A stretch of 64,000 nt of DNA from Candidatus Oxydemutatoraceae bacterium (GTDB lineage Bacteria; Pseudomonadota; Gammaproteobacteria; Poriferisulfidales; Oxydemutatoraceae): assembly GCA_965220085.1 (NCBI GenBank), contig CBDCOZ010000003.1:1472001-1536000 (forward strand), given 5' to 3'. The notes under the pieces are model-generated. The model was given only the letters and a program-made list of their open reading frames with translations, was not told the DNA's origin and made no database searches. Made by a program: the position numbers and the translations under genes. The number at the start of each line of letters is the position of its first letter. Position 1 is the first letter of the stretch. Positions 1 to 64,000 of this stretch are shown piece by piece.

Positions 1-3000
1 TCCGAACAGCCCTTGGTTGGGCATATCGCGTTCAATATACAGGCCGGAAATCATATGGCCGTTGCCGTTGAATGTCGTCGTGAAGTTTGTCGTGGAATCG
101 CCTATCGGGGTCCAGCCTTCGCCTTCCGTAAAGGCTTTGTTGACAGTACCGGCGTCATAACTCGCCGCGTCGTTGAAGTCCAGATCGCGGGTTAATTCAT
201 AGCCCAGACAATGGGGGGCTCCCTGCTGCGCAGGGGCGGGGCAACCCATATTGTCGGCGGCAAAGCGAAATGCGGCGGCATACTTTGCCAGATCATCGGC
301 GGCGACCTCGCCGTCGCCGTTCGGATCAAAGCGCATCGCATCGAGTTGCTCCAGGTTGCGAATCTCGATCAGACCGTCGTCATCAATGTCATAATCTCCG
401 CCGACTGCGATCCTGGCGCTGCGCGCCGCCTCGCCGCCATTGACAACGGCGGCAACCGAGTAAGCGGCGAAGTCCGGCCCGGCGCGGACCAGGGCCGTCG
501 TCCCCTCCGCCCCCGGCGTGACGTTCGTGGCGCCGTTCTCCGCTTGTTCATAGATGGCATACGTGACGACCGGCGGCGCATCCCACGCGCTCGTATCAAC
601 CGCGCTCCAACTCAGCAATATCGGGTCGCCGGGCGTCAATGTCAATGTCGGAGTCTCGCGCAACTGATAGCCGAACTCGGTCCAATCTTGCGCTGTTCCG
701 TCGCCGTCGGTATCGCGTTGCAGCACGGGGTATTGGTCTGACCGGCCATAATTCCAATGATCGGCGGTACCGCCGTCGTTCCAGTCAAGGTAGATGCTAC
801 CGGTAGCCGTCGTCGGCATTTGTAACTCACTGCTTGTGTGACCGTTGCCGGTGGCATAGCCACTGCCGATCACGTTGGTCTTGCCCGAAGTTTCGGTATC
901 CCAATAGACAGCGATGAAGGCAGATCTGGGATTCACTCTGCCGGCGATACCGCCGCTCAGCGCCGCATCGGCAGCAATCAAAGCGGTGGCGTAGCTGTAT
1001 TTGAGTTGCAGCCGTCCGCCGTAGCCGACCAAACCGCCGGCGTGCCTTCTGTTACCGCCGCGGGTCGCATCGACATAGCCGGTCGCATAGACATGTTCCA
1101 CATTGCTATTGGGCAAACCGTGGTGTATCCCGCCGATCAAACCGCCGGTTTGCTCGTCGGCATAGGTGTTGCCGGTGGCATAGCTGACAGAAACCGTGCC
1201 TTGCTGGTTATAACCGACCAGAGAGCCGACCAGCTTTCTGCCTTCTGCCGCTACCGTCGAATAGCTGCCTTCCACTCTGCCGCTGCCAATTATGGCACCG
1301 ACCAGACCGCCGATTTGATCGGCTTCTTGGCCGCCGCGCACCCTGCCTGTCACACCGAGATTGGCGATTGTCGCGCCATCAATGATTCTGCCAAACAAGC
1401 CCTGATAATCCGCATTGCGCTCAATGTGCAGCCCATAGACGCTATAGCCGTTGCCGTCAAACATTGCCGAAAAAGCATCTTGACCGCCGCCTATCGGTTG
1501 CCAACCTCTGCCGCTCGTCCATGTCTCATTTTGAAAAGCATCAAAATCCAAATCACGCATCAGTTCGTAACCGCTACAGGTATTGGCGGGGCAGCCCATG
1601 CCGGCAACGGCGCTCGGAAAAGCGGCATCGTAGTCTAGCGGATTACTCGCGTTGCCATCGCCATCCACATCCCAGCGCACGGCGTTGAGTTGGAGCAGGT
1701 TTTCAATCTCAATCAAACCGTCGTCATCGCTGTCGTAATCTATTTCGGGCACTGTGACGCGGTTGCTGTGACTCGCTTCGCCGCCATTGATGACCGCCGC
1801 TACCCGATATGCCACCTGCCCTGTGACCGTATCGCTGTCGGTATAAGAGGTTCTTGTGCTGTCCGTCTCTATCAGCGTCGTGCCCTGCTCGCGGGTCGTG
1901 GTCTCCCCGGTCTGTTGATTGATCGCTATCGGGGTGCGATAAACCCTGTATGTCAGTGCGGGTGCGTCCGGCCAGAAACTCGTATCAGGCGCACTCCAAC
2001 TCAATATTCTGGATGTGCCGGTATCGGTGACATTCAATGCCGGCGCTTCGCGCAACTGGTAGCCGAATTCTTCCCAGCTCGCCGTACCGTCGTCGTTGAA
2101 ATCCACCTTCAGCGCCGGGTACTGGCTCGCCGTGCCGAAGTCCCAATAGTCAACCGGATTGTTATAGGTATCCATGGCCCAGTTGGCATAGATGCCGCTA
2201 TAGCCTGTCGGTGTTTGCAACTCGGAAGTCGTTCTGCCGCTCACACCGGTAAGCCTGCCCGTACTCACCGCACCCAGTCTGCCCGAAGTCAGAATATCCC
2301 AGTAGACATCAGAGGACGTAACGCCCGGGTTGGAATTACCGCCGATGCCGCCGCTTTGTAGCGCGTCAAGATCAAGCCAGGCGGTGGAGTAACTGTAGGT
2401 GATATATGCCTGCCCCAAATCACCGATGAGACCGCCGGCCCACCGCCTGTCTGCGACATTCCGTGCCAGACTCAGATAACCGGTCGCATAAGTGTGTATC
2501 ATCACCAAGTAGATGTTGCTTTCATCCACAACCGCGCCGACCAAACCACCGGCTACCGACTCGGCGCTGACATTACCGGTCGCATAGCTTCTTTCAAGGG
2601 TACCTTCGGTTACATAGCCGATTAGCGAACCGACATTATTAATGCCGGATACCGACACTGTCGAGTAGCTGTCCACAATTTCACCGCCTGTCAGCTTACC
2701 GACCAGCCCGCCGATATTATTTCTCATGTCTGCGGAGCCGGAGCCTGTATAGGCTATCGAGCCTGTTATGCCGAGGTTATAAATCTCACCGCCATAGCTG
2801 ATGACACCGAATAAGCCCTGATCGGGGGAACTGCGGTTGATATACAGGTTGCGAATTTCATAGCCGCGGCCGTCAAAGGTCGCCGTGAAGGGATCGCTAC
2901 TTTGGCCAAGCGGCTGCCAACCTGCGGCGATATCGGGGCCGATAGTCATCACATAGGTTGCCATACTGCCACCGGCATAGTCAGCCGGATCGTTAAAGTC

Positions 3001-6000
3001 CAAATCTCCTGTCAGTTCATAGCCGATACAACCGTCATTGTCCGCCGGACAACCCATATCGCGCGCGGGAGAGGGAAATGCCAATGTATACATATCTGTC
3101 GCCGTACTCGCGGCGATGCCATTGCCGTCCAAATCCCAGCGTATGGCATAGAGCTGGTTCAGGTTACGGATTTCAATCAGGCTGTTGTTATCCGCGTCGT
3201 AGTCAATCAACGGCACAACCGCGGTACTGCGGCTTGCCTCGCCGCCGTTAATCACAGTGGCCACCCGGTAGGTCTGTCGAGAAGCATCAAGCCGTGCGAG
3301 GTCTACATAGCTCGTTCCTATCAGGTCGGACGCTATCAACGTCGCTTGTGATGAATCTTCAATGCGGTACGCCTTATAGGTGACAACCGGCGCGGGCGAC
3401 CAGTGCGATATGTCGGGAGCGGGCCAAATCAGTTCTCTTCTTGTCTCAACACTGGTGACCGACAGAGTCGGCGCGGTACGCAACTGATAGCCGAACTCCT
3501 GCCAGCTCGCGGTGCTGTCGTTGTTGAAGTCAATCTTCAGCGCCGGGTACTGGCTCGTCGTGCCGAAGTCCCAATAGTCGGTCGCATTACCCGCGCCATC
3601 ATTCGCGTTCCAGTCGCCATAAATGCCGCTATAGTCTTCGGGGGCTTGCAGTTCGGCGGATGTTTGAGCGGTGATGCCGGCGGCAACGCCCGCGCCGATA
3701 GCGCTATCCTTGCCGGATATGCCGCGGTCCCAATACACCGCGTCGAATGCGGGGCTATCGCCGGCGGCAACCGTTCCAACCACGCCGCCGCTTTCGCCGC
3801 CGGCCGGGTCAATCCAGGCCCTGGCATAGCTGTAATTTATTTCCGCGCCGCCGGCGGAACCGATCAGACCGCCGCCCCACTTCGCATCGTCGCCAAACGG
3901 TGTCACATAACCGGTCGCGTAACTGTGCTCTATGACCGCCGTTGTCGTCGTCGGGGCGGCGCCGACCAAACCGCCGACGGCGGCATCGCCTGTCACCTCT
4001 CCCGTCGCATAGCTCGCGGTCACCGTGCCTTGATCAACATACCCGACGAGACCGCCGACATATTCATCGCCCGCCACCGCCGCCGATGACCAGACGCCTT
4101 CTATCGTACTGTCCGTACCCGATAACTCGCCCGCCAAGGCGCCGATGCGATCGCCGTCGTCGCCGCTCACGGAGCCGGTCAGGCCGATATTGCCGATGGC
4201 GGCGCCGGCGCCGACGACGCCGAACAGCCCCTGCTTGTCGCTGTTGCGGTTAATATATAAGTTATAGATTACATAGCCATTGCCGTCGAATGTCGTTGTG
4301 AATTCCGTCGTATCGTCGCCGAGCGGCAGCCAACCGTCGCCGCTTGTCCACGCCGCATCGATGTTGCCGGCCGCATAGGAAGACGCGTCGGTAAAATCCA
4401 GATTGCGGCTCAATTCGTAGCCGCTACAACCGCCGACCGTCGGGCAACCCATGCCGGATACCGCATCATAAAAGGCACTCGTATAATCGCTCTCATTATC
4501 CGCTGCGGGGCTGCCGTCGCCATCCAAATCCCAGCGCAGGGCATTGAGTTGTCGCAGGCTTTCAATCTCTATCAGACCGTCGTCGTCGCTGTCGTAATCG
4601 CGCCGCGCGGACACAAATACGCTGCGCGCCGCCTCGCCGCCGTTGACGACGGCGGCAAGCCGATAGGTATATTCGGCGGCGGCGACGGCGGCGGTATCGG
4701 CATACGTCGTAGCGGCGGTATTTGAGACGACTACCGTGTCGGTATCCGACGCCGCGTCGCTGCGATATATGGCATACGTGATAGTCGGCAAAGCGGATGA
4801 CGACCAGCGCGATGTGTCGGGCGCGTTCCATGTCAGCACTCTGGTCTCGGAGGCGCCGCGCACCGCCAAAGTCGGCGCTTGGCGCAGTTGGTAGCCGAAT
4901 TCCTGCCATGTCGCTTCGCCGTCGCCGTCAAAGTCCGCTTTCAATGCGGGATATTCGGCGGCGGCGCCGAAATCCCAGTAGTCGTTTTCGTCGGTGTCCC
5001 AGTCAGCGTAAATACCACTGTAATTTCTTGGCAAGCGCAAGGCGGCGGTATTCCTGCTGCTAATGCCGGCACTTGTTCCGGTACCTACGGCATCGCTTTT
5101 AGCCGAAGTCCCGCTGTCCCAATACACAGCGGTAAATGTGGCATTGGCATCCGCATTACGCCCGCCGATACCGCCGCTTTCCACTGCTGCGGGAGAAATC
5201 TGGGCGGTCGAATAACTGTATCTCAGCCGCAAGCTCCCGCTGTTACCCGACCGCTGGCTGGATAAATTACCGAACAGACCGCCGAACCATTGCTTGCTTT
5301 CATTCTCGGTTACATCCATATAGCCGGTGGCATATGTGTGTTCGATGACAATTTCCGAATTCGGGTTATCCCCTCCCTTGCCGACCAGACCGCCGCCGGT
5401 GAAAGCGGCGAAGACATTGCCTGTGGCATAACTTGTGCGAATGGTACCATCGTCAATAACCCCGACCAAAGAGCCGACACTGTCCGCTCTGATTGCCTCC
5501 AAAGAGACCGCCGAATAGTTGTTTTCAATCACACCGCCCGACATATCGCCGATCAGACCGCCATAGTTTTGTGTCTCCGCGGCGGCAGTGTCGCTTGCAG
5601 ATATTCTGCCGCTGACACCGATGTTTGAAACCGCCGCGCCGCTGCCGATCGCGCCGAACAGACCTTGTCCGTTCTCGTTGCGATCGATATGCAAGTTATA
5701 CACCGTGTAACCATTGCCGTTGAAGGTCGCTGTGAAGCGTTCGGCGGTTCCGCCGAGCGGCTCCCAACCGCTGCCGCTCGTCCACGCCGTGCTGACACTG
5801 CCGCTCGCATAGCTTGCCGAATCATTAAAGTCCAAATCGCCCATCAACTCGTAACCGGTGCAGGCATTGTTCACACAACCCATGCCGGGTGACGAACCGA
5901 CAAAAGCGATTCTGTAGTCCGGACGATCCGTGTCGGAAACGGCGCCATCGCCGTCCAAGTCCCAGCGCACCGCATAAAGCTGTTCCAGCGTACTGATCTC

Positions 6001-9000
6001 AATCAGCCCGTTATTATTGCGGTCGTAACTGCGCGGTGCGGATATAAACCTGCTACGGCTCGCCTCGCCGCCATTGACAACAGCCGCGACCCGATAGGTG
6101 TGTTCCGCATAAACGACCGCATTTGCATCGTCATAGCTTGTCGCTGTAGTCGGTTCCGCTACCAATAACTCATCGTCGCGATAGATGTTGTAAGCGATAG
6201 TCGGCGGATTATCAGGCCATGCCGATACATCCGGCGCGGTCCAAGTTAATGTTCTGGAATCACCGACCCCGTCTACCGCCAAATCACGCGGGCCTTCGCG
6301 CAACTGATAGCCGAACTCTTCCCAACTTGCCGTGCCGTCATTGTCAAAATCAATCTTCAGCGCGGGGTATTGATCGGCGGCGCCAAAATCCCAGTAATCG
6401 TTTTCATCCGGGTTCCATTCGGCGTAGATGCCGGCATAGGTCGTCGGCGCTTGCAACGCGGCGGTCGTCAATCCGGCGGCGCCGGCGACCGCCGGCGCCG
6501 AGCCGAGCGCGTTGCTTTGGCCCGAGATCTCGGTATCCCAGTAAACGGCGGCGAACAGGCCGCCCGCGCTGAGGTCGTTGCCGCCAATGCCGCCGTCGGC
6601 AATCGCGGCGGAATACGCATACCGCAGTTGTACGCGTCCTACATCGCCGATCAAGCCGCCGAGCGTACGCGCGGACGCGCCGGCGCGCGCGCTCACATAA
6701 CCCGTCGCATAAACATGCTCGGCAATGGCATTGCCGATGTCGTTCACTTTGCCAATCAAGCCGCCGGCTTCGCTGGCGGACACATTGCCGGTTGCGTAAC
6801 TCGTTTGCACCGTACCCTGTACCAGCCTGCCGAGCAGAGAACCGGCGGCCGTATTGCCCGCCACCGCGACCGTTGAATAGCTGTTCGCAATCATCGCGCT
6901 ACCAATCATCTGACTGACCAGTCCGCCTGTCAGGCTGTCGCTTGCACCCGCGCTGACCGCGCCGGTGACGCCGATATTCGTAATCACAGCGCCGGAACCA
7001 ATGATGCCGAACAGGCTTTGTCCGCTGTCGTCGCGATCGATATGCAAGTTATGGACCGTGCGACCATTGCCATTAAAGGTCGCCGTAAAACGTCCGCCGC
7101 CGGAGGCCAGCGGCGCCCAGCCCCCGCTCGTACTCCCTTCGCTCCAGTCGGCATTGACGGCGCCGCTCGCATAACTGGTCGCGAGACGAAAGTCCAGATC
7201 ATTGCTCAACTCATAGCCGGTGCAACCGCCGGAGCTATCGCTCGGGCAACCCATGCCGGGCGGCGCGCCGGGGAAAGCCGCGTCATAGAGTTGTGTGTTT
7301 TGCGATACGGCGCTGCCGTCGCCGTCAAGGTCGTAGCGTATTGCGTTGAGTTGCTCCAGTGTCGTGATTTCAATCAGACCGTCATTATTCTGATCATAAT
7401 CCTGCGTCGGTTCTGATGTCACCAAATCACTGCGCAGCGCTTCGGAACCATCGCTGCCAACCGCAACCTGATAGGTATATTCGGTATCGGGATCCGCCGT
7501 TGCATCGGTGTAAGTTAAATCTTCGGGCACCGATGCCAGATACGCATTATCGCGATAGATGGCGTATGTCAGTGTCGGCCCAAAGCGCAACCACGTGCTT
7601 ATATCGGGCGCGTCCCAGACCAGCACTCTGTGCCGGTTGCTGTTCGCACTCACCTTCAGGTCCGCCGACCATTCGCGCAATTGATAACCGAATCCTTCCC
7701 ATGTTACGGAGGTATCCGCATCGTTATCAAAATCAACTTTCAGTGCGGGGTACTGCTCGGAGGTGCCGAAGTCCCAATAGTCCGTAGTCGCATCGCCATT
7801 GCCATCGGGCTCGTTCCAGCTGGCGTATATCTCATCGTAATCCTCGGGTTCTTGCAGTTCGGCGGTCGGCAGGTTGGTGATGCCGTCCTCAACAGAGCCT
7901 TCGCCTACTCCGTCTCCCTTCTCGCTCTTGCCGGATGTCGACGCATCCCAATAGACATCCGTATATGCGGCATCTTCAGAGTCGTGATAACCGCCGACCC
8001 CGCCGCTGTTTGTCGCAGCCGGCGCAATCAGACCGGTTGCATAGCTGTAGCTGAGTTCCACATTCGCAAGAGCGCCGATCAAACCGCCGCCCCATTTCAT
8101 ATCGCCGGGTAGTGTCGGGCTCACAGATCCCGATGCGTATGTGTGCTCCACAATATTGGAAGCGCTCGCTACAATTTTGCCAATCAGACCGCCGGTCTCC
8201 GCACTCGCCAAGGTCCTGCCCTGAGCATAACTCGCGCGCACGGTCGCACCGCTGAGCTGACCGGCCAGCGAACCGACGGCGGCGCCGCCTCGCACCGACA
8301 CCAAGGAATAGCTCTCTGCCAGCGTCGCACCACCGGTCAATTCGGCAACCAGACCGCCGATCTTGTTCGCACCCGTCACCGAACCGGCTATGCCGACTGT
8401 AGAGATAGTCGCACCGCTGACCGATCCGAACAAGCCTTGACTGTCCGCATTACGGTTAATATACAGGCTGCTAATCAAGTTGCCATTGCCTTCAAATGTC
8501 GCCGTGAACGGATTATCGGCATCACCGATAGGTTCCCATCCCGCACCGCTTGTCCACTCCGGATTGATTCGTAAGCTATCGTAGCTGTTGCGATAATTAA
8601 ATCCCAAATTGCGAACCAATTCGTAACCCGTACAGTTGCCGTCAGGGCACCCCATATTATCAATAGCGCTGACGAATGCCAGTGTATATGAGGTCGCGTT
8701 ACCTTCGGTTGCAATACCATTGCCGTCCAAGTCCCAGCGCATCGCATTGAGCTGCTCCAGACTGTTGATTTCAATCAAGCCGTCGTCATCGCTGTCATAA
8801 TCATTTAACCTTGCTTCGACACTCCGCCACCCCGCCGTACCGCCGTTGACGACGACCGCCACCGTATACAGATAGCCGACAAGATTCTCACCCGCGTCGG
8901 TATCGGTATAACCCGTCCCTTCTATGCCCTCCGCTATCAACATCTCATCGCTGCTGCCATCCCGTACAATCCGATATATAGTGTAAGAAACGGGCGCCGT

Positions 9001-12000
9001 GCTCGGCCAGTAAGAGGTATCGGGTGCGGTCCAACTCAGAACTCTGGATTCGCCGTCAAATGTCGCGGACAAAGCGGGCGGTTGCTCGCGTAACTGATAG
9101 CCAAACTCCTGCCAAGTATCTTCCCCATCGCCGTTAGTATCAATTTTCAGCGCCGGATATTGCAAGGCGGTGCCAAAATCCCAACTGTCAATGCCGTCGG
9201 CATTCCAGTCCGCATAAATACCGTCGTAACCGGTCGGGGCTTGTAAGATTACAATGGAATGTGTGCGCGCTGCGACGTCGGTGCCGGCGGCAACCGGGCT
9301 AGATTCGTTGACGACTACTTCGCTCGCCGGATAAACATTATTGACGCTGAGATCGCTGTTAGCAATGGCGCGCCCGGCAAGAGTCCCCGACCTGCGAGTT
9401 GGGTGATACAAAATGCGGCCGGTATTATATGTGTAGGCGAGTCGCACCCGCCCGAGATTTCCGATAAAACCGCCGACACAAGGCACCGTAGATGACACGC
9501 ACGATGATATGGTATTGCCGCCGTGCGATGCATCTATGAATCCCGTTGAATAAGCATGCTTCACAGTTGTTATGACAGTATGGGCATCATCGTGCACACC
9601 GCCGATGAGACCGCCCGATAGGTTATGTGCCAGCACATTGCCCGATGCATAACTGCGTTGAACCGTACCGCCGTCGTGAAAGCCCAGCAGAGCGCCGACA
9701 TACTGATTGCCCGATACCGATACCGCCGACCAACCGCCTTCTATCGTGCCGGCGACCAACTTGCCGACCAGACCGCCGATATTAACACTGCTATCACCGC
9801 CGCTTACTTCCCCGGTCACGGAGGCATTGAATATCGCCGCGCTGTCAATAACGCCGAACAAGCCTTGGTCGGATGCCTCACGATTGATATACAGGTTGTA
9901 GATGGTATTACCGTTGCCATTGAATGTGCCCGTAAAGCGCGCCGTATCGCTTCCAATCGGCTCCCAACCCGCTTCGTCATCGTTGTCGTCGGGGTTGTTT
10001 ATCCAGCCGGTGGTTGCAGTCGTGCCACTCGCATAGCTCGCCGCGTCGGCAAAATCCAAATCACGCGTCAATTCATAGCCGGCGCAACCGGTGCTGGCGG
10101 GGCAACCCATGCCGGTAGCGGCACCGTCAAAAGCTTCCAGATAGCGATCCTCAAACTGCGTCGGTATGTCGGCGCCGTCGCCGTTCAAGTCCCAGCGCAT
10201 TGCATTCAACTGCTCCAAGGTGGTGATTTCAATCAGACCATCGTCATCGGCATCGTAATCCGTGCCGGCTACGGTAATGGTTTGACTTGCCTCGCCGCCG
10301 TTGATGACAGCCACAACCTGATAACGGAGAACACTGGAAAAAGGCCCGGGATCGGAAGCTCCGTAGGTATGGGCAGTCTGTTCCGTCTCCGTCAGAAGCC
10401 ATGCCGGAGCCGATGTATTACTGTCGGCGTACACTCTGTACGTGATCGCCGGAGGATGCGTCCAATGCGATAAGTCGGGCGCGCTCCAATCGATTATTAC
10501 GGTCTCATCATCGTCGCCGGGACGCACCGTTACGGAGCCCGGCCCGTCGCGCAACTGATAGCCGAACTCCTGCCATGTCGCTTCGCCGTCATTATTGAAA
10601 TCAACTTTCAGCGCGGGGTATTGACCGGTCGTGCCGAAGTCCCAGTAATCGCTGCCATCGTCATCCCAACTCAAATAGATACCGCTGTAGTCCGTCGGCG
10701 TCCGCAGCTCGGCAGTCGCATAGCCGGCTGTGCCGGCGGAAGAGCCCGTGCCGACCGCGAGCGGATAACCGGATAGTTCGCTGTCCCAATATACATCGGC
10801 GAACACGGCGCCGGTATCGGGGTTGACTCCGCCGATACTGCCGGTCTCATCCCGGTCGGGATAAAGCGAAACCCAAGAGTACCCGTATTTGAGTTGTACT
10901 TTGCCCAAAGAACCGATCAAGCCGCCCAGCTTTTCCGAATCGACCACCCCCGCTGCGTCGTCTACATGGCCCGTCGCATAAACATGTTCCACAGTACTGG
11001 TGTTAAGAGTCCGGTGCACTGCGCCGATCAAACCGCCCGCCTGTTCGCGCAGTCTCGCGCCGCCTGTCGCATAGCTCGCGCGCACGGTCCCGGTATCCAG
11101 CCTGCCAAGCAGAGAGCCGCCGATACCGCCGCCTTCCGCCATGACCGCCGAGTAACTCTGCTCGATCGTACCGCCGCTATTGACAGCAACCAAACCGCCG
11201 ATTTCGTTGCTGCTCAGTTCCCCGCTGACCCGACCGCTGACACCGAGATTACGCAATACCGCTCCGGAACCGATACCGCCGAACAGCCCTTGTTCATTGA
11301 CTATGCGGGAAATGTAAAGATTGTGAATCGCATAACCATTGCCATCAAACCTCGCACGGAATCTGGTGGAAACACTGCTGTCACTGCCAATCGGGTTCCA
11401 GCCACTGACACCCGTCGTCCCTTCTGTCCACAACGGGTTAACGCTGCCGCTTGCGTAGCTTCTGGGATCGGTGAAATCCAAATCACGCGTCAGTTCATAG
11501 CCGATGCATTCGGTGATAGGTTGGCCGCCGACGGTCGCGGGGTTGGCGGGAGTCGGACACCCCAGGGCATCGGCCGCATTATAGAAAGCCGCCGTGTAAT
11601 TTGCCTGATTGGCGCTGATAACGCTGCCGTTGCCGTCAAGGTCCCAGCGCATTGCGTTCAACTGCTCCAAAGCGCTGATCTCAATCAGGCCGTCGTCGTC
11701 GCTATCGTAATCTATCGTCGTCGCGTCCGAGACGAGGACGACGCGGCTCGCCTCGCCGCCGTTAACGACGGCCGCCACGCGATAGGTATGCGCGGCGCCG
11801 GCGGTCAGACCCGTATCCTCGTATGTTTGCGCCGTGATATTTTTCGCCAGCGCCTCGTCGTCGCGGTATACGCTGTAGGCGATCGCCAAGTTCGGCGCAT
11901 CGGACGGCCAATGGGACAAGTCGGGCGGGGCCCAACGCAATGTTCTCGATGTGCCGCCGCCATGTGCTATCAGCCGCGGCCCTTCGCGCATCTGATAACC

Positions 12001-15000
12001 GAATTCCTGCCAGGTTGCGGCGCCGTCATTGTTGAAGTCGACCTTCAGCGCCGGATACTCATCGGCTCTGCCGAAATCCCAGTAGTCGGTCGCATTGCCC
12101 GCAGAATCAACCGCATTCCAGTCGGCATATATGCCGACGTAACCCTGATGCCCTTGCAATTCGGCGGTCGTCTTGGCGGTCACATCGCCGGTATCTTCGG
12201 CGCCGTCGACGATGCCAAACCCCGCGCTGACGTCGGATGTATCGCTGTCCCAATAGACTGCGTCAAACGCGGTCACTTGATTGCTGTTCCGTCCGGCTAT
12301 GCCGCCGCGATTCGCGGCATCGGCGGCAATCTGCGCGGTCGCGTAGGCATATCTGACGGTTGACCTGCCTATCCAGCCGAACAGACCGCCCGACCTCCCA
12401 TCGCCATCGGCGCCGATGTAACCGGTCGCATAGACATGCTCCACAACGGCGCCATCCTGAAGCGCGCCGGTTATGCCCGCGGGTTCATGGGCGGCCGATG
12501 CGTCGCCGGTCGTGTAACTGCGGCGCACCGCGCCGCCGCCGGTAATCCACCCCGCCAACGGCGAGGCGCGGAGATTCCCCCCCGTTACCGCTGCCGCCGA
12601 ATAGACCTCTTCTATCGTCGTGCCCACGGTCTTGCCGACCACACCGCCAGTGTCCATCATACCGTTGCCGCCCGCCGTCACCGAACCGGTCACGCCAAGA
12701 TTGGAAATCGTCGTCGCGCCGGTCTCTCCGAACAGACCTTGCTGATTGGCATTGCGCTCAATAAACAGGTTATAAATCGTATGACCGTTGCCGTTGAATC
12801 TTGCCACAAAGCGAGCCGCGCTGCTGCCTATCGGCGTCCAGCCTGCGCCGCCTTCACCCGCACTCCAACCTTCGTCAACATCTCCCGTATAGCTTGCGGC
12901 ATCATTAAAGTCCAAGTCGGCTGTCAATTCGTAACCATTACAACCGATGCCTGTCGGGCAGCCGCGACCGAAAGCCGCATCAGGGAAAGCCTCACTATAG
13001 TCATCGTCTCTGTCGGAACTGTCGGCAATGGCATTGCCGTCTAAATCCCAGCGTATCGCATAGAGTTGATTCAGATTGCTGATTTCAATCAGCCTGTCGT
13101 TATCGCTGTCATAATCCACCGAGCGTGACACAGCAACGCTGCGGCTCGCTTCGCCGCCGTTGACAATAGCGGCAACATAGTAAGTGTAATCAATACCGGT
13201 GGCGGCATTCTCATCGGCATAGGCTGTCATTCCCTGATCCAGTTTAACGATTTCTGTCGGGGTGCTGGCGCTGCCCTCGGCCCGGTAGACAGCGTAAGTA
13301 ACAACCGGTTCAATCCCCCAATACAATGTGTAGGGAGCCTGCCAGCTCAACCGCCTTCTGGCATCGGTACCTGTCACTGACAGACCAATCGGGCCTTCGC
13401 GCAACTGATAGCCGAACTCCTGCCATGTCGCTTCGCCGTCATTGTTAAAATCAACTTTTAATGCGGGGTACTGGCTGGCAGTGCCAAAATCCCAGTAATC
13501 GGTGCCATCCAAATTCCAATTTGCATAGATACCCGCATAGCCGGTCGGGGATTGCAATTCGGCGGTTGTTTTCCCCGCGGCGCCAAAATCATCCTGCGGC
13601 ATATCTCGCGTCGCAACCCTATTTGATCGGTTTGACGTCTCAATATCCCAGTAGGCATCGGAACTCCCGGATCGAACGCCAAGCGAACCATGCAACCCGC
13701 CGCCGTATTCCGGAGCGCCGAGAGGGAGCAAAGCGGCAGCGTAGGCATATCTGACCTGTGCGGAACCCGTATAACCTACCAGACCTCCGCCTTGTGATAC
13801 GCGACCCGTCGCATAGCTGTGCGTAATAAAGCTCGGGTTTGTTATATTATCGGAAACCCGTCCGACCAAACCTCCGACCGTAGTGGTTCTTTCATATAGA
13901 GCGCGCACAGAACCCGTCGCATAACTGGTTTGGACCGTGGCTTGATCCAACTGGCCGAGTAGAGAAGCAACACTTGAGCCGGCCGTCGCCGATACCGCCG
14001 AATAACTCCGCTCTATCGTCGCGCCTTCCATCGCAAGACCCGCCAAACCGCCAATTCGGTTATCGGTCGCGGGAGCGGTAATCTCGCCGGTCACGCCGAC
14101 ATTGGCAATCGCAGCACTGCCGGTTAATCTGCCGAACAAGCCTGATCTGGACATTCTGCGGTCGATGCGCAGGTTATAAATCGTATGACCGTTGCCGTTA
14201 AATACCGTTGCAAACTCGGTGCGACTTCTTTCGTCTCCAATCGGCAACCAACCTTCGCCCGTCGTCCATTCCGTCATTTTGGCACTACCGGCGGCATAGC
14301 TATCGGCCGCATTGAAATCCAGATCGTTCAGCAACTCATAACCGATACAGACATCGGCAAAGCACCCCATATTGGCCGGGGCATCGGGAAAAGCCGCTGT
14401 GTAATCCGAAGCGTTTTCCGTTGCCGGTATGCCATCGCCATCCAGGTCCCACCTCAGTGCGTTCAACTGATCCAGATTTGAAACTTCAATCAAGCCGTTT
14501 TCATTACTGTCGTAATCAACCCCGGAGGATACGAAAGTACTACGGCTTGCTTCACCGCCATTGATAACGGCCGCAACATGGTATACATAGTCATCGTTGA
14601 TAGACACAGACGTGTCGGTATAGATCGTTGTTGTCAGATTGCTTTGCCCCGACATGAGACTGCCGTCACGATACACTCTGTACGCCACCGTCGGCGGCAG
14701 CGGCAGCCAATGTGACACATCGGGCGTACTCCAACTCAGTTGCCTGCTCGTACTGCCGCGACTCACTGCCATGTCTTGTGGCCCCCTGCGCAGTTGATAA
14801 CCGAACTCTTCCCAACCCACTCTGTCGTTGTTATTGAAATCAATTTGCAATACCGGATATTGGTCAAAATCTCCGAAGTCCCAATAATCGGTCACATTGC
14901 CGCTGGCGTCCGCCGCATCCCAGTCATCATAAATTCCGCTATAACCGACCGGCAATTGCAATTCGCTTGTCATATTGCCGATAGCACCGCCGGAACCGCC

Positions 15001-16056
15001 CTCCCCGATAGCATTCGTCTTGTCCGATGTATCGGTATCCCAGTAGACGGAGGCGAATGCGGCGCTGCCCGCATTGCGTCCGCCGAGGCCGCCGCTGTTT
15101 GTCGCAGCGGATGCGATTAGTGCGGTCGTGTAACTGTACTTCAGTCGTACATTGCCGACATGACCGAGCAGACCGCCGCCCCACTTTGTGTCACCGCCGC
15201 GCGTCGCGTCCACATATCCGGTTGCGTAGCTGTGTTCAATAATGCTGTCCGCCGCGCTGGCGTGAACTTTGCCGACCAGCCCGCCGGTCTCGGCGTTAGC
15301 CAGCGTGTTGCCGGTTGCGTAACTTATTCGCACCGTGCCCTGTTCGTTGTAACCGAGCAACGAACCGACGGCGGCATTGCCGCGCACCGATACGCTTGAG
15401 TAACTCTTTTCTATGATGCCGCCGCCGACCATCTCGCCGGCCAAGCCGCCGACATTATCGGTGGCGGCGCCGGCATGAACCTCGCCGTCTACGCCGATAT
15501 TGGAGACCGTCGCATCGGCGCCGAGAGCGCCAAATAAGCCTTGCGGCGCGTTGCTGTCACGCTCGATATGCAGATTGCTGATGGCATGGCCATTGCCGTT
15601 GAATGCGGCGCCGAAGCGGTCGCTGCTATCGCCAATCGGGGTCCAGCCTTCGCCCGTCGTCCATGCCGCATTGGTGGCGCTGCTGGCATAACTGCCGGCA
15701 TCGTCAAAATCCAAATCGTTCATCAATTCATAACCGCTGCAACCGCCGCCGCCGCAACCCATGTTCGCATCGGGATTAGGAAACGCTTGTTCGTAACTTA
15801 CGGCGCTGCCGGTTGACGCCGTGCCGGCGCCGCGCAAATCCCAACGCACCGCATTGAGTTGCTCCAAATTACGAATGTCGATCAGGCCGTCGTCATCGCT
15901 GTCGTAATCGACAGCCGACGCCGATGCCGGCAACAGCAATGCGACAAAGACAAAGGACAGAACATGAGGACAACGGGCAGGCGGATACTGGGGGTTGGCG
16001 GGAGCGGCGCAACATTCCTTCGTGTCAGTATGTAAAATAAGTTCTCTCATGCGCAT
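1..16056 (-). CDS. Giant secreted repeat protein (>5,350 aa, 3' end outside the window); at least 12 tandem ~470-aa units with a DYDxDxDGLI motif, GLUG-type repeats and an FN3-like segment; putative adhesin or surface protein
   Basis: Manual translation from ATG 16056/16050 gives MRELILHTDT...LSFVFVALLLPASASA|VDYDSDDDGLIDIRNLEQLNAVRWDL. The same frame is coding at position 1 (...FNGNGHMISGLYIERDMPNQGLFG). The ORF track lists no stop-bounded ORF in this frame, consistent with an open frame. The DYD-type motif recurs at ~15905, 14515, 13112, 11708, 10256, 8798, 7397, 6026, 4595, 3200, 1736 and 392. Confidence 0.88.
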   Translation of the reverse strand, partial: MRMRELILHTDTKECCAAPANPQYPPARCPHVLSFVFVALLLPASASAVDYDSDDDGLIDIRNLEQLNAVRWDLRGAGTASTGSAVSYEQAFPNPDANMGCGGGGCSGYELMNDLDFDDAGSYASSATNAAWTTGEGWTPIGDSSDRFGAAFNGNGHAISNLHIERDSNAPQGLFGALGADATVSNIGVDGEVHAGAATDNVGGLAGEMVGGGIIEKSYSSVSVRGNAAVGSLLGYNEQGTVRISYATGNTLANAETGGLVGKVHASAADSIIEHSYATGYVDATRGGDTKWGGGLLGHVGNVRLKYSYTTALIASAATNSGGLGGRNAGSAAFASVYWDTDTSDKTNAIGEGGSGGAIGNMTSELQLPVGYSGIYDDWDAADASGNVTDYWDFGDFDQYPVLQIDFNNNDRVGWEEFGYQLRRGPQDMAVSRGSTSRQLSWSTPDVSHWLPLPPTVAYRVYRDGSLMSGQSNLTTTIYTDTSVSINDDYVYHVAAVINGGEASRSTFVSSGVDYDSNENGLIEVSNLDQLNALRWDLDGDGIPATENASDYTAAFPDAPANMGCFADVCIGYELLNDLDFNAADSYAAGSAKMTEWTTGEGWLPIGDERSRTEFATVFNGNGHTIYNLRIDRRMSRSGLFGRLTGSAAIANVGVTGEITAPATDNRIGGLAGLAMEGATIERSYSAVSATAGSSVASLLGQLDQATVQTSYATGSVRALYERTTTVGGLVGRVSDNITNPSFITHSYATGRVSQGGGLVGYTGSAQVRYAYAAALLPLGAPEYGGGLHGSLGVRSGSSDAYWDIETSNRSNRVATRDMPQDDFGAAGKTTAELQSPTGYAGIYANWNLDGTDYWDFGTASQYPALKVDFNNDGEATWQEFGYQLREGPIGLSVTGTDARRRLSWQAPYTLYWGIEPVVTYAVYRAEGSASTPTEIVKLDQGMTAYADENAATGIDYTYYVAAIVNGGEASRSVAVSRSVDYDSDNDRLIEISNLNQLYAIRWDLDGNAIADSSDRDDDYSEAFPDAAFGRGCPTGIGCNGYELTADLDFNDAASYTGDVDEGWSAGEGGAGWTPIGSSAARFVARFNGNGHTIYNLFIERNANQQGLFGETGATTISNLGVTGSVTAGGNGMMDTGGVVGKTVGTTIEEVYSAAAVTGGNLRASPLAGWITGGGAVRRSYTTGDASAAHEPAGITGALQDGAVVEHVYATGYIGADGDGRSGGLFGWIGRSTVRYAYATAQIAADAANRGGIAGRNSNQVTAFDAVYWDSDTSDVSAGFGIVDGAEDTGDVTAKTTAELQGHQGYVGIYADWNAVDSAGNATDYWDFGRADEYPALKVDFNNDGAATWQEFGYQMREGPRLIAHGGGTSRTLRWAPPDLSHWPSDAPNLAIAYSVYRDDEALAKNITAQTYEDTGLTAGAAHTYRVAAVVNGGEASRVVLVSDATTIDYDSDDDGLIEISALEQLNAMRWDLDGNGSVISANQANYTAAFYNAADALGCPTPANPATVGGQPITECIGYELTRDLDFTDPRSYASGSVNPLWTEGTTGVSGWNPIGSDSSVSTRFRARFDGNGYAIHNLYISRIVNEQGLFGGIGSGAVLRNLGVSGRVSGELSSNEIGGLVAVNSGGTIEQSYSAVMAEGGGIGGSLLGRLDTGTVRASYATGGARLREQAGGLIGAVHRTLNTSTVEHVYATGHVDDAAGVVDSEKLGGLIGSLGKVQLKYGYSWVSLYPDRDETGSIGGVNPDTGAVFADVYWDSELSGYPLAVGTGSSAGTAGYATAELRTPTDYSGIYLSWDDDGSDYWDFGTTGQYPALKVDFNNDGEATWQEFGYQLRDGPGSVTVRPGDDDETVIIDWSAPDLSHWTHPPAITYRVYADSNTSAPAWLLTETEQTAHTYGASDPGPFSSVLRYQVVAVINGGEASQTITVAGTDYDADDDGLIEITTLEQLNAMRWDLNGDGADIPTQFEDRYLEAFDGAATGMGCPASTGCAGYELTRDLDFADAASYASGTTATTGWINNPDDNDDEAGWEPIGSDTARFTGTFNGNGNTIYNLYINREASDQGLFGVIDSAAIFNASVTGEVSGGDSSVNIGGLVGKLVAGTIEGGWSAVSVSGNQYVGALLGFHDGGTVQRSYASGNVLAHNLSGGLIGGVHDDAHTVITTVKHAYSTGFIDASHGGNTISSCVSSTVPCVGGFIGNLGRVRLAYTYNTGRILYHPTRRSGTLAGRAIANSDLSVNNVYPASEVVVNESSPVAAGTDVAARTHSIVILQAPTGYDGIYADWNADGIDSWDFGTALQYPALKIDTNGDGEDTWQEFGYQLREQPPALSATFDGESRVLSWTAPDTSYWPSTAPVSYTIYRIVRDGSSDEMLIAEGIEGTGYTDTDAGENLVGYLYTVAVVVNGGTAGWRSVEARLNDYDSDDDGLIEINSLEQLNAMRWDLDGNGIATEGNATSYTLAFVSAIDNMGCPDGNCTGYELVRNLGFNYRNSYDSLRINPEWTSGAGWEPIGDADNPFTATFEGNGNLISSLYINRNADSQGLFGSVSGATISTVGIAGSVTGANKIGGLVAELTGGATLAESYSLVSVRGGAAVGSLAGQLSGATVRASYAQGRTLASAETGGLIGKIVASASNIVEHTYASGSVSPTLPGDMKWGGGLIGALANVELSYSYATGLIAPAATNSGGVGGYHDSEDAAYTDVYWDASTSGKSEKGDGVGEGSVEDGITNLPTAELQEPEDYDEIYASWNEPDGNGDATTDYWDFGTSEQYPALKVDFDNDADTSVTWEGFGYQLREWSADLKVSANSNRHRVLVWDAPDISTWLRFGPTLTYAIYRDNAYLASVPEDLTYTDATADPDTEYTYQVAVGSDGSEALRSDLVTSEPTQDYDQNNDGLIEITTLEQLNAIRYDLDGDGSAVSQNTQLYDAAFPGAPPGMGCPSDSSGGCTGYELSNDLDFRLATSYASGAVNADWSEGSTSGGWAPLASGGGRFTATFNGNGRTVHNLHIDRDDSGQSLFGIIGSGAVITNIGVTGAVSAGASDSLTGGLVSQMIGSAMIANSYSTVAVAGNTAAGSLLGRLVQGTVQTSYATGNVSASEAGGLIGKVNDIGNAIAEHVYATGYVSARAGASARTLGGLIGDVGRVQLRYAYSAAIADGGIGGNDLSAGGLFAAVYWDTEISGQSNALGSAPAVAGAAGLTTAALQAPTTYAGIYAEWNPDENDYWDFGAADQYPALKIDFDNDGTASWEEFGYQLREGPRDLAVDGVGDSRTLTWTAPDVSAWPDNPPTIAYNIYRDDELLVAEPTTATSYDDANAVVYAEHTYRVAAVVNGGEASRSRFISAPRSYDRNNNGLIEISTLEQLYAVRWDLDGDGAVSDTDRPDYRIAFVGSSPGMGCVNNACTGYELMGDLDFNDSASYASGSVSTAWTSGSGWEPLGGTAERFTATFNGNGYTVYNLHIDRNENGQGLFGAIGSGAAVSNIGVSGRISASDTAAAETQNYGGLIGDMSGGVIENNYSAVSLEAIRADSVGSLVGVIDDGTIRTSYATGNVFAAFTGGGLVGKGGDNPNSEIVIEHTYATGYMDVTENESKQWFGGLFGNLSSQRSGNSGSLRLRYSYSTAQISPAAVESGGIGGRNADANATFTAVYWDSGTSAKSDAVGTGTSAGISSRNTAALRLPRNYSGIYADWDTDENDYWDFGAAAEYPALKADFDGDGEATWQEFGYQLRQAPTLAVRGASETRVLTWNAPDTSRWSSSALPTITYAIYRSDAASDTDTVVVSNTAATTYADTAAVAAAEYTYRLAAVVNGGEAARSVFVSARRDYDSDDDGLIEIESLRQLNALRWDLDGDGSPAADNESDYTSAFYDAVSGMGCPTVGGCSGYELSRNLDFTDASSYAAGNIDAAWTSGDGWLPLGDDTTEFTTTFDGNGYVIYNLYINRNSDKQGLFGVVGAGAAIGNIGLTGSVSGDDGDRIGALAGELSGTDSTIEGVWSSAAVAGDEYVGGLVGYVDQGTVTASYATGEVTGDAAVGGLVGAAPTTTTAVIEHSYATGYVTPFGDDAKWGGGLIGSAGGAEINYSYARAWIDPAGGESGGVVGTVAAGDSPAFDAVYWDRGISGKDSAIGAGVAAGITAQTSAELQAPEDYSGIYGDWNANDGAGNATDYWDFGTTSQYPALKIDFNNDSTASWQEFGYQLRTAPTLSVTSVETRRELIWPAPDISHWSPAPVVTYKAYRIEDSSQATLIASDLIGTSYVDLARLDASRQTYRVATVINGGEASRSTAVVPLIDYDADNNSLIEIRNLNQLYAIRWDLDGNGIAASTATDMYTLAFPSPARDMGCPADNDGCIGYELTGDLDFNDPADYAGGSMATYVMTIGPDIAAGWQPLGQSSDPFTATFDGRGYEIRNLYINRSSPDQGLFGVISYGGEIYNLGITGSIAYTGSGSADMRNNIGGLVGKLTGGEIVDSYSTVSVSGINNVGSLIGYVTEGTLERSYATGNVSAESVAGGLVGAVVDESNIYLVMIHTYATGYLSLARNVADRRWAGGLIGDLGQAYITYSYSTAWLDLDALQSGGIGGNSNPGVTSSDVYWDILTSGRLGAVSTGRLTGVSGRTTSELQTPTGYSGIYANWAMDTYNNPVDYWDFGTASQYPALKVDFNDDGTASWEEFGYQLREAPALNVTDTGTSRILSWSAPDTSFWPDAPALTYRVYRTPIAINQQTGETTTREQGTTLIETDSTRTSYTDSDTVTGQVAYRVAAVINGGEASHSNRVTVPEIDYDSDDDGLIEIENLLQLNAVRWDVDGDGNASNPLDYDAAFPSAVAGMGCPANTCSGYELMRDLDFDAFQNETWTSGRGWQPIGGGQDAFSAMFDGNGYSVYGLHIERNADYQGLFGRIIDGATIANLGVTGRVRGGQEADQIGGLVGAIIGSGRVEGSYSTVAAEGRKLVGSLVGYNQQGTVSVSYATGNTYADEQTGGLIGGIHHGLPNSNVEHVYATGYVDATRGGNRRHAGGLVGYGGRLQLKYSYATALIAADAALSGGIAGRVNPRSAFIAVYWDTETSGKTNVIGSGYATGNGHTSSELQMPTTATGSIYLDWNDGGTADHWNYGRSDQYPVLQRDTDGDGTAQDWTEFGYQLRETPTLTLTPGDPILLSWSAVDTSAWDAPPVVTYAIYEQAENGATNVTPGAEGTTALVRAGPDFAAYSVAAVVNGGEAARSARIAVGGDYDIDDDGLIEIRNLEQLDAMRFDPNGDGEVAADDLAKYAAAFRFAADNMGCPAPAQQGAPHCLGYELTRDLDFNDAASYDAGTVNKAFTEGEGWTPIGDSTTNFTTTFNGNGHMISGLYIERDMPNQGLFG

Positions 16057-16405
16057 CTTAACTATGAGCATTGGGAAATTATACCGCCATATATCTGATA
16101 CATGCAAGATACGAAGCGGTTCAAGCGCGGATACCCACGGTGCCGGCGGTTTGTCGGGCGCAGATCTGCCGCCCGAAACCGCTATCCGGCGGCAAATTCC
16201 TTTTAGAAGTGTCTGCGCAGATAGCGGCATTTAGGGATGCGCAGATTGCATTTGCGCGATGTTTAAAGATTTTTCAGCGCATATGGCCGCAGCCGTTGCG
16301 ATTCGTCGCCTCGCTTTTTGACCCGGCGCCCCTCGCGCCTGCGGCAATCCGGCGGAGACGGGCGGCGCCACAGACAAACGCAAGAGAGCATGGGTTGAGA
16401 AACGA

Positions 16406-16885
16406 TCAGATGTAAGCCACTTTGACGATGGCGTACAGTTTTTTTTCGCCGCCCGGCGTTTGCACCGTCACTTCGTCGTCTTCCAGTTTGCCAATCAATG
16501 CTCTGGCAATCGGCGATGTGATGGAAACGCGCCCGGCTTCGATGTCGGCCTCGGGCTCGCCGACAAGTTGCCAGACATATTCCGCATCTTCCTCTTCGTC
16601 GCGCAAAGTAACGGTCGCGCCGAAGACAATTTTATCCCCGGCGCGCATTTTTGAAACGTCAATAATTTCGGATTCGGAAAGGCAGCCTTCGATATCTTTG
16701 ATGCGTCCCTCAATAAAACTTTGTTGCTCGCGCGCCGCATGGTATTCGGCGTTCTCTTTCAAGTCGCCGTGCGCGCGCGCGACCGCAATCGCCTCGATCA
16801 CCGCCGGACGATCGCGTTCCTTGAGAGTCCGCATCTCCTCCCATAGCCTCTCGGCGCCTTGTTTTGTTAACGGTGGTTTTCGCAT
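16406..16885 (-). CDS. greA: Transcription elongation factor GreA
   Basis: [15 protein letters not shown] and [10 protein letters not shown] motifs; follows carB; start taken at MRKPPLT. Confidence 0.96.
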
Positions 16886-16914
16886 GTTTATTTTCGCATG
16901 TGTAATCGCGGATT

Positions 16915-19900
16915 CTAGCAGATATCCCCTTTTTGCAAATCTTGCAGGCGGTAAACGCCATGCTCCGATACGCGCAACGCTTCGGCAATCGCGAGCGCGC
17001 CGGCTATGGTCGTGGCGTAACACACTTTGTGGCGCACCGCCGCGCGGCGAATAGCCAGCGAGTCCGACACCGCGCGCTTGCCCGTTGTCGTATTGACGAT
17101 AAGCCGAATTTCATCCGCGTCAATCAGGTCTTTAATGTTCGGGCGGCGGTCGGCATTGATTTTGTGCGCCGTCTCGCACGGCATGCCGGCGGCGCGCAGA
17201 TGCGCGGCGGTGCCGGCGGTCGCGACTATCGCAAATCCGGCGGCGACGAAACGGTTTGCCGCTTCAAGCGCGGCGTCTTTGTCGGCATCGCGCACGCTGA
17301 TCAAGACCTTCCCGGCATGCGGCAATTCGTTGCCCGCCGCAATTTGCGACTTCGCATAGGCCTCGCCAAAACTGCGACCGACCCCCATCACTTCGCCGGT
17401 CGAACGCATCTCGGGACCCAGCATCGGGTCGGCATCGGAAAATTTAACGAACGGAAACACCGCTTCCTTGACCGCCGAATGGGTCATCTCCGACGCGGTC
17501 GCGGTATCGATGCCCTGTTGCGCAAGACTGCGCCCGACGATACAACGCGCCGCAATTTTTGCCAGTTGCAAACCGGTCGCCTTTGACACAAACGGCACCG
17601 TGCGCGAAGCGCGGGGGTTCGCCTCGATGACATAAATCTCCTCGTCCTTGATCGCAAACTGCGCGTTCATCGCGCCGCGGACATCCAACGCCAGCGCCAG
17701 TCGCGTCATCTGTTCTCGGATGCGTCGCGTTATGTCCTCCGGCAGAGAATATGGCGGCAAGGAACACGCCGAATCGCCGGAGTGAATGCCGGCCTGTTCG
17801 ATGTGCTGCATGACCCCGCCGATCAAAACTTCTTTGCCGTCGCACACCGCATCCACATCCGCTTCAATCGCATCGCTTATAAAGCGGTCTATCAAAAGAG
17901 GAAATTCGTCGGACACTGCCAGGGCCTGCGCAATGTAGTCGCGCAAATCGCTAAGGTTATAAATTATTTCCATGCCGCGACCGCCCAGCACATACGACGG
18001 CCGCGCGATAACCGGAAAACCCAGTTCTTCGGCCAGCGCGATCGCTTCGTCCGCCGAACGGGCGATGCCGCAGGGCGGTTGCTTCAGCTTCAACTCACGG
18101 ATGAGACGTTGGAAACGTTCGCGATCTTCGGCCAGATCGATGGATTCCGGGCCGGTGCCGAGAATCGGCACGCCGGCGGCGGCCAGCTTGCGGGCCAGAT
18201 TCAAAGGCGTCTGCCCGCCGTATTGCACCAGCGCTCCGCAGGGTTTCTCCAGCGCGATGATCTCCATGACATGCTCAAAGCTCAAAGGCTCAAAGTAGAG
18301 GCGGTCGGACGTATCGTAGTCGGTGGACACAGTTTCCGGATTGCAATTCACCATGATCGTTTCAAACCCTTCTTCGCGCAATGCCAATGCGGTATGCACG
18401 CAGCAGTAATCAAACTCAATGCCCTGCCCGATGCGGTTCGGGCCGCTGCCGAGGATGACAACCTTGCGCTTTGACGACGGGTCGGATTCGCACTCGTCTT
18501 CGTAGGTCGAATACAGATAGGCGGTGGCGCTTGCAAACTCGGCGGCGCAGGTGTCCACCCTTTTGTAGACCGGATGCGCGCCCAACCGGCGCCGATGTTG
18601 ATACACCGCCTCCTCGCTGCAGTTAAGCAACAGTGACAATCGGCGGTCGCTAAAGCCGTCGCGCTTGAGGGCGCGCATGGCGGCGGCGTCAAGACTGCGC
18701 AAAGACCGCCCCATAATCTCCGCTTCCGTTTTGATGATCTCATCTATCTGGCTGAGAAACCAAGGATCTATCTTGGTATCGGCGCAGAGCTCCTCGACCG
18801 TGGCGCCGCTCCTGAAGGCATCGGCGACCCGCCACAAACGTCCGGAATCAACCCCCGCGCGCAACGCTTTGCGCAACTCCCCCGCCGTCTGGTTTGCGCT
18901 TGCCGGGTCCAGTCCGCTGTAACCGGTTTCAAGACTGCACAACGCTTTCTGCAAAGACTCTTTGAAGGTTCTGCCAATCGCCATCGCTTCGCCGACCGAC
19001 CGCATCTGGGTATCCAGCCGATCTTTTGAATGGGGAAACTTCTCAAACGCAAAGCGCGGTATCTTGACGACGACATAATCTATCGTCGGTTCAAACGATG
19101 ACGGCATTGCGCCGCCGGTGATTTCGTTGCGCAACTCATCGAGCGTATAACCGACCGCCAGCTTGGCGGCGATTTTGGCAATCGGAAAACCCGTGGCCTT
19201 GGACGCCAGCGCCGACGAGCGCGATACCCGCGGGTTCATTTCAATGATGACCACGCGCCCGTCTTGCGGATTCACCGCGAACTGCACATTGGAACCGCCG
19301 GTCTCGACCCCGACCCGCCGCAACACGGCGATAGAGGCGTCGCGCAAGCGCTGGTACTCCTTGTCGGTCAGCGTTTGCGCCGGCGCGACCGTGATGGAGT
19401 CGCCGGTATGCACGCCCATCGGGTCCAGATTCTCAATCGCGCAGACAATGAGACAGTTATCATTTTTGTCGCGCACGACTTCCATCTCAAACTCTTTCCA
19501 ACCGAGCAGCGATTCCTCCAGCAACACTTCGCCGACCGGAGAGATCTCCAAACCGTGCTTGACGATGGTCTCAAACTCGGCGGCGTCGCAAGCGATGCCG
19601 CCGCCGCTGCCGCCGAGCGTGAACGACGGGCGAATGATAATCGGATACTTGATTTCGGCGGCGGCCCGTCGCGCATCTTCCCAGTTGCCGACAACGACAG
19701 AACGCGCCGACTCCAGCCCGATCTCATCCATCGCCTCGCGGAATAATTGGCGGTCCTCGGCGAGGGCAATCGCTTGTTCGTTGGCTCCGATCATCTCTGT
19801 GCCGCAGCGCTTGAGTACGCCCTTTGCGCCGAGCTCCAGCGAGCAATTCAGCGCGGTCTGCCCGCCCATCGTCGGCAACAATGCATCGGGTTTCTCGCGC

Positions 19901-20136
19901 TCTATGATGCGCGCCACCGTATCGGCGGTAATCGGCTCAATGTATGTCGCATCGGCGCTGTCGGGGTCGGTCATGATCGTCGCCGGGTTGGAATTAACCA
20001 ATATCACGCGATACCCTTCTTCGCGCAACGCTTTGCAGGCTTGCATTCCGGAATAATCAAACTCGCAAGCCTGACCGATGACGATAGGTCCGGCGCCGAT
20101 GATCAGGATGCTGTTGATGTCATCGCGCTTTGGCAT
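16915..20136 (-). CDS. carB: Carbamoyl-phosphate synthase large subunit
   Basis: [31 protein letters not shown]-terminus, two ATP-grasp halves, MGS C-terminal domain. Confidence 0.98.
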
Positions 20137-21265
20137 GCATCCGATAACTTTCAATCATCTTTATAAAACGTTCAAACAACGGCGCGATATCGCGCGGGCC
20201 GGGACTCGCCTCGGGGTGCCCCTGAAAACCGAATGCCGGCTTTTGGCGGTGAGCGACACCTTGCAGAGTGCCGTCAAACAACGAGCGATGGGTCGGCTCC
20301 AGACAATCGGGCAGGCTCTTCTCATCCACGCAAAAGCCGTGATTCTGACTGGTTATCATGACCTTGCCCGACGCCAGCTCCAGCACCGGGTGGTTGGCGC
20401 CGTGATGGCCGAATTTCATCTTTTCGGTCGTCGCGCCGCAGGCGAGACTCAGCAACTGGTGACCGAGACAGATGCCAAACAAGGGTATTTCCGCGGCCAG
20501 CAATTCTTGAATAGCGGCGATTGCAAAATCACACGGTTGCGGATCGCCGGGGCCGTTGGAAAGAAACACCCCGTCGGGATTCGCCGCGATCACTTGGGCG
20601 GCCGGGGTGCGCGGCGGAACCACCTCTGCCGCGGCGCCCGCCTCTGTCAACATAGACAGAATCGTTTGCTTGATGCCGTAGTCATAAGCGACCACCTTGT
20701 AACGAGGCGACGGCGCACGAGCGTCATCCCGCGGCAAACGCCAGCGCGGCTTGTCCCAGCGATACGACTCCGCAACGCCGACCGCCGATGCCAAGTCCAT
20801 GCCTTTGAGGCCGGGAAATGCGCGCAACTTCTTTTCGGCATCGGCGCGGGAAAGCGCATCGCTGTCATAGATGATGCCGTTTTTAGCCCCGCGCATCCGC
20901 AGATGGCGGGTCAGTCGCCGCGTATCCGCTCCGCTTATCGCCGTGACGCCGCGCTCGGCAAGCCACGCTTCAAGCGGTCGCTCGTTGCGCCAACTGCTCG
21001 CCCGTCGCGGCACATCGCGCACGATCAAACCGGCGCAACGAACGGCGTCCGCTTCGCAATCAAATTGATTGGTTCCGGTATTGCCGATATGGGGATAGGT
21101 GAGGCATACGATCTGACCGGCATACGACGGGTCGGTTAATATCTCTTGGTAGCCCGTCATCGCCGTGTTGAAAACCACTTCGCCGACCGCGGCGCCGCGA
21201 TGCCCGATCAAACAACCTTCAAAAGCCGTGTTATCGTCCAGCAATAGTATCGCGCTTCTTTTCAT
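20120..21265 (-). CDS. carA: Carbamoyl-phosphate synthase small subunit
   Basis: [29 protein letters not shown] and [11 protein letters not shown] motifs. Confidence 0.98.
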
Positions 21266-21472
21266 CGCTTGTCAATTTGGGTCAGATTGCATCCTTAAAG
21301 GAAACGATGCTCCGCGGTCGGAACCCCGCCCAAGGCATCGCTCGCTTACTAGTTTAACGGATATGCGCTTGGGGTTAAAACCTTTTCTGCCGGCGCAAGC
21401 GGGCGCGGCGAACGCCGACCGCGCCATGCCGACGGTGTTATACTGGGCAAAAACCCCGTAAGCACGCAATCC

Positions 21473-22414
21473 ATGGCCACTCTGTTTGAAAATCCGGTTT
21501 ATTTTGTGGCGGCAAAGGCGTTGTCGACTTTGTGGCCGTTCATTCCGATACTGATTCTGATTCTGCTGTTTAAGACTTCCTGGTTCAAGGGTCTGTTCGG
21601 CGAATACACCATCAACCTGTCGTTGCGCTTGCGGCTGGGGCGGAAAGACTACCGACTGTTAAAAGATCTGACCCTGAGAACTCCCGATGGCACCACTCAA
21701 ATTGACCATCTGGTCGTATCGCGCTTCGGCGTGTTTGTCATCGAAACCAAGAACATGAAAGGTCGGATATTTGGCAACGAGAAACATGCGCGCTGGACGC
21801 AGAAGCTATACCGCCGCAGCTACCGCTTCCAGAACCCGCTGCGGCAGAACTACAAGCATGTAAAGACCGTGCAAGAGTTGCTGGAAATACCGCGGGACAC
21901 AATCCACAATGTGGTCGTATTCATCGGCGATGCGACGCTCAAAACCGACATGCCCGCCAATGTGGCATGCAGCGGTCACGGTCTGGCGCGCTATATAAAA
22001 TCCCACGCCCAAGAAGTGTTTGACAAAAGCGCGGCGGACGATATGGTCAAACGCCTGACCGACAGCCGCCTAAAACGCGGCATCAAAACCAACCGCGCCC
22101 ATAGAAAACACCTGCGAGAAGCCAAGGCCGGCAGACGCACAGGCATCTCAAAGAACCCGAGCGCAACCAATGCGCCCGACGACTCAAAAACCAACCGCGC
22201 CCATAGAAAACGCCCGAGAGAAGCCAAGGCCGGCAGACGCACAGGCATCTCAAAGAACCCGAGCGCAACCAATGCGCCCGACGACTCACAGCGATGCCCG
22301 GTATGCGGCTGCCGGATGGTGATAAGAACCAAAAGACGTTCCGGCGAACGCTTTCTGGGCTGTCCGCGCTTTCCAAAATGCCGCGGCATCAGAGCGTTGC
22401 CGCAAGAGGACTAG
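21473..22414 (+). CDS. NERD nuclease-related domain protein with N-terminal TM helix and C-terminal topoisomerase-type C4 zinc finger
   Basis: G.FGE, TTQIDHLVVSRFGVFVIETKN and QNPLRQN (NERD); CPVCG...FLGCPRFPKC (zf-C4). Confidence 0.88.
   Translation: MATLFENPVYFVAAKALSTLWPFIPILILILLFKTSWFKGLFGEYTINLSLRLRLGRKDYRLLKDLTLRTPDGTTQIDHLVVSRFGVFVIETKNMKGRIFGNEKHARWTQKLYRRSYRFQNPLRQNYKHVKTVQELLEIPRDTIHNVVVFIGDATLKTDMPANVACSGHGLARYIKSHAQEVFDKSAADDMVKRLTDSRLKRGIKTNRAHRKHLREAKAGRRTGISKNPSATNAPDDSKTNRAHRKRPREAKAGRRTGISKNPSATNAPDDSQRCPVCGCRMVIRTKRRSGERFLGCPRFPKCRGIRALPQED
22085..22288 (+). repeat. In-frame 102-bp tandem duplication in the NERD linker
   Basis: KTNRAHRK(HL/RP)REAKAGRRTGISKNPSATNAPDDS occurs twice at a 102-bp period. 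Confidence 0.95.
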
Positions 22415-22428
22415 GCGCGGGAAGATGG

Positions 22429-22504
22429 TGGTGGAGCCGAGGAGGATCGAACTCCTGACCTCCTGCATGCAAAGCAGGCGCTCTCCCGGCTGAGCTACGG
22501 CCCC
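22429..22504 (-). tRNA. tRNA-Ala(TGC)
   Basis: GGGGCCGTAGCTCAG...TTTGCAT...GTTCGATCC...CTCCACCA, 76 nt, encoded CCA. Confidence 0.96.
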
Positions 22505-22531
22505 ATGCCAATCGTTATCTTCCGCCGCCAT

Positions 22532-22608
<77 letters not shown>

Positions 22609-22736
22609 AAAGATTTCATAGCAATCCCAGAGACGGCAAAATCCGCCCGCTTGCGGGCGCTTCCGATACAATGATGGCTTGTTAAACTATAAATATATAA
22701 ACTTTTGCGCTTCTGCGCAAGCAAAATATTACTGCG

Positions 22737-23537
22737 GTGGCGTTGATCAAGACAAACAAAGAAATCGAAAAAATGCGAGCGGCGGGGAAATCCGCGGCAA
22801 AAGTGCTGGAGATGGTGGGGGCGCACGTCAGGCCGGGCGTTGATACCGACTGCCTCAATGAGGTCTGCCACGACTTCATTGTCAACGAGCTCCGCTGCAT
22901 TCCGGCGCCGCTCAACTACCGCGGCTTCCCGAAATCCATCTGCACTTCGATCAACCATCAGGTGTGCCACGGCATCCCCGGCGCGCGCAAGCTCAAGTCG
23001 GGCGACATTCTCAACATCGATGTGACCGTCATTCAAGACGGCTATCACGGCGATACCAGCCGCATGTTTGTCGTCGGCAAGCCGAGCATCGGCGCCAAGC
23101 GGCTGGTTGAAAAAACGTACGAAGCCATGTGGCGCGGCATCGATGCCGTCAAACCCGGGGCGCGACTCGGCGACATCGGTCATGCGATCCAGCAGTTTGC
23201 CGAGAGCCACCGCTTTGGCATCGTGCGCGAATACTGCGGGCACGGCATCGGTCGCGAGTTCCACGAAGAGCCGCAAGTGATGCACTACGGCGCTCCCGGC
23301 GCCGGCCTGCGCCTGAAAGCCGGCATGACTTTTACGATAGAACCGATGCTCAACGCCGGCGGCAAGGAAGTGCGCCTGCTGCCGGACAACTGGACGGTGG
23401 TCACCAAAGATCACTCGCTGTCGGCGCAGTGGGAACACACGGTGCTGGTGACGGAATCGGGCCATGAGGTGCTGACTTTGCGCGATAGCGAGCGCGAAAC
23501 GGGCGGCGCCGCCGATACCGGCGCGCAAAGCCGGTGA
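22737..23537 (+). CDS. map: Type I methionine aminopeptidase
   Basis: CHGIP, DVTV..DGYHGDTS, GHGIG.EFHEEP, TIEPM and AQWEHT motifs. Confidence 0.97.
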   Translation: MALIKTNKEIEKMRAAGKSAAKVLEMVGAHVRPGVDTDCLNEVCHDFIVNELRCIPAPLNYRGFPKSICTSINHQVCHGIPGARKLKSGDILNIDVTVIQDGYHGDTSRMFVVGKPSIGAKRLVEKTYEAMWRGIDAVKPGARLGDIGHAIQQFAESHRFGIVREYCGHGIGREFHEEPQVMHYGAPGAGLRLKAGMTFTIEPMLNAGGKEVRLLPDNWTVVTKDHSLSAQWEHTVLVTESGHEVLTLRDSERETGGAADTGAQSR

Positions 23538-23576
23538 TTTTGGTATAAAGTACGCAATTTATATCCGCAAACAGAA

Positions 23577-24398
23577 ATGGAACCACAACAGATAATTGAA
23601 CAAGCGTTTGAGAACCGCGCCGAGTTAAGCCCCGCTTCCGCCGGCGCCGAATTACTTGAAGCGGTCGAGTATTGCCTCGCCGGCCTGAACGACGGCAGCC
23701 TGCGGGTCGCTTGCAAACAGGACGGCGAGTGGCACACCCGCCAGTGGCTGAAAAAAGCCGTGCTGCTCTCTTTCATACTGAGCGAGAACCGCACGACAGA
23801 CGCCGGCTATGCCAAGTTTCACGACAAAGTCCGGGTCAAGTACGCCGAGACCGACGCCGACGCGATGGCGGCGGCGGGCGTGCGCGTAGTGCCCGATGCC
23901 ATCGCCCGCTACGGGTCCTATCAAGCGCCCGGCGTCATCATGATGCCGTGCTTTATCAACATCGGCGCGTATGTCGGCAGCGCGACGATGGTAGACACCT
24001 GGGCGACGGTCGGGTCGTGCGCGCAGATAGGCAAGAATGCGCACCTCTCCGGCGGCGTCGGCATCGGCGGCGTGCTGGAACCGCTGCAGGCAAACCCGAC
24101 TGTGATTGAAGACAACTGCTTCATCGGCGCGCGCTCGGAGATCGTCGAAGGCGTCATCGTTGAGGAAGGTTCTGTCATCTCCATGGGGGTTTACATCGGG
24201 CAGAGCACCCGCATCTACGATCGCCGCAGCGGCGAAATCAGCTACGGACGCATTCCCGCGGGCTCGGTCGTCGTCTCCGGCAGCCTGCCGGCCAAAGACG
24301 GCAGCCACAGCCTGTATTGTGCGGTTATCGTCAAGCAGGTCGATGCCAAGACCCGCAGCAAAGTCGGCATCAACGAATTGCTGCGCGAAGCCGACTGA
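23577..24398 (+). CDS. dapD: Tetrahydrodipicolinate N-succinyltransferase
   Basis: [23 protein letters not shown] and [13 protein letters not shown] motifs; C-terminus KVGINELLR. Confidence 0.97.
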
Positions 24399-24421
24399 TT
24401 TTCTTGCGCCGACGAACGACC

Positions 24422-25564
24422 GTGAATACGGATGTGCGAAAGCCCGTCAAGCAATTAGCGTGTGAGTTGATGCGCCGCCGCTCGGTCACACCCGATGATG
24501 CCGGTTGTCAGCGGCTGATTGCCGAACGGCTGGCAAAACTCGGCTTTGTCGCGAGCGACTTCAATTGCGGGGACGTCACCAACACCTGGTTGCGGCGCGG
24601 CGATGACGCCCCGCTGTTTGCCTTTGCCTGTCATACCGATGTCGTGCCCGCAGGCGACGAAGCGCAGTGGCGCTCGCCGCCTTTTGAACCGGACGAACGC
24701 GACGGCAAACTCTACGGGCGCGGCGCCGCCGACATGAAAGGCCCTATCGCAGCGGCGATTATCGCGACCGAAGCGTTTGTCGGCGACTGCCCGCAGCACG
24801 GCGGCTCCGTCGGGATATTGCTGACCAGCAACGAGGAAGGCATATCGGCAAACGGCACGCGCTATGCGATGGAACAACTGCAAGCGCGGGGCGAGACGCC
24901 CAAGTGGTGCATCGTCAGCGAACCGAGCAGCAGCGAGACGCTCGGCGATACGATTCGCCACGGCCGGCGCGGCTCCCTCTCCGCCACACTCACCGTCAAA
25001 GGCGCGCAAGGACATGTCGCCTATGCGCATCTGGCCAAAAACCCCATCCACGCGCTCGCGCCGGCGCTGGACGCGCTGTGCAAAGAACACTGGGATGACG
25101 GCAACTCCGACTTCCCGCCGACGAGCTTTCAGGTATCCGACTTGCGCGCGGGCGTCGGCGCCGGCAATGTCATCCCGGCGACGGCGGAGGCGGCGTTCAA
25201 CTTTCGCTATTCGCCGGAACTGGACGAAGCGACGATACGCGAGCGGGTCGGCCGCCTGCTGGATGATGCCGGATTGGACTATGCCATCGACTGGGTCGCA
25301 TCGGCGCAGCCGTTCGTCAGCGCGGCGGGCGAACTGCGCGATACCGTCTGCGCGGTCATCAAAGAACTGACCGGCAACGAACCCGAACTCTCGACCGGCG
25401 GCGGCACCTCCGACGCGCGCTTCATCGCGCCGAGCGGCAGTCAGGTCATCGAACTCGGGCCGAGTAACAAAAGCATCCACGCAACCGACGAACACGTCGA
25501 TATCGAAGACCTCGGCCGGCTCGCGCACATGTATTACGCCATCCTCCGGCGCCTTTTGGCGTAG
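24422..25564 (+). CDS. dapE: Succinyl-diaminopimelate desuccinylase
   Basis: HTDVVP, GRGAADMK, GRRGSL, GHVAY and GGTSDARF motifs; follows dapD; GTG start approximate. Confidence 0.95.
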   Translation: MNTDVRKPVKQLACELMRRRSVTPDDAGCQRLIAERLAKLGFVASDFNCGDVTNTWLRRGDDAPLFAFACHTDVVPAGDEAQWRSPPFEPDERDGKLYGRGAADMKGPIAAAIIATEAFVGDCPQHGGSVGILLTSNEEGISANGTRYAMEQLQARGETPKWCIVSEPSSSETLGDTIRHGRRGSLSATLTVKGAQGHVAYAHLAKNPIHALAPALDALCKEHWDDGNSDFPPTSFQVSDLRAGVGAGNVIPATAEAAFNFRYSPELDEATIRERVGRLLDDAGLDYAIDWVASAQPFVSAAGELRDTVCAVIKELTGNEPELSTGGGTSDARFIAPSGSQVIELGPSNKSIHATDEHVDIEDLGRLAHMYYAILRRLLA

Positions 25565-25849
25565 CGCGGCTACGCCGGTTGGGGAGGAGAATACTGCCAG
25601 TCGTCGGCGTAGTCTCGGAGAAGACCTCGGCCGGCTCGCGCACATGTATTACGCCATCCTCCGGCGCCTTTTGACGTAGCGCGGCTACGCCGGTTGGGGA
25701 GGAGAATACTGCCAGTCGTCGGCGTAGTCTCGGAGAAGACCTCGGCCGGCTCGCGCACATGTATTACGCCATCCTCCGGCGCCTTTTGGCGTAGCGCGGC
25801 TACCCCGGCTGGGGAGGAGAATACTGCCAGTCGTCGGCGTAGTCTCGGA
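25505..25849. repeat. 3 x 115-bp tandem repeat spanning the convergent 3' ends of dapE and the exonuclease gene
   Basis: Units start at 25505, 25620 and 25735 with a few substitutions between copies. Confidence 0.95.
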
Positions 25850-26585
25850 GGTGTTGTTTATCGGATTGTTGCAACAGCAGCGATAACTCTTCGCAGCGGG
25901 TGTGGTATTTTTTCCCGCCTATGTTGCCGCGCATCAACTCAAAGCGCAGATAGACCAGATAGGTGTTGACCGCATCGATCTCACAGTAGTCGCAGATTTC
26001 CCGTATCTTGCCGGCCGCAAAGTGTTCCCATACGGCGGCGCCATCCATGCCTTGCTTGCCGGGCAGGCCGATCATCTTTGCAATCACATCCAGCGGCGCC
26101 GTCGCGCGCGCATCGTAAGCGGCCAGCACATCCATCAGGTCGATGTGCCGCCAGTGAAAGCGCGAGAGGTAATTGTTGAAGCGAAAGTCGCGGTCGCCGT
26201 CGCCGAGTTCCCAGTAGCGGCGGGCGCTGATGCCGTGTAGCAAGGCCCGATAGTGCAAGACGGGCAAGTCAAAGCGCGTGCCGTTCCAACTGACCAACTG
26301 CGGCGTGTAATGTTCCAGGCCGTTAAAAAAATCTTTGACGATATCGGCCTCATCGCCGCTCAAGGATTTGATCGTGATGTCGCGACCGGATACGAAGAGC
26401 ACGGATATCACCACGATTTTATGCAGATAGGGCGGCAAAAACGTATGTCCGCTCTTTTGGTATTGCAGTTGCTCCAACGCGCGCGCCACATCCTCGTCCG
26501 CCACCTTGTCCTCATCCAAGCCGTGCAAACGCCTCCCGCTTGCGATATCCGGAATCGTCTCAATGTCAAATACCAACATGCTCAT
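25800..26585 (-). CDS. PolB-like 3'-5' exonuclease (DEDD family)
   Basis: VFDIETIPD, SWNGTRFDLPVL, HIDLMD and YCEID motifs; typical neighbour of cysM. Confidence 0.9.
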   Translation of the reverse strand: MSMLVFDIETIPDIASGRRLHGLDEDKVADEDVARALEQLQYQKSGHTFLPPYLHKIVVISVLFVSGRDITIKSLSGDEADIVKDFFNGLEHYTPQLVSWNGTRFDLPVLHYRALLHGISARRYWELGDGDRDFRFNNYLSRFHWRHIDLMDVLAAYDARATAPLDVIAKMIGLPGKQGMDGAAVWEHFAAGKIREICDYCEIDAVNTYLVYLRFELMRGNIGGKKYHTRCEELSLLLQQSDKQHLRDYADDWQYSPPQPG

Positions 26586-27475
26586 GCCGGCCACACCCCG
26601 GTTGAAATATAGCGATCGCCGCGGTCGCATATGATCGCAACGACTATGCGTCCGGGCGCTTCGGCGGCGACGCGCAAGGCGACATCGACGCAGCCGCCGG
26701 ACGAGACGCCGCAAAAGATGCCTTCGCGCGCTGCCAACTCGCGCATCCGCGCCTCGGCTTGCTCGGTCGACACTTCGAGCACACGGTGCAGGCTCTTGGC
26801 GTCATAAATCTTCGGCAGATACTCGGTCGGCCACGCGCGGATGCCGGGGATGCGCGACCCTTCGCTGGGTTGCACGCCGATGATTTCAACATCGGCATTC
26901 CGCTCGCGCAGGAAACGCGACACCCCCATCACCGTCCCCGTCGTTCCCATGGAACTGACAAAATGGGTCAGGCGCCCGTCGCACGCCCGCCAAATTTCGG
27001 GAGCGGTCGTCGCATAGTGCATATCGGGGTTATCGCTATTGGCAAATTGGTCGAGCACCCTGCCCTTGCCTTCGGCTTGCATCGCATGCGCCATATCGCG
27101 CGCCCCTTCCATGCCGCTCTCGGCGCCGACCAGAATGATTTCCGCGCCGTAAGCCTTCATGCAGGCGCGCCGCTCGGCGCTCATGTTTTCCGGCATGATC
27201 AAAATCATGCGATAGTCTTTGATCGCCGCCGCCATCGCCAGCGCGATGCCGGTGTTGCCGCTGGTCGCTTCAATCAGCGTATCGCCGGGCTTTATCTCCC
27301 CCCTTTTCTCGGCGGCATCGATCATGTTGAATGCCGGGCGGTCTTTGACCGAACCGGCGGGATTGTCGCCCTCCAGTTTTGCCAACACGGCGCTGCCGGC
27401 GCCCTCGGCCATCCGCTGCAAACGCACCAGCGGCGTATTGCCGATGCAATCGGCTATGGTCGGAAATTCTTTCAT
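26582..27475 (-). CDS. cysM: Cysteine synthase B
   Basis: NPAGSVKDR PLP lysine, EATSGNTG, SMGTTGT and CDRGDRY motifs. Confidence 0.95.
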   Translation of the reverse strand: MKEFPTIADCIGNTPLVRLQRMAEGAGSAVLAKLEGDNPAGSVKDRPAFNMIDAAEKRGEIKPGDTLIEATSGNTGIALAMAAAIKDYRMILIMPENMSAERRACMKAYGAEIILVGAESGMEGARDMAHAMQAEGKGRVLDQFANSDNPDMHYATTAPEIWRACDGRLTHFVSSMGTTGTVMGVSRFLRERNADVEIIGVQPSEGSRIPGIRAWPTEYLPKIYDAKSLHRVLEVSTEQAEARMRELAAREGIFCGVSSGGCVDVALRVAAEAPGRIVVAIICDRGDRYISTGVWPA

Positions 27476-27597
27476 TGCGGTTTACCTCCGGCTTCGCTCC
27501 CGCATAGGGGCATCATCTTCGTATCCGCGGGGATTCAACAAAGCGCTCCCGCCGGACAAAGCGTCCATTATACTCCCGTTGCGCGCCGCCCTGCGCA

Positions 27598-28527
27598 TTA
27601 TGCGCCGGGCTCTCGGCCCTCAAGCGGGCATATGTCGGCGAGCGCATCCGCCCCCGCGATACACATCAGGACTCTGTCAATTCCGATTGAAACGCCGGAT
27701 GATTCCGGCAAGGGTCGCGCCCGCAACAGCGACGCGAAACCGCTATCGGCGGCGACCGTCGCAAGCCCCAAGCGGCGGCGCGTCCGATTGTCATTCTCTG
27801 CCCGCCGCAAGTATTCGTCGGCGGTGTTTATCTCGCGATAGCCGTTGGCGAGCTCCGTGTCGCGATAAAAGATTTCAAAGCGCTCGGCGCGTTTTGCCGA
27901 GTTGATTTTGGCAAAAGACGCCTGTTGCGCAGGGAACTCCTTTATCGCATACAGCCGATTTTGGCCGCAGCATTTGCCAATCATGCGTTCAAACAAAAAG
28001 TCCAAGGCTTCGTGCCGCGCGCCGCAAGCGCTCAGACCGAGGTCGGATGCCAGCCGCATCAACGCGGCATCATCGCAAGCAAACGGATCGAGGGCAAAAC
28101 ATTCTTCAAACGCCGTTTGATATGTCCTTACATGCGGTTTGAGCGCCGATAACCGCGGCGTCAGCAACTCGCCGAGCAATTCGTTTGCCTCGGCGAGCAA
28201 CTCCTCATAGGCCCGACCGATGCGATACCACTCCAGCATCGTAAATTCCGGACGGTGGCGACGCCCGCTCTCGCCGGCCCGAAACACCGGCCCGATCTGA
28301 TAGATATCGCCGCTGCCCCGGGCCAAAAGGGACTTCATCTCAAATTCGGGAGAGGCGCGCAACCATTTGCCGGATACCGGGAAACTGGCGGTTGAGAAGT
28401 CGCTTGCCGCAGCCGCTATCAGGCTCGGCGTCGTCACCTCCAGCGCGCCCCGCTCGGCAAAAAAGCCCCGTATCCGGTCGATGACACGGGCGCGCAAGCG
28501 CAATATATCGACGGTATGCAACGACAA
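27598..28527 (-). CDS. epmA: EF-P lysine aminoacylase (EpmA/PoxA)
   Basis: SPEFEMK.LLA, FRAGE.GRRHRPEFTMLEWY, ELANGY and G..IGIDR motifs; adjacent to efp. Confidence 0.94.
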   Translation of the reverse strand: MSLHTVDILRLRARVIDRIRGFFAERGALEVTTPSLIAAAASDFSTASFPVSGKWLRASPEFEMKSLLARGSGDIYQIGPVFRAGESGRRHRPEFTMLEWYRIGRAYEELLAEANELLGELLTPRLSALKPHVRTYQTAFEECFALDPFACDDAALMRLASDLGLSACGARHEALDFLFERMIGKCCGQNRLYAIKEFPAQQASFAKINSAKRAERFEIFYRDTELANGYREINTADEYLRRAENDNRTRRRLGLATVAADSGFASLLRARPLPESSGVSIGIDRVLMCIAGADALADICPLEGREPGA

Positions 28528-28529
28528 GC

Positions 28530-29099
28530 TTATTTGCTGCGACCGACATACTCGCCGGTGCGCGTATCGATCTTCAGCACATCGCCTTGCCCGACGAACA
28601 ACGGCGCTTTGAGCGTCGCCCCGGTCTCCAGAGTGACCGCCTTGCCGGCGCCGCCGGCGGCGGTATCGCCGCGCACGCCCGCTTCGGTCTCGGTCACTTT
28701 CAACTCGACAAAATTCGGCGGTACGACCGTGATGACGTCGCCGTTATAGAGCGTGACAGAGCATTCGCTCTGCTCGCGCAACCAATTCGCGACATCGCCG
28801 ACAACCGCTTTTGCGACCGCGTATTGCTCATACGTAGCGTTGTCCATGAAATGCCACTCATTGCCGTCGTTATACAAATAATTGACCCGCATCTCTTGCA
28901 CATCGGCGGCTTCCAAACTGTCGCCGGATTTGACGGTCTTCTCAACGACGCGCCCGGTCAGCAGGTTCTTCAGCCTGATGCGATTGAAAGCCTGCCCTTT
29001 GCCGGGCTTTACAAATTCGTTTTCAAGAACTTCGCACGGCGCGCCATCGGATAAAACTTTCAAGCCGCCCTTCAATTCGCTGGTACTATATTCAGTCAT
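28530..29099 (-). CDS. efp: Elongation factor P
   Basis: [14 protein letters not shown] and KIDTRTGEY motifs. Confidence 0.97.
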
Positions 29100-29124
29100 G
29101 ATTAATCTCTCGGTGGTTACGGAT

Positions 29125-30114
29125 ATGACGGCAAATGATAACGATACTTCGGCAAACTGGCAACAACAAATGCGCGAGGCGGTCGACGATAACAAACGGT
29201 TGCTGCGGCTGTTGCGCCCAGACTCCGCCGCCGCGCCGCCGCTTGCGGCGAGCGGCTTCGCGCTCAAAGCCCCGCAAGCGTGGTTGCGGCGCATACGACC
29301 CGGCGTCGCCGACGACCCGTTATTGCGACAAATCCTGCCGCTGGCGGAAGAGAACGCGGCGCGCGCCGGCTTCGGCAAAGACCCGGTCGGCGAAGCGGCG
29401 GCGCATGCAAACGGCGGCATCATCCGCAAATACCGCCGCCGCGCCTTGCTGATCACAACCGCCGTCTGCGCCATCCATTGCCGCTATTGCTTTCGCCGCC
29501 ATTTCCCCTATCGGGAGCACAGCATTGCCGGCCGGCTCGATGCGGCGATCGCGACGATTGCAAACGATAACGACATCGAAGAAGTCATCTTGAGCGGCGG
29601 CGACCCGCTGAGCTTGTCCAACGCGAAACTGTTTGAACTCTGTCGCCGGCTTGAAGCGATTGCGCATGTAAAAAGACTGCGCATACACAGCCGCCTGCCC
29701 GTCGCCATACCCGATCGCATTGACGACGCATTCGCGCGCTGGAGCAAAGACCGCCCGAAGCCGTATGTGCTGGTGTTGCACATCAACCACCCGCAGGAGA
29801 TTGATGATGCCGTACGGCAAGCGGCGATGCGGCTGCGCCACTGGCCGTTGCTGAATCAAGCCGTGCTCCTGCGCGGCGTCAACGATGATGCGGACAGCCT
29901 GATCGGGCTGAGTTTGCGTTGCTTTGATGCCGGCATCATGCCGTATTACCTGCACCTGCTGGACCGCGTCGAGGGCAGCGCGCACTTTGAAGTGAAGGCC
30001 GACGCCGCGCGCCGTTTGATGCGCGCGATCAGCGCCGAGTTGCCCGGCTATCTGGTGCCGAAACTGGTGCGGGAAAGCGCGGGGGAAAGCGCCAAATCCA
30101 TCGTCGCCTATTGA
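29125..30114 (+). CDS. epmB: EF-P beta-lysylation lysine 2,3-aminomutase (KamA-family radical SAM)
   Basis: [30 protein letters not shown] and PYYLHLLD motifs; divergent from efp. Confidence 0.94.
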
Positions 30115-30156
30115 TGAGGCAATCGCGCCGCCGTCGCCGTCGGCGCGGCGCAACGG

Positions 30157-31044
30157 TTACTCGGGAAGGCGAACGGCTTGCAACGCTTTGATTCGGGCTT
30201 CCAGCGGCGGGTGGCTCGCAAACAACTTGCGGAAACCGCCGCCGAACTTTCCGGAGATGCCAAAAGACGCAAACTCGTCGGGCAGGCTTTCGGGCTCGCT
30301 CATCTTTTGCAGACGGCGCAATGCCGCAATCATCTTGTCGCGTCCCGCCAATGCCGCGCCGCCGTAGTCGGCGCGAAATTCGCGCCGGCGCGAGAACCAC
30401 ATCACGATCATAGACGCCAGAATGGACAGGATGATCTGGGCGATGATTACGGCGACAAAGTAGCCCGGGCCATAGCCGCGCGACTTGAAGACCACGCGAT
30501 CGACAAAGTGACCGATGACGCGCGAGAAGAAAATGACGAAGGTATTAATGATGCCCTGTATCAGAGCGAGCGTGACCATATCGCCATTGGCGACATGGCT
30601 GATTTCATGACCGAGCACCGCTTCCACCTCGTCTTTTTCCATGCCGTTTAGCAAACCCTGGCTGACCGCGACCAAGGCCTTGTTGCGAAACATGCCGGTG
30701 GCAAAGGCGTTCGGCTGAGCCGACGGGAAGATACCGAGTTCGGGCATCTCAATGCCGGCATCTTGGGACTGGCGCGATACGATATCAAACAGCCAGCGCT
30801 CGGTCGCCGACGATGGCTCGGCAATGATCTTCACGCCCATCGACCGCTTCGCCATCGTCTTTGACAACGCCAAGGACACGAAGGAGCCGATCATGCCAAA
30901 CGCCGCCGAGAAGATCAGCAAGCCGGTTACGTTGATTCCGGCGCCGGTCTGATGCAACATATGCTCGACGCCGAGCACTGTCAGCGTGATATTCAGTATA
31001 AATAATATCGCGATGTTGGTCGCTATGAACAGCAGTATTCTCAT
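30157..31044 (-). CDS. htpX: Membrane zinc protease HtpX
   Basis: MRILLFIATN, PNAFATG, HEISH, REFRAD and SHPPLEARI motifs. Confidence 0.96.
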   Translation of the reverse strand: MRILLFIATNIAILFILNITLTVLGVEHMLHQTGAGINVTGLLIFSAAFGMIGSFVSLALSKTMAKRSMGVKIIAEPSSATERWLFDIVSRQSQDAGIEMPELGIFPSAQPNAFATGMFRNKALVAVSQGLLNGMEKDEVEAVLGHEISHVANGDMVTLALIQGIINTFVIFFSRVIGHFVDRVVFKSRGYGPGYFVAVIIAQIILSILASMIVMWFSRRREFRADYGGAALAGRDKMIAALRRLQKMSEPESLPDEFASFGISGKFGGGFRKLFASHPPLEARIKALQAVRLPE

Positions 31045-31113
31045 CTCATCAATCCTCTGTAAATATGCTTTGGCACAAGGGGTTATGGAAATTATATATG
31101 CATGTCAAGAATC

Positions 31114-31360
31114 TGTGTGATGCCATGACATATCTGGCGCCCGGCATGGGGCAAAGATTGCGGGTGTCACGGGCGCTTGACGCTTCGGGCCGCAGTGTGA
31201 TTCCTTCGCGGGGGCGGAACCATGAGATGGCGACGGTCTTGACGATGCTCATCTGGCGCTCCCCTCGCGGGGGGCAAAACCATGGCGGATACTGTGTCCG
31301 ACAATCATTGAATGTCCGCGGGTCGGTCAGCGACAAACCCGCTTCAAATTCCGCAAACAG
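31114..31360 (-). mobile_element. Degenerate 3' end and terminal repeat of an IS481-like element
   Basis: Homologous to 42898-43080 (FAEFEAGLSLTD vs FAEFEDGLLLTD; PDMSWHHT vs SNMCWRHT); ends in TGTGTGATGCCATGACATATCTGG. Confidence 0.65.
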
Positions 31361-31724
31361 TTAACAATTTGCAAACAACTCAAGAAGTCACAAACAGCTA
31401 AGCGCTATTTGTGCTCTGTGAAAAAGCCACAAACAGTTTATGGAACGCAAACAGTGATGGAACGCAAACAATAATATTGTTTGTGCTCTTATATCGTTTG
31501 TGCTCCATGAAAAATCCACAAACAACTTAAGGAACCACAAACAATAATATTGTTTGTGCTCTTATATCGTTTGTGCTCCATGAAAAATCCACAAACAACT
31601 TAAGGAACCACAAACAATAATATTGTTTGTGCTCTTATATCGTTTGTGCTCTTACTACTGTGCCTCATTAAACAATTCACAAACAACTGAGTGTTGTTTG
31701 TGCCTCATTAGACGTTGTTTGCGC
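31351..31724. repeat. AT-rich MITE-like element built from CACAAACAA/TTGTTTGTG motifs (copy 1)
   Basis: Ends CCGCAAACAGTT and TTGTGCCTCATTAGACGTTGTTTGCGCAC match the ends of 43459-43794 in inverted orientation; internal ~73-bp duplication. Confidence 0.75.
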
Positions 31725-31870
31725 ACATGCCCGGCATCCTGCCTCGCCCCTTTGTGCGCCCGCGACACTCCCCTCGCGAGAGAGTCGCAGAGTCCGCTAT
31801 GACTCCGGGCTTTTTTTGAAAGTCGCAGAGTCCGAACCGCGGGCGAAGGCGGTAGCGTCGGTTGGCGCTG

Positions 31871-34086
31871 CTATCGCAGCGGGCCTTCCAGGAAGATGCG
31901 CAACCGCAGGTTGATGTCGGCGGACACGCACGTATTCGTCGCCTCGTCCAATACCAGCGGCGCGTCGCACGAAACAAAATCAACGCACACTCCCTCGCGA
32001 AAGAACTTCGGCTGCGTCAAATCCGCGCACACTTGCGCACTGGGCGCTTTGCAATCCGAAGCCATCCCGATGTTGGGCGCATCGCATTCGCACCGATTCG
32101 CATCCCGGTTCAATGTCGCCGCCCCGGCGCATTCCGGAATATCAACGCACACTGTCTCGCTAACGTCAAAGAACTTCGGCGGCATCAATCCCGCGCACAC
32201 TTGCGCGCTCGGCGCACGGCAATCCGAAGCCGTCCCTTCGTTGGGCGAAGCGCATGCGCACTGGCCCGTCTCCGCGCTCAATGTCGCCGGCGCAGCACAC
32301 GAAATAGCAACAACGCAAGCCTGTGCCGCGGCGTCGTACACCTTGCCCTGCTCGTCGCATTCGCAACGGCGCGACCCCGTGCTGGGATGCGTTGTCGCCG
32401 GACATCTGTGACCGGCGACGCAGGTCGTCCCGTCAAAAAACAGCGAAGTCTGCGCCCCGCTCAATTCCCCGCAAACCGCCGGCGACGGCATCTGGCAGCC
32501 CGAGGATGTTTTGACATACGAAGAAACGCATTCGCAGGTGTTGCTTGTCTCGCGCAATTCCGTCGGATGTTCGCAGGTCAAAAACGGATCGCACCGCGCC
32601 GCGCCCGCGTTGTAAAACCGCGGCGGCATCAACTCCGCGCACACCTCCGCGCTTGGCACTCGGCAGTCCGCCGCGTTGCCCGTGCTGCATTCGCACGTAT
32701 TCGTCGCTTCGTTCAATGTCGCCAATGTCGCCGCCGTCGAGCACGTCGCAACGCAAACAAACCCGTTGTAAACCTGCGGCGGATTCAAACTCCCGCACAC
32801 CGGCCCGCTGGGCGTTTGGCATTCGGTCGCGCCGTTGGTGTTGAATCCGGACGGCTCCATGCCGTCCTGACAATAGGCCACAAAACAATCATCGGCGTTT
32901 TCCGCCGTCCATTGCGGAAGGTATTGCAGGGTCGGGCCGAAGTAATGGCGCAGGGTGGTATTGCCATCGGCAAGGCTGAAGCGGGAGGAAAGGTCGGGGT
33001 CGGGACATGTTGATGCGGTTGTTGCGTCCCGCACATTGATGTCGCAGTAGCACACGTCAAATCCGGAGTCAAAGGCGGGATGCTTTCTTGCCCCCCATCC
33101 TTTCGCCGCGCAAGCGTCAAATTGCATGGAAACTTGTTGCGCCCTCTCCTGATCGGTGTATGTGCTTGCTATCTCGCTGAACTCGCATGCTTGCGGGTTG
33201 CGCGCGCATGCGGTCGCGCCGTCGGTATTTTCCCGCGGCGGAATCATGTTCGGACCGCAGTTGTAGACAAACCGCGCGGCGGTGTCGGTCGAAGGGTTTG
33301 GAAACGATGGATCCGGTCCGAACACATCGGCGCATTGCGGACTGCCGTTGCCGTCCAAGAAGCATCCGTCCTCCTCGCCGTCCGGGGAAAGCAGGGGGAT
33401 GACGCATTGGTTGTCGGCCGAGACCGTCCATCCCGCCGCTTTGCATCGGTTTTCCGGCGTGTTAGCAACGCAGGCATCGCCCAGCAGGATGGTTTGCGCC
33501 GGACAAACGGCGCAAACGCCGTCCGCGTTTTCCGTCTCGCCGGCGGGACACTCGCACATCGTGCGCCCGTCGGCGAAAGTCTCCGGCAGGTGGCCGGTGG
33601 TTCCGTCCGGGTCGCAGTTGAAAACATAGCGCGGGTCGCTCTCGTCTTCCGCTGTTGCCGGGTCGTCCGCCGGACGTTGCGGAAAGTCAAGGTTCGGACC
33701 GAAAATACGCGTACAACCGGAGGCGCCGCCCAAAACGCAAAAGTCCAAGGAGCCGGAGTTTATTGACGTGTCGTTGTTTTTTATGAGGCAAACGGATAAG
33801 CTGACAAAACCGGTCGACAGTCGCGTTGTCCATCCTTTGGCTTCGCATTTGTTCGCGCCATCGATGCGCGCACTTTCAATGCATACGCGGTTTTGGGTGG
33901 TGGCGGTAAATCCGGCGGGGCACTCGTCCATGCATTCGGTGCCGTGGATAACCGCCGCACAGCTGTTGGCTTGTGCGTGGGCGGCGTTCGTGGCAAAGAT
34001 GCAAGCGCAAGCGAACAATGCCGCACAAACCCACTCAAGGGTCAGGGAGGGGGGGGGGGGGGGGGTATTATAAACTTCTGATTCAT
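31871..34086 (-). CDS. Secreted Cys-rich (EGF/furin-like) repeat protein with LRLRIFLEGPLR tail; frameshifted at a G17 tract from its SD-supported start
   Basis: ORF body 31871-34065 has a signal peptide ending AAHA|Q, 3 CxAxGW..FGP units and 5 PSxxVCxxL units. AGGAGG precedes ATG 34086 (MNQKFII), which reaches TGA just after the C17 run. The in-frame ATG 34153 has no evident SD. Confidence 0.8.
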
Positions 34087-34382
34087 GCCTATTCCTCCTG
34101 ATAACATATGTTTCTGTTTGGCAAACGCAACCGTACGATGAGCGCCGTGCCATATCACAAGGTGCGAGTCATCTGCAAGTGTCATATCTCCTGTTTCTAG
34201 CAAGCGTAATTATACGATACATGCACACAAACAACATTTAATGAGGGCATAAACTGTTTGTGATTGTTTAATGTCGCACTATACCATAAAGCGCAAGTCA
34301 TTTGCAAGCGCCTCCGTATCCTGCCTCGCTCCCCTTGTCTGCGCCCCATAATACTCCCCTGCTCTGCCGCAGGATACCCGCA

Positions 34383-34420
34383 TTATTGCAAGGGTCTTGA
34401 AGGAAAAGGCGCAGGCGCAG
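34383..34420 (-). pseudogene. Orphan degenerate LEGPLR-tail remnant
   Basis: CTGCGCCTGCGCCTTTTCCTTCAAGACCCTTGCAATAA reads LRLRLFLQDP, then LQ* after a 1-nt shift; fused to an IS HTH fragment. Confidence 0.6.
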
Positions 34421-34429
34421 GGGCGACGG

Positions 34430-34683
34430 GACAGGGTCGGTTAAGCCGTTCATGCCATCGCGCGGATATTTGTGCCGCCACGCAGAGCGTGATGAGCGGC
34501 TGAGGCGGCAGGCATCCATGCCGGCTTTTATCCCGTGCTGATGCCGACAATCCGCAATGTTTCCGGCATGATTCAATCTCTGCGACCGCCTCCGGCGGCC
34601 GGTTGCGTCGGCATCGCCGATGTGTTGATACTACGGCAACTCGTGCTGATGCCGGGAGTTCGGAATGTTTCCGGCATCACTCA
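34430..34683 (-). mobile_element. Degenerate 5' end (terminal repeat plus HTH fragment) of an IS481-like element
   Basis: HGIKAGMDACRLSRSS..WR.KY..DGMNGL matches HGIEATMDACHVSRSSLYRWRKQYQDYGINGL at 43930-44020; terminal-repeat-like GATGCCGGAAACATT ends at 34683, with a second copy near 34575. Confidence 0.65.
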
Positions 34684-34718
34684 TAATAGTCCTCCGCACT
34701 CTCCTCTTATGCTCGGCG

Positions 34719-37031
34719 CTACGTCGCGGCTTTTGCGGAAACGACATAAGCGGCATCCGCGCCGCGCCACTTGGGCGGCAATTTCCGCCCGCGCCGCCCG
34801 CGCTCGCCCGCGTATTCAAGCACATCTTTGTAGGCAAACTTTTTCTTGCGCTTGCCCGCCGCGAGCACGAGAGTCGCGCCCGGCTCAACGCACAACAAAT
34901 AGCTCAGGCGTTCGGCATCGTCCGGCGCCCGCGGAATATTAATAATCTTGGTGCCTTTGCCTTTGGCGAGCTCCGCCAATGCCCGCGCTTTGACCGCCAG
35001 GACATGCCCGGCCGATGTGATGGCAACGACCAGCGCATCCTTTGACCGCGCGACCGGCGCGGCCGCCAGCGCATCCGCGCCGGCGGGCAAACTCATCACT
35101 TGTTTGCCGCCGCGAGCGCGGGTCGCCAGGTTGCCGAGTTCGGTTACGAAGCCATAACCGGCGGTGTTGGCGAGCGCCCATTTGCTGTCGTCGGCGCCCA
35201 TCATCACGCTCGCAAAATCCGCCTTGCCCGACGGCGTCAGGCGGCTGCTAAGCGGCTCGCCTTGCTTGGCGCCGAATTCCAGATCGGCGGCGGGCAGGCA
35301 ATAGCCGCGCCCGGCGGCATCCAAAAAGAATACATTTTGATCGCTTTGCCCGCGCGCCAGCGAAGCAAAGCCGTCGCCGATGCGATAATTCAGCGCGCCC
35401 TCGTCCGCCTCATGCGTTTTGAATCCGAAGATCCACGACTTGCGGGACAGCACCACGGTCACCGGGTGCGCTTCGATATGCGGTCGGATAAGCCGCGCCT
35501 TGCGCGCTTTGCCGCCGCCGACTACGCGGCAACGCCTTGCGTCGCCGCAGTTCTTGGCATCGGTTTTGAGTTCGCTGCGAATCAGCGTACGCAGCCGGCG
35601 CGGCGATGACAGCAACTTCTCGATCTCGGCGAGTTCGCCTTCCAGCGTCTCGGTCTCGCGCCTGATCTCAATCTCTTCCACTTTTGCCAACTGGCGCAAG
35701 CGCATGGCGAGGATGGCATCGGCCTGCTTCTCGCTCAGCCCCAAGCGTTTCATCAAAACCGGCTTGGGCTTGTCCCGATGGCGAATGATCTCTATCACCG
35801 CATCGATATGCAGATGGGCGATCAAAAAGCCGCGCAAAATTTCAAGCCGCTCTTGGATTTTCCGCAGCCGCCACCGCAAGCGCTTTTCTACCGTGTCGGT
35901 TCTAAAAGCGATCCACTGTTTGAGAATCTGCGCGATGCCCATCACCTTGGGTTTGCCGTCCAAGTCAATGATGTTGAAATTAATCCGGCAGTTTTGCTCC
36001 AGATTAGTGGTCGCAAACAGGTGCGACATCAGGGCATCGGCGTCGGTCGCGCGCTTTGTGCCGAGCGCCAAGCGCACCGGGTTGTCGCCGTCGGACTCGT
36101 CGCGCAGATACCGTATCTCAAGGCTCTTGTTGCGCTTCATCTCCTCGGCGATTTCGGTCAGGACCTTGGCCGCCGATACGCGATACGGCAACGCCGTGAT
36201 GATGATCTGATCCTTCTCCTTCGCATAGGTTGCGCGCAGCGTAATCATGCCGCCGCCGTCTTTGTAAATCCGCCGAATCTCCTCTGGCGGCGTGATAATT
36301 TCGCCGCCGGTCGGATAGTCGGGGGCGCGGATGATCTTCAACAACTCGTCTTCCGACAGGCGCGAGTTCTGCAAAAGCGCATCACAGGCGGCGGCGACTT
36401 CGCGCAGATTATGCGGCGGGATATCGGTCGCCATGCCGACGGCGATGCCGGTGGAGCCGTTGAGCAGGATATTCGGCAGGCGCGCCGGGAACTGCCGCGG
36501 CTCTTGCAACGCGCCGTCAAAGTTTGCCTGCCATTCGACCGTGCCCTGGTCCAATTCGGCGAGCAAGGTATCGCAGTACGGCGTCAGGCGCGATTCGGTA
36601 TAACGCATGGCGGCAAACGATTTGGGCGCGTCATGCGACCCCCAGTTGCCCTGCCCTTCGATTAGCGGATAACGGAAACTGAAACTTTGCGCCATCAGCA
36701 CCATCGCTTCATAGCACGCGCTGTCGCCGTGCGGGTGAAACTTGCCGATGACATCGCCGACCGTGCGCGCCGATTTTTTCGGCTTGCTCGGCGCTTTGAG
36801 ACCGAGCTCCGACATCGCGTAGATGATCCGGCGTTGCACCGGCTTCAGACCGTCGCCAAGAAAAGGCAAGGCGCGGTCGAGAATCACATACATCGAGTAG
36901 TTCAGGTAGGCCTGCTCGGCAAACTGCTGAACCGGCACCTGTGTTATTTGGTCATCGGCAAACGGCAGCTTGGTTTTGCGGGCGGCGGCGCGCCGGGTCT
37001 TGCGTTTGGCTGTGTCGGCTTGCGCGGGCAT
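34719..37031 (-). CDS. parC: DNA topoisomerase IV subunit A
   Basis: [31 protein letters not shown], catalytic AAMRYTE. Confidence 0.96.
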
Positions 37032-37966
37032 CTACTTGTCTTTTGCGCCGGGAGCGTGGGTCGGCGCGCGGCCAAAGGTAGCGGCTAATTGAGCTTCCCG
37101 CCTCTTCGCAATCGCATCGGCGAGTTGGCGCACTTTTCGTTCCAGCCACATGGCGGTATCGCTGTCGGGGCGATAATCGGCTTTGCCGAAATGCTCCACC
37201 CGGCCTTGTTCGCGCAAATTGAAGTTATTGTCATAGCTGTCTTTCGTCGCGGAATTATAGACGGCATATCCCACCCCGCCATAGCGTTTGATAACGGAGA
37301 AAACCGGCACATCGCTGGGGCCGTCGGCGATGTATATCATCTGGCTGATCGGCACCCGCCGCTTGCCCTCCTCGATCGCGTCGTTGACCTGAAACTTGTC
37401 CGGAAACTTGTTGATGCCCTTGTTGATTTCAAACACCGCCCGCGTCTTGGTCGTATCGTCCAGCACATAGGCGATGCGATCGAGACACCGACCCCCTTGC
37501 GACAAATCTTTGTCCAAAAACTCGCACCCCCAGACGCCATCCAGATGCTTCGCGACAAGGCTGCCTTCGATCACCTTTTGCAGGCCGGTGCTGACGACAT
37601 AGTGCTCCAGTTTCAATTCATAATCCGCATACCCCTCGATGACGACAGACTTCAGATGCGGCAGAAAGTCCATCACCCCGGGGTAGAACTCCAACCGTTG
37701 CCCCAGCTGCCTGAGCTTGTCGTTGCTCAGGTCTTTGAAGCGCCCGTCGCGCACATAGTCCAGAATATGGTTCAAGTAAAGCAACTCGTTGGTCACATTC
37801 TTATAACCTTGGCGGCGGTATTTGGCGGGCAGCGCGTTCACTTCTTGCCAGAAGGTTGCGCCGTCCGCGCCGTATTCGTCAAAGATGACCTGTTGCATAT
37901 TGCCCGGTATCAGGGTTTTGTCAAAATCCCAGATGACGGCGATGATGTTCTGCGGAAACGGTTGCA

Positions 37967-37967
<1 letters not shown>
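37032..37967 (-). CDS. HAD-superfamily hydrolase
   Basis: WDFDKTL motif I, YVVSTG, TKTRAVFEINKG and YIADGPSDVP; TGATG overlap with the parE stop. Confidence 0.85.
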
Positions 37968-39868
<1,901 letters not shown>

Positions 39869-40074
39869 TTACTTCGGGTTCATGCCCGGCGCTTTCTGAC
39901 GAAGCGGAAAGAATTTCCGACCAACGCCGCCGCCCGCGCACCGCCTCCTCGCAACGGCGCTGGCAGCGGGTGTCACATCGCTATACCGACGCCACCGCTC
40001 GCCTCCTCGCAGAAGCCGGCCGGGGAGTGTCTCGTGCGCACACTCAGAAGCCATCGTGATGCGGTGCGAGGGCA

Positions 40075-40293
40075 AGCCTCGCACTTGCGCCCATCGTCGT
40101 CCCCCGTTTCGGTGAGGGGGCAAGTCTCGCGCTCGCGCCCGTCATCGTTCCCCGCTACGGTGCGCTTGCGGGGATAGTGCGAGGCGTGTCGGAGTAACTA
40201 CCGCCCTACCCGCCAGACCATCCCTCTTCGCTTGCCGACTCCCCCACAAGGGGAAAGTGTCATAGTGCGAGAAGGAATGCCGGTCGGCGCCCG
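40075..40293. repeat. ~200-bp GC-rich inter-cassette repeat, copy A
   Basis: Shares TTGCGCCC(G)TCATCGTYCCC, GTGCGCTTG.GGGATAGTGCGAGG, GTAACTACCGCCCTACCCGCCAG and CTTCGCTTGCCG blocks with the other copies; abuts the stop of the 40294 gene. Confidence 0.8.
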
Positions 40294-40829
40294 CTACCGC
40301 AACGGCCCTTCCAAGAAGAGACGCAAGCGCAAGCGCACATCGGGAGACACCAGGTTGATGGTCATGGTGGCATCAGACCCGGAACTCAGCTCACCGCCGG
40401 CCCTGACATAGAAAGTAAAGTCGACGAATTCGGGAGTCGCAGGGTGCAAGACCAGAGGATGATAGGTTATGGTGCCGATGTCATCCGCTAACACAGTCTG
40501 GCTCACAACGGCGGCGGAGCCGCGCACCCGCAACCTGCCAAGACCATTATCAGGGATACTGCTGATGGTTACGCTATCCAGGGGATCGCCATCCGCATCG
40601 GTAAAAGAAAAGTCGGCCTTTTTGAATACATAGGGGTTGTCTGCGGTGGCGTTGGTGAACACATCTATGCTGCTATCGATGACCATCGGCTTAGCCGCCT
40701 GAGCCTCGGCGCAGAGCGCAAACAGGAGCGGCAGAACGAGCGACCAGAGGCTAAGCCGGGTTACCCTTGCCCGACAATGCGGGGGGGGGGGGGGGGGGGG
40801 GTATTTATATTAGTGATTATGTAATTCAT
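40294..40829 (-). CDS. Secreted single cadherin/Ig-like-domain protein with LRLRLFLEGPLR tail; out of frame at a G21 tract as read
   Basis: AGGAGG-ATG 40829 (MNYIITNINT), C21, then HCRARVTRLSLWSLVLPLLFALCAEAQA in a different frame; 22 or 19 C would restore the frame. Confidence 0.8.
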
Positions 40830-40867
40830 AGTTCTCCTCCTAATAGTAAAAGATAGAAAAAACATTA

Positions 40868-40950
40868 TTAAGCATCCTGCTAAGTCTCTTGTTAAGTGCT
40901 CCGCTAAGTATCTTGCTAAGTCTCCTGTCAAGTCTCCTCTTAAGTATCCA
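40868..40950 (-). repeat. ~12-bp degenerate tandem repeat in the leader, with ~5 GGA motifs on the mRNA strand
   Basis: Units like CCTGCTAAGTCT / CTTGTTAAGTGC; same family as 52270-52400. Confidence 0.7.
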
Positions 40951-41015
40951 AAGTCACACCAGATGTAAGAGTTGATTGCTTAAATATCCTCTATACGTAT
41001 TCGTGTGAAGCCTGC

Positions 41016-41043
41016 ATTATACAGAATATCTCTCCGAGCGCAA
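41016..41043 (-). promoter_or_regulatory. Putative sigma70 promoter TTGCGC-N16-TATAAT
   Basis: Lies within a ~46-bp block identical to 52399-52444, upstream of a tail gene in both places. Confidence 0.6.
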
Positions 41044-41272
41044 ACTTCGTACTTGCACCCGTCATCGTCGCAGATTGTACACGGTGTTTGCATTGCCCAA
41101 GCGCAAGCCTCGCACTTGCGCCCGTCATCGTTCCCCGTTGCGGTGCGCTTGTGGGATGCGCGCGCGCGTGCCGGAGTAACTACCGCCCTACCCGCCAGGC
41201 TACCTCCTTCGCTTGCCGGCTCCCGCGAGCAGAGCATGCCGCATAGTGCGAGGGCGTGTCGGGCGGCGCCCG
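41044..41272. repeat. ~200-bp GC-rich inter-cassette repeat, copy B
   Basis: Same conserved blocks; lies between the stop of the 41273 gene and the promoter of the 40294 gene. Confidence 0.8.
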
Positions 41273-42778
41273 CTACCGCAACGGGCCTTCCAAAAAGAGA
41301 CGCAACCGTAGCTTGAGCGCAGAGGGCCGTTCCGGCAATACCAGAAAGATGTTCAGGGAACTGGAATTAGCGCTGATCCTGTTGCTGGCGCCATCGCTGC
41401 CATCATCGGTCACTTTGAAGGTGAAGAAGCTGTATGCCGCCATCGGATTGTCGGGATTTTTGGTGGGCAACTGGTTCGGCGCCGGATAATAGGTCAGAGT
41501 GCCGGCCTCAAGTTGCGCCGCTGTTACGGTAGTCGCTCTGGCGATAGCTACGCCGTTCAGGGACATGGTTCCGGGGCCGTCCAGGCTGCTGATGCTGACT
41601 TCAGCCAGCATGTCTTTATCGGCATCTTCGAACGGAAAGTCGGATGGGCGGAACACATAGGGGTCAGCGGAAGTGGCGGTGGTGGATACCGGAATCCTGT
41701 TGGTCAGTGACATCGGCGCATCATTGACATTGATGACGACGGCGGCGGGGGCGTTGCACAGCGGCCCCTCGGGGTTGCCATCGTTGTCGTCGAAGCTGAC
41801 GCAGACGCGCAGATAGCGGCCGGACTCGGCATCGCCGGGGGTGAAAGTGGTGCTGAAAGTGGAGCTGGTTTGGCCCGCGATGGGGGCATAGTCGTCATCG
41901 GCGGGGGCATTTGCGTTGTCTGCGGGCACATCGGCGGATTGCCATTGCCACATCAATGTGCTGGTGCTGATGCCATCGGGTTCGGTTATGCCGGTGTCGC
42001 TGGCGGTCAGTTCGACATCCTCGGCGGCGGCGGGCGTCACTGTGGGCGCGCCGGTGGCGACGGTGTTCGGGGGCGTGGTGCCCATGGCCTGCACTATGAC
42101 ATTGGCATTGAAGGCGGTAAGGTCGGTTGGCACACCGCCGGTATTGCTACCTGGGTTGATGGTGGCGTGGTGGTAATTACCTGTGGAGCGGTCGGCTTGC
42201 CTGGTCTCGTCAAAGTACACCAGGGCGTAGATGCATTTGCCCTCATCCTCGGCCGCCACTGTGTAGGTCTGGTTGCTGTCGCGGGCGGCAAAGAATGTCA
42301 CGGAGCTGGTGACCGCGGTATCGTAGGCATCGGCATTGCCGGAGGGGACACTCTTGGCGCCGGTGGCGGCGGGGTCGCCGGCGCAGGAGCCGCTGTCGCC
42401 GACCGGCTCTATGACCCAGCGATATCTGGCGTTGCCGTGGGGGAGCCCCGTGTGGTTGATGGCACCGGGGGCGCGGGTGCTATGAATGGACTTGTTGTTG
42501 GAGAAGTGGGGGCTGTACTGTGAGTCGGCGCCGTAGGGGGTCAAGACAGAGTTGGTAGCCACGCGACAGACCTCGCCTACGGCCACATGGGGACTCAGTG
42601 GGTCCGGGTCCATGGATACGGCGCTGGCGTCGGCCTCGCATATCAGTTGCAGATACTGATTTCTGTACTGGTCGGGGGCATCGTTGCGGTGGGCATCGGC
42701 CGCGGATGCGAGAAGCAACAGCGCGGCGAGGGCTGCGTACGCGGCGGCGGCAAGGATGGGGGTGATTTGCCTGGTCAT
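41273..42778 (-). CDS. Secreted protein: unique N-terminal region, WQWQ Ig-like module, cadherin-like module, LRLRLFLEGPLR tail
   Basis: Signal peptide ...LLLASAADA|H; WQWQS..FTP..YLRVCVSF.D; NVNDAP..DFPF.D.D.D..LTYYP. Confidence 0.85.
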   Translation of the reverse strand: MTRQITPILAAAAYAALAALLLLASAADAHRNDAPDQYRNQYLQLICEADASAVSMDPDPLSPHVAVGEVCRVATNSVLTPYGADSQYSPHFSNNKSIHSTRAPGAINHTGLPHGNARYRWVIEPVGDSGSCAGDPAATGAKSVPSGNADAYDTAVTSSVTFFAARDSNQTYTVAAEDEGKCIYALVYFDETRQADRSTGNYHHATINPGSNTGGVPTDLTAFNANVIVQAMGTTPPNTVATGAPTVTPAAAEDVELTASDTGITEPDGISTSTLMWQWQSADVPADNANAPADDDYAPIAGQTSSTFSTTFTPGDAESGRYLRVCVSFDDNDGNPEGPLCNAPAAVVINVNDAPMSLTNRIPVSTTATSADPYVFRPSDFPFEDADKDMLAEVSISSLDGPGTMSLNGVAIARATTVTAAQLEAGTLTYYPAPNQLPTKNPDNPMAAYSFFTFKVTDDGSDGASNRISANSSSLNIFLVLPERPSALKLRLRLFLEGPLR

Positions 42779-42897
42779 GGCATGAACTCCGGTTAGCGGG
42801 TTAGCAGAAAATCCGTCGCCGCAAGCCCGGGAGCCGGAGGCGATTTAGCGGAACCTGGTCGCCACTGCACACTGTTTACACTGTCGGCGCAACGGCG

Positions 42898-44199
42898 TGT
42901 ATGGCGCCAGCACATATTGGAAATTTGGGGCGGATATTGTGTAATTTGTGCCATGGGCGCTTGAAGTTCCAGTCCATAGTGTGGTCGTTGGGTATTAAAC
43001 CATAGCGGGTAGTTTATCATACGCTCATTGAATTCCCGCATATCGGTCAGCAACAAGCCATCTTCAAACTCCGCGAACTCTTCCTGAAGCGCGCGGTTAA
43101 AACGCTCATTGAATGCGTTCATCTTCGGGCATTTCGGATACGTGCAGCAGTGGCGGATACCTTGCTCTTGCAGGCAGCGATCAAACGCGCCGCAGAACTC
43201 GGAGCCGTTGTCGGCGAGCGCTTGCTCTATCTCGGCGGGAAAAACTTGCATCACCAACTTCACAAAGAACTCGGCAGCGACCGTTACTATGAGGGACGCC
43301 GATAGCGAAGTTAAACCGGTCATCAAACCGGCTATGCGAGCATGGTACGCAAACAATTTATCGGTTTCGCCGGCAATCAATCGTGCGATGATGCGCGGCT
43401 TGGGACAACGCAAGCCGCGCTCGCCACACCACGGTTGAATCAGCAGGTATGGCTTGGGTGCGCAAACAATGTTTAATGAGGCACAATAATAAGAGGCACA
43501 AACAACTTTGTTGTTTGTGGCTTCTTGATGAGAGCACAGTAATAAGAGCACAGTGATAAGAGCACAGTGATAAGAGCACAGTGATAAGAGCACAGTGATA
43601 AGAGCACAGTGATAAGAGCACAAACAACTTTGTTGTTTGTGTGTCCTTAGATTTGTTGTTTGTGTGTCCTTAGATTTGTTGTTTGTGTGTCCTTAGATTA
43701 GTTGTTTGTGTGTCCTTAGATTAGTTGTTTGTGTGTCCTTAGATTAGTTGTTTGTGGTTTCTTAAGTTGTTTGTGTTCCACAAACTGTTTGCGGGTTGTT
43801 TATGGGGTGCGCCATGGAAGATAGCTTGGGGGATAGTTTTCGCGGTGTCGCCGAATCTCTGCGATTATCTCCGGAGGCCAGTTGCGCCGGCGTGGCTGGC
43901 GCGGGCAAGCGCTCTGGTTGACTAAGCCGTTAATGCCATAGTCCTGGTATTGTTTCCGCCACCTATAGAGTGATGAGCGGCTGACATGGCAAGCGTCCAT
44001 AGTGGCTTCTATGCCGTGTTCCTCCCATAATGCAAGGGCTTCAAGTTTCTGTTTGGTTTTATAACTCATAGCTGCCTCCTTTGTTGCCAAAGTAGCTATT
44101 TTATAGAAACCTTTGACGCCGTAGCCGATGTGTTGTAATTGCACGTCGGCTACGTCTGCTGTTGAAGCCAAGAATCCAGAATGTTTCTGGCATTATGCA
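42898..44199 (-). mobile_element. Defective IS481-like insertion sequence (HTH 43800-44069 and partial rve core 42900-43450, split by the repeat element)
   Basis: DNGSEF, YPKCPKMNAFNERFNRALQEEF and FNTQRPHYGL motifs; imperfect inverted ends TGTATGGCGCCAGCACATATTGGA / TGCATAATGCCAGAAACATTCTGGA; the first catalytic-Asp region appears deleted. Confidence 0.8.
43459..43794. repeat. AT-rich MITE-like element (copy 2) with a 14-bp GAGCACAGTGATAA array (~6x) and a 23-bp TTGTTTGTGTGTCCTTAGATT(T/A)G array (~5x)
   Basis: Read directly; ends GTGCGCAAACAATGTTTAATGAGGCACAA and AACTGTTTGCGG. Confidence 0.85.
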
Positions 44200-44202
44200 G
44201 CC

Positions 44203-44401
44203 TCGTGCTTGCGCCCGTCATCGTCCCCCGTTGCGGTGCGCTTGCGGGGATAGTGCGAGGGCGTGTTATGGAGCACAAACAATACTCAATTGTTTGTGGC
44301 TTCTTAGGAGTCACTACCGCCCTGCCCGCCAGAATATCCCCCCTTCGCTTACCGACTTCCGCGAGGGGAATCATAGCGCGAGGCTTGTCGGGCTGCGCCC
44401 G
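44203..44401. repeat. ~200-bp GC-rich inter-cassette repeat, copy C, with an inserted CACAAACAA-N7-TTGTTTGTG palindrome
   Basis: Same conserved blocks; the extra AT-rich segment ~44267-44308 is absent from the other copies. Confidence 0.8.
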
Positions 44402-46381
44402 CTATCGCAGCGGGCCTTCCAGGAAGATGCGCAACCGCAGGCGCAACCCCGTCAGATTGATGGACATGTGGCGGTTTCCGCTGGACCGGCTGCCATCGCT
44501 TACAGAGAATATGAAGCTGGCATAGTTGGCGGTGGGGGCGGTGCCCGCCGGGGGATACCAGGTGAGGCCGCCCAGATTGTCGGCGGGCACTCTGATTCCG
44601 CCGACCACTGGGTCGCCGCCGTAGCGGAATGTGCCTGCTTTTGTGGTGGTGGCTATGCCGATTTGGTCCAGGGCCGCGCCCTCATCCTGGTCCATGAATG
44701 GGAAGTCGGAGATCTTGAAGATGTATGGATTATCGGCATCTGCCGAGATGGGCACATCCACCGAGGTATCGGTGCTGGTGGGCGCATCATTGGCATTGGT
44801 CACCTGCTCCCCGGCGGAGCACAGGGTGGGGGCGGCGATGGTGCCGCCCTCGGATGCCGGGGTGGCATGGCTGTCCATAAAGAATACGCAGACCCTTATG
44901 TACATGCCCACCTGGGGTTGGTCGGGGACGAATACGGCATCATCGGCCGCGTCTATGGGCGCATAGTCGGCGGCGGCCGGGGTGCCGCTGGCGGGGGCGG
45001 CGGCCTGGTACCATTGCCAGCGTTCGGTGTCGGTGTTTATGCCGTTGGGTTCGGTTATGCCCATGGTGCTGGCGCGCAGCTCTTCATCCTCGTCGTAGGC
45101 GGTGCCGGTCAGGGAGATCACTGAGGGGCTGCCGGTGGCGGCGGCCTGGGTTGCGCCCAGCAGGTCTATGGTGAGGGTGGATGCGTCCACCGCGGTGTTG
45201 GCGGCTCCGGTGCTGTCATCGCGCACTCTGTAGGTGAAGCTGTCGTAGGCATTGCCGGGGGTGGCACCAGTGGCGGGATAGTATGCCAGGGCATTCAGCT
45301 GGGTCAGGCTCAGCTGGGTGTTTGCGGCTATGGTGACGCTGGAATCGCCCGCCACCACCAGGGTGCCGCCGGTCGGCGGGCTGGCGATGGTGATTCCGTC
45401 CAGGCTGTCGCCGTCATCGTCCATGAATGGGAAGTCGCCGCTTGCAAAATCATGCGGGCTGGCAGCGGTGGCGGTGGTGGACACCGTCACAGTGGAATCG
45501 TCGCCGATGGGGGCATCGGCAACCTCGGCGATGATGGTGCTGGTGGAGCACAGGGGGCCTTCGCTGGTGGGGGTGGAGAACATGTCCATAAAGCTGGCGC
45601 AGACGCGGATATATTGGCCGACATGGGCCTGCAGGGGAGTGAATGTGTTGTCGGTGGCCCCGGCTATGGCGGCAAAGGTGCCGCCGCTGGTGGCGGATTG
45701 CTGCCACTGCCACATCAGGGTGGCGGTGTTTATGACATTGGGTTCGTTGATGCCTGCGGTGCTGGCGGTCAGCTCCACATCCTCGTTGTGTGCCGTGCCG
45801 CTGCCCGCTGCGGCGACAGTGGGCGCGCCGCTGGCGGTGGTTGCCGGCGCCGCCACCAGCCTGATGCTGAGGGTGCCGCCACTGGCAGACTTCTCGCCGC
45901 CAGCGGTCACACTGTATACAAAGTTAGCGTAGGGTTGCGCGGGCGGGGATGGGGATTGGCCCGCTGCCGGATAGTAGGTTATGGTGCCGATGTCGGCCAG
46001 TGCCACATCCATCATGGATGAGGCGGAGATGACGGTGGAGCCCACCCTCAGCGTGCCGATCAGAGTGCCACGTTCCAGATGCACTATTTCCAGCGCATCG
46101 TCATCGGCATCTTCGAATGCAAAATCAGCCGCCTTGAAAGTGTACGGAAATTCTGCGGTGGCACCGGTGAATACCTCTACGGTAGCGCCACTGGGCGCCG
46201 GCTTGGCCTGGGCGACCGGACCCCCTGCGGGTGCTGAGTCGCTATGCGGTTGCACCGGTGCGTGACCGCAGAGCACAAACAGGGCGAGCAGGGCTGGCGG
46301 CCAGAGGCTGCGCCTGCTCAACCGTCGCCCAGAGGTCCCGGGAGGGACATCGCAGATAGCGGGGGATATGCGGATATTCAT
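44402..46381 (-). CDS. Secreted protein with alternating cadherin-like and WQW Ig-like modules (A-B-A-B-A) and LRLRIFLEGPLR tail
   Basis: Signal-like SLWPPALLALFVLCGHA; three DFxF.D.D..L..(Y/W)YP modules; two WQW..IRVC modules; GGAG SD. Confidence 0.85.
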   Translation of the reverse strand: MNIRISPAICDVPPGTSGRRLSRRSLWPPALLALFVLCGHAPVQPHSDSAPAGGPVAQAKPAPSGATVEVFTGATAEFPYTFKAADFAFEDADDDALEIVHLERGTLIGTLRVGSTVISASSMMDVALADIGTITYYPAAGQSPSPPAQPYANFVYSVTAGGEKSASGGTLSIRLVAAPATTASGAPTVAAAGSGTAHNEDVELTASTAGINEPNVINTATLMWQWQQSATSGGTFAAIAGATDNTFTPLQAHVGQYIRVCASFMDMFSTPTSEGPLCSTSTIIAEVADAPIGDDSTVTVSTTATAASPHDFASGDFPFMDDDGDSLDGITIASPPTGGTLVVAGDSSVTIAANTQLSLTQLNALAYYPATGATPGNAYDSFTYRVRDDSTGAANTAVDASTLTIDLLGATQAAATGSPSVISLTGTAYDEDEELRASTMGITEPNGINTDTERWQWYQAAAPASGTPAAADYAPIDAADDAVFVPDQPQVGMYIRVCVFFMDSHATPASEGGTIAAPTLCSAGEQVTNANDAPTSTDTSVDVPISADADNPYIFKISDFPFMDQDEGAALDQIGIATTTKAGTFRYGGDPVVGGIRVPADNLGGLTWYPPAGTAPTANYASFIFSVSDGSRSSGNRHMSINLTGLRLRLRIFLEGPLR

Positions 46382-46750
46382 TGAATTACTCCATGGGTTG
46401 ATGAACAGGTTTGTGCGCCGGGCTTTTCGCTATTCTACCACAGACGCGGAATCATTTTGCAAGTGACCGGGCCCGGGCAGGCAAAAAAGGACCCGGCGCA
46501 GACCACCGGGCTTTCGCTCAAAGAGATCGGACTGCCATCGCAGGCGGGCCCGCAGGCGCAGGTCGCTCTGCGAGGCCTGCAGGCTGAATTTGCGGGTGTT
46601 GCGTTACCAGTGCGGCTGTGCCATTGAGGGCGGCCGCCGAGGCTGTCGCAGTTGCTGCCCAGAGAGGCGGTTATGCCGCTCCGCCGGTCTGGTTGGGCCT
46701 GGCGGCTATGTCCGGGCTCAGGACTGTCACGCTTGTGGGTGTCGCTTATC

Positions 46751-46858
46751 TGGCGGGCGGCGCCTGCTATCGCAACGGCCCTTCCAAGAAGATGCGCAAG
46801 CGCAGGAGCAGATGCTCCGCCAGATTGATCGTGATGGCGGCGGCGGCGGCAGAGGTTT
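46751..46858 (-). repeat. Direct repeat of the 3' end of the 50640 gene (orphan tail ITINLAEHLLLRLRIFLEGPLR*)
   Basis: 46751-46826 is identical to 50624-50699; similarity extends ~30 bp further with mismatches. Confidence 0.92.
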
Positions 46859-47355
46859 ACGCGCAAAGGGAAAGTTTGGCAGCGATTGCGATATTTGTTA
46901 ATTTTCGCCTTGCGCCGATGACGGCGCCGCTACTGTCGCTGATTGGGCGGCGGCATTAGTTTTGCTTTGCCATTTCATCGCGATAACGGGATGGGTTTGC
47001 ATGATGCGCGCCAAGGCGGACATTCCGCCGGCGCATTGGTTTGCGTATTTTGCTCGGCTGGGCTTCGGACTGATTGCGCTTGCGACCTTGGCGACGACAG
47101 CGGGGCATTTTGCGGCGGACGCTTTGCCGCCTTTTGCGGTGACGTGTTTGCTGTTTTTGAGTCCGTCTTATTTTTTGCGCATGGTGACGCGGGATGACAA
47201 AGCGGGAGTCGGTTTTGCGGAAGGATTCTTCGGGGATTAAAACTCTCGTTCCGCGCGGGCTGGCGCGGACGAAATGGGAAACGCACGGGAGCATTAATTT
47301 TGCATTTTTTACGGAGAGGCACAGACTCCGGGATACTTGTTATAATATCCCCGTC

Positions 47356-48606
47356 ATGAACACCCTTGCATTTGAATCCGCCCCATCCGTCGCCGCCGCC
47401 CTTTTTGGGGAACGGGCGGCGCTGTTGCCGTCGGTGACCGAAGTTTTTGAGTTGGAGCTTGCCTTGCTGGAGCTTGGTCAACTCGCGCCCCGCGAAGCCA
47501 TTGAGCGCGGAGCGTATTTTATGAAAATCGGCGGCAAGCCCACCCGCCATTTTTCCATGTGCGCCGCCAATGGGGTCGCCCGCAAGGGACAATCCGCCAT
47601 GACGCGGGATTACTTTGAGGCGGGGCGGTTTTCCACCGGATACTCCACCCATTCGCTGTTCCCCTATCGGGGAAAGTTCCACCCGCAATTGGCGAAAGCG
47701 CTGATTAACATTATCGGCATCCGCCCGGGGCATCTCCTGCTGGATCCGATGTGCGGGAGCGGCACCGCCAATCTGGAGGCGGCGCTGTTGGGAATCAATT
47801 CGGTGGCGGCGGACAAAAGTCCGTTTTGCCGCTTGATGACCCGCGTTAAGCGCGAGTCACTCGACATTGGGCGCAAGGATGTTGAATCTCTGCCCGCCCG
47901 GGCGGACGAATTGTTCGCCTTTTTTGGCGAGCAAGGTGTCGCTCAAAAATATTCCGAAGTTCGCGACGAGAAAAAGGGGCGCATTTTTGGACTGTCGATG
48001 CTCGCGTAGTTGGACGCGATGGGCTATGCGGAGCGGGTGAAAAAATCCGGACATCGCGAGTTGTTCGCCAAGGTGTTGGCGCGATACGCGGCCACCGTCG
48101 AGCGGGCGTTGGATTTTTTGCCAAAGAGCGGGCTGGGGAATGTGGACATCCCCGAAAACGGCGATGTTCTGGACATACCGCTGCCGGACAAAAGCGCGGA
48201 CGGAATCATCACCTCTCCGCCCTACTCTTTCGCCATTGACTACGCCGCGAACGATTCGCCGCAACTCTCCTACTTGGGGTGCGACATCGCCGCTCTGCGC
48301 GAGGAAATGATCGGGTTGCGCGGGCGCGGCAAAGCGGCGCGGCTGGAAAATTACTTTGCCGACATGAACCGCGCCTGCGCGGAAATGGGGCGGGTTTTGA
48401 AGCGCGGGAAGCACTGCGTCATTGTCATCGGCTCCAACACCAATCAAACCGGCGGCATTCGACTGGAGGGCAAGGTGATAGAGGGGTGCGAAGCGGCAGG
48501 GATGAACTTGATACGAACCGTGCTGAAACCCATCAAGGGCATGCGCAACACGATGAGCGAAGAGCATATCCTCTTCTTTCGCAAGAACGGGGGAAAACGG
48601 CAATGA
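47356..48606 (+). pseudogene. Amino-DNA methyltransferase interrupted by an in-frame TAG at 48007-48009
   Basis: THSLFPYRGKFHP and DPMCGSGT (motif I) lie before the stop; TSPPY (motif IV) lies after it in the same frame. Confidence 0.85.
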
Positions 48607-49605
48607 CCGCCCCCCTGTTGACCGCCGAGGAAAAGTGCGCCCGGGTGTTCGCAAAGAACACCTATTACTTTTTCGACTCCGACGAGCAGGATTCGCACGA
48701 GGGACACATTCACGCTCTGCGGGAGATTTTGACGGGACTGAAAGCCCGGGTCGAATCCTGCCGCGACGAAGAAGGCAAGAAGCGGGCGTTTGACGACATG
48801 CTGGCGGAGCGGGAACATGGGTTGCGCGCCCTGCTGGCGTTGACCGGCTTTTCCAACGAATCCCTGCGCCGGATTGTCACGCTGGCGCGCATTCGGGACG
48901 ACAGGGAATTTGACCGGATAGTGAATAAGAGCGAATGGCTTGGGCCCGGCGACAAGTTTGGCGCAAATGGAAAGGAGTGGAAGGATGCGAAAATTGCCGG
49001 GCTCATCCGGAAAAATCCCGCATTCCGGAGGGGCATTGTCAATTTGTTTTTTGAGGGCGCATCGGTGCCGTTCTTGGCGCGGACGCTGCCGCCCTTTGAG
49101 TTGCGGAAATTTTCGCTGGGCAAGTTGAATTTCGATCCCGCCGAGATGCTGGACACGCTGGTCCGTTACAAGGAAAAAGGGCCGCATGCCGCCAAGGGCG
49201 GCAACAATGCGGAAACCGCGATTGCCCTGCGTCATAGAGGCGCGGGGACTCCCCTGCGAAAGGGGGGACTTGCCCAAATTGGCGGAGTTTGAACCCTCGG
49301 CGAAGCGGACGATGGACTTCATCATTCCCGACAAAAACAATCCGAAGGTCGTCATTGAATGCTCCTACCTGACCACCACTTCGTCCGGACAAGGAGACAA
49401 GGCGAAAACCGAACTGGCGATTCGGGAGTTGCTGGCGCGACACTACCCCGCTTGCAAGTTTGTGGGGTTTCTGGACGGAATCGGCTGGATGGTTCGCCGC
49501 TCCGATTTGAAGCGCATGGTTGGCGCTTTTGACGATGTGTTCACCCTGCGCAAGGACGAGTTGACGCGCTTCGCCGCCCTGCTGGACAAGATTGGGGGCA
49601 AATGA
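48603..49605 (+). pseudogene. DpnII-family-like type II restriction endonuclease, frameshifted near 49220-49240
   Basis: C-terminal frame has MDFIIP..P.VVIECSY.TTTSSGQGDK and GFLDGIGW..R..DL; ATGA overlaps with both flanking MTase genes. Confidence 0.72.
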
Positions 49606-50597
49606 CAATGTCCGCCAAATTGATACAGGAGGGGATCCGCGAGGGCGACTGCTTGGCGGGGATGTCGCGCCTGCCGGACTCGTGCGCGGACATGGCGTTC
49701 GCCGATCCGCCGTTCAACCTGCGGAAGAAATACAAGGCGCACAAGGACCGAATGGAGATGGACGACTACCTCCGCTGGTGCGAGGAGTGGCTACGCGAAA
49801 TGGTTCGCGTTGTGAAGCCCGGCGGGGCGATTTTCGTCCACAACATTCCCAAGTGGCTGACTTTCTACGCCGCGATTCTGAATCGCCTGGCGGTTTTCAA
49901 GCACTGGATCGCCTGGGACGCGCCCACCTCCCCGATGGGGAAATCGCTGCTGCCGTCGCATTACGGCGTGCTGTATTACATCAAGGACGGCGAGCGCGCC
50001 AAGTTCCGCGACACGCGCTTTCCGCATCCGCGCTGCCGCCGTTGCGGAGGGCTGCTGAAAGATTACGGCGGAAAAAAAGACGGGCTACATCCGTTTGGCC
50101 CGCTGGTTTCGGATGTGTGGACCGACCTGCATCGCATTCGCCACAGCCGCCATCGGGACGACCATCCGTGCCAATTGCCGGTGCCGTTGCTAGAGCGGCT
50201 GGCGCTGATGAGCACGGACGAGGGCGACCTGATTCTGGACCCGTTTATGGGAACGGGAACAACGGCGATTGCGGCGGCGCGTCTGGGGCGTCGGCATTTG
50301 GGGTTTGAACTGTCGCCGGAATACGCCGAGATTGCGCGCGACAAAGTTGACCGCATTTCGGCAAATTCGCGGCTGGGCGACGCTTGGGTTTCTTTTCACC
50401 TGAACCAGCCGGTCACCATTCGCGACGCCGATTGGGAGAGCATCGCGCCCTTTTTCATCATTCCGGAGCCGCGGCGGGAAATTGACCGCGTCAAAATTCA
50501 ATTGCGCGGAAAGTTTGACGCAACAGCGGCTTGCGAGTGCAAACAGGGATATTCGCAGCCCTCTCTGGTGCCAATAGCGGCAAAAGCGGGCGGATAG
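49602..50597 (+). CDS. Beta-class N6A/N4C DNA methyltransferase, intact
   Basis: FADPPFN (motif IV), HPCQLP and LDPFMGTGTT (motif I). Confidence 0.9.
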   Translation: MTMSAKLIQEGIREGDCLAGMSRLPDSCADMAFADPPFNLRKKYKAHKDRMEMDDYLRWCEEWLREMVRVVKPGGAIFVHNIPKWLTFYAAILNRLAVFKHWIAWDAPTSPMGKSLLPSHYGVLYYIKDGERAKFRDTRFPHPRCRRCGGLLKDYGGKKDGLHPFGPLVSDVWTDLHRIRHSRHRDDHPCQLPVPLLERLALMSTDEGDLILDPFMGTGTTAIAAARLGRRHLGFELSPEYAEIARDKVDRISANSRLGDAWVSFHLNQPVTIRDADWESIAPFFIIPEPRREIDRVKIQLRGKFDATAACECKQGYSQPSLVPIAAKAGG

Positions 50598-50639
50598 GCC
50601 GTCTCCCGCTCTTCCCCAAGGCGTGGCGGGCGGCGCCTG

Positions 50640-52232
50640 CTATCGCAACGGCCCTTCCAAGAAGATGCGCAAGCGCAGGAGCAGATGCTCCGCCAGATTT
50701 ATCGTGATGGTGGCAGCGGTGGCGGAAGTTTTGTTGCCGCTGCCATCGCTGCCATCGTCGGTTACCTTGAAGGCGAAGGCGGCGTAACCGGGCTGGGCAC
50801 TCTGCTCGGCCGCCGGCCAGTAGGCGATGGCGCCGATGTTGGCGGCGGTCACGATCCGACCGACAGTGGCGTCAGCGCCATCCACTTGCAAGGTGCCGGC
50901 GCCCGGCAGGCTGGCAATCTCCACACTGACCAGATTGTCGTCGTCCTCATCGGCAAAGGGAAAGTCGGCGGCGGTGAATCTGTAAGGCTCGCTCATGGTG
51001 GCATCCGCCGACACATTTATCGCGCGGTTTTGGGCCCGAGGCGCATCGTTTACGTTGCGCACCCGGGCGGCGGCGGAGCACAGATCCTCCACAGTCTCTG
51101 GGGTCTCGTGGAGATCCTTAAAACTGATGCAGACCCGGATGTACAGTCCCACATGCGCCTGCAGGGGGGTGAATAGTACCCCGGTCGCGCCGTTTATGTC
51201 GGCAAAAGCGCCATCGCTGGCGGGGGATGACTGCCATTGCCACCTCAGAGTGCTGTTGTCTATTCCATTGGGTTCGGTGATGCCATCGGTGCTGGCGGTC
51301 AACTCGGCATCCTCAGCGTAGGTCGGGTTGTCCGCGGTGGTAGCCGGGATTATTGAGGGTCTGCCAGTGGCGGCGGTCTGGTCCGGCGATGTCAGAGTGA
51401 TCCTGAGGTCGGCACCAACGCTGGTTTTATTGTCAGTGCCATCGTCGCCATCATCCACCACTCTGGCCTGGAATGATGCTGTGAATGGTGATCTTCTCTG
51501 GGCTGGCGGTGGCGGATAATAGGTCAGGGCACCGGCGGCCAGTTGGACCACGGTTATGGTTCTTGTGGGCGTGTTGCTCTGGGTCAGGTCTGTGTCATCC
51601 AGGGTCATGATGCCACTGGAGGGCTGGCTGTGTATGATGACACCGGCCAGCATATCGCCATCGGCATCGGTGAACGGAAAGTCGGATGCCCGCAACGGAT
51701 GCGGGTTGTCGGCATCGGCGTTTGCATTTACCGTAACAGTGGCATTTTGTGACACCGGCTTGTCATTGACATTGGCCACAGCGGTGGCTATCTGCAGGCA
51801 TCGCTGCTCGGCATTGCTGGCGGTGTCGGTGAAAGACGCGCAGACCTGCAGAAACTTGCCCACCTCGTCATCGCCCGGAGTGAATGCGGCATTGGTCGCC
51901 ATGGCGATGGCGGCGTAGGCGCCGCCATTGGTGTCGGCCGCGCTCCACTGCCAACTGAATGTGCCCAAGCCATCGGTGTCGGCTATGGCGGTGGAACCGT
52001 TGCCGCCGTTGGCGGTGATGGCGGAGTCCTCAGTGGGAACCATTATTCCGCTGGCGTAGGCCACCGCTGGCATGCCGGTGGCCGGGCTGTTGGTCTGCGC
52101 CTGCACCTGACCGCAGAGCGCAAACAGGAGCGGCAGAATAAGCGACCAGAAGCTATGCCGGGTTACCCTTGCCCGACAATGCGGGGTAGGGGGGGGGGGG
52201 GGGGTATCGATATTAAGTATTTTGTGATTCAT
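50640..52232 (-). CDS. Secreted protein (B-A-B-A Ig/cadherin-like modules) with LRLRIFLEGPLR tail; poly-G tract in frame
   Basis: AGGAGG-ATG 52232 gives MNHKILNIDTPPPPPTPHCRARVTRHSFWSLILPLLFALCGQVQA|Q; G4-TA-G16 at 52183-52204. Confidence 0.87.
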   Translation of the reverse strand: MNHKILNIDTPPPPPTPHCRARVTRHSFWSLILPLLFALCGQVQAQTNSPATGMPAVAYASGIMVPTEDSAITANGGNGSTAIADTDGLGTFSWQWSAADTNGGAYAAIAMATNAAFTPGDDEVGKFLQVCASFTDTASNAEQRCLQIATAVANVNDKPVSQNATVTVNANADADNPHPLRASDFPFTDADGDMLAGVIIHSQPSSGIMTLDDTDLTQSNTPTRTITVVQLAAGALTYYPPPPAQRRSPFTASFQARVVDDGDDGTDNKTSVGADLRITLTSPDQTAATGRPSIIPATTADNPTYAEDAELTASTDGITEPNGIDNSTLRWQWQSSPASDGAFADINGATGVLFTPLQAHVGLYIRVCISFKDLHETPETVEDLCSAAARVRNVNDAPRAQNRAINVSADATMSEPYRFTAADFPFADEDDDNLVSVEIASLPGAGTLQVDGADATVGRIVTAANIGAIAYWPAAEQSAQPGYAAFAFKVTDDGSDGSGNKTSATAATITINLAEHLLLRLRIFLEGPLR

Positions 52233-52269
52233 GAGTCTCCTCCTCATAGTAAAATCTTATATAAGAGCT

Positions 52270-52400
52270 ATTTAAGTCTCCTGTTAAGCCTCCTGCTAAG
52301 TATCTTGTTAGGTCTCCTGCAAAGTATCCGTACGAAGCATCCTATTAAGCATCCTGCTAAGTATCTTAATTAAGTATCCTGTTAAGTCTCCTGTTAAGTA
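52270..52400 (-). repeat. ~12-bp tandem repeat leader with 8 GGA motifs on the mRNA strand
   Basis: Minus strand reads ...AACAGGAGACTTAACAGGATAC...AGCAGGATGCTTAATAGGATGC... Confidence 0.75.
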
Positions 52401-52416
52401 TTCGTGTGAAGCCTGC

Positions 52417-52444
52417 ATTATACAGAATATCTCTCCGAGCGCAA
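52417..52444 (-). promoter_or_regulatory. Putative sigma70 promoter TTGCGC-N16-TATAAT
   Basis: Identical to 41016-41043. Confidence 0.6.
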
Positions 52445-52585
52445 GTCGCACTTGCGCCCGTCATCGTCCCCCGCTGTGGTGCGCCTACGGGAATCGCGCG
52501 AGGGGCGTACCAGAGTAACTGCCGCCCTGCCCGCCATGCTACCCGCCAGACTGCCCCTGCTCTGGCGCGGGGCACTCGCACTATG
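52445..52585. repeat. GC-rich inter-cassette repeat, copy D
   Basis: CTTGCGCCCGTCATCGTCCCCCG..GTGCGC..GTAACTGCCGCCCTGCCCGCCA blocks. Confidence 0.75.
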
Positions 52586-52697
52586 CTTGTCTGTCGCAGC
52601 CGCAGCCGCGGAACCGGCACGGTCAATTCCCGCTTGTGCGGAAGGGCGCATATAATAGCGTTTTCCGCAGAGCGGAGTATGTGTTAAGCGGGTAATC

Positions 52698-55600
52698 ATG
52701 ACAAAGGCTGTTTTAGAACCTGAGCGCAGCAGTCTGGTGTCGGCGGCGGCCGGCACCGGCAAGACTTGGCTGATCGTATCGCGTATCTTGCGGCTGTTGC
52801 TCCGCGGCGAGAAGCCGGATTCCATCCTTGCCGTCACCTTTACCAACAAGGCCGCCGATGAGATGCGCGAGCGGCTGATGCAACGGCTGTTTGAGATGAG
52901 CGCGGCATCGCCCGCGGAGTTGCGGCGGTCTTTGCAAGAGATCGGCATCGATGCTCCCGACAGTTGTCGCAAGCGCGCCGAAGACCTGTACGAGGAAATT
53001 CTCTATCCGGACAACCCCGTCCGGATAACGACTTTCCATTCTTTTTGCCAGCAGGTTGTCGCCATCGCTCCGCCGTCGTTTGAAGTGCCGGCGAATTTTC
53101 AGATTGCCGAAGATACCGCCCCCCTGCTTGATAAAGCCTGCGACATATTGTTCAAACAGGTTTCGCAGGAGCCCGACGGCGAGTCGGCCAAGGCCCTGAC
53201 CGAGCTGTTCGCCGCGTGCAACGGCATCGGCAATGCGCGTCAGAGTCTGATGGATTTTCTGCGCAAGAAAAATGACTGGCTCGCATATCTGGCGGGCGGC
53301 GACGCGCAAACGGCCGAACGCAGACTGTCGGAGTTGCTCGACATAAACGAATCGGACATATCGCCTCGGGATGCATTCTGGAGCGAACAGATGCGCCGGC
53401 GCATAGCCGACTACGCCGTCTTGCTGCGCGCATACGCGAGCGCCGGGAAAAGAGCCAAAGCCGCCGCGCAGGTCAAAACCCTCGCGCATATCCTTGCGCA
53501 AGAAAAGTTGGACGCCGGATTATTTAAGCAACTCAAAAATTGCTTTTTAACCGGCAACAACACCCCGCAAATAAAAGCGAGCGAGACCTTGCGACAGGAA
53601 CTCGGACTTGCGAACGCCGAAAAACTGGTCGAGGAGTGCGAGCAGATCGCCGCGCGGCTGCGCGCGACCGAAGAGCGCGCTTTGCGCCAATCAAACTACC
53701 GCGCGAATGTGGCCTGGTATCGTCTGGGACAAGCCTTGCTGGACATATACCAGCGGATAAAACAGGAACACGGCGCGCTGGATTTTGATGACTTGGAGTG
53801 GCTGGGACGCAAGTTTCTCGGCGCCGACGCGGGCGATGCCAAGTGGCTGCAGTATCGCCTCAGCGCCGGAATCAAACACATCCTGATAGACGAGTTTCAA
53901 GACACCAACCCCAACCAGTGGCGCCTGATACGGCCGTTGCTCGACGAGATTACGGCGCAACAACAAGGAAGCATCTTTATCGTCAGCGACGCCAAGCAGT
54001 CCATCTACGGTTTCCGCGGCGCCGATTCCGCTTTGCAGAAGGTCGCGCAGAAGTGGTTGCGGGAACACGCCGACGGCGAGGCGTTTGAGATGACAAAATC
54101 ATACCGCTCGGCGCCGCCGATCATCGACTTTGTCAACGGCGTGTTTGAAAACGATGCCAACAAACGCTTGCGCCCCGAATCTTTCGCCGCCCACGAGACA
54201 TTTAAGCGAACCAAGGGGGGCGTTTGTCTGCTGCCCGCCATTGAGCCGCGGGCAAAGGAAGAGCCCGTGGCGTGGCGCAACCCGTTGCGCCAACCGCTGG
54301 GGAGCGCTTTGCTTGTGAAAAAGAAAGAAGCCGAGGCGGTGGCCTCTGTCATTGCCGGACTGAAAGAAGACCGTTTGCAAATAGACGAGGACGGGAAGGA
54401 GCGCGATTTCCGATACGGCGACGCGCTGATTCTTGCGCGGCAGAAAACCCACTTTCACTTTTTTAACGCGGCGTTGCAAAAACTCGGCATCCCGTATGGC
54501 AGCGCGCGCGAAGCAAATCCGTATGCGAGCCCGGAGGCGTCGGACATCCGCGCCCTGCTCGAGCTCATCCATAACCCCGAACGCAATGACGCGCTCGCCC
54601 AAGCGTTGCGCTCGCCGATATTCGCGCTGGATGAGCAAGACTTGCTGGAATTGGCGAGCCTCAAAGGCCGCGACTGGTTTTACAAGCTCTCCGTCGGCAA
54701 ACCTCTGTGGCAAGACATACACAAGAAGATCAAAGAATGGAATTACAACTGCAACAAGATACCGGTGCACGACCTGATCGATGACATCTACGACCAGACC
54801 GACCTCGTCGCGCGTTACCTCGCCGCCACTCCGCCGTCCATGCGCGAGTCGCTGCGCAATAATCTCAGCGCGCTGCCGGAAGCGGCGCTGGACTGCCGCA
54901 GCGGTCGCTACCCCGACATCGCCGACTTTTTGCAACACATCCGCTCGCAGGCCGCCAATGCCGAAAAGACGGCAGCGGCGGCGAGCGATAACTGTGTTCG
55001 GCTGATGACGATACACGCCGCCAAGGGGCTTGAGGCGCCGGTCGTGTTTCTGGCAGACACCGCCACTGTGGTGACGCCGAAGGATACCTACCACGCGCTA
55101 TCCGATTGGTCGACAGATGCCGACAGGCCGCAATCTTTCGTGCTCCTGACCGAGAAAGAGAAACGCAGTCAGGCGATGGAACGACTGAACGAGAAGCGCA
55201 AACAACGCGAAGCGACGGAAAATGCCAACCTGCTCTATGTCGCTCTGACGCGCGCCCGACAATATCTGTTCATATCCGCCAGCGGCGGGGTCAAGGAGAA
55301 CTGCTGGTATGCGGCGCTTGGCAAAGCGGACGCCACGCTGTATCAACACGGCGCGGCGGATGTCAGCCGCTCGCGCGCCGAGGCGGCTGCCGGGGCTGCG
55401 GCGCCAGCGGACACCGCCGCGGACAATATGTTGCCGCCGGCGGGGGCCGCGCTAACGATAGCGGTTGAGCATAGCCCCAGTCTTCACAACCGGCGGGAGC
55501 CGAATATGCGGCGCGCCGAAACCGGCGACGACGGTCGCGTCTATGGCCAGGTCTTCCACCGCGCGCTGGAATTGCTGGCAAAAGCGCGCGGCGATGACAG

Positions 55601-56006
55601 CGCGGCCATCAAACAGCGGGCGCTTGAGGAATTTCCCGACTGCCGGCAAAGCGCACAATGGTTTGATGAAGCCGTCGCGCTGTTCAATGCCCCCGACTTT
55701 GCGGAATTGTTTGATGACACCCGCTATGTACGGGTATATAACGAGATGCCCCTGCTCTACCGGGACACCGACGGCAAACAGGTTGCGGGCATCATAGACC
55801 GGCTATGCGTCGGCGCGCAGACGGCGTGGATTATTGATTACAAGACCCACAATGTGGACGCACGCACGGCCAAAGCGGTCGCCGAAGGCTTCCGTCGGCA
55901 GATGCGGCTCTATCGGGACGGTGTCGGCTTATTGTATCCGGATTTGCGGTTGCGCAGTTCGGTTCTGTTTACAGCGCCCGGAATCATTCACGACTTTTCT
56001 TTCTGA
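52698..56006 (+). CDS. addA: AddA/RecB-like UvrD helicase-nuclease
   Basis: AAAGTGKT, IDEFQDT, KQSIYGFRGA, TIHAAKGLE and YVALTRA motifs; C-terminal GIIDRL...IIDYKT nuclease. Confidence 0.88.
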   Translation: MTKAVLEPERSSLVSAAAGTGKTWLIVSRILRLLLRGEKPDSILAVTFTNKAADEMRERLMQRLFEMSAASPAELRRSLQEIGIDAPDSCRKRAEDLYEEILYPDNPVRITTFHSFCQQVVAIAPPSFEVPANFQIAEDTAPLLDKACDILFKQVSQEPDGESAKALTELFAACNGIGNARQSLMDFLRKKNDWLAYLAGGDAQTAERRLSELLDINESDISPRDAFWSEQMRRRIADYAVLLRAYASAGKRAKAAAQVKTLAHILAQEKLDAGLFKQLKNCFLTGNNTPQIKASETLRQELGLANAEKLVEECEQIAARLRATEERALRQSNYRANVAWYRLGQALLDIYQRIKQEHGALDFDDLEWLGRKFLGADAGDAKWLQYRLSAGIKHILIDEFQDTNPNQWRLIRPLLDEITAQQQGSIFIVSDAKQSIYGFRGADSALQKVAQKWLREHADGEAFEMTKSYRSAPPIIDFVNGVFENDANKRLRPESFAAHETFKRTKGGVCLLPAIEPRAKEEPVAWRNPLRQPLGSALLVKKKEAEAVASVIAGLKEDRLQIDEDGKERDFRYGDALILARQKTHFHFFNAALQKLGIPYGSAREANPYASPEASDIRALLELIHNPERNDALAQALRSPIFALDEQDLLELASLKGRDWFYKLSVGKPLWQDIHKKIKEWNYNCNKIPVHDLIDDIYDQTDLVARYLAATPPSMRESLRNNLSALPEAALDCRSGRYPDIADFLQHIRSQAANAEKTAAAASDNCVRLMTIHAAKGLEAPVVFLADTATVVTPKDTYHALSDWSTDADRPQSFVLLTEKEKRSQAMERLNEKRKQREATENANLLYVALTRARQYLFISASGGVKENCWYAALGKADATLYQHGAADVSRSRAEAAAGAAAPADTAADNMLPPAGAALTIAVEHSPSLHNRREPNMRRAETGDDGRVYGQVFHRALELLAKARGDDSAAIKQRALEEFPDCRQSAQWFDEAVALFNAPDFAELFDDTRYVRVYNEMPLLYRDTDGKQVAGIIDRLCVGAQTAWIIDYKTHNVDARTAKAVAEGFRRQMRLYRDGVGLLYPDLRLRSSVLFTAPGIIHDFSF

Positions 56007-56677
56007 AGCAGACCCAGCAGTTGTTCGGGCTCCATATAGCCGCCGAGCTTGGCGCCGTTGGGATGGAACACGGCGGGCGTCCCGCGCGCGCCGAGTTTGC
56101 CCATCGTGCTCAGGTTGGCGTCGATCGGGGTGGAGCAAGTTTTTGATGCGACCTCTTGACCGAGCTTTGCCTGCGTCAAGGCTTGCGCGCGATCGCCCGA
56201 ACACCACACCGCCTGCGCCTGGTCGGCAGATTTCTGTCCCAAAACCGGGCTCAAAACATAGTCCACGGCGATGCCCAGTTCGTTCATCTTGTCCATGCCG
56301 GCGTGAAAGCGGCGACAATAGCCGCAACGGACATCCGTGAACACAATCGCGCGGTGCGGCGCGTCTTCCTTGCCGAAAGAGATGAAACTATCGTCCAGAC
56401 CGGCAAGCACTCCGGCGTGTAGCTTCGCCTTTGTTTCGGCGGTCAGGTTCTTGCCGGCGTTGATATCAATCAAGTCGCCGCGGAGAAGGAAGGCTCCGTC
56501 CGCGCTCATATAAAAGACACTGTTGTCGCTGTCGCTGGTCACTTCATACAGCCCTTCCATCGGTGTTTGCGCAACCGAGAAGCCTTCCGGCATCAGTGTG
56601 GCAAGCCGCTTGTGGATAGCGTCCTGTGCCAGTGCCAACGGCGCTAACAACAATAAAATTATTTGTAAAAATCGCAT
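55988..56677 (-). CDS. dsbC: Thiol:disulfide isomerase DsbC
   Basis: Signal peptide, CGYC active site, GTP cis-Pro loop, GY..P; follows xerD. Confidence 0.92.
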   Translation of the reverse strand: MRFLQIILLLLAPLALAQDAIHKRLATLMPEGFSVAQTPMEGLYEVTSDSDNSVFYMSADGAFLLRGDLIDINAGKNLTAETKAKLHAGVLAGLDDSFISFGKEDAPHRAIVFTDVRCGYCRRFHAGMDKMNELGIAVDYVLSPVLGQKSADQAQAVWCSGDRAQALTQAKLGQEVASKTCSTPIDANLSTMGKLGARGTPAVFHPNGAKLGGYMEPEQLLGLLQKEKS

Positions 56678-56679
56678 AT

Positions 56680-57582
56680 TTACCCCCTGGGGTGATGTAT
56701 TTTATGTAATTCTTTCAAGCGCTGATTCGCTATGTGCGCATATATCTGCGTCGTTGAAAGACTGCTATGACCAAGGAGCGTTTGAACGGTCCGCAAGTCC
56801 GCTCCGTGATTCAATAAATGCGTCGCAAAAGCATGCCTTAAAGTATGCGGCGACAGAAACTTTTTCAAGCCCGCCCGCAACGCAAGTTTCTTTAGCATAT
56901 ACCAGAATGCCTGCCGTGTCATGCCGCGACCGCGCGAGGAGAGAAAGATATGCTCGGTCTTAGCGGCGGACTTTGCCAATAAAGGGCGGGATTCGGCGAG
57001 ATAACGCGCCATCCAATCGCTTGCCTGCTCGCCGATCGGCACCAATCGCTCCTTGCTGCCTTTGCCGATAACCTTGACATAACCGGCCTCCGTCACGAGT
57101 TGATCGCGTGTCAGCCCGACCAATTCCGACACCCGCAGGCCGCTGGCATAAAGCAACTCCAACATCGCTTTGTTTCTGAGCCCGGCCGCGTTCGACACAT
57201 CGGGCGCCTCGAGCAAGCGATTGACCTCCTCCTCGCTGAGCGTTGCCGGCAAGAGCCGCCCGGTCTTCGCCGCATGCCCGTCCGCGCAGGGATTCTCCGC
57301 GATCATATTCTCGCGACTCAGCCAGCGGTAAAATCTTCGCAATACAGAAAATATGCGCGCGTTTGAACGCGGCGAATAACCGCGCTGTATCCGATGCGCA
57401 ATATACGATCGGACAACCCTGCTATTGACTTGCGTCAGCCCGGGCGCGCGCTCGGCTTCCAGCCAATCGCAAAAAAACTTGAGGTCGGAGCGATACGCGC
57501 TCACCGTGTTGCGCGAAAGCCCCTCTTCGGAAATCATCGCGGTGACAAACCCCGCTATCAAGTCAGTGTCGCGCTCTCGCAT
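56680..57582 (-). CDS. xerD: Tyrosine recombinase XerD
   Basis: LYASGLRVSEL, GKGSKERLVP, TRQAFW, HTLRHAFATHLL and TTQIY motifs. Confidence 0.95.
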   Translation of the reverse strand: MRERDTDLIAGFVTAMISEEGLSRNTVSAYRSDLKFFCDWLEAERAPGLTQVNSRVVRSYIAHRIQRGYSPRSNARIFSVLRRFYRWLSRENMIAENPCADGHAAKTGRLLPATLSEEEVNRLLEAPDVSNAAGLRNKAMLELLYASGLRVSELVGLTRDQLVTEAGYVKVIGKGSKERLVPIGEQASDWMARYLAESRPLLAKSAAKTEHIFLSSRGRGMTRQAFWYMLKKLALRAGLKKFLSPHTLRHAFATHLLNHGADLRTVQTLLGHSSLSTTQIYAHIANQRLKELHKIHHPRG

Positions 57583-57702
57583 AGCCTCATTGTCTCCGCC
57601 GTTCCCGCATAAAATAAATCGTCGCCGATGCCGCTATCAAGTATAATCCCTTATTATGCGTATCCCGCCTTATGCAGACAACATCCCGCCCGCTCAAAGC
57701 AC

Positions 57703-59432
57703 ATGAAGCGGCATAAAAAAGTCGGCGTCGCCGCTACTTTGGCCGCGAGCGCAAGCGCGGCGCAAAGAATCATCCGCGCATGGCGCGCCGTCTATAAGGC
57801 TTCGCCGGAAAACCCTTGGCGCGACGGGCAACGGAAGAAGTATCTTATTTTTGACCGGCATAAGCTGGTTTTTCTCGATGTCGGCGGTTCCATGTCGACA
57901 GCGGTGCGCGCGATGCTCTTGCCTTTGCTGCCGCGCCGCGAGGACGGCGGACATCCGAATTGGCACACGAGCGATGCGTTGGGTACCGGGCAACGCGATT
58001 ACCACTGCTTTGCCTGCGTCGATAACCCGTTTGAACGGCTGGTTCGGTATTTGTACCCGTCGCAGATCGAGCCCTTTTTACTTCCGTGACGGGCTACCCG
58101 GGAGAGGTCGACAGTCACTACGCGTGCGCGCTCAAGGCCACGGTGAAATTAATCCTTTCGCTGCCCGACCATGCCCTGCCTGTCGGTCTTAGAACGCAAT
58201 ATCACTTGTTGCATGAGAATGCCCGGCGGTTGTGCCAAACGCTCTGCCACTCCGAGACTTTCGCGCGGGATATTGCCGCGATAAAACAACAGTACGGCTT
58301 GTCTTGCAACCGGCCTTTGTCCGACGAAACAGAGCGGACTGATATGCTGATCCCGCTCACAGACTACCGCTCGCTGTACACGCCCGAACTCATCGACTCG
58401 GTGGCCCGGCGTTATCGCAAAGACATCGATGCTTTCGGGTATCACAATGCGGCGGACGCGCTTCGTCAATACGCCGAGCGCAGGCATCTCAAGAGCCGCG
58501 CACCGCGGCAGACGACGCCCGCCAAGAGCCAGGACGCGCCGGCCAAGACGCCGAGCAAGGCGCAACAGAGGAGAGCCATTATTTCCTATTGTGTCGGCAA
58601 TCTGGGTTGCTTCTTGCGGGCGATGTTGTGGTTTTCTTGCGCGACCGAGCAACGGCCGCTGGGGCCAAGATATGTCGTGACCAGCGAGGAATATCCGGGT
58701 TTGTTTTATGTCGTCAATCACAAATGCGCGAGCACCAGCATACGCACTATCATGCGCGGGCATGTCGCCCACCCGGATGCGCGCGAACCCGCCCGCGCCG
58801 CTTTCTCTCGCGCGTACCGCCGCATGCGGCGCTCATTCCTCATGCGCCTGTTTGAGAAACCGCCGTCATTGAACGCCGCGATAACGCGCATGGCGCGCGA
58901 AACGCCGATGCCTCTGCGCTTTGGCTTCGTCAGAGACCCGTTTCACAGACTGGTGTCTTGCTATCGTGACAAGGCGCTCAAGTTGCGCGAAGAAGACAAG
59001 TTGTGGAACCTCCCCAAATATGAAAAGGCTCTGGTATCCGTCCCGCTATATGATCTTTTGCGCTATCAAAAGTGGCCGGACTCGTTTGCGGACTTTGTGG
59101 GTTTGGTCGCATCCACGCCCGACCACCTCGCGGATGCGCACTTCCGATCGCAATATGCGAGTTTGCATGAGAACGGCGAATTGCTGGTCGACCACATCGG
59201 CAAGGTGGAAAATTTTGCCGAAGACATGCGCCGTATCGGCGAACAATTCGGCTTGACCATGCCCGAAACCAATGCCGCCGACCGCTCGACGGGAAAGTAT
59301 GATTATCGCGACTACTACACGCCGGAACTCGTGGAGATCGCGGCGCAACGCTACCGGCAAGACATCGAGACCTTCGGCTATCAACAAGCGCTCGCCGAAC
59401 TCCGGCGTCATGTAGCCGCGCGCAACGCATAA
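57703..59432 (+). CDS. Tandem two-domain Sulfotransfer_2-family protein, split near 58080 (first domain degenerate)
   Basis: Domain 2: HKCASTSI, FVRDPFHRLVSCY, HFRSQY, Y.QDIETFGY. Domain 1: GGSMSTAV and VDNPFERLV (ORF ending 58089), then RTQY...YRKDIDAFGY (ORF 58086-59432). Confidence 0.72.
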
Positions 59433-59446
59433 CGGGGGGCGACACG

Positions 59447-59866
59447 GTGCGTATCAGGCCGGGCGATCGTTCGTTGTTGTTGCTCAAACGTTTCGGCGCC
59501 GGCGTCTATGACTGGATATTGACGGCGGCGATTCTTTTGCTGGCGTTGCTGCCGTGGACGATTGCGGGGGTCGATATCGATCATCCCTATCATCCGGCGA
59601 TGCAGGTTTATGCTTGTGCGATCGCGGCTTTTTACTTCGTGTGGTTTTGGACGCACGGCGGGCAAACGCCCGGCATGAAAGCGTGGGGGCTGCGCTTGGT
59701 CGGCGCGGATAAGGACAGCGTGGGCGTTGTCGATGCGTGGCTGCGTCTGTTTGCAATACTGCTGTCGCTCTTCGCATTGGCTTTGCTCGCGGCGGTGTTT
59801 CATCCCGACAAGCGCGCTTGGTATGACAAGCGCTCGCGGTGCCGGCCTATCGCGGCGAATGTTTGA
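59447..59866 (+). CDS. RDD-family membrane protein
   Basis: KRFGAGVYD, FWTHGGQTPGMKAW and W.D motifs; typical lptG neighbour. Confidence 0.88.
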   Translation: MRIRPGDRSLLLLKRFGAGVYDWILTAAILLLALLPWTIAGVDIDHPYHPAMQVYACAIAAFYFVWFWTHGGQTPGMKAWGLRLVGADKDSVGVVDAWLRLFAILLSLFALALLAAVFHPDKRAWYDKRSRCRPIAANV

Positions 59867-60896
59867 GCATCCACAAACCGATCAGGCCGAACACGAACGG
59901 CGGCAAAAACGCCGCGATCTGCGGCGCAAAATCCCATGCCACCGACGCGCTGCCGGCGGCGCGGCTGAGCAATACGTAAGCGATGCCGAGCAAGATGGCG
60001 ATAAATATGCGCGGCTTGGAACGGCCGTCGGACAAGGGGTTGGTCACCCACGCCAGCGCCAACAACAGCATGATCGGCACCGCCAAAATGGCGCCGAATC
60101 GGTTCCAGAACGTCAATTCATACATCTCGTCGCTGAGGAGGCTGCGGCGCAAGAAGTTGCCGTGTTGATATAGCTGCCATACATTCATGGCTTGCGGAAT
60201 CGTCGCCCGCGTCGCCGCCACATCCATGACGAGGTCGTAGCGCGGGCGGCGATATATTTCGTGCGCCGCGTTATCATTCAGCGCTATCACTGTTGCATCT
60301 TCAAGTGATATGCGATCACCCGCCAGACGGATATGCCGGGCGCGGATGATCCGTTCCAAATGACGGCTTGCGTCCACTTGGTATATTCTGGCATCGGCGC
60401 CGCCTTCGGCGGTCGGTTTGAAAAATATGTAATGATTGCCGATGCGTGTCCAATTGCCGTTTGATGTCTGATGGAAAACGTGCCGCGGGCGGTCGGAAAA
60501 TTTGATCGCATACGCCTTGTCCGCAGCCGCCGACGCGACGACTTCGCCAAACAGAAACATTCCCAGCATCAATATCACGCTAAGCCCGGCTGTAATCAGG
60601 CCGAGTTTGTAGCGCGAATAGCCGAGCGCTCCCAGAGCGAGCAACTCAAAGCGTTCCGCCAGTCCGCTCAGGCTGATGACGCTGCCGATCAAAACCGCTA
60701 TCGGAAACAACTCGTAAGCGCTTGCGACCATGCTCAGCAGCGCATAGGCGACGGCATCGGCGACGGCATAGTTGTCGCTGCCGGCGTCGTCGATCTCGCC
60801 GATGAAGTCCACCACGCTGTGCAATGCGGTCAGAGCGAGCAGCGCCACCGCGATGGCGACAAATAAGTCGCGGCTGAGGCAGCGAAAGACAATCAC
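59847..60896 (-). CDS. lptG: LPS export ABC permease LptG
   Basis: YjgP/Q topology, P.AVLIG...L....EL; GTGA overlap with the lptF stop. Confidence 0.85.
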   Translation of the reverse strand: MIVFRCLSRDLFVAIAVALLALTALHSVVDFIGEIDDAGSDNYAVADAVAYALLSMVASAYELFPIAVLIGSVISLSGLAERFELLALGALGYSRYKLGLITAGLSVILMLGMFLFGEVVASAAADKAYAIKFSDRPRHVFHQTSNGNWTRIGNHYIFFKPTAEGGADARIYQVDASRHLERIIRARHIRLAGDRISLEDATVIALNDNAAHEIYRRPRYDLVMDVAATRATIPQAMNVWQLYQHGNFLRRSLLSDEMYELTFWNRFGAILAVPIMLLLALAWVTNPLSDGRSKPRIFIAILLGIAYVLLSRAAGSASVAWDFAPQIAAFLPPFVFGLIGLWMLKHSPR

Positions 60897-61936
60897 CGTC
60901 CGAACCTCCGCCGATAACACGACCACGCAACCATGCCGAGCAATAATATGAGCGGCACCGTCCATACTCCGGGCACAGTCGGCAGGCGGCTGTCCTCGAC
61001 CAACTTTGAACTCAGCGAGATCAGGTTGACATACACCAGAAAGATGATGACGCCGAGCACCAAGCGCCGGTAATTGCTTTGCCCCGGCGGCATACGGCTG
61101 ATGCGTTCGGCAAGAAACAGCAACAGCAACAGAGACAGCGGGATGACCAGCCGTTGCTGCAACTCGGCAACCGCCCGCGGGCTTTGTTCTTGCCACAGCG
61201 AAGCCAAGTCCATCATATCCGGCTCTATGCGTATATCGACCTTGGGCTCGGGTATCCAAATTTTGTGCGCGCGGTAGGAGAAGGTCAGATAGCCTTCGTC
61301 CGCATTGTCCTGATATATCCGCCCGCCGCGCAACTCAAATGTGCTGCCGTCGCGGTCGGCGGCGACTTGACGGCCGTGGGTCGCGGTCTCCACCGTGCGA
61401 CCGTCGGCGTCCGACAAGAAGATACCGCGCACTTCATTATCATCGCGCCGCTCAACAAATATAATTCCGTCATTGGGAGTCTCTATAAACTGTCCCGGCG
61501 CAATCATGCTGATGCCGACGTGTTGCTTGCCTTGTTCTTTGAGCAGTTGGTATTGCGTATTGAGGTTAGGAATCGTTTCCGCTAACAGGTAGAAGAGCAG
61601 CAGCGCCAACGGCACGCCAAAATACATCAACACCGCATAGATGCGTCGGCGGCTGATGCGCACAGAGAATGCGGCATGAATCTCACCGTCATAATAACTC
61701 TGTCGCAGCGCCCACATCACCGCAAACATGGCGCTGAAAGGCAACAGATATACCATCGCATTCAATGCCCCGATTGATAGCAACGGAAGCAATATATCCG
61801 CCGGATAATCATTGGTAATCACGCGATCCAGCAGCCTGACAAACAAGCGACCGACGACTATCAATAACGATAACGGGATGATAGCGGCCAAACAGACTAG
61901 CAGCTTTTGCAGAAAGTAACGCTCAAAGACGGACAC
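60893..61936 (-). CDS. lptF: LPS export ABC permease LptF
   Basis: RY..., YYDGEI, PGQF and AELQQRL..P motifs; divergent from pepA. Confidence 0.85.
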   Translation of the reverse strand: MSVFERYFLQKLLVCLAAIIPLSLLIVVGRLFVRLLDRVITNDYPADILLPLLSIGALNAMVYLLPFSAMFAVMWALRQSYYDGEIHAAFSVRISRRRIYAVLMYFGVPLALLLFYLLAETIPNLNTQYQLLKEQGKQHVGISMIAPGQFIETPNDGIIFVERRDDNEVRGIFLSDADGRTVETATHGRQVAADRDGSTFELRGGRIYQDNADEGYLTFSYRAHKIWIPEPKVDIRIEPDMMDLASLWQEQSPRAVAELQQRLVIPLSLLLLLFLAERISRMPPGQSNYRRLVLGVIIFLVYVNLISLSSKLVEDSRLPTVPGVWTVPLILLLGMVAWSCYRRRFGR

Positions 61937-62006
61937 GATATAGAGATAAAATAAATAACGGGGTAAAATAGGCCATTCAAATTAACCAACATAATAGAGG
62001 CGGACT

Positions 62007-63482
62007 ATGCAATTTACGATTACTTCAAAAGCTCCCGATCAAGTCAGCAGCGCTTGTTTCATTATACCGATGTTTGAAAAGCAGCGGGATATTGCGGACA
62101 AGGTCGCGGATAAGAAAAGCCGGGAGCAACTCGACAAAATCATCGAACAATCGGGGTTTGACGGGCAACTTGAAAAACATTTGCTGGCGCATACGCCCGA
62201 ATCGCGACACAAAGCCATCATGCTGGTCGGGCTCGGCAAGAAGAGCGAATGGAATCAATCGCTCTGCGGCCGCGCCGGCAAAGCGGCGAGCGAGCATATT
62301 ATGGCGATGGACCCGCAAAACATTCTGATCGATTTCTCCGGCGTCGCATCCGAAGAGTTCTCGGAAGCCGATGCGGTGCGTCAGTTCGCGCTCGCTCTGC
62401 GACACGCGAGTTACCGTTACGACGAAACCAAGAAGGCGACCAAACCAAAATTGCAAAAATGCGCCTTGTATTCGTCGGCCGATGCCGGCGCGTTGCGACA
62501 GACCTTGCGCGAAGCCGATGCCATCGCCTATGCGAGCGATTACTGCCGCGACCTCGCCAACCTGCCGGGCAATATCTGCACTCCGTCGCACATCGTTGAG
62601 CGGGCGCGCAAGCTCGGTCGCAGTTCGCAAAAACTGAAAGTCAAAGTGCTCAAGGAAAGCGACATGGAAAAACTCGGCATGGGCGCTTTTTTGTCGGTCA
62701 GCCGCGGCAGCCGGGAACCCGGTTTTATCGTCTGCCTGGAATACAAAAACGCATCCGCGCGACAGGCGCCGATCGCGCTGGTCGGCAAAGGGATTACGTT
62801 TGACACCGGCGGCATATCCATCAAACCGAGCGCGACGATGGATGAAATGAAGTTTGACATGAGCGGCGCCGCCAGCGCGCTGGCGACGATGGCGTTCTGT
62901 GTGCGCATGAAATTAAACATCAACCTTATTGCCGTCCTCGCCTGCGCCGAGAACATGCCCGGCGGCAATGCGAGCAAACCCGGCGATGTCGTGAAAACGA
63001 TGTCCGGTCAAACCGTCGAGATATTAAACACCGATGCCGAAGGCCGTCTGGTGCTTTGCGATGCGATCACCTATGTTAGCAGCCGCTATAAGCCGGAGTG
63101 CATCGTCGATGTCGCGACACTGACCGGCGCCTGCGTGGTGGCCTTGGGGCAGGAAGCCTGCGGCTTGATGACGAACGATCAGGAGCTGGGCGATGAGCTG
63201 CTCGCCGCCGGCAAAGCGAGCGGCGACCGGGCGTGGCAGTTGCCGATGTGGGACGAATACCAGCCGCAGTTGGATAGCAACTTTGCCGATATGGCGAACA
63301 TCGGCGGACGCTTTGCCGGCACGATTACCGCCGCGTGCTTTCTGTCGCGTTTTGCCAAAGGACAACGCTGGGCGCATCTTGATATCGCCGGAACCGCTTG
63401 GCTGACCGGCAAAGCCAAAGGGTCTACCGGCCGGCCGGTGCCGCTTTTAACCCGCTTCCTGCTCGATCGCAGCGGAAAATAA
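62007..63482 (+). CDS. pepA: Leucyl aminopeptidase
   Basis: VGKGITFDTGG, MKFDM, NTDAEGRL and WAHLDIAG motifs. Confidence 0.96.
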   Translation: MQFTITSKAPDQVSSACFIIPMFEKQRDIADKVADKKSREQLDKIIEQSGFDGQLEKHLLAHTPESRHKAIMLVGLGKKSEWNQSLCGRAGKAASEHIMAMDPQNILIDFSGVASEEFSEADAVRQFALALRHASYRYDETKKATKPKLQKCALYSSADAGALRQTLREADAIAYASDYCRDLANLPGNICTPSHIVERARKLGRSSQKLKVKVLKESDMEKLGMGAFLSVSRGSREPGFIVCLEYKNASARQAPIALVGKGITFDTGGISIKPSATMDEMKFDMSGAASALATMAFCVRMKLNINLIAVLACAENMPGGNASKPGDVVKTMSGQTVEILNTDAEGRLVLCDAITYVSSRYKPECIVDVATLTGACVVALGQEACGLMTNDQELGDELLAAGKASGDRAWQLPMWDEYQPQLDSNFADMANIGGRFAGTITAACFLSRFAKGQRWAHLDIAGTAWLTGKAKGSTGRPVPLLTRFLLDRSGK

Positions 63483-63497
63483 TTACGCTTTTCCGTC

Positions 63498-64000
63498 GTG
63501 GAAAAACGCTACCGCCCCGCCGACATCGAGCAACGCCTGTATCGGGCGTGGGAAAAATCCGGCGCCTTCCGCTGCGGCCGCGAAGGCGAGCCCTATTGCA
63601 TCATGTTGCCGCCGCCCAATGTCACCGGCACCCTGCACATGGGACACGCTTTTCAGGTTTCGCTGATGGATTGTCTCATCCGCTATCACCGTATGCGCGG
63701 CAAGAATGTGCTGTGGCAACCGGGTACCGACCACGCCGGCATCGCGACACAGATGCTGATCGAACGCAAGTTGCACGCACAAAATACATCGCGCGCGGAA
63801 ATCGGACGCGAGCAATTCATTGAAGAAGTCTGGGCCTGGAAAGAACAGTCCGGCAACTCCATCTGCAAGCAATTGCGGCGGCTCGGCGCGTCTTTGGATT
63901 GGGAGCGCGAACGCTTCACGATGGATGAGGATTTGTCGGCGGCGGTGCGACACGCTTTCATCGAGCTCTACCGCGACGGCTTGATCTTTCGTGGCCAACG
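63498..64000 (+). CDS. valS: Valyl-tRNA synthetase (5' part; runs off the window)
   Basis: Manual translation [12 protein letters not shown]...[14 protein letters not shown]...[11 protein letters not shown]. Confidence 0.95.

Follow-up and report, generated by a model that had tools for sequence, protein, structure and literature searches.

A candidate beta-strand tag for surface retention or sorting on unrelated exported proteins of an uncultured marine bacterium

Five genes on the minus strand of a 64,000-nucleotide stretch of DNA (the window) from an uncultured gammaproteobacterium of the family Oxydemutatoraceae end in almost the same residues, attached to bodies of different kinds. What is this shared ending, and what might it do for the proteins that carry it? 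I will call it the tag. Its consensus at the end of all five genes is [LIV]RLRLR[LIV]FLEGPLR followed directly by a stop codon. A six-frame search of the window found FLEGPLR and then TAG on the minus strand with stops at 31871, 40294, 41273, 44402 and 50640, just as the original prediction had it, and also in an orphan copy with its stop at 46767. The tail was at first taken to be 12 amino acids long; the conserved unit is 14 residues, of which the last seven are invariant.

The tag and its conservation

All features of the window described here lie on the minus strand. The gene at 31871..34153 (760 aa; tag codons 31874-31915, stop TAG 31871-31873) encodes 65 Cys and is the one whose body had been called cysteine-rich, correctly; its homologues elsewhere have no tag or barrel and close with another kind of Cys-rich module. 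The small gene at 40294..40809 (tag 40297-40338) has an open frame of 171 aa, within which the ORF beginning at the first ATG spans 40294-40686 (130 aa). The remaining three are at 41273..42778 (501 aa; tag 41276-41317), 44402..46381 (659 aa with Ig/cadherin-like repeats; tag 44405-44446), and 50640..52247 (535 aa, cadherin-like; tag 50643-50684), the last having 43 matching stretches across the source genome and homologues in ENA with PF03797 barrels. All five were said to have signal peptides, and Sec-type leaders are indeed present, except that the signal-peptide-like leader of the small gene lies upstream of its first ATG, in the same open frame, behind a run of Pro codons. The description of the bodies other than that at 31871 as Ig/cadherin-like finds weak matches to cadherin and Ig families in Pfam and, for the small 40294 protein, an AlphaFold2 model that is a confident beta-sandwich up to residue 113. 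In that model the tag (residues 117-130) is coil, with pLDDT going from 76 to 60, and would lie outside the fold of the preceding domain. Two orphan tails had also been noted: the one at 46767..46811 is exact (tag 46770-46811, then the stop), while the one placed at 34383 has decayed to LRLRLFLQDP (34391..34420), with no stop after it.

The 2.49-Mb genome contains 219 stop-terminated tags, 185 of them on ORFs of at least 150 aa, which jointly make up 19.5% of the genome, and 34 on shorter ORFs, many in tandem arrays. The stop comes directly after the motif in 219 of 225 motif matches. It is TAG in 138 cases, TAA in 53, and TGA in 28, contrary to the impression from the window that the tail is always followed by TAG. 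A degenerate DNA pattern for RLR-x-FLEGPLR-stop has 211 matches in the source genome, while the reversed pattern has none there and the pattern itself has none in 40 relatives, and chance is therefore excluded as the origin of the tag.

FLEGPLR is exact at the end of all 185 ORFs of at least 150 aa, encoded in 79 distinct ways over its 21 nt, with all three stop codons in use (pS 0.54, pN 0.008). Over the last 12 codons of the same ORFs, pS is 0.504 and pN 0.028, and pN/pS ranges from 0.014 to 0.055 at a synonymous divergence (pS about 0.5) near saturation. DNA conservation does not extend past the stop, the mean identity in the 36 nt 3' of it being 32%. Since one heptapeptide is encoded in so many ways, with three different stops and pN far below pS, selection acts on the peptide and not on the DNA: the tag is kept by selection at the protein level. 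Among ORFs of at least 200 aa with homologous bodies, 160 of 172 have the tag, and most of the remaining 12 are broken.

The idea that the tail forms an amphipathic beta-strand also holds up. Its hydrophobic moment is 3.32 at 180 degrees, as compared to 1.04 at 100 degrees, and the beta-strand periodicity and amphipathicity are clear. As a strand, the tag is cationic, one face being all Leu and the other consisting of Arg, Arg, Arg, Phe and Glu.

Searches for the tag in 52 genomes of the same order, in about 185,000 species genomes, and in JGI metagenomes did not find it. Among other uncultured bacteria, four proteins (P0155, P0157, P0161 and P0164) end in ...LRLR[LV]FLEGPLQ, so that the final Arg, seen in all 185 ORFs of the source genome, is Gln in a second lineage. 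With 219 copies, synonymous divergence near saturation, and a variant in other organisms, the motif is not confined to a few recent paralogs. The similar (K/R)VFLEGPY strand of Bacteroidota proteins mentioned in the original prediction is shown by none of the 11 non-own matches of a profile search.

Cargoes and the anchors of their homologues

A signal-peptide-like (Sec-type) leader is found in 169 of the 185 tagged ORFs, giants included. The 112 residues before the tag fall into ten unrelated clusters (of 79, 42, 36, 21 and 2 ORFs, plus five singletons). Together with the codon data, these counts uphold the original view of a modular peptide on exported proteins of unrelated architecture. The largest cargoes run from 4,000 to 15,193 aa. 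Forty-four of the 185 are Cys-rich (at least 10 Cys, at 3% or more of residues), with a maximum of 66 Cys, which argues against the threading of unfolded chains that is characteristic of type V secretion.

In three proteins the tag is N-terminal, placed between a common signal peptide and GGS (a Gly/Ser linker). One of these is a lysyl-endopeptidase-like peptidase; secreted peptidases of the trypsin fold are expanded in the genome, and one of them has the tag. For the PPC-type domains of the N-tagged proteins, the NCBIfam matches are to families in which PEP-CTERM is usual, and among the PPC-repeat proteins of the source genome two have the tag at the N-terminus, two have it at the C-terminus, and one ends in GlyGly-CTERM. 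From these arrangements, the tag is a portable module, usable at either terminus.

Homologues show what stands in its place elsewhere. In four proteins from ENA (P0021, P0028, P0032 and P0037), the passenger ends in '...TMTINLV' and is followed by a PF03797 barrel, and the passenger of P0021 is 83.5% identical to a tagged gene of the source genome. A tblastn search of that genome with the four barrels found no intact barrel and only two relics. One is in the window at 46535..46764, immediately downstream of the exact orphan tag: the last ~75 codons of a type Va autotransporter barrel, frameshifted (found with the barrels of P0028 and P0032, three frames read). The N-tagged peptidase is collinear with its paralog P0176 and with the ENA homologues P0177-P0179. 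These four close with a Gly run followed by a TM helix and RRR, a point that the N-tagged copy does not quite reach. Such genuine GlyGly-CTERM tails are those of P0176-P0179 and of the protein at C3:1167979. By these alignments, the tag stands in for the type Va barrel in the cadherin-like family and for GlyGly-CTERM in the trypsin-like peptidase and PPC-repeat families. According to a study of Vibrio cholerae, GlyGly-CTERM leads to retention of VesB at the surface after T2SS export, and VesB lacking it is released (PMC6219818).

Known sorting signals and secretion machinery

The tag fits none of the bacterial sorting signals described so far. As originally maintained, it differs from LPXTG, PEP-CTERM and GlyGly-CTERM in having no TM helix and from the BAM beta-signal in having no terminal aromatic residue (Phe, Trp or Tyr) with which alternating hydrophobic residues would be in phase: its last residue is Arg (or Gln), and the only Phe lies on the Arg face. 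No model in NCBIfam or Pfam covers it, and no NCBIfam CTERM model matches.

GlyGly-CTERM resembles the tag as a short terminal signal of Sec-exported proteins that reach the surface by way of the T2SS (for the tag, a proposed route), and the two coexist in the source genome, which has a rhombosortase (TIGR03902 match at C3:475041-475553, 93.7 bits against a cut-off of 84). The rhombosortase serves the few genuine GlyGly-CTERM proteins, and nothing connects it with the tag. A GlyGly-CTERM has three parts (Gly/Ser motif, TM helix, basic cluster) and is cut by an intramembrane protease, after which a moiety containing glycerophosphoethanolamine is attached, whereas the tag is 14 residues long with Arg at every second position and stands at the exact protein end or N-terminally. 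Type Va autotransporters share passenger families with the tag, have their barrel where the tag sits, and end in a strand that also alternates Leu and Arg. That barrel, however, has about 280 residues in 12 strands and ends in Trp, whereas the tagged ORFs stop right after a single strand, which shows no statistical similarity to the last barrel strand and is found on non-autotransporter families as well.

The CTD of the T9SS is one terminal signal common to many diverse surface or secreted proteins of a genome, giant adhesins included, and in this the tag is like it. But the CTD folds into a beta-sandwich domain of 70-100 residues, found strictly at the C-terminus and only in Bacteroidota, cleaved by PorU and replaced by anionic LPS, as compared to a shared part of 14 residues behind ten unrelated clusters, predicted as coil. 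PEP-CTERM/exosortase, LPXTG/sortase and MYXO-CTERM/myxosortase likewise put terminal tags on dozens of surface proteins per genome, but these consist of three parts, one of them a TM helix, and each kind has its own protease or transpeptidase in the membrane. The tag has no PEP motif, nothing like LPXTG, and no basic tail, and a search of the source genome for exosortase (PF09721) did not find one. T1SS signals, as in RTX-type adhesins, are C-terminal and stay uncleaved, are served by an ABC/MFP/TolC exporter, and go with the lack of a Sec leader; the tagged ORFs mostly have one. The donor strands of chaperone-usher and type V pili, and designed Leu/Lys or Leu/Arg interfacial beta-peptides, have alternating hydrophobic residues and complete a partner's sheet or lie flat at an apolar/polar interface. 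The tag is a similar short strand, but its cargo has no incomplete Ig fold in the AlphaFold2 model and no usher or chaperone context was seen.

As for machinery, a profile search of the genome for PF03797 gave no match over the cut-off, searches for IAT_beta, ShlB and TamB gave none, and the genome has no type V translocator. It has one Omp85 protein (BamA), with neither TamA nor TamB, and that BamA looks ordinary beside those of 11 relatives. The T2SS is complete (an operon of gspC-D-A-B-E-F plus pseudopilin genes), and the Cys-rich cargoes would be compatible with folding in the periplasm, as with T2SS substrates. GspD and GspC are also found in untagged family relatives, in 11 of the 11 tested, so the presence of a T2SS is permissive rather than specific; the orthologues in these relatives look ordinary. 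A search for partners found no receptor, enzyme or lineage-specific partner of the tag. P0182, an acidic outer-membrane protein, was a candidate partner, set aside as a tag-specific scaffold on account of homologues in 13 of 18 untagged family relatives.

What the tag may do

These results are best read as a tag of a new kind, a portable amphipathic beta-strand that would serve to sort proteins or retain them at the surface. That it is functional, portable, and serves in sorting or anchoring is very probable. The fuller statement, which adds a common surface fate and a mechanism, I hold more tentatively, at a little under an even chance. According to it, all tagged cargoes would share one fate at the cell surface, conferred by the tag. 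They would cross the inner membrane via Sec, and the tag would then retain them on the cell as a cationic amphipathic strand, docking non-covalently, either on the LPS of the anionic outer-membrane surface or through strand addition to an outer-membrane protein. Several considerations count against the proposal. The invariance of the last seven residues, with a stop directly after them, suggests a protein pocket rather than binding to lipid or LPS. A single strand of 10 residues would anchor proteins of megadalton size only weakly, and cargoes of thousands of residues tell against the T2SS as their route, no substrate of the T2SS near that size being known. It is possible, though less likely than not, that a single transplantable amphipathic beta-strand at either end of the cargo suffices for targeting and anchoring to the outer membrane, a surface-display route not previously described. 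In this lineage it would have done away with the need for 12-stranded autotransporter barrels and lipid-type GlyGly-CTERM anchors over about a fifth of the coding capacity.

For LPXTG, PEP-CTERM, GlyGly-CTERM and the T9SS CTD alike, the signal led to a machine dedicated to it and to surface-display tools. Here the tag is found on about 185 proteins of a streamlined genome and has displaced two known anchors in homologous proteins. It bears on how the T2SS chooses substrates and on how large adhesins are held at the outer membrane by neither barrel nor lipid. It would be the first T2SS address that is both linear and transferable if that system reads it, and the first one-strand, type V-like anchor acting in trans if it docks on an outer-membrane barrel or completes one. 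Its shortness and its use at either end suit it to reporter fusions or synthetic peptides.

One may suppose instead, though it is unlikely, that the tag is the export address itself, surface retention being secondary or absent. No suitable outer-membrane conduit other than the T2SS was found, at least ten unrelated folds would hardly each have their own conformational T2SS signal, placement at either terminus fits end-first presentation, and the seven invariant residues, with an obligatory stop or Gly/Ser next, again suggest a protein pocket. According to one report, the protease VesB, itself related to the N-tagged peptidase family, depends on the PDZ domain of EpsC for its secretion (PMC12369372). 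Yet the GlyGly-CTERM that the tag replaces in that family acts, in the VesB study cited above, in retention and not in export (PMC6219818). On general grounds, moreover, Pro at position -3 fits poorly with canonical PDZ strand addition, and both the ordinary look of T2SS orthologues in untagged relatives and the giant cargoes are awkward for an address read by the T2SS.

It is improbable that tagged proteins are autotransporters without a barrel, the tag pairing with strand 1 of BamA like a last barrel strand while the passenger is threaded out through BamA. The largest tagged families do descend from type Va autotransporters, the alternating Leu and Arg recall the last strand of their barrels (...LRLQARLRW), the length is about that needed to span the membrane, BamA has no TamA or TamB beside it, and a passenger N-terminal of a strand running from outside to periplasm would be extracellular. 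But the tag lacks the terminal aromatic residue, three proteins have it at the N-terminus with the cargo behind, and the Cys-rich and peptidase families are not derived from autotransporters, the former also being ill suited to threading. A PSSM of the tag ranks the last strand of the barrels 69, 12 and 1 among 287 windows, with all scores negative, and BamA shows nothing out of the ordinary.

Somewhat more doubtful is that the tag is the substrate of a processing enzyme (an analogue of sortase, rhombosortase or PorU), to be cleaved or joined covalently to a lipid, LPS or peptidoglycan moiety. All other widespread terminal sorting tags act so, including ones that this tag replaces, such extreme invariance over seven residues is typical of an enzyme recognition site, and the secreted trypsin-fold peptidases are expanded, one being itself tagged. 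However, no candidate enzyme was found to co-occur with the tag, the search for an exosortase found none, Gln in place of the terminal Arg in the second lineage speaks against an Arg-specific protease, and there is no TM segment to keep a precursor at a membrane enzyme.

A donor strand docking passengers on a common scaffold, as originally suggested, is very doubtful, neither scaffold nor receptor having turned up. The tag would plug into grooves of, for example, PPC-repeat proteins, after the manner of cohesin-dockerin or pilus strand exchange. Its amphipathic character and occurrence at either end would suit such a role, and PPC-repeat proteins with several identical modules exist, themselves tagged. 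But a search for proteins peculiar to the genome and showing an obvious open groove or an acidic strand to match found none (P0182 having its homologues in untagged relatives), two or three scaffold candidates face about 185 passengers, and the modelled cargo domain is a complete sandwich without the tag.

Finally, that the tail has no function of its own, being a 3' end that hitch-hikes while a multigene family recombines by duplication and gene conversion, is hardly credible: the family does duplicate and recombine its 3' ends, as the 34 tails on short ORFs attest, but the codon data contradict it, as do the DNA unconserved past the stop, the ten or more unrelated contexts and three N-termini, the retention in homologous bodies, and the conservation in other organisms. 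The exact orphan at 46770-46811 is such a copy, taken from the 50640 gene, since the 108 nt around it (46751-46858) are 94% identical to the 3' end of that gene (50624-50731). The tag also illustrates the build-up and variation of a very large repertoire of surface proteins in an uncultured marine bacterium that is probably host-associated.

Tagged genes in the window and in the genome

The original prediction was of five minus-strand genes in the window that share an end peptide followed by TAG, and all five were found, at 31871–34153 (with 65 Cys), 40294–40686 (a small protein), 41273–42778, 44402–46381 and 50640–52247. The common end, taken in the prediction to be 12 residues long, is better counted as the 14 residues [LIV]RLRLR[LIV]FLEGPLR conserved over 185 ends in the genome, and I will refer to this peptide as the tag. 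Of two orphan tails also predicted, the one at 46770–46811 (minus strand) is an exact copy, but the one at 34391–34420 (minus strand) has decayed to LRLRLFLQDP, with no stop codon behind it. The pairing with TAG holds for the five genes of the window but not for the genome as a whole (2.49 Mb in three contigs, rated 99% complete). A six-frame scan found 225 matches to the core motif, 219 of them followed directly by a stop codon: TAG in 138 cases, TAA in 53 and TGA in 28. Read-through or recoding of TAG was rejected, since all three stops are in use.

The tag ends 185 open reading frames of at least 150 aa, which sum to 162,241 codons (486.7 kb, or 19.5% of the genome) and include eight of 4,009 to 15,193 aa. 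Another 34 tails lie on shorter frames, many of them in tandem arrays of duplicated 3' ends. FLEGPLR is invariant (185/185), and the preceding positions, from -14 to -8, are L117/I46/V14, R143/N16, L180, R184, L185, R185 and L131/I31/V23 (n = 185). Where the body is like that of tagged proteins, frames of 200 aa or more carry the tag in 160 cases and lack it at the C-terminus in 12. The latter comprise two single-residue variants (FLEDPLR and FLEGSLR), two proteins with the tag near the N-terminus, one with a GlyGly-CTERM and, for the rest, truncated or frameshifted genes.

A signal-peptide-like leader, called by a simple rule based on hydrophobicity and cleavage site, is present in 169 of the 185 tagged frames. 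The leader of the gene ending at 40294 is in frame, but the open frame has no start codon ahead of it. Runs of at least five Pro codons (poly-C tracts) occur near the start of 71/185 tagged frames, preceding the signal peptide, as at 40700–40809 and 52180–52256 of the window, and are consistent with phase variation.

Several other elements lie among the tagged genes of the window. Intergenic tandem arrays adjoin them, with units of 12 bp (40857–40949 and 52261–52403), 14 bp (43512–43637), 23 bp (43606–43789) and 73 bp (31465–31683); the 12-bp unit, TAAGTCTCCTGN, is present upstream of two different tagged genes. A GC-rich repeat of about 60 nt (…GCGCCCGTCATCGT…CGGTGCGC…) is found at 40075–40184, 41106–41167 and 44199–44260, downstream of the tagged genes with stops at 40294, 41273 and 44402, and at 52442–52503, upstream of the gene with its stop at 50640. 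It is adjoined by a second repeat, at 40184–40216, 41166–41198, 44300–44332 and 52505–52537, and both (repeat families D7, D14 and D19) look like REP-type intergenic elements. Between two tagged genes sits a frame (42793–43623, minus strand) that matches the rve_3 integrase core domain (E = 2.4e-8), probably a transposase remnant. Genes for A-type and B-type subunits of topoisomerase IV/gyrase, with a gene for a HAD-family hydrolase between them, stand amid the surface-protein genes (34719–37031, 37032–38006 and 37967–39862, all on the minus strand).

Selection on the peptide and its relation to the cargo

The seven residues FLEGPLR are encoded by 79 different 21-nt sequences, and the last 12 codons exist in 159 DNA versions, yet these specify only eight peptides. 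Pairwise pS and pN are 0.504 and 0.028 over the last 12 codons, and 0.536 and 0.008 over the last seven. The 36 nt 3' of the stop have a mean identity of 32%, equal to that of the non-homologous sequence before the tag (36%). Neither gene conversion nor a mobile DNA element can account for such a pattern: the tag is under selection as protein and is not a DNA repeat. A reading in which it has no function is the one rival that is excluded. The idea of a conserved hairpin in the RNA at the stop was likewise rejected, there being no conservation 3' of the stop and nothing in an Rfam search of the window except two tRNAs.

The bodies that carry the tag (the cargo) are diverse. Clustering of the 112 residues that precede the tag gave 10 groups between which no similarity could be detected (of 79, 42, 36, 21 and 2 members, plus five singletons). 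Ig/cadherin-like sandwiches, Cys-rich repeats, PPC domains and a two-Cys "EGPLCS" module are represented, and Cys-rich cargo accounts for 44/185. The tag is a selected, portable element on proteins of the Sec-exported type. An AlphaFold2 model of the small protein at 40294–40686, built from an alignment of 21 paralogous ends (mean pLDDT 87.3), shows a beta-sandwich that is complete by residue 113, with the tag, residues 117–130, as coil whose pLDDT falls from 76 to 60. By the model, then, the tag is an appendage to the domain before it and not that domain's last strand. A Foldseek search with the cargo domain returned generic Ig-like matches, none at E ≤ 0.001.

The tag also occurs at the other end of proteins. 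Three of them, at 23868–25292 and 36358–38001 of contig C1 and at 1171425–1173515 of contig C3 (the contig of the window, which covers C3:1472001–1536000), start with a shared signal peptide, followed by about 25 residues, by the tag and lastly by GGS. Two of the three are of the PPC-repeat type. The third, with a weak Pfam match to Trypsin_2 and an ESM Atlas score of 0.97, looks like a trypsin-fold peptidase of the lysyl-endopeptidase type. PPC-repeat proteins of this genome carry the tag at the N-terminus, the tag at the C-terminus (proteins T101 and T188) or a GlyGly-CTERM (C3:1167979–1169079). Judged from these sequences, the tag is independent of position and appears able to work from the other end too. 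Signal peptides resembling that of the N-terminal cassette are found in no fewer than four secreted paralogs lying in tandem at C3:216775–221028, three of which match Trypsin_2, and more frames with similar leaders, known as signal peptides only, lie at C3:189880–194736.

Anchors in homologous proteins

Outside this genome, the cadherin-like family has its nearest homologues in ENA metagenome assemblies. In four of these proteins (P0021, P0028, P0032 and P0037) the passenger has the same ...TMTINLV end as here and is followed by a linker and then by a PF03797 autotransporter barrel with ...RLRW as its end. The passenger of P0021 is 83.5% identical to the tagged gene at C3:152862–153371. This genome has no intact autotransporter barrel, only two relics: one at C3:835582–836031 and one in the window (46535–46764, minus strand), consisting of the last 75 or so codons, frameshifted, directly behind the copied orphan tag cassette.

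A second replacement is seen in the N-tagged peptidase, which is collinear with a paralog, P0176 (72% identity), and with the ENA homologues P0177–P0179. None of these four has an N-terminal tag, and all finish with a GlyGly-CTERM, made up of a Gly run, a TM helix and RRR; the N-tagged copy ends just ahead of that point. According to a study of Vibrio cholerae (PMC6219818), VesB, a trypsin-like protease with a GlyGly-CTERM, is exported through the T2SS (type II secretion system), its GlyGly-CTERM is required for the exported enzyme to stay on the cell surface, and VesB without the signal is released. Going by the barrel and GlyGly-CTERM homologues, the tag occupies, in two families or more, the site at which relatives have a known surface anchor, and by this comparison it substitutes for known anchors.

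Homologues of the Cys-rich family end in a different conserved Cys-rich module (...FPCRGLFKHLRSCN...NPFFCG...), without tag or barrel. In P0062–P0089, the homologues of 31871–34153 from other metagenomes in ENA, this conserved Cys-containing C-terminal module is about 60 residues long and may represent a further module for sorting or anchoring that has not been described. Several of these homologues, among those whose N-termini are seen, start with Pro runs.

The last strand of the barrel bears a visual resemblance to the tag (LEGRLHW in P0037, LEGPLR-stop here). The idea that the tag is a relic of that strand is not supported: with a PSSM of 185 tags the terminal barrel window ranked 69, 12 and 1 of 287, all scores being negative, and MAFFT placed the tag against other segments of the barrel.

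Proposed route of export and retention, and distribution of the tag

As a beta-strand, the tag would present five Leu on one face and Arg, Arg, Arg, Phe and Glu on the other. Its hydrophobic moment, 3.32 at 180 degrees vs 1.04 at 100 degrees, bears out the predicted amphipathic beta-strand character. Behind the amphipathic part come a Gly-Pro break and two residues. The tag lacks the defining features of GlyGly-CTERM, PEP-CTERM, LPXTG, T9SS CTD, BAM beta-signal and T1SS signals, in agreement with the prediction, which had set aside four of these (PEP-CTERM, GlyGly-CTERM, LPXTG and the BAM beta-signal). Sequence searches of Pfam, NCBIfam and PDB did not assign the tag to a family, it lies outside every Pfam and NCBIfam model, and full-text searches of the literature gave nothing relevant on the peptide or on autotransporter adhesins of sponge symbionts with C-terminal signals. 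I class it as a terminal surface-sorting tag; the chance of a categorically new mechanism behind it is substantial, though less than even.

The genome has no inverse-autotransporter barrel, TpsB, TamB or exosortase, and type V translocators as a whole are absent. Its sole weak match to PF03797 is a FadL-type protein, and its one Omp85 protein is an ordinary BamA. Extra or unusual translocators were rejected on account of that single BamA and of secretins numbering two, vs two to four in relatives. A complete T2SS operon is present (GspC with a PDZ-like end, GspD, ExeA-like and GspB-like proteins, GspE, GspF and pseudopilins), as are a second secretin cluster and a rhombosortase. The T2SS is no peculiarity of this genome: orthologues of GspD and GspC are present in 11/11 family relatives examined. 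The operon is flanked directly upstream by genes for a Wzy_C (O-antigen-ligase-like) membrane protein with fused TPR repeats and for a TPR protein with a retropepsin-like aspartic protease (C3:449817–452069 and C3:448561–449739).

The reading I prefer is that tagged proteins would cross the outer membrane by the T2SS, the tag then docking as a strand, non-covalently, on LPS or an outer-membrane protein and so retaining them. Passage by the T2SS is suggested by elimination, by the homology of the peptidase family to VesB-type substrates and by Cys-rich cargo, whose folding has to take place in the periplasm. The giant cargoes are an awkward fit for the T2SS, and the invariance of the last seven residues, another weak point of this reading, suggests a protein pocket. 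Four main rivals give the tag a different partner or task. It might be a linear address for the T2SS; a complex prediction combining GspD 27–445, GspC 60–283 and the last 40 residues of tagged proteins, as alignments, scored 0.00, a value that speaks neither for nor against binding. It might dock on BamA, as in a "barrel-less autotransporter". It might be the substrate of an enzyme, or a donor strand to a scaffold. A search for alternating hydrophobic/acidic heptads, as a partner strand, gave 12 matches, the best being P0182 (C3:1155685–1156575), a very acidic outer-membrane-type protein of 296 aa that belongs to no Pfam family and has alternating hydrophobic/acidic strands. P0182 was rejected as partner because its homologues in 13/18 untagged family relatives make it not specific to the tag, and no partner was found in this analysis.

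The motif search called for by the prediction, run with a DNA pattern for the tag, gave 211 matches here and none in 40 relatives. With several last residues allowed, the pattern occurs in one of 53 genomes of the order, this one. Neither the Arg-ending nor the Gln-ending pattern was matched in the JGI metagenome contigs or in some 185,000 species genomes, scans from which the genome's own records were possibly excluded. Among 1.84 billion representative proteins, a profile built from 45 tagged ends had 95 hits (E ≤ 0.001), 84 of them this genome's own proteins. Among the other 11, seven match in the cadherin-like part only or by chance, and four end in ...LRLR[LV]FLEGPLQ: P0155 (Logan), P0161 (ENA, 3,215 aa) and P0157 and P0164, both from an NCBI MAG that bears the label Candidatus Oxydemutatoraceae bacterium. 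This distribution shows the tag to be rare, yet older than this species, with Arg or Gln possible as its last residue.
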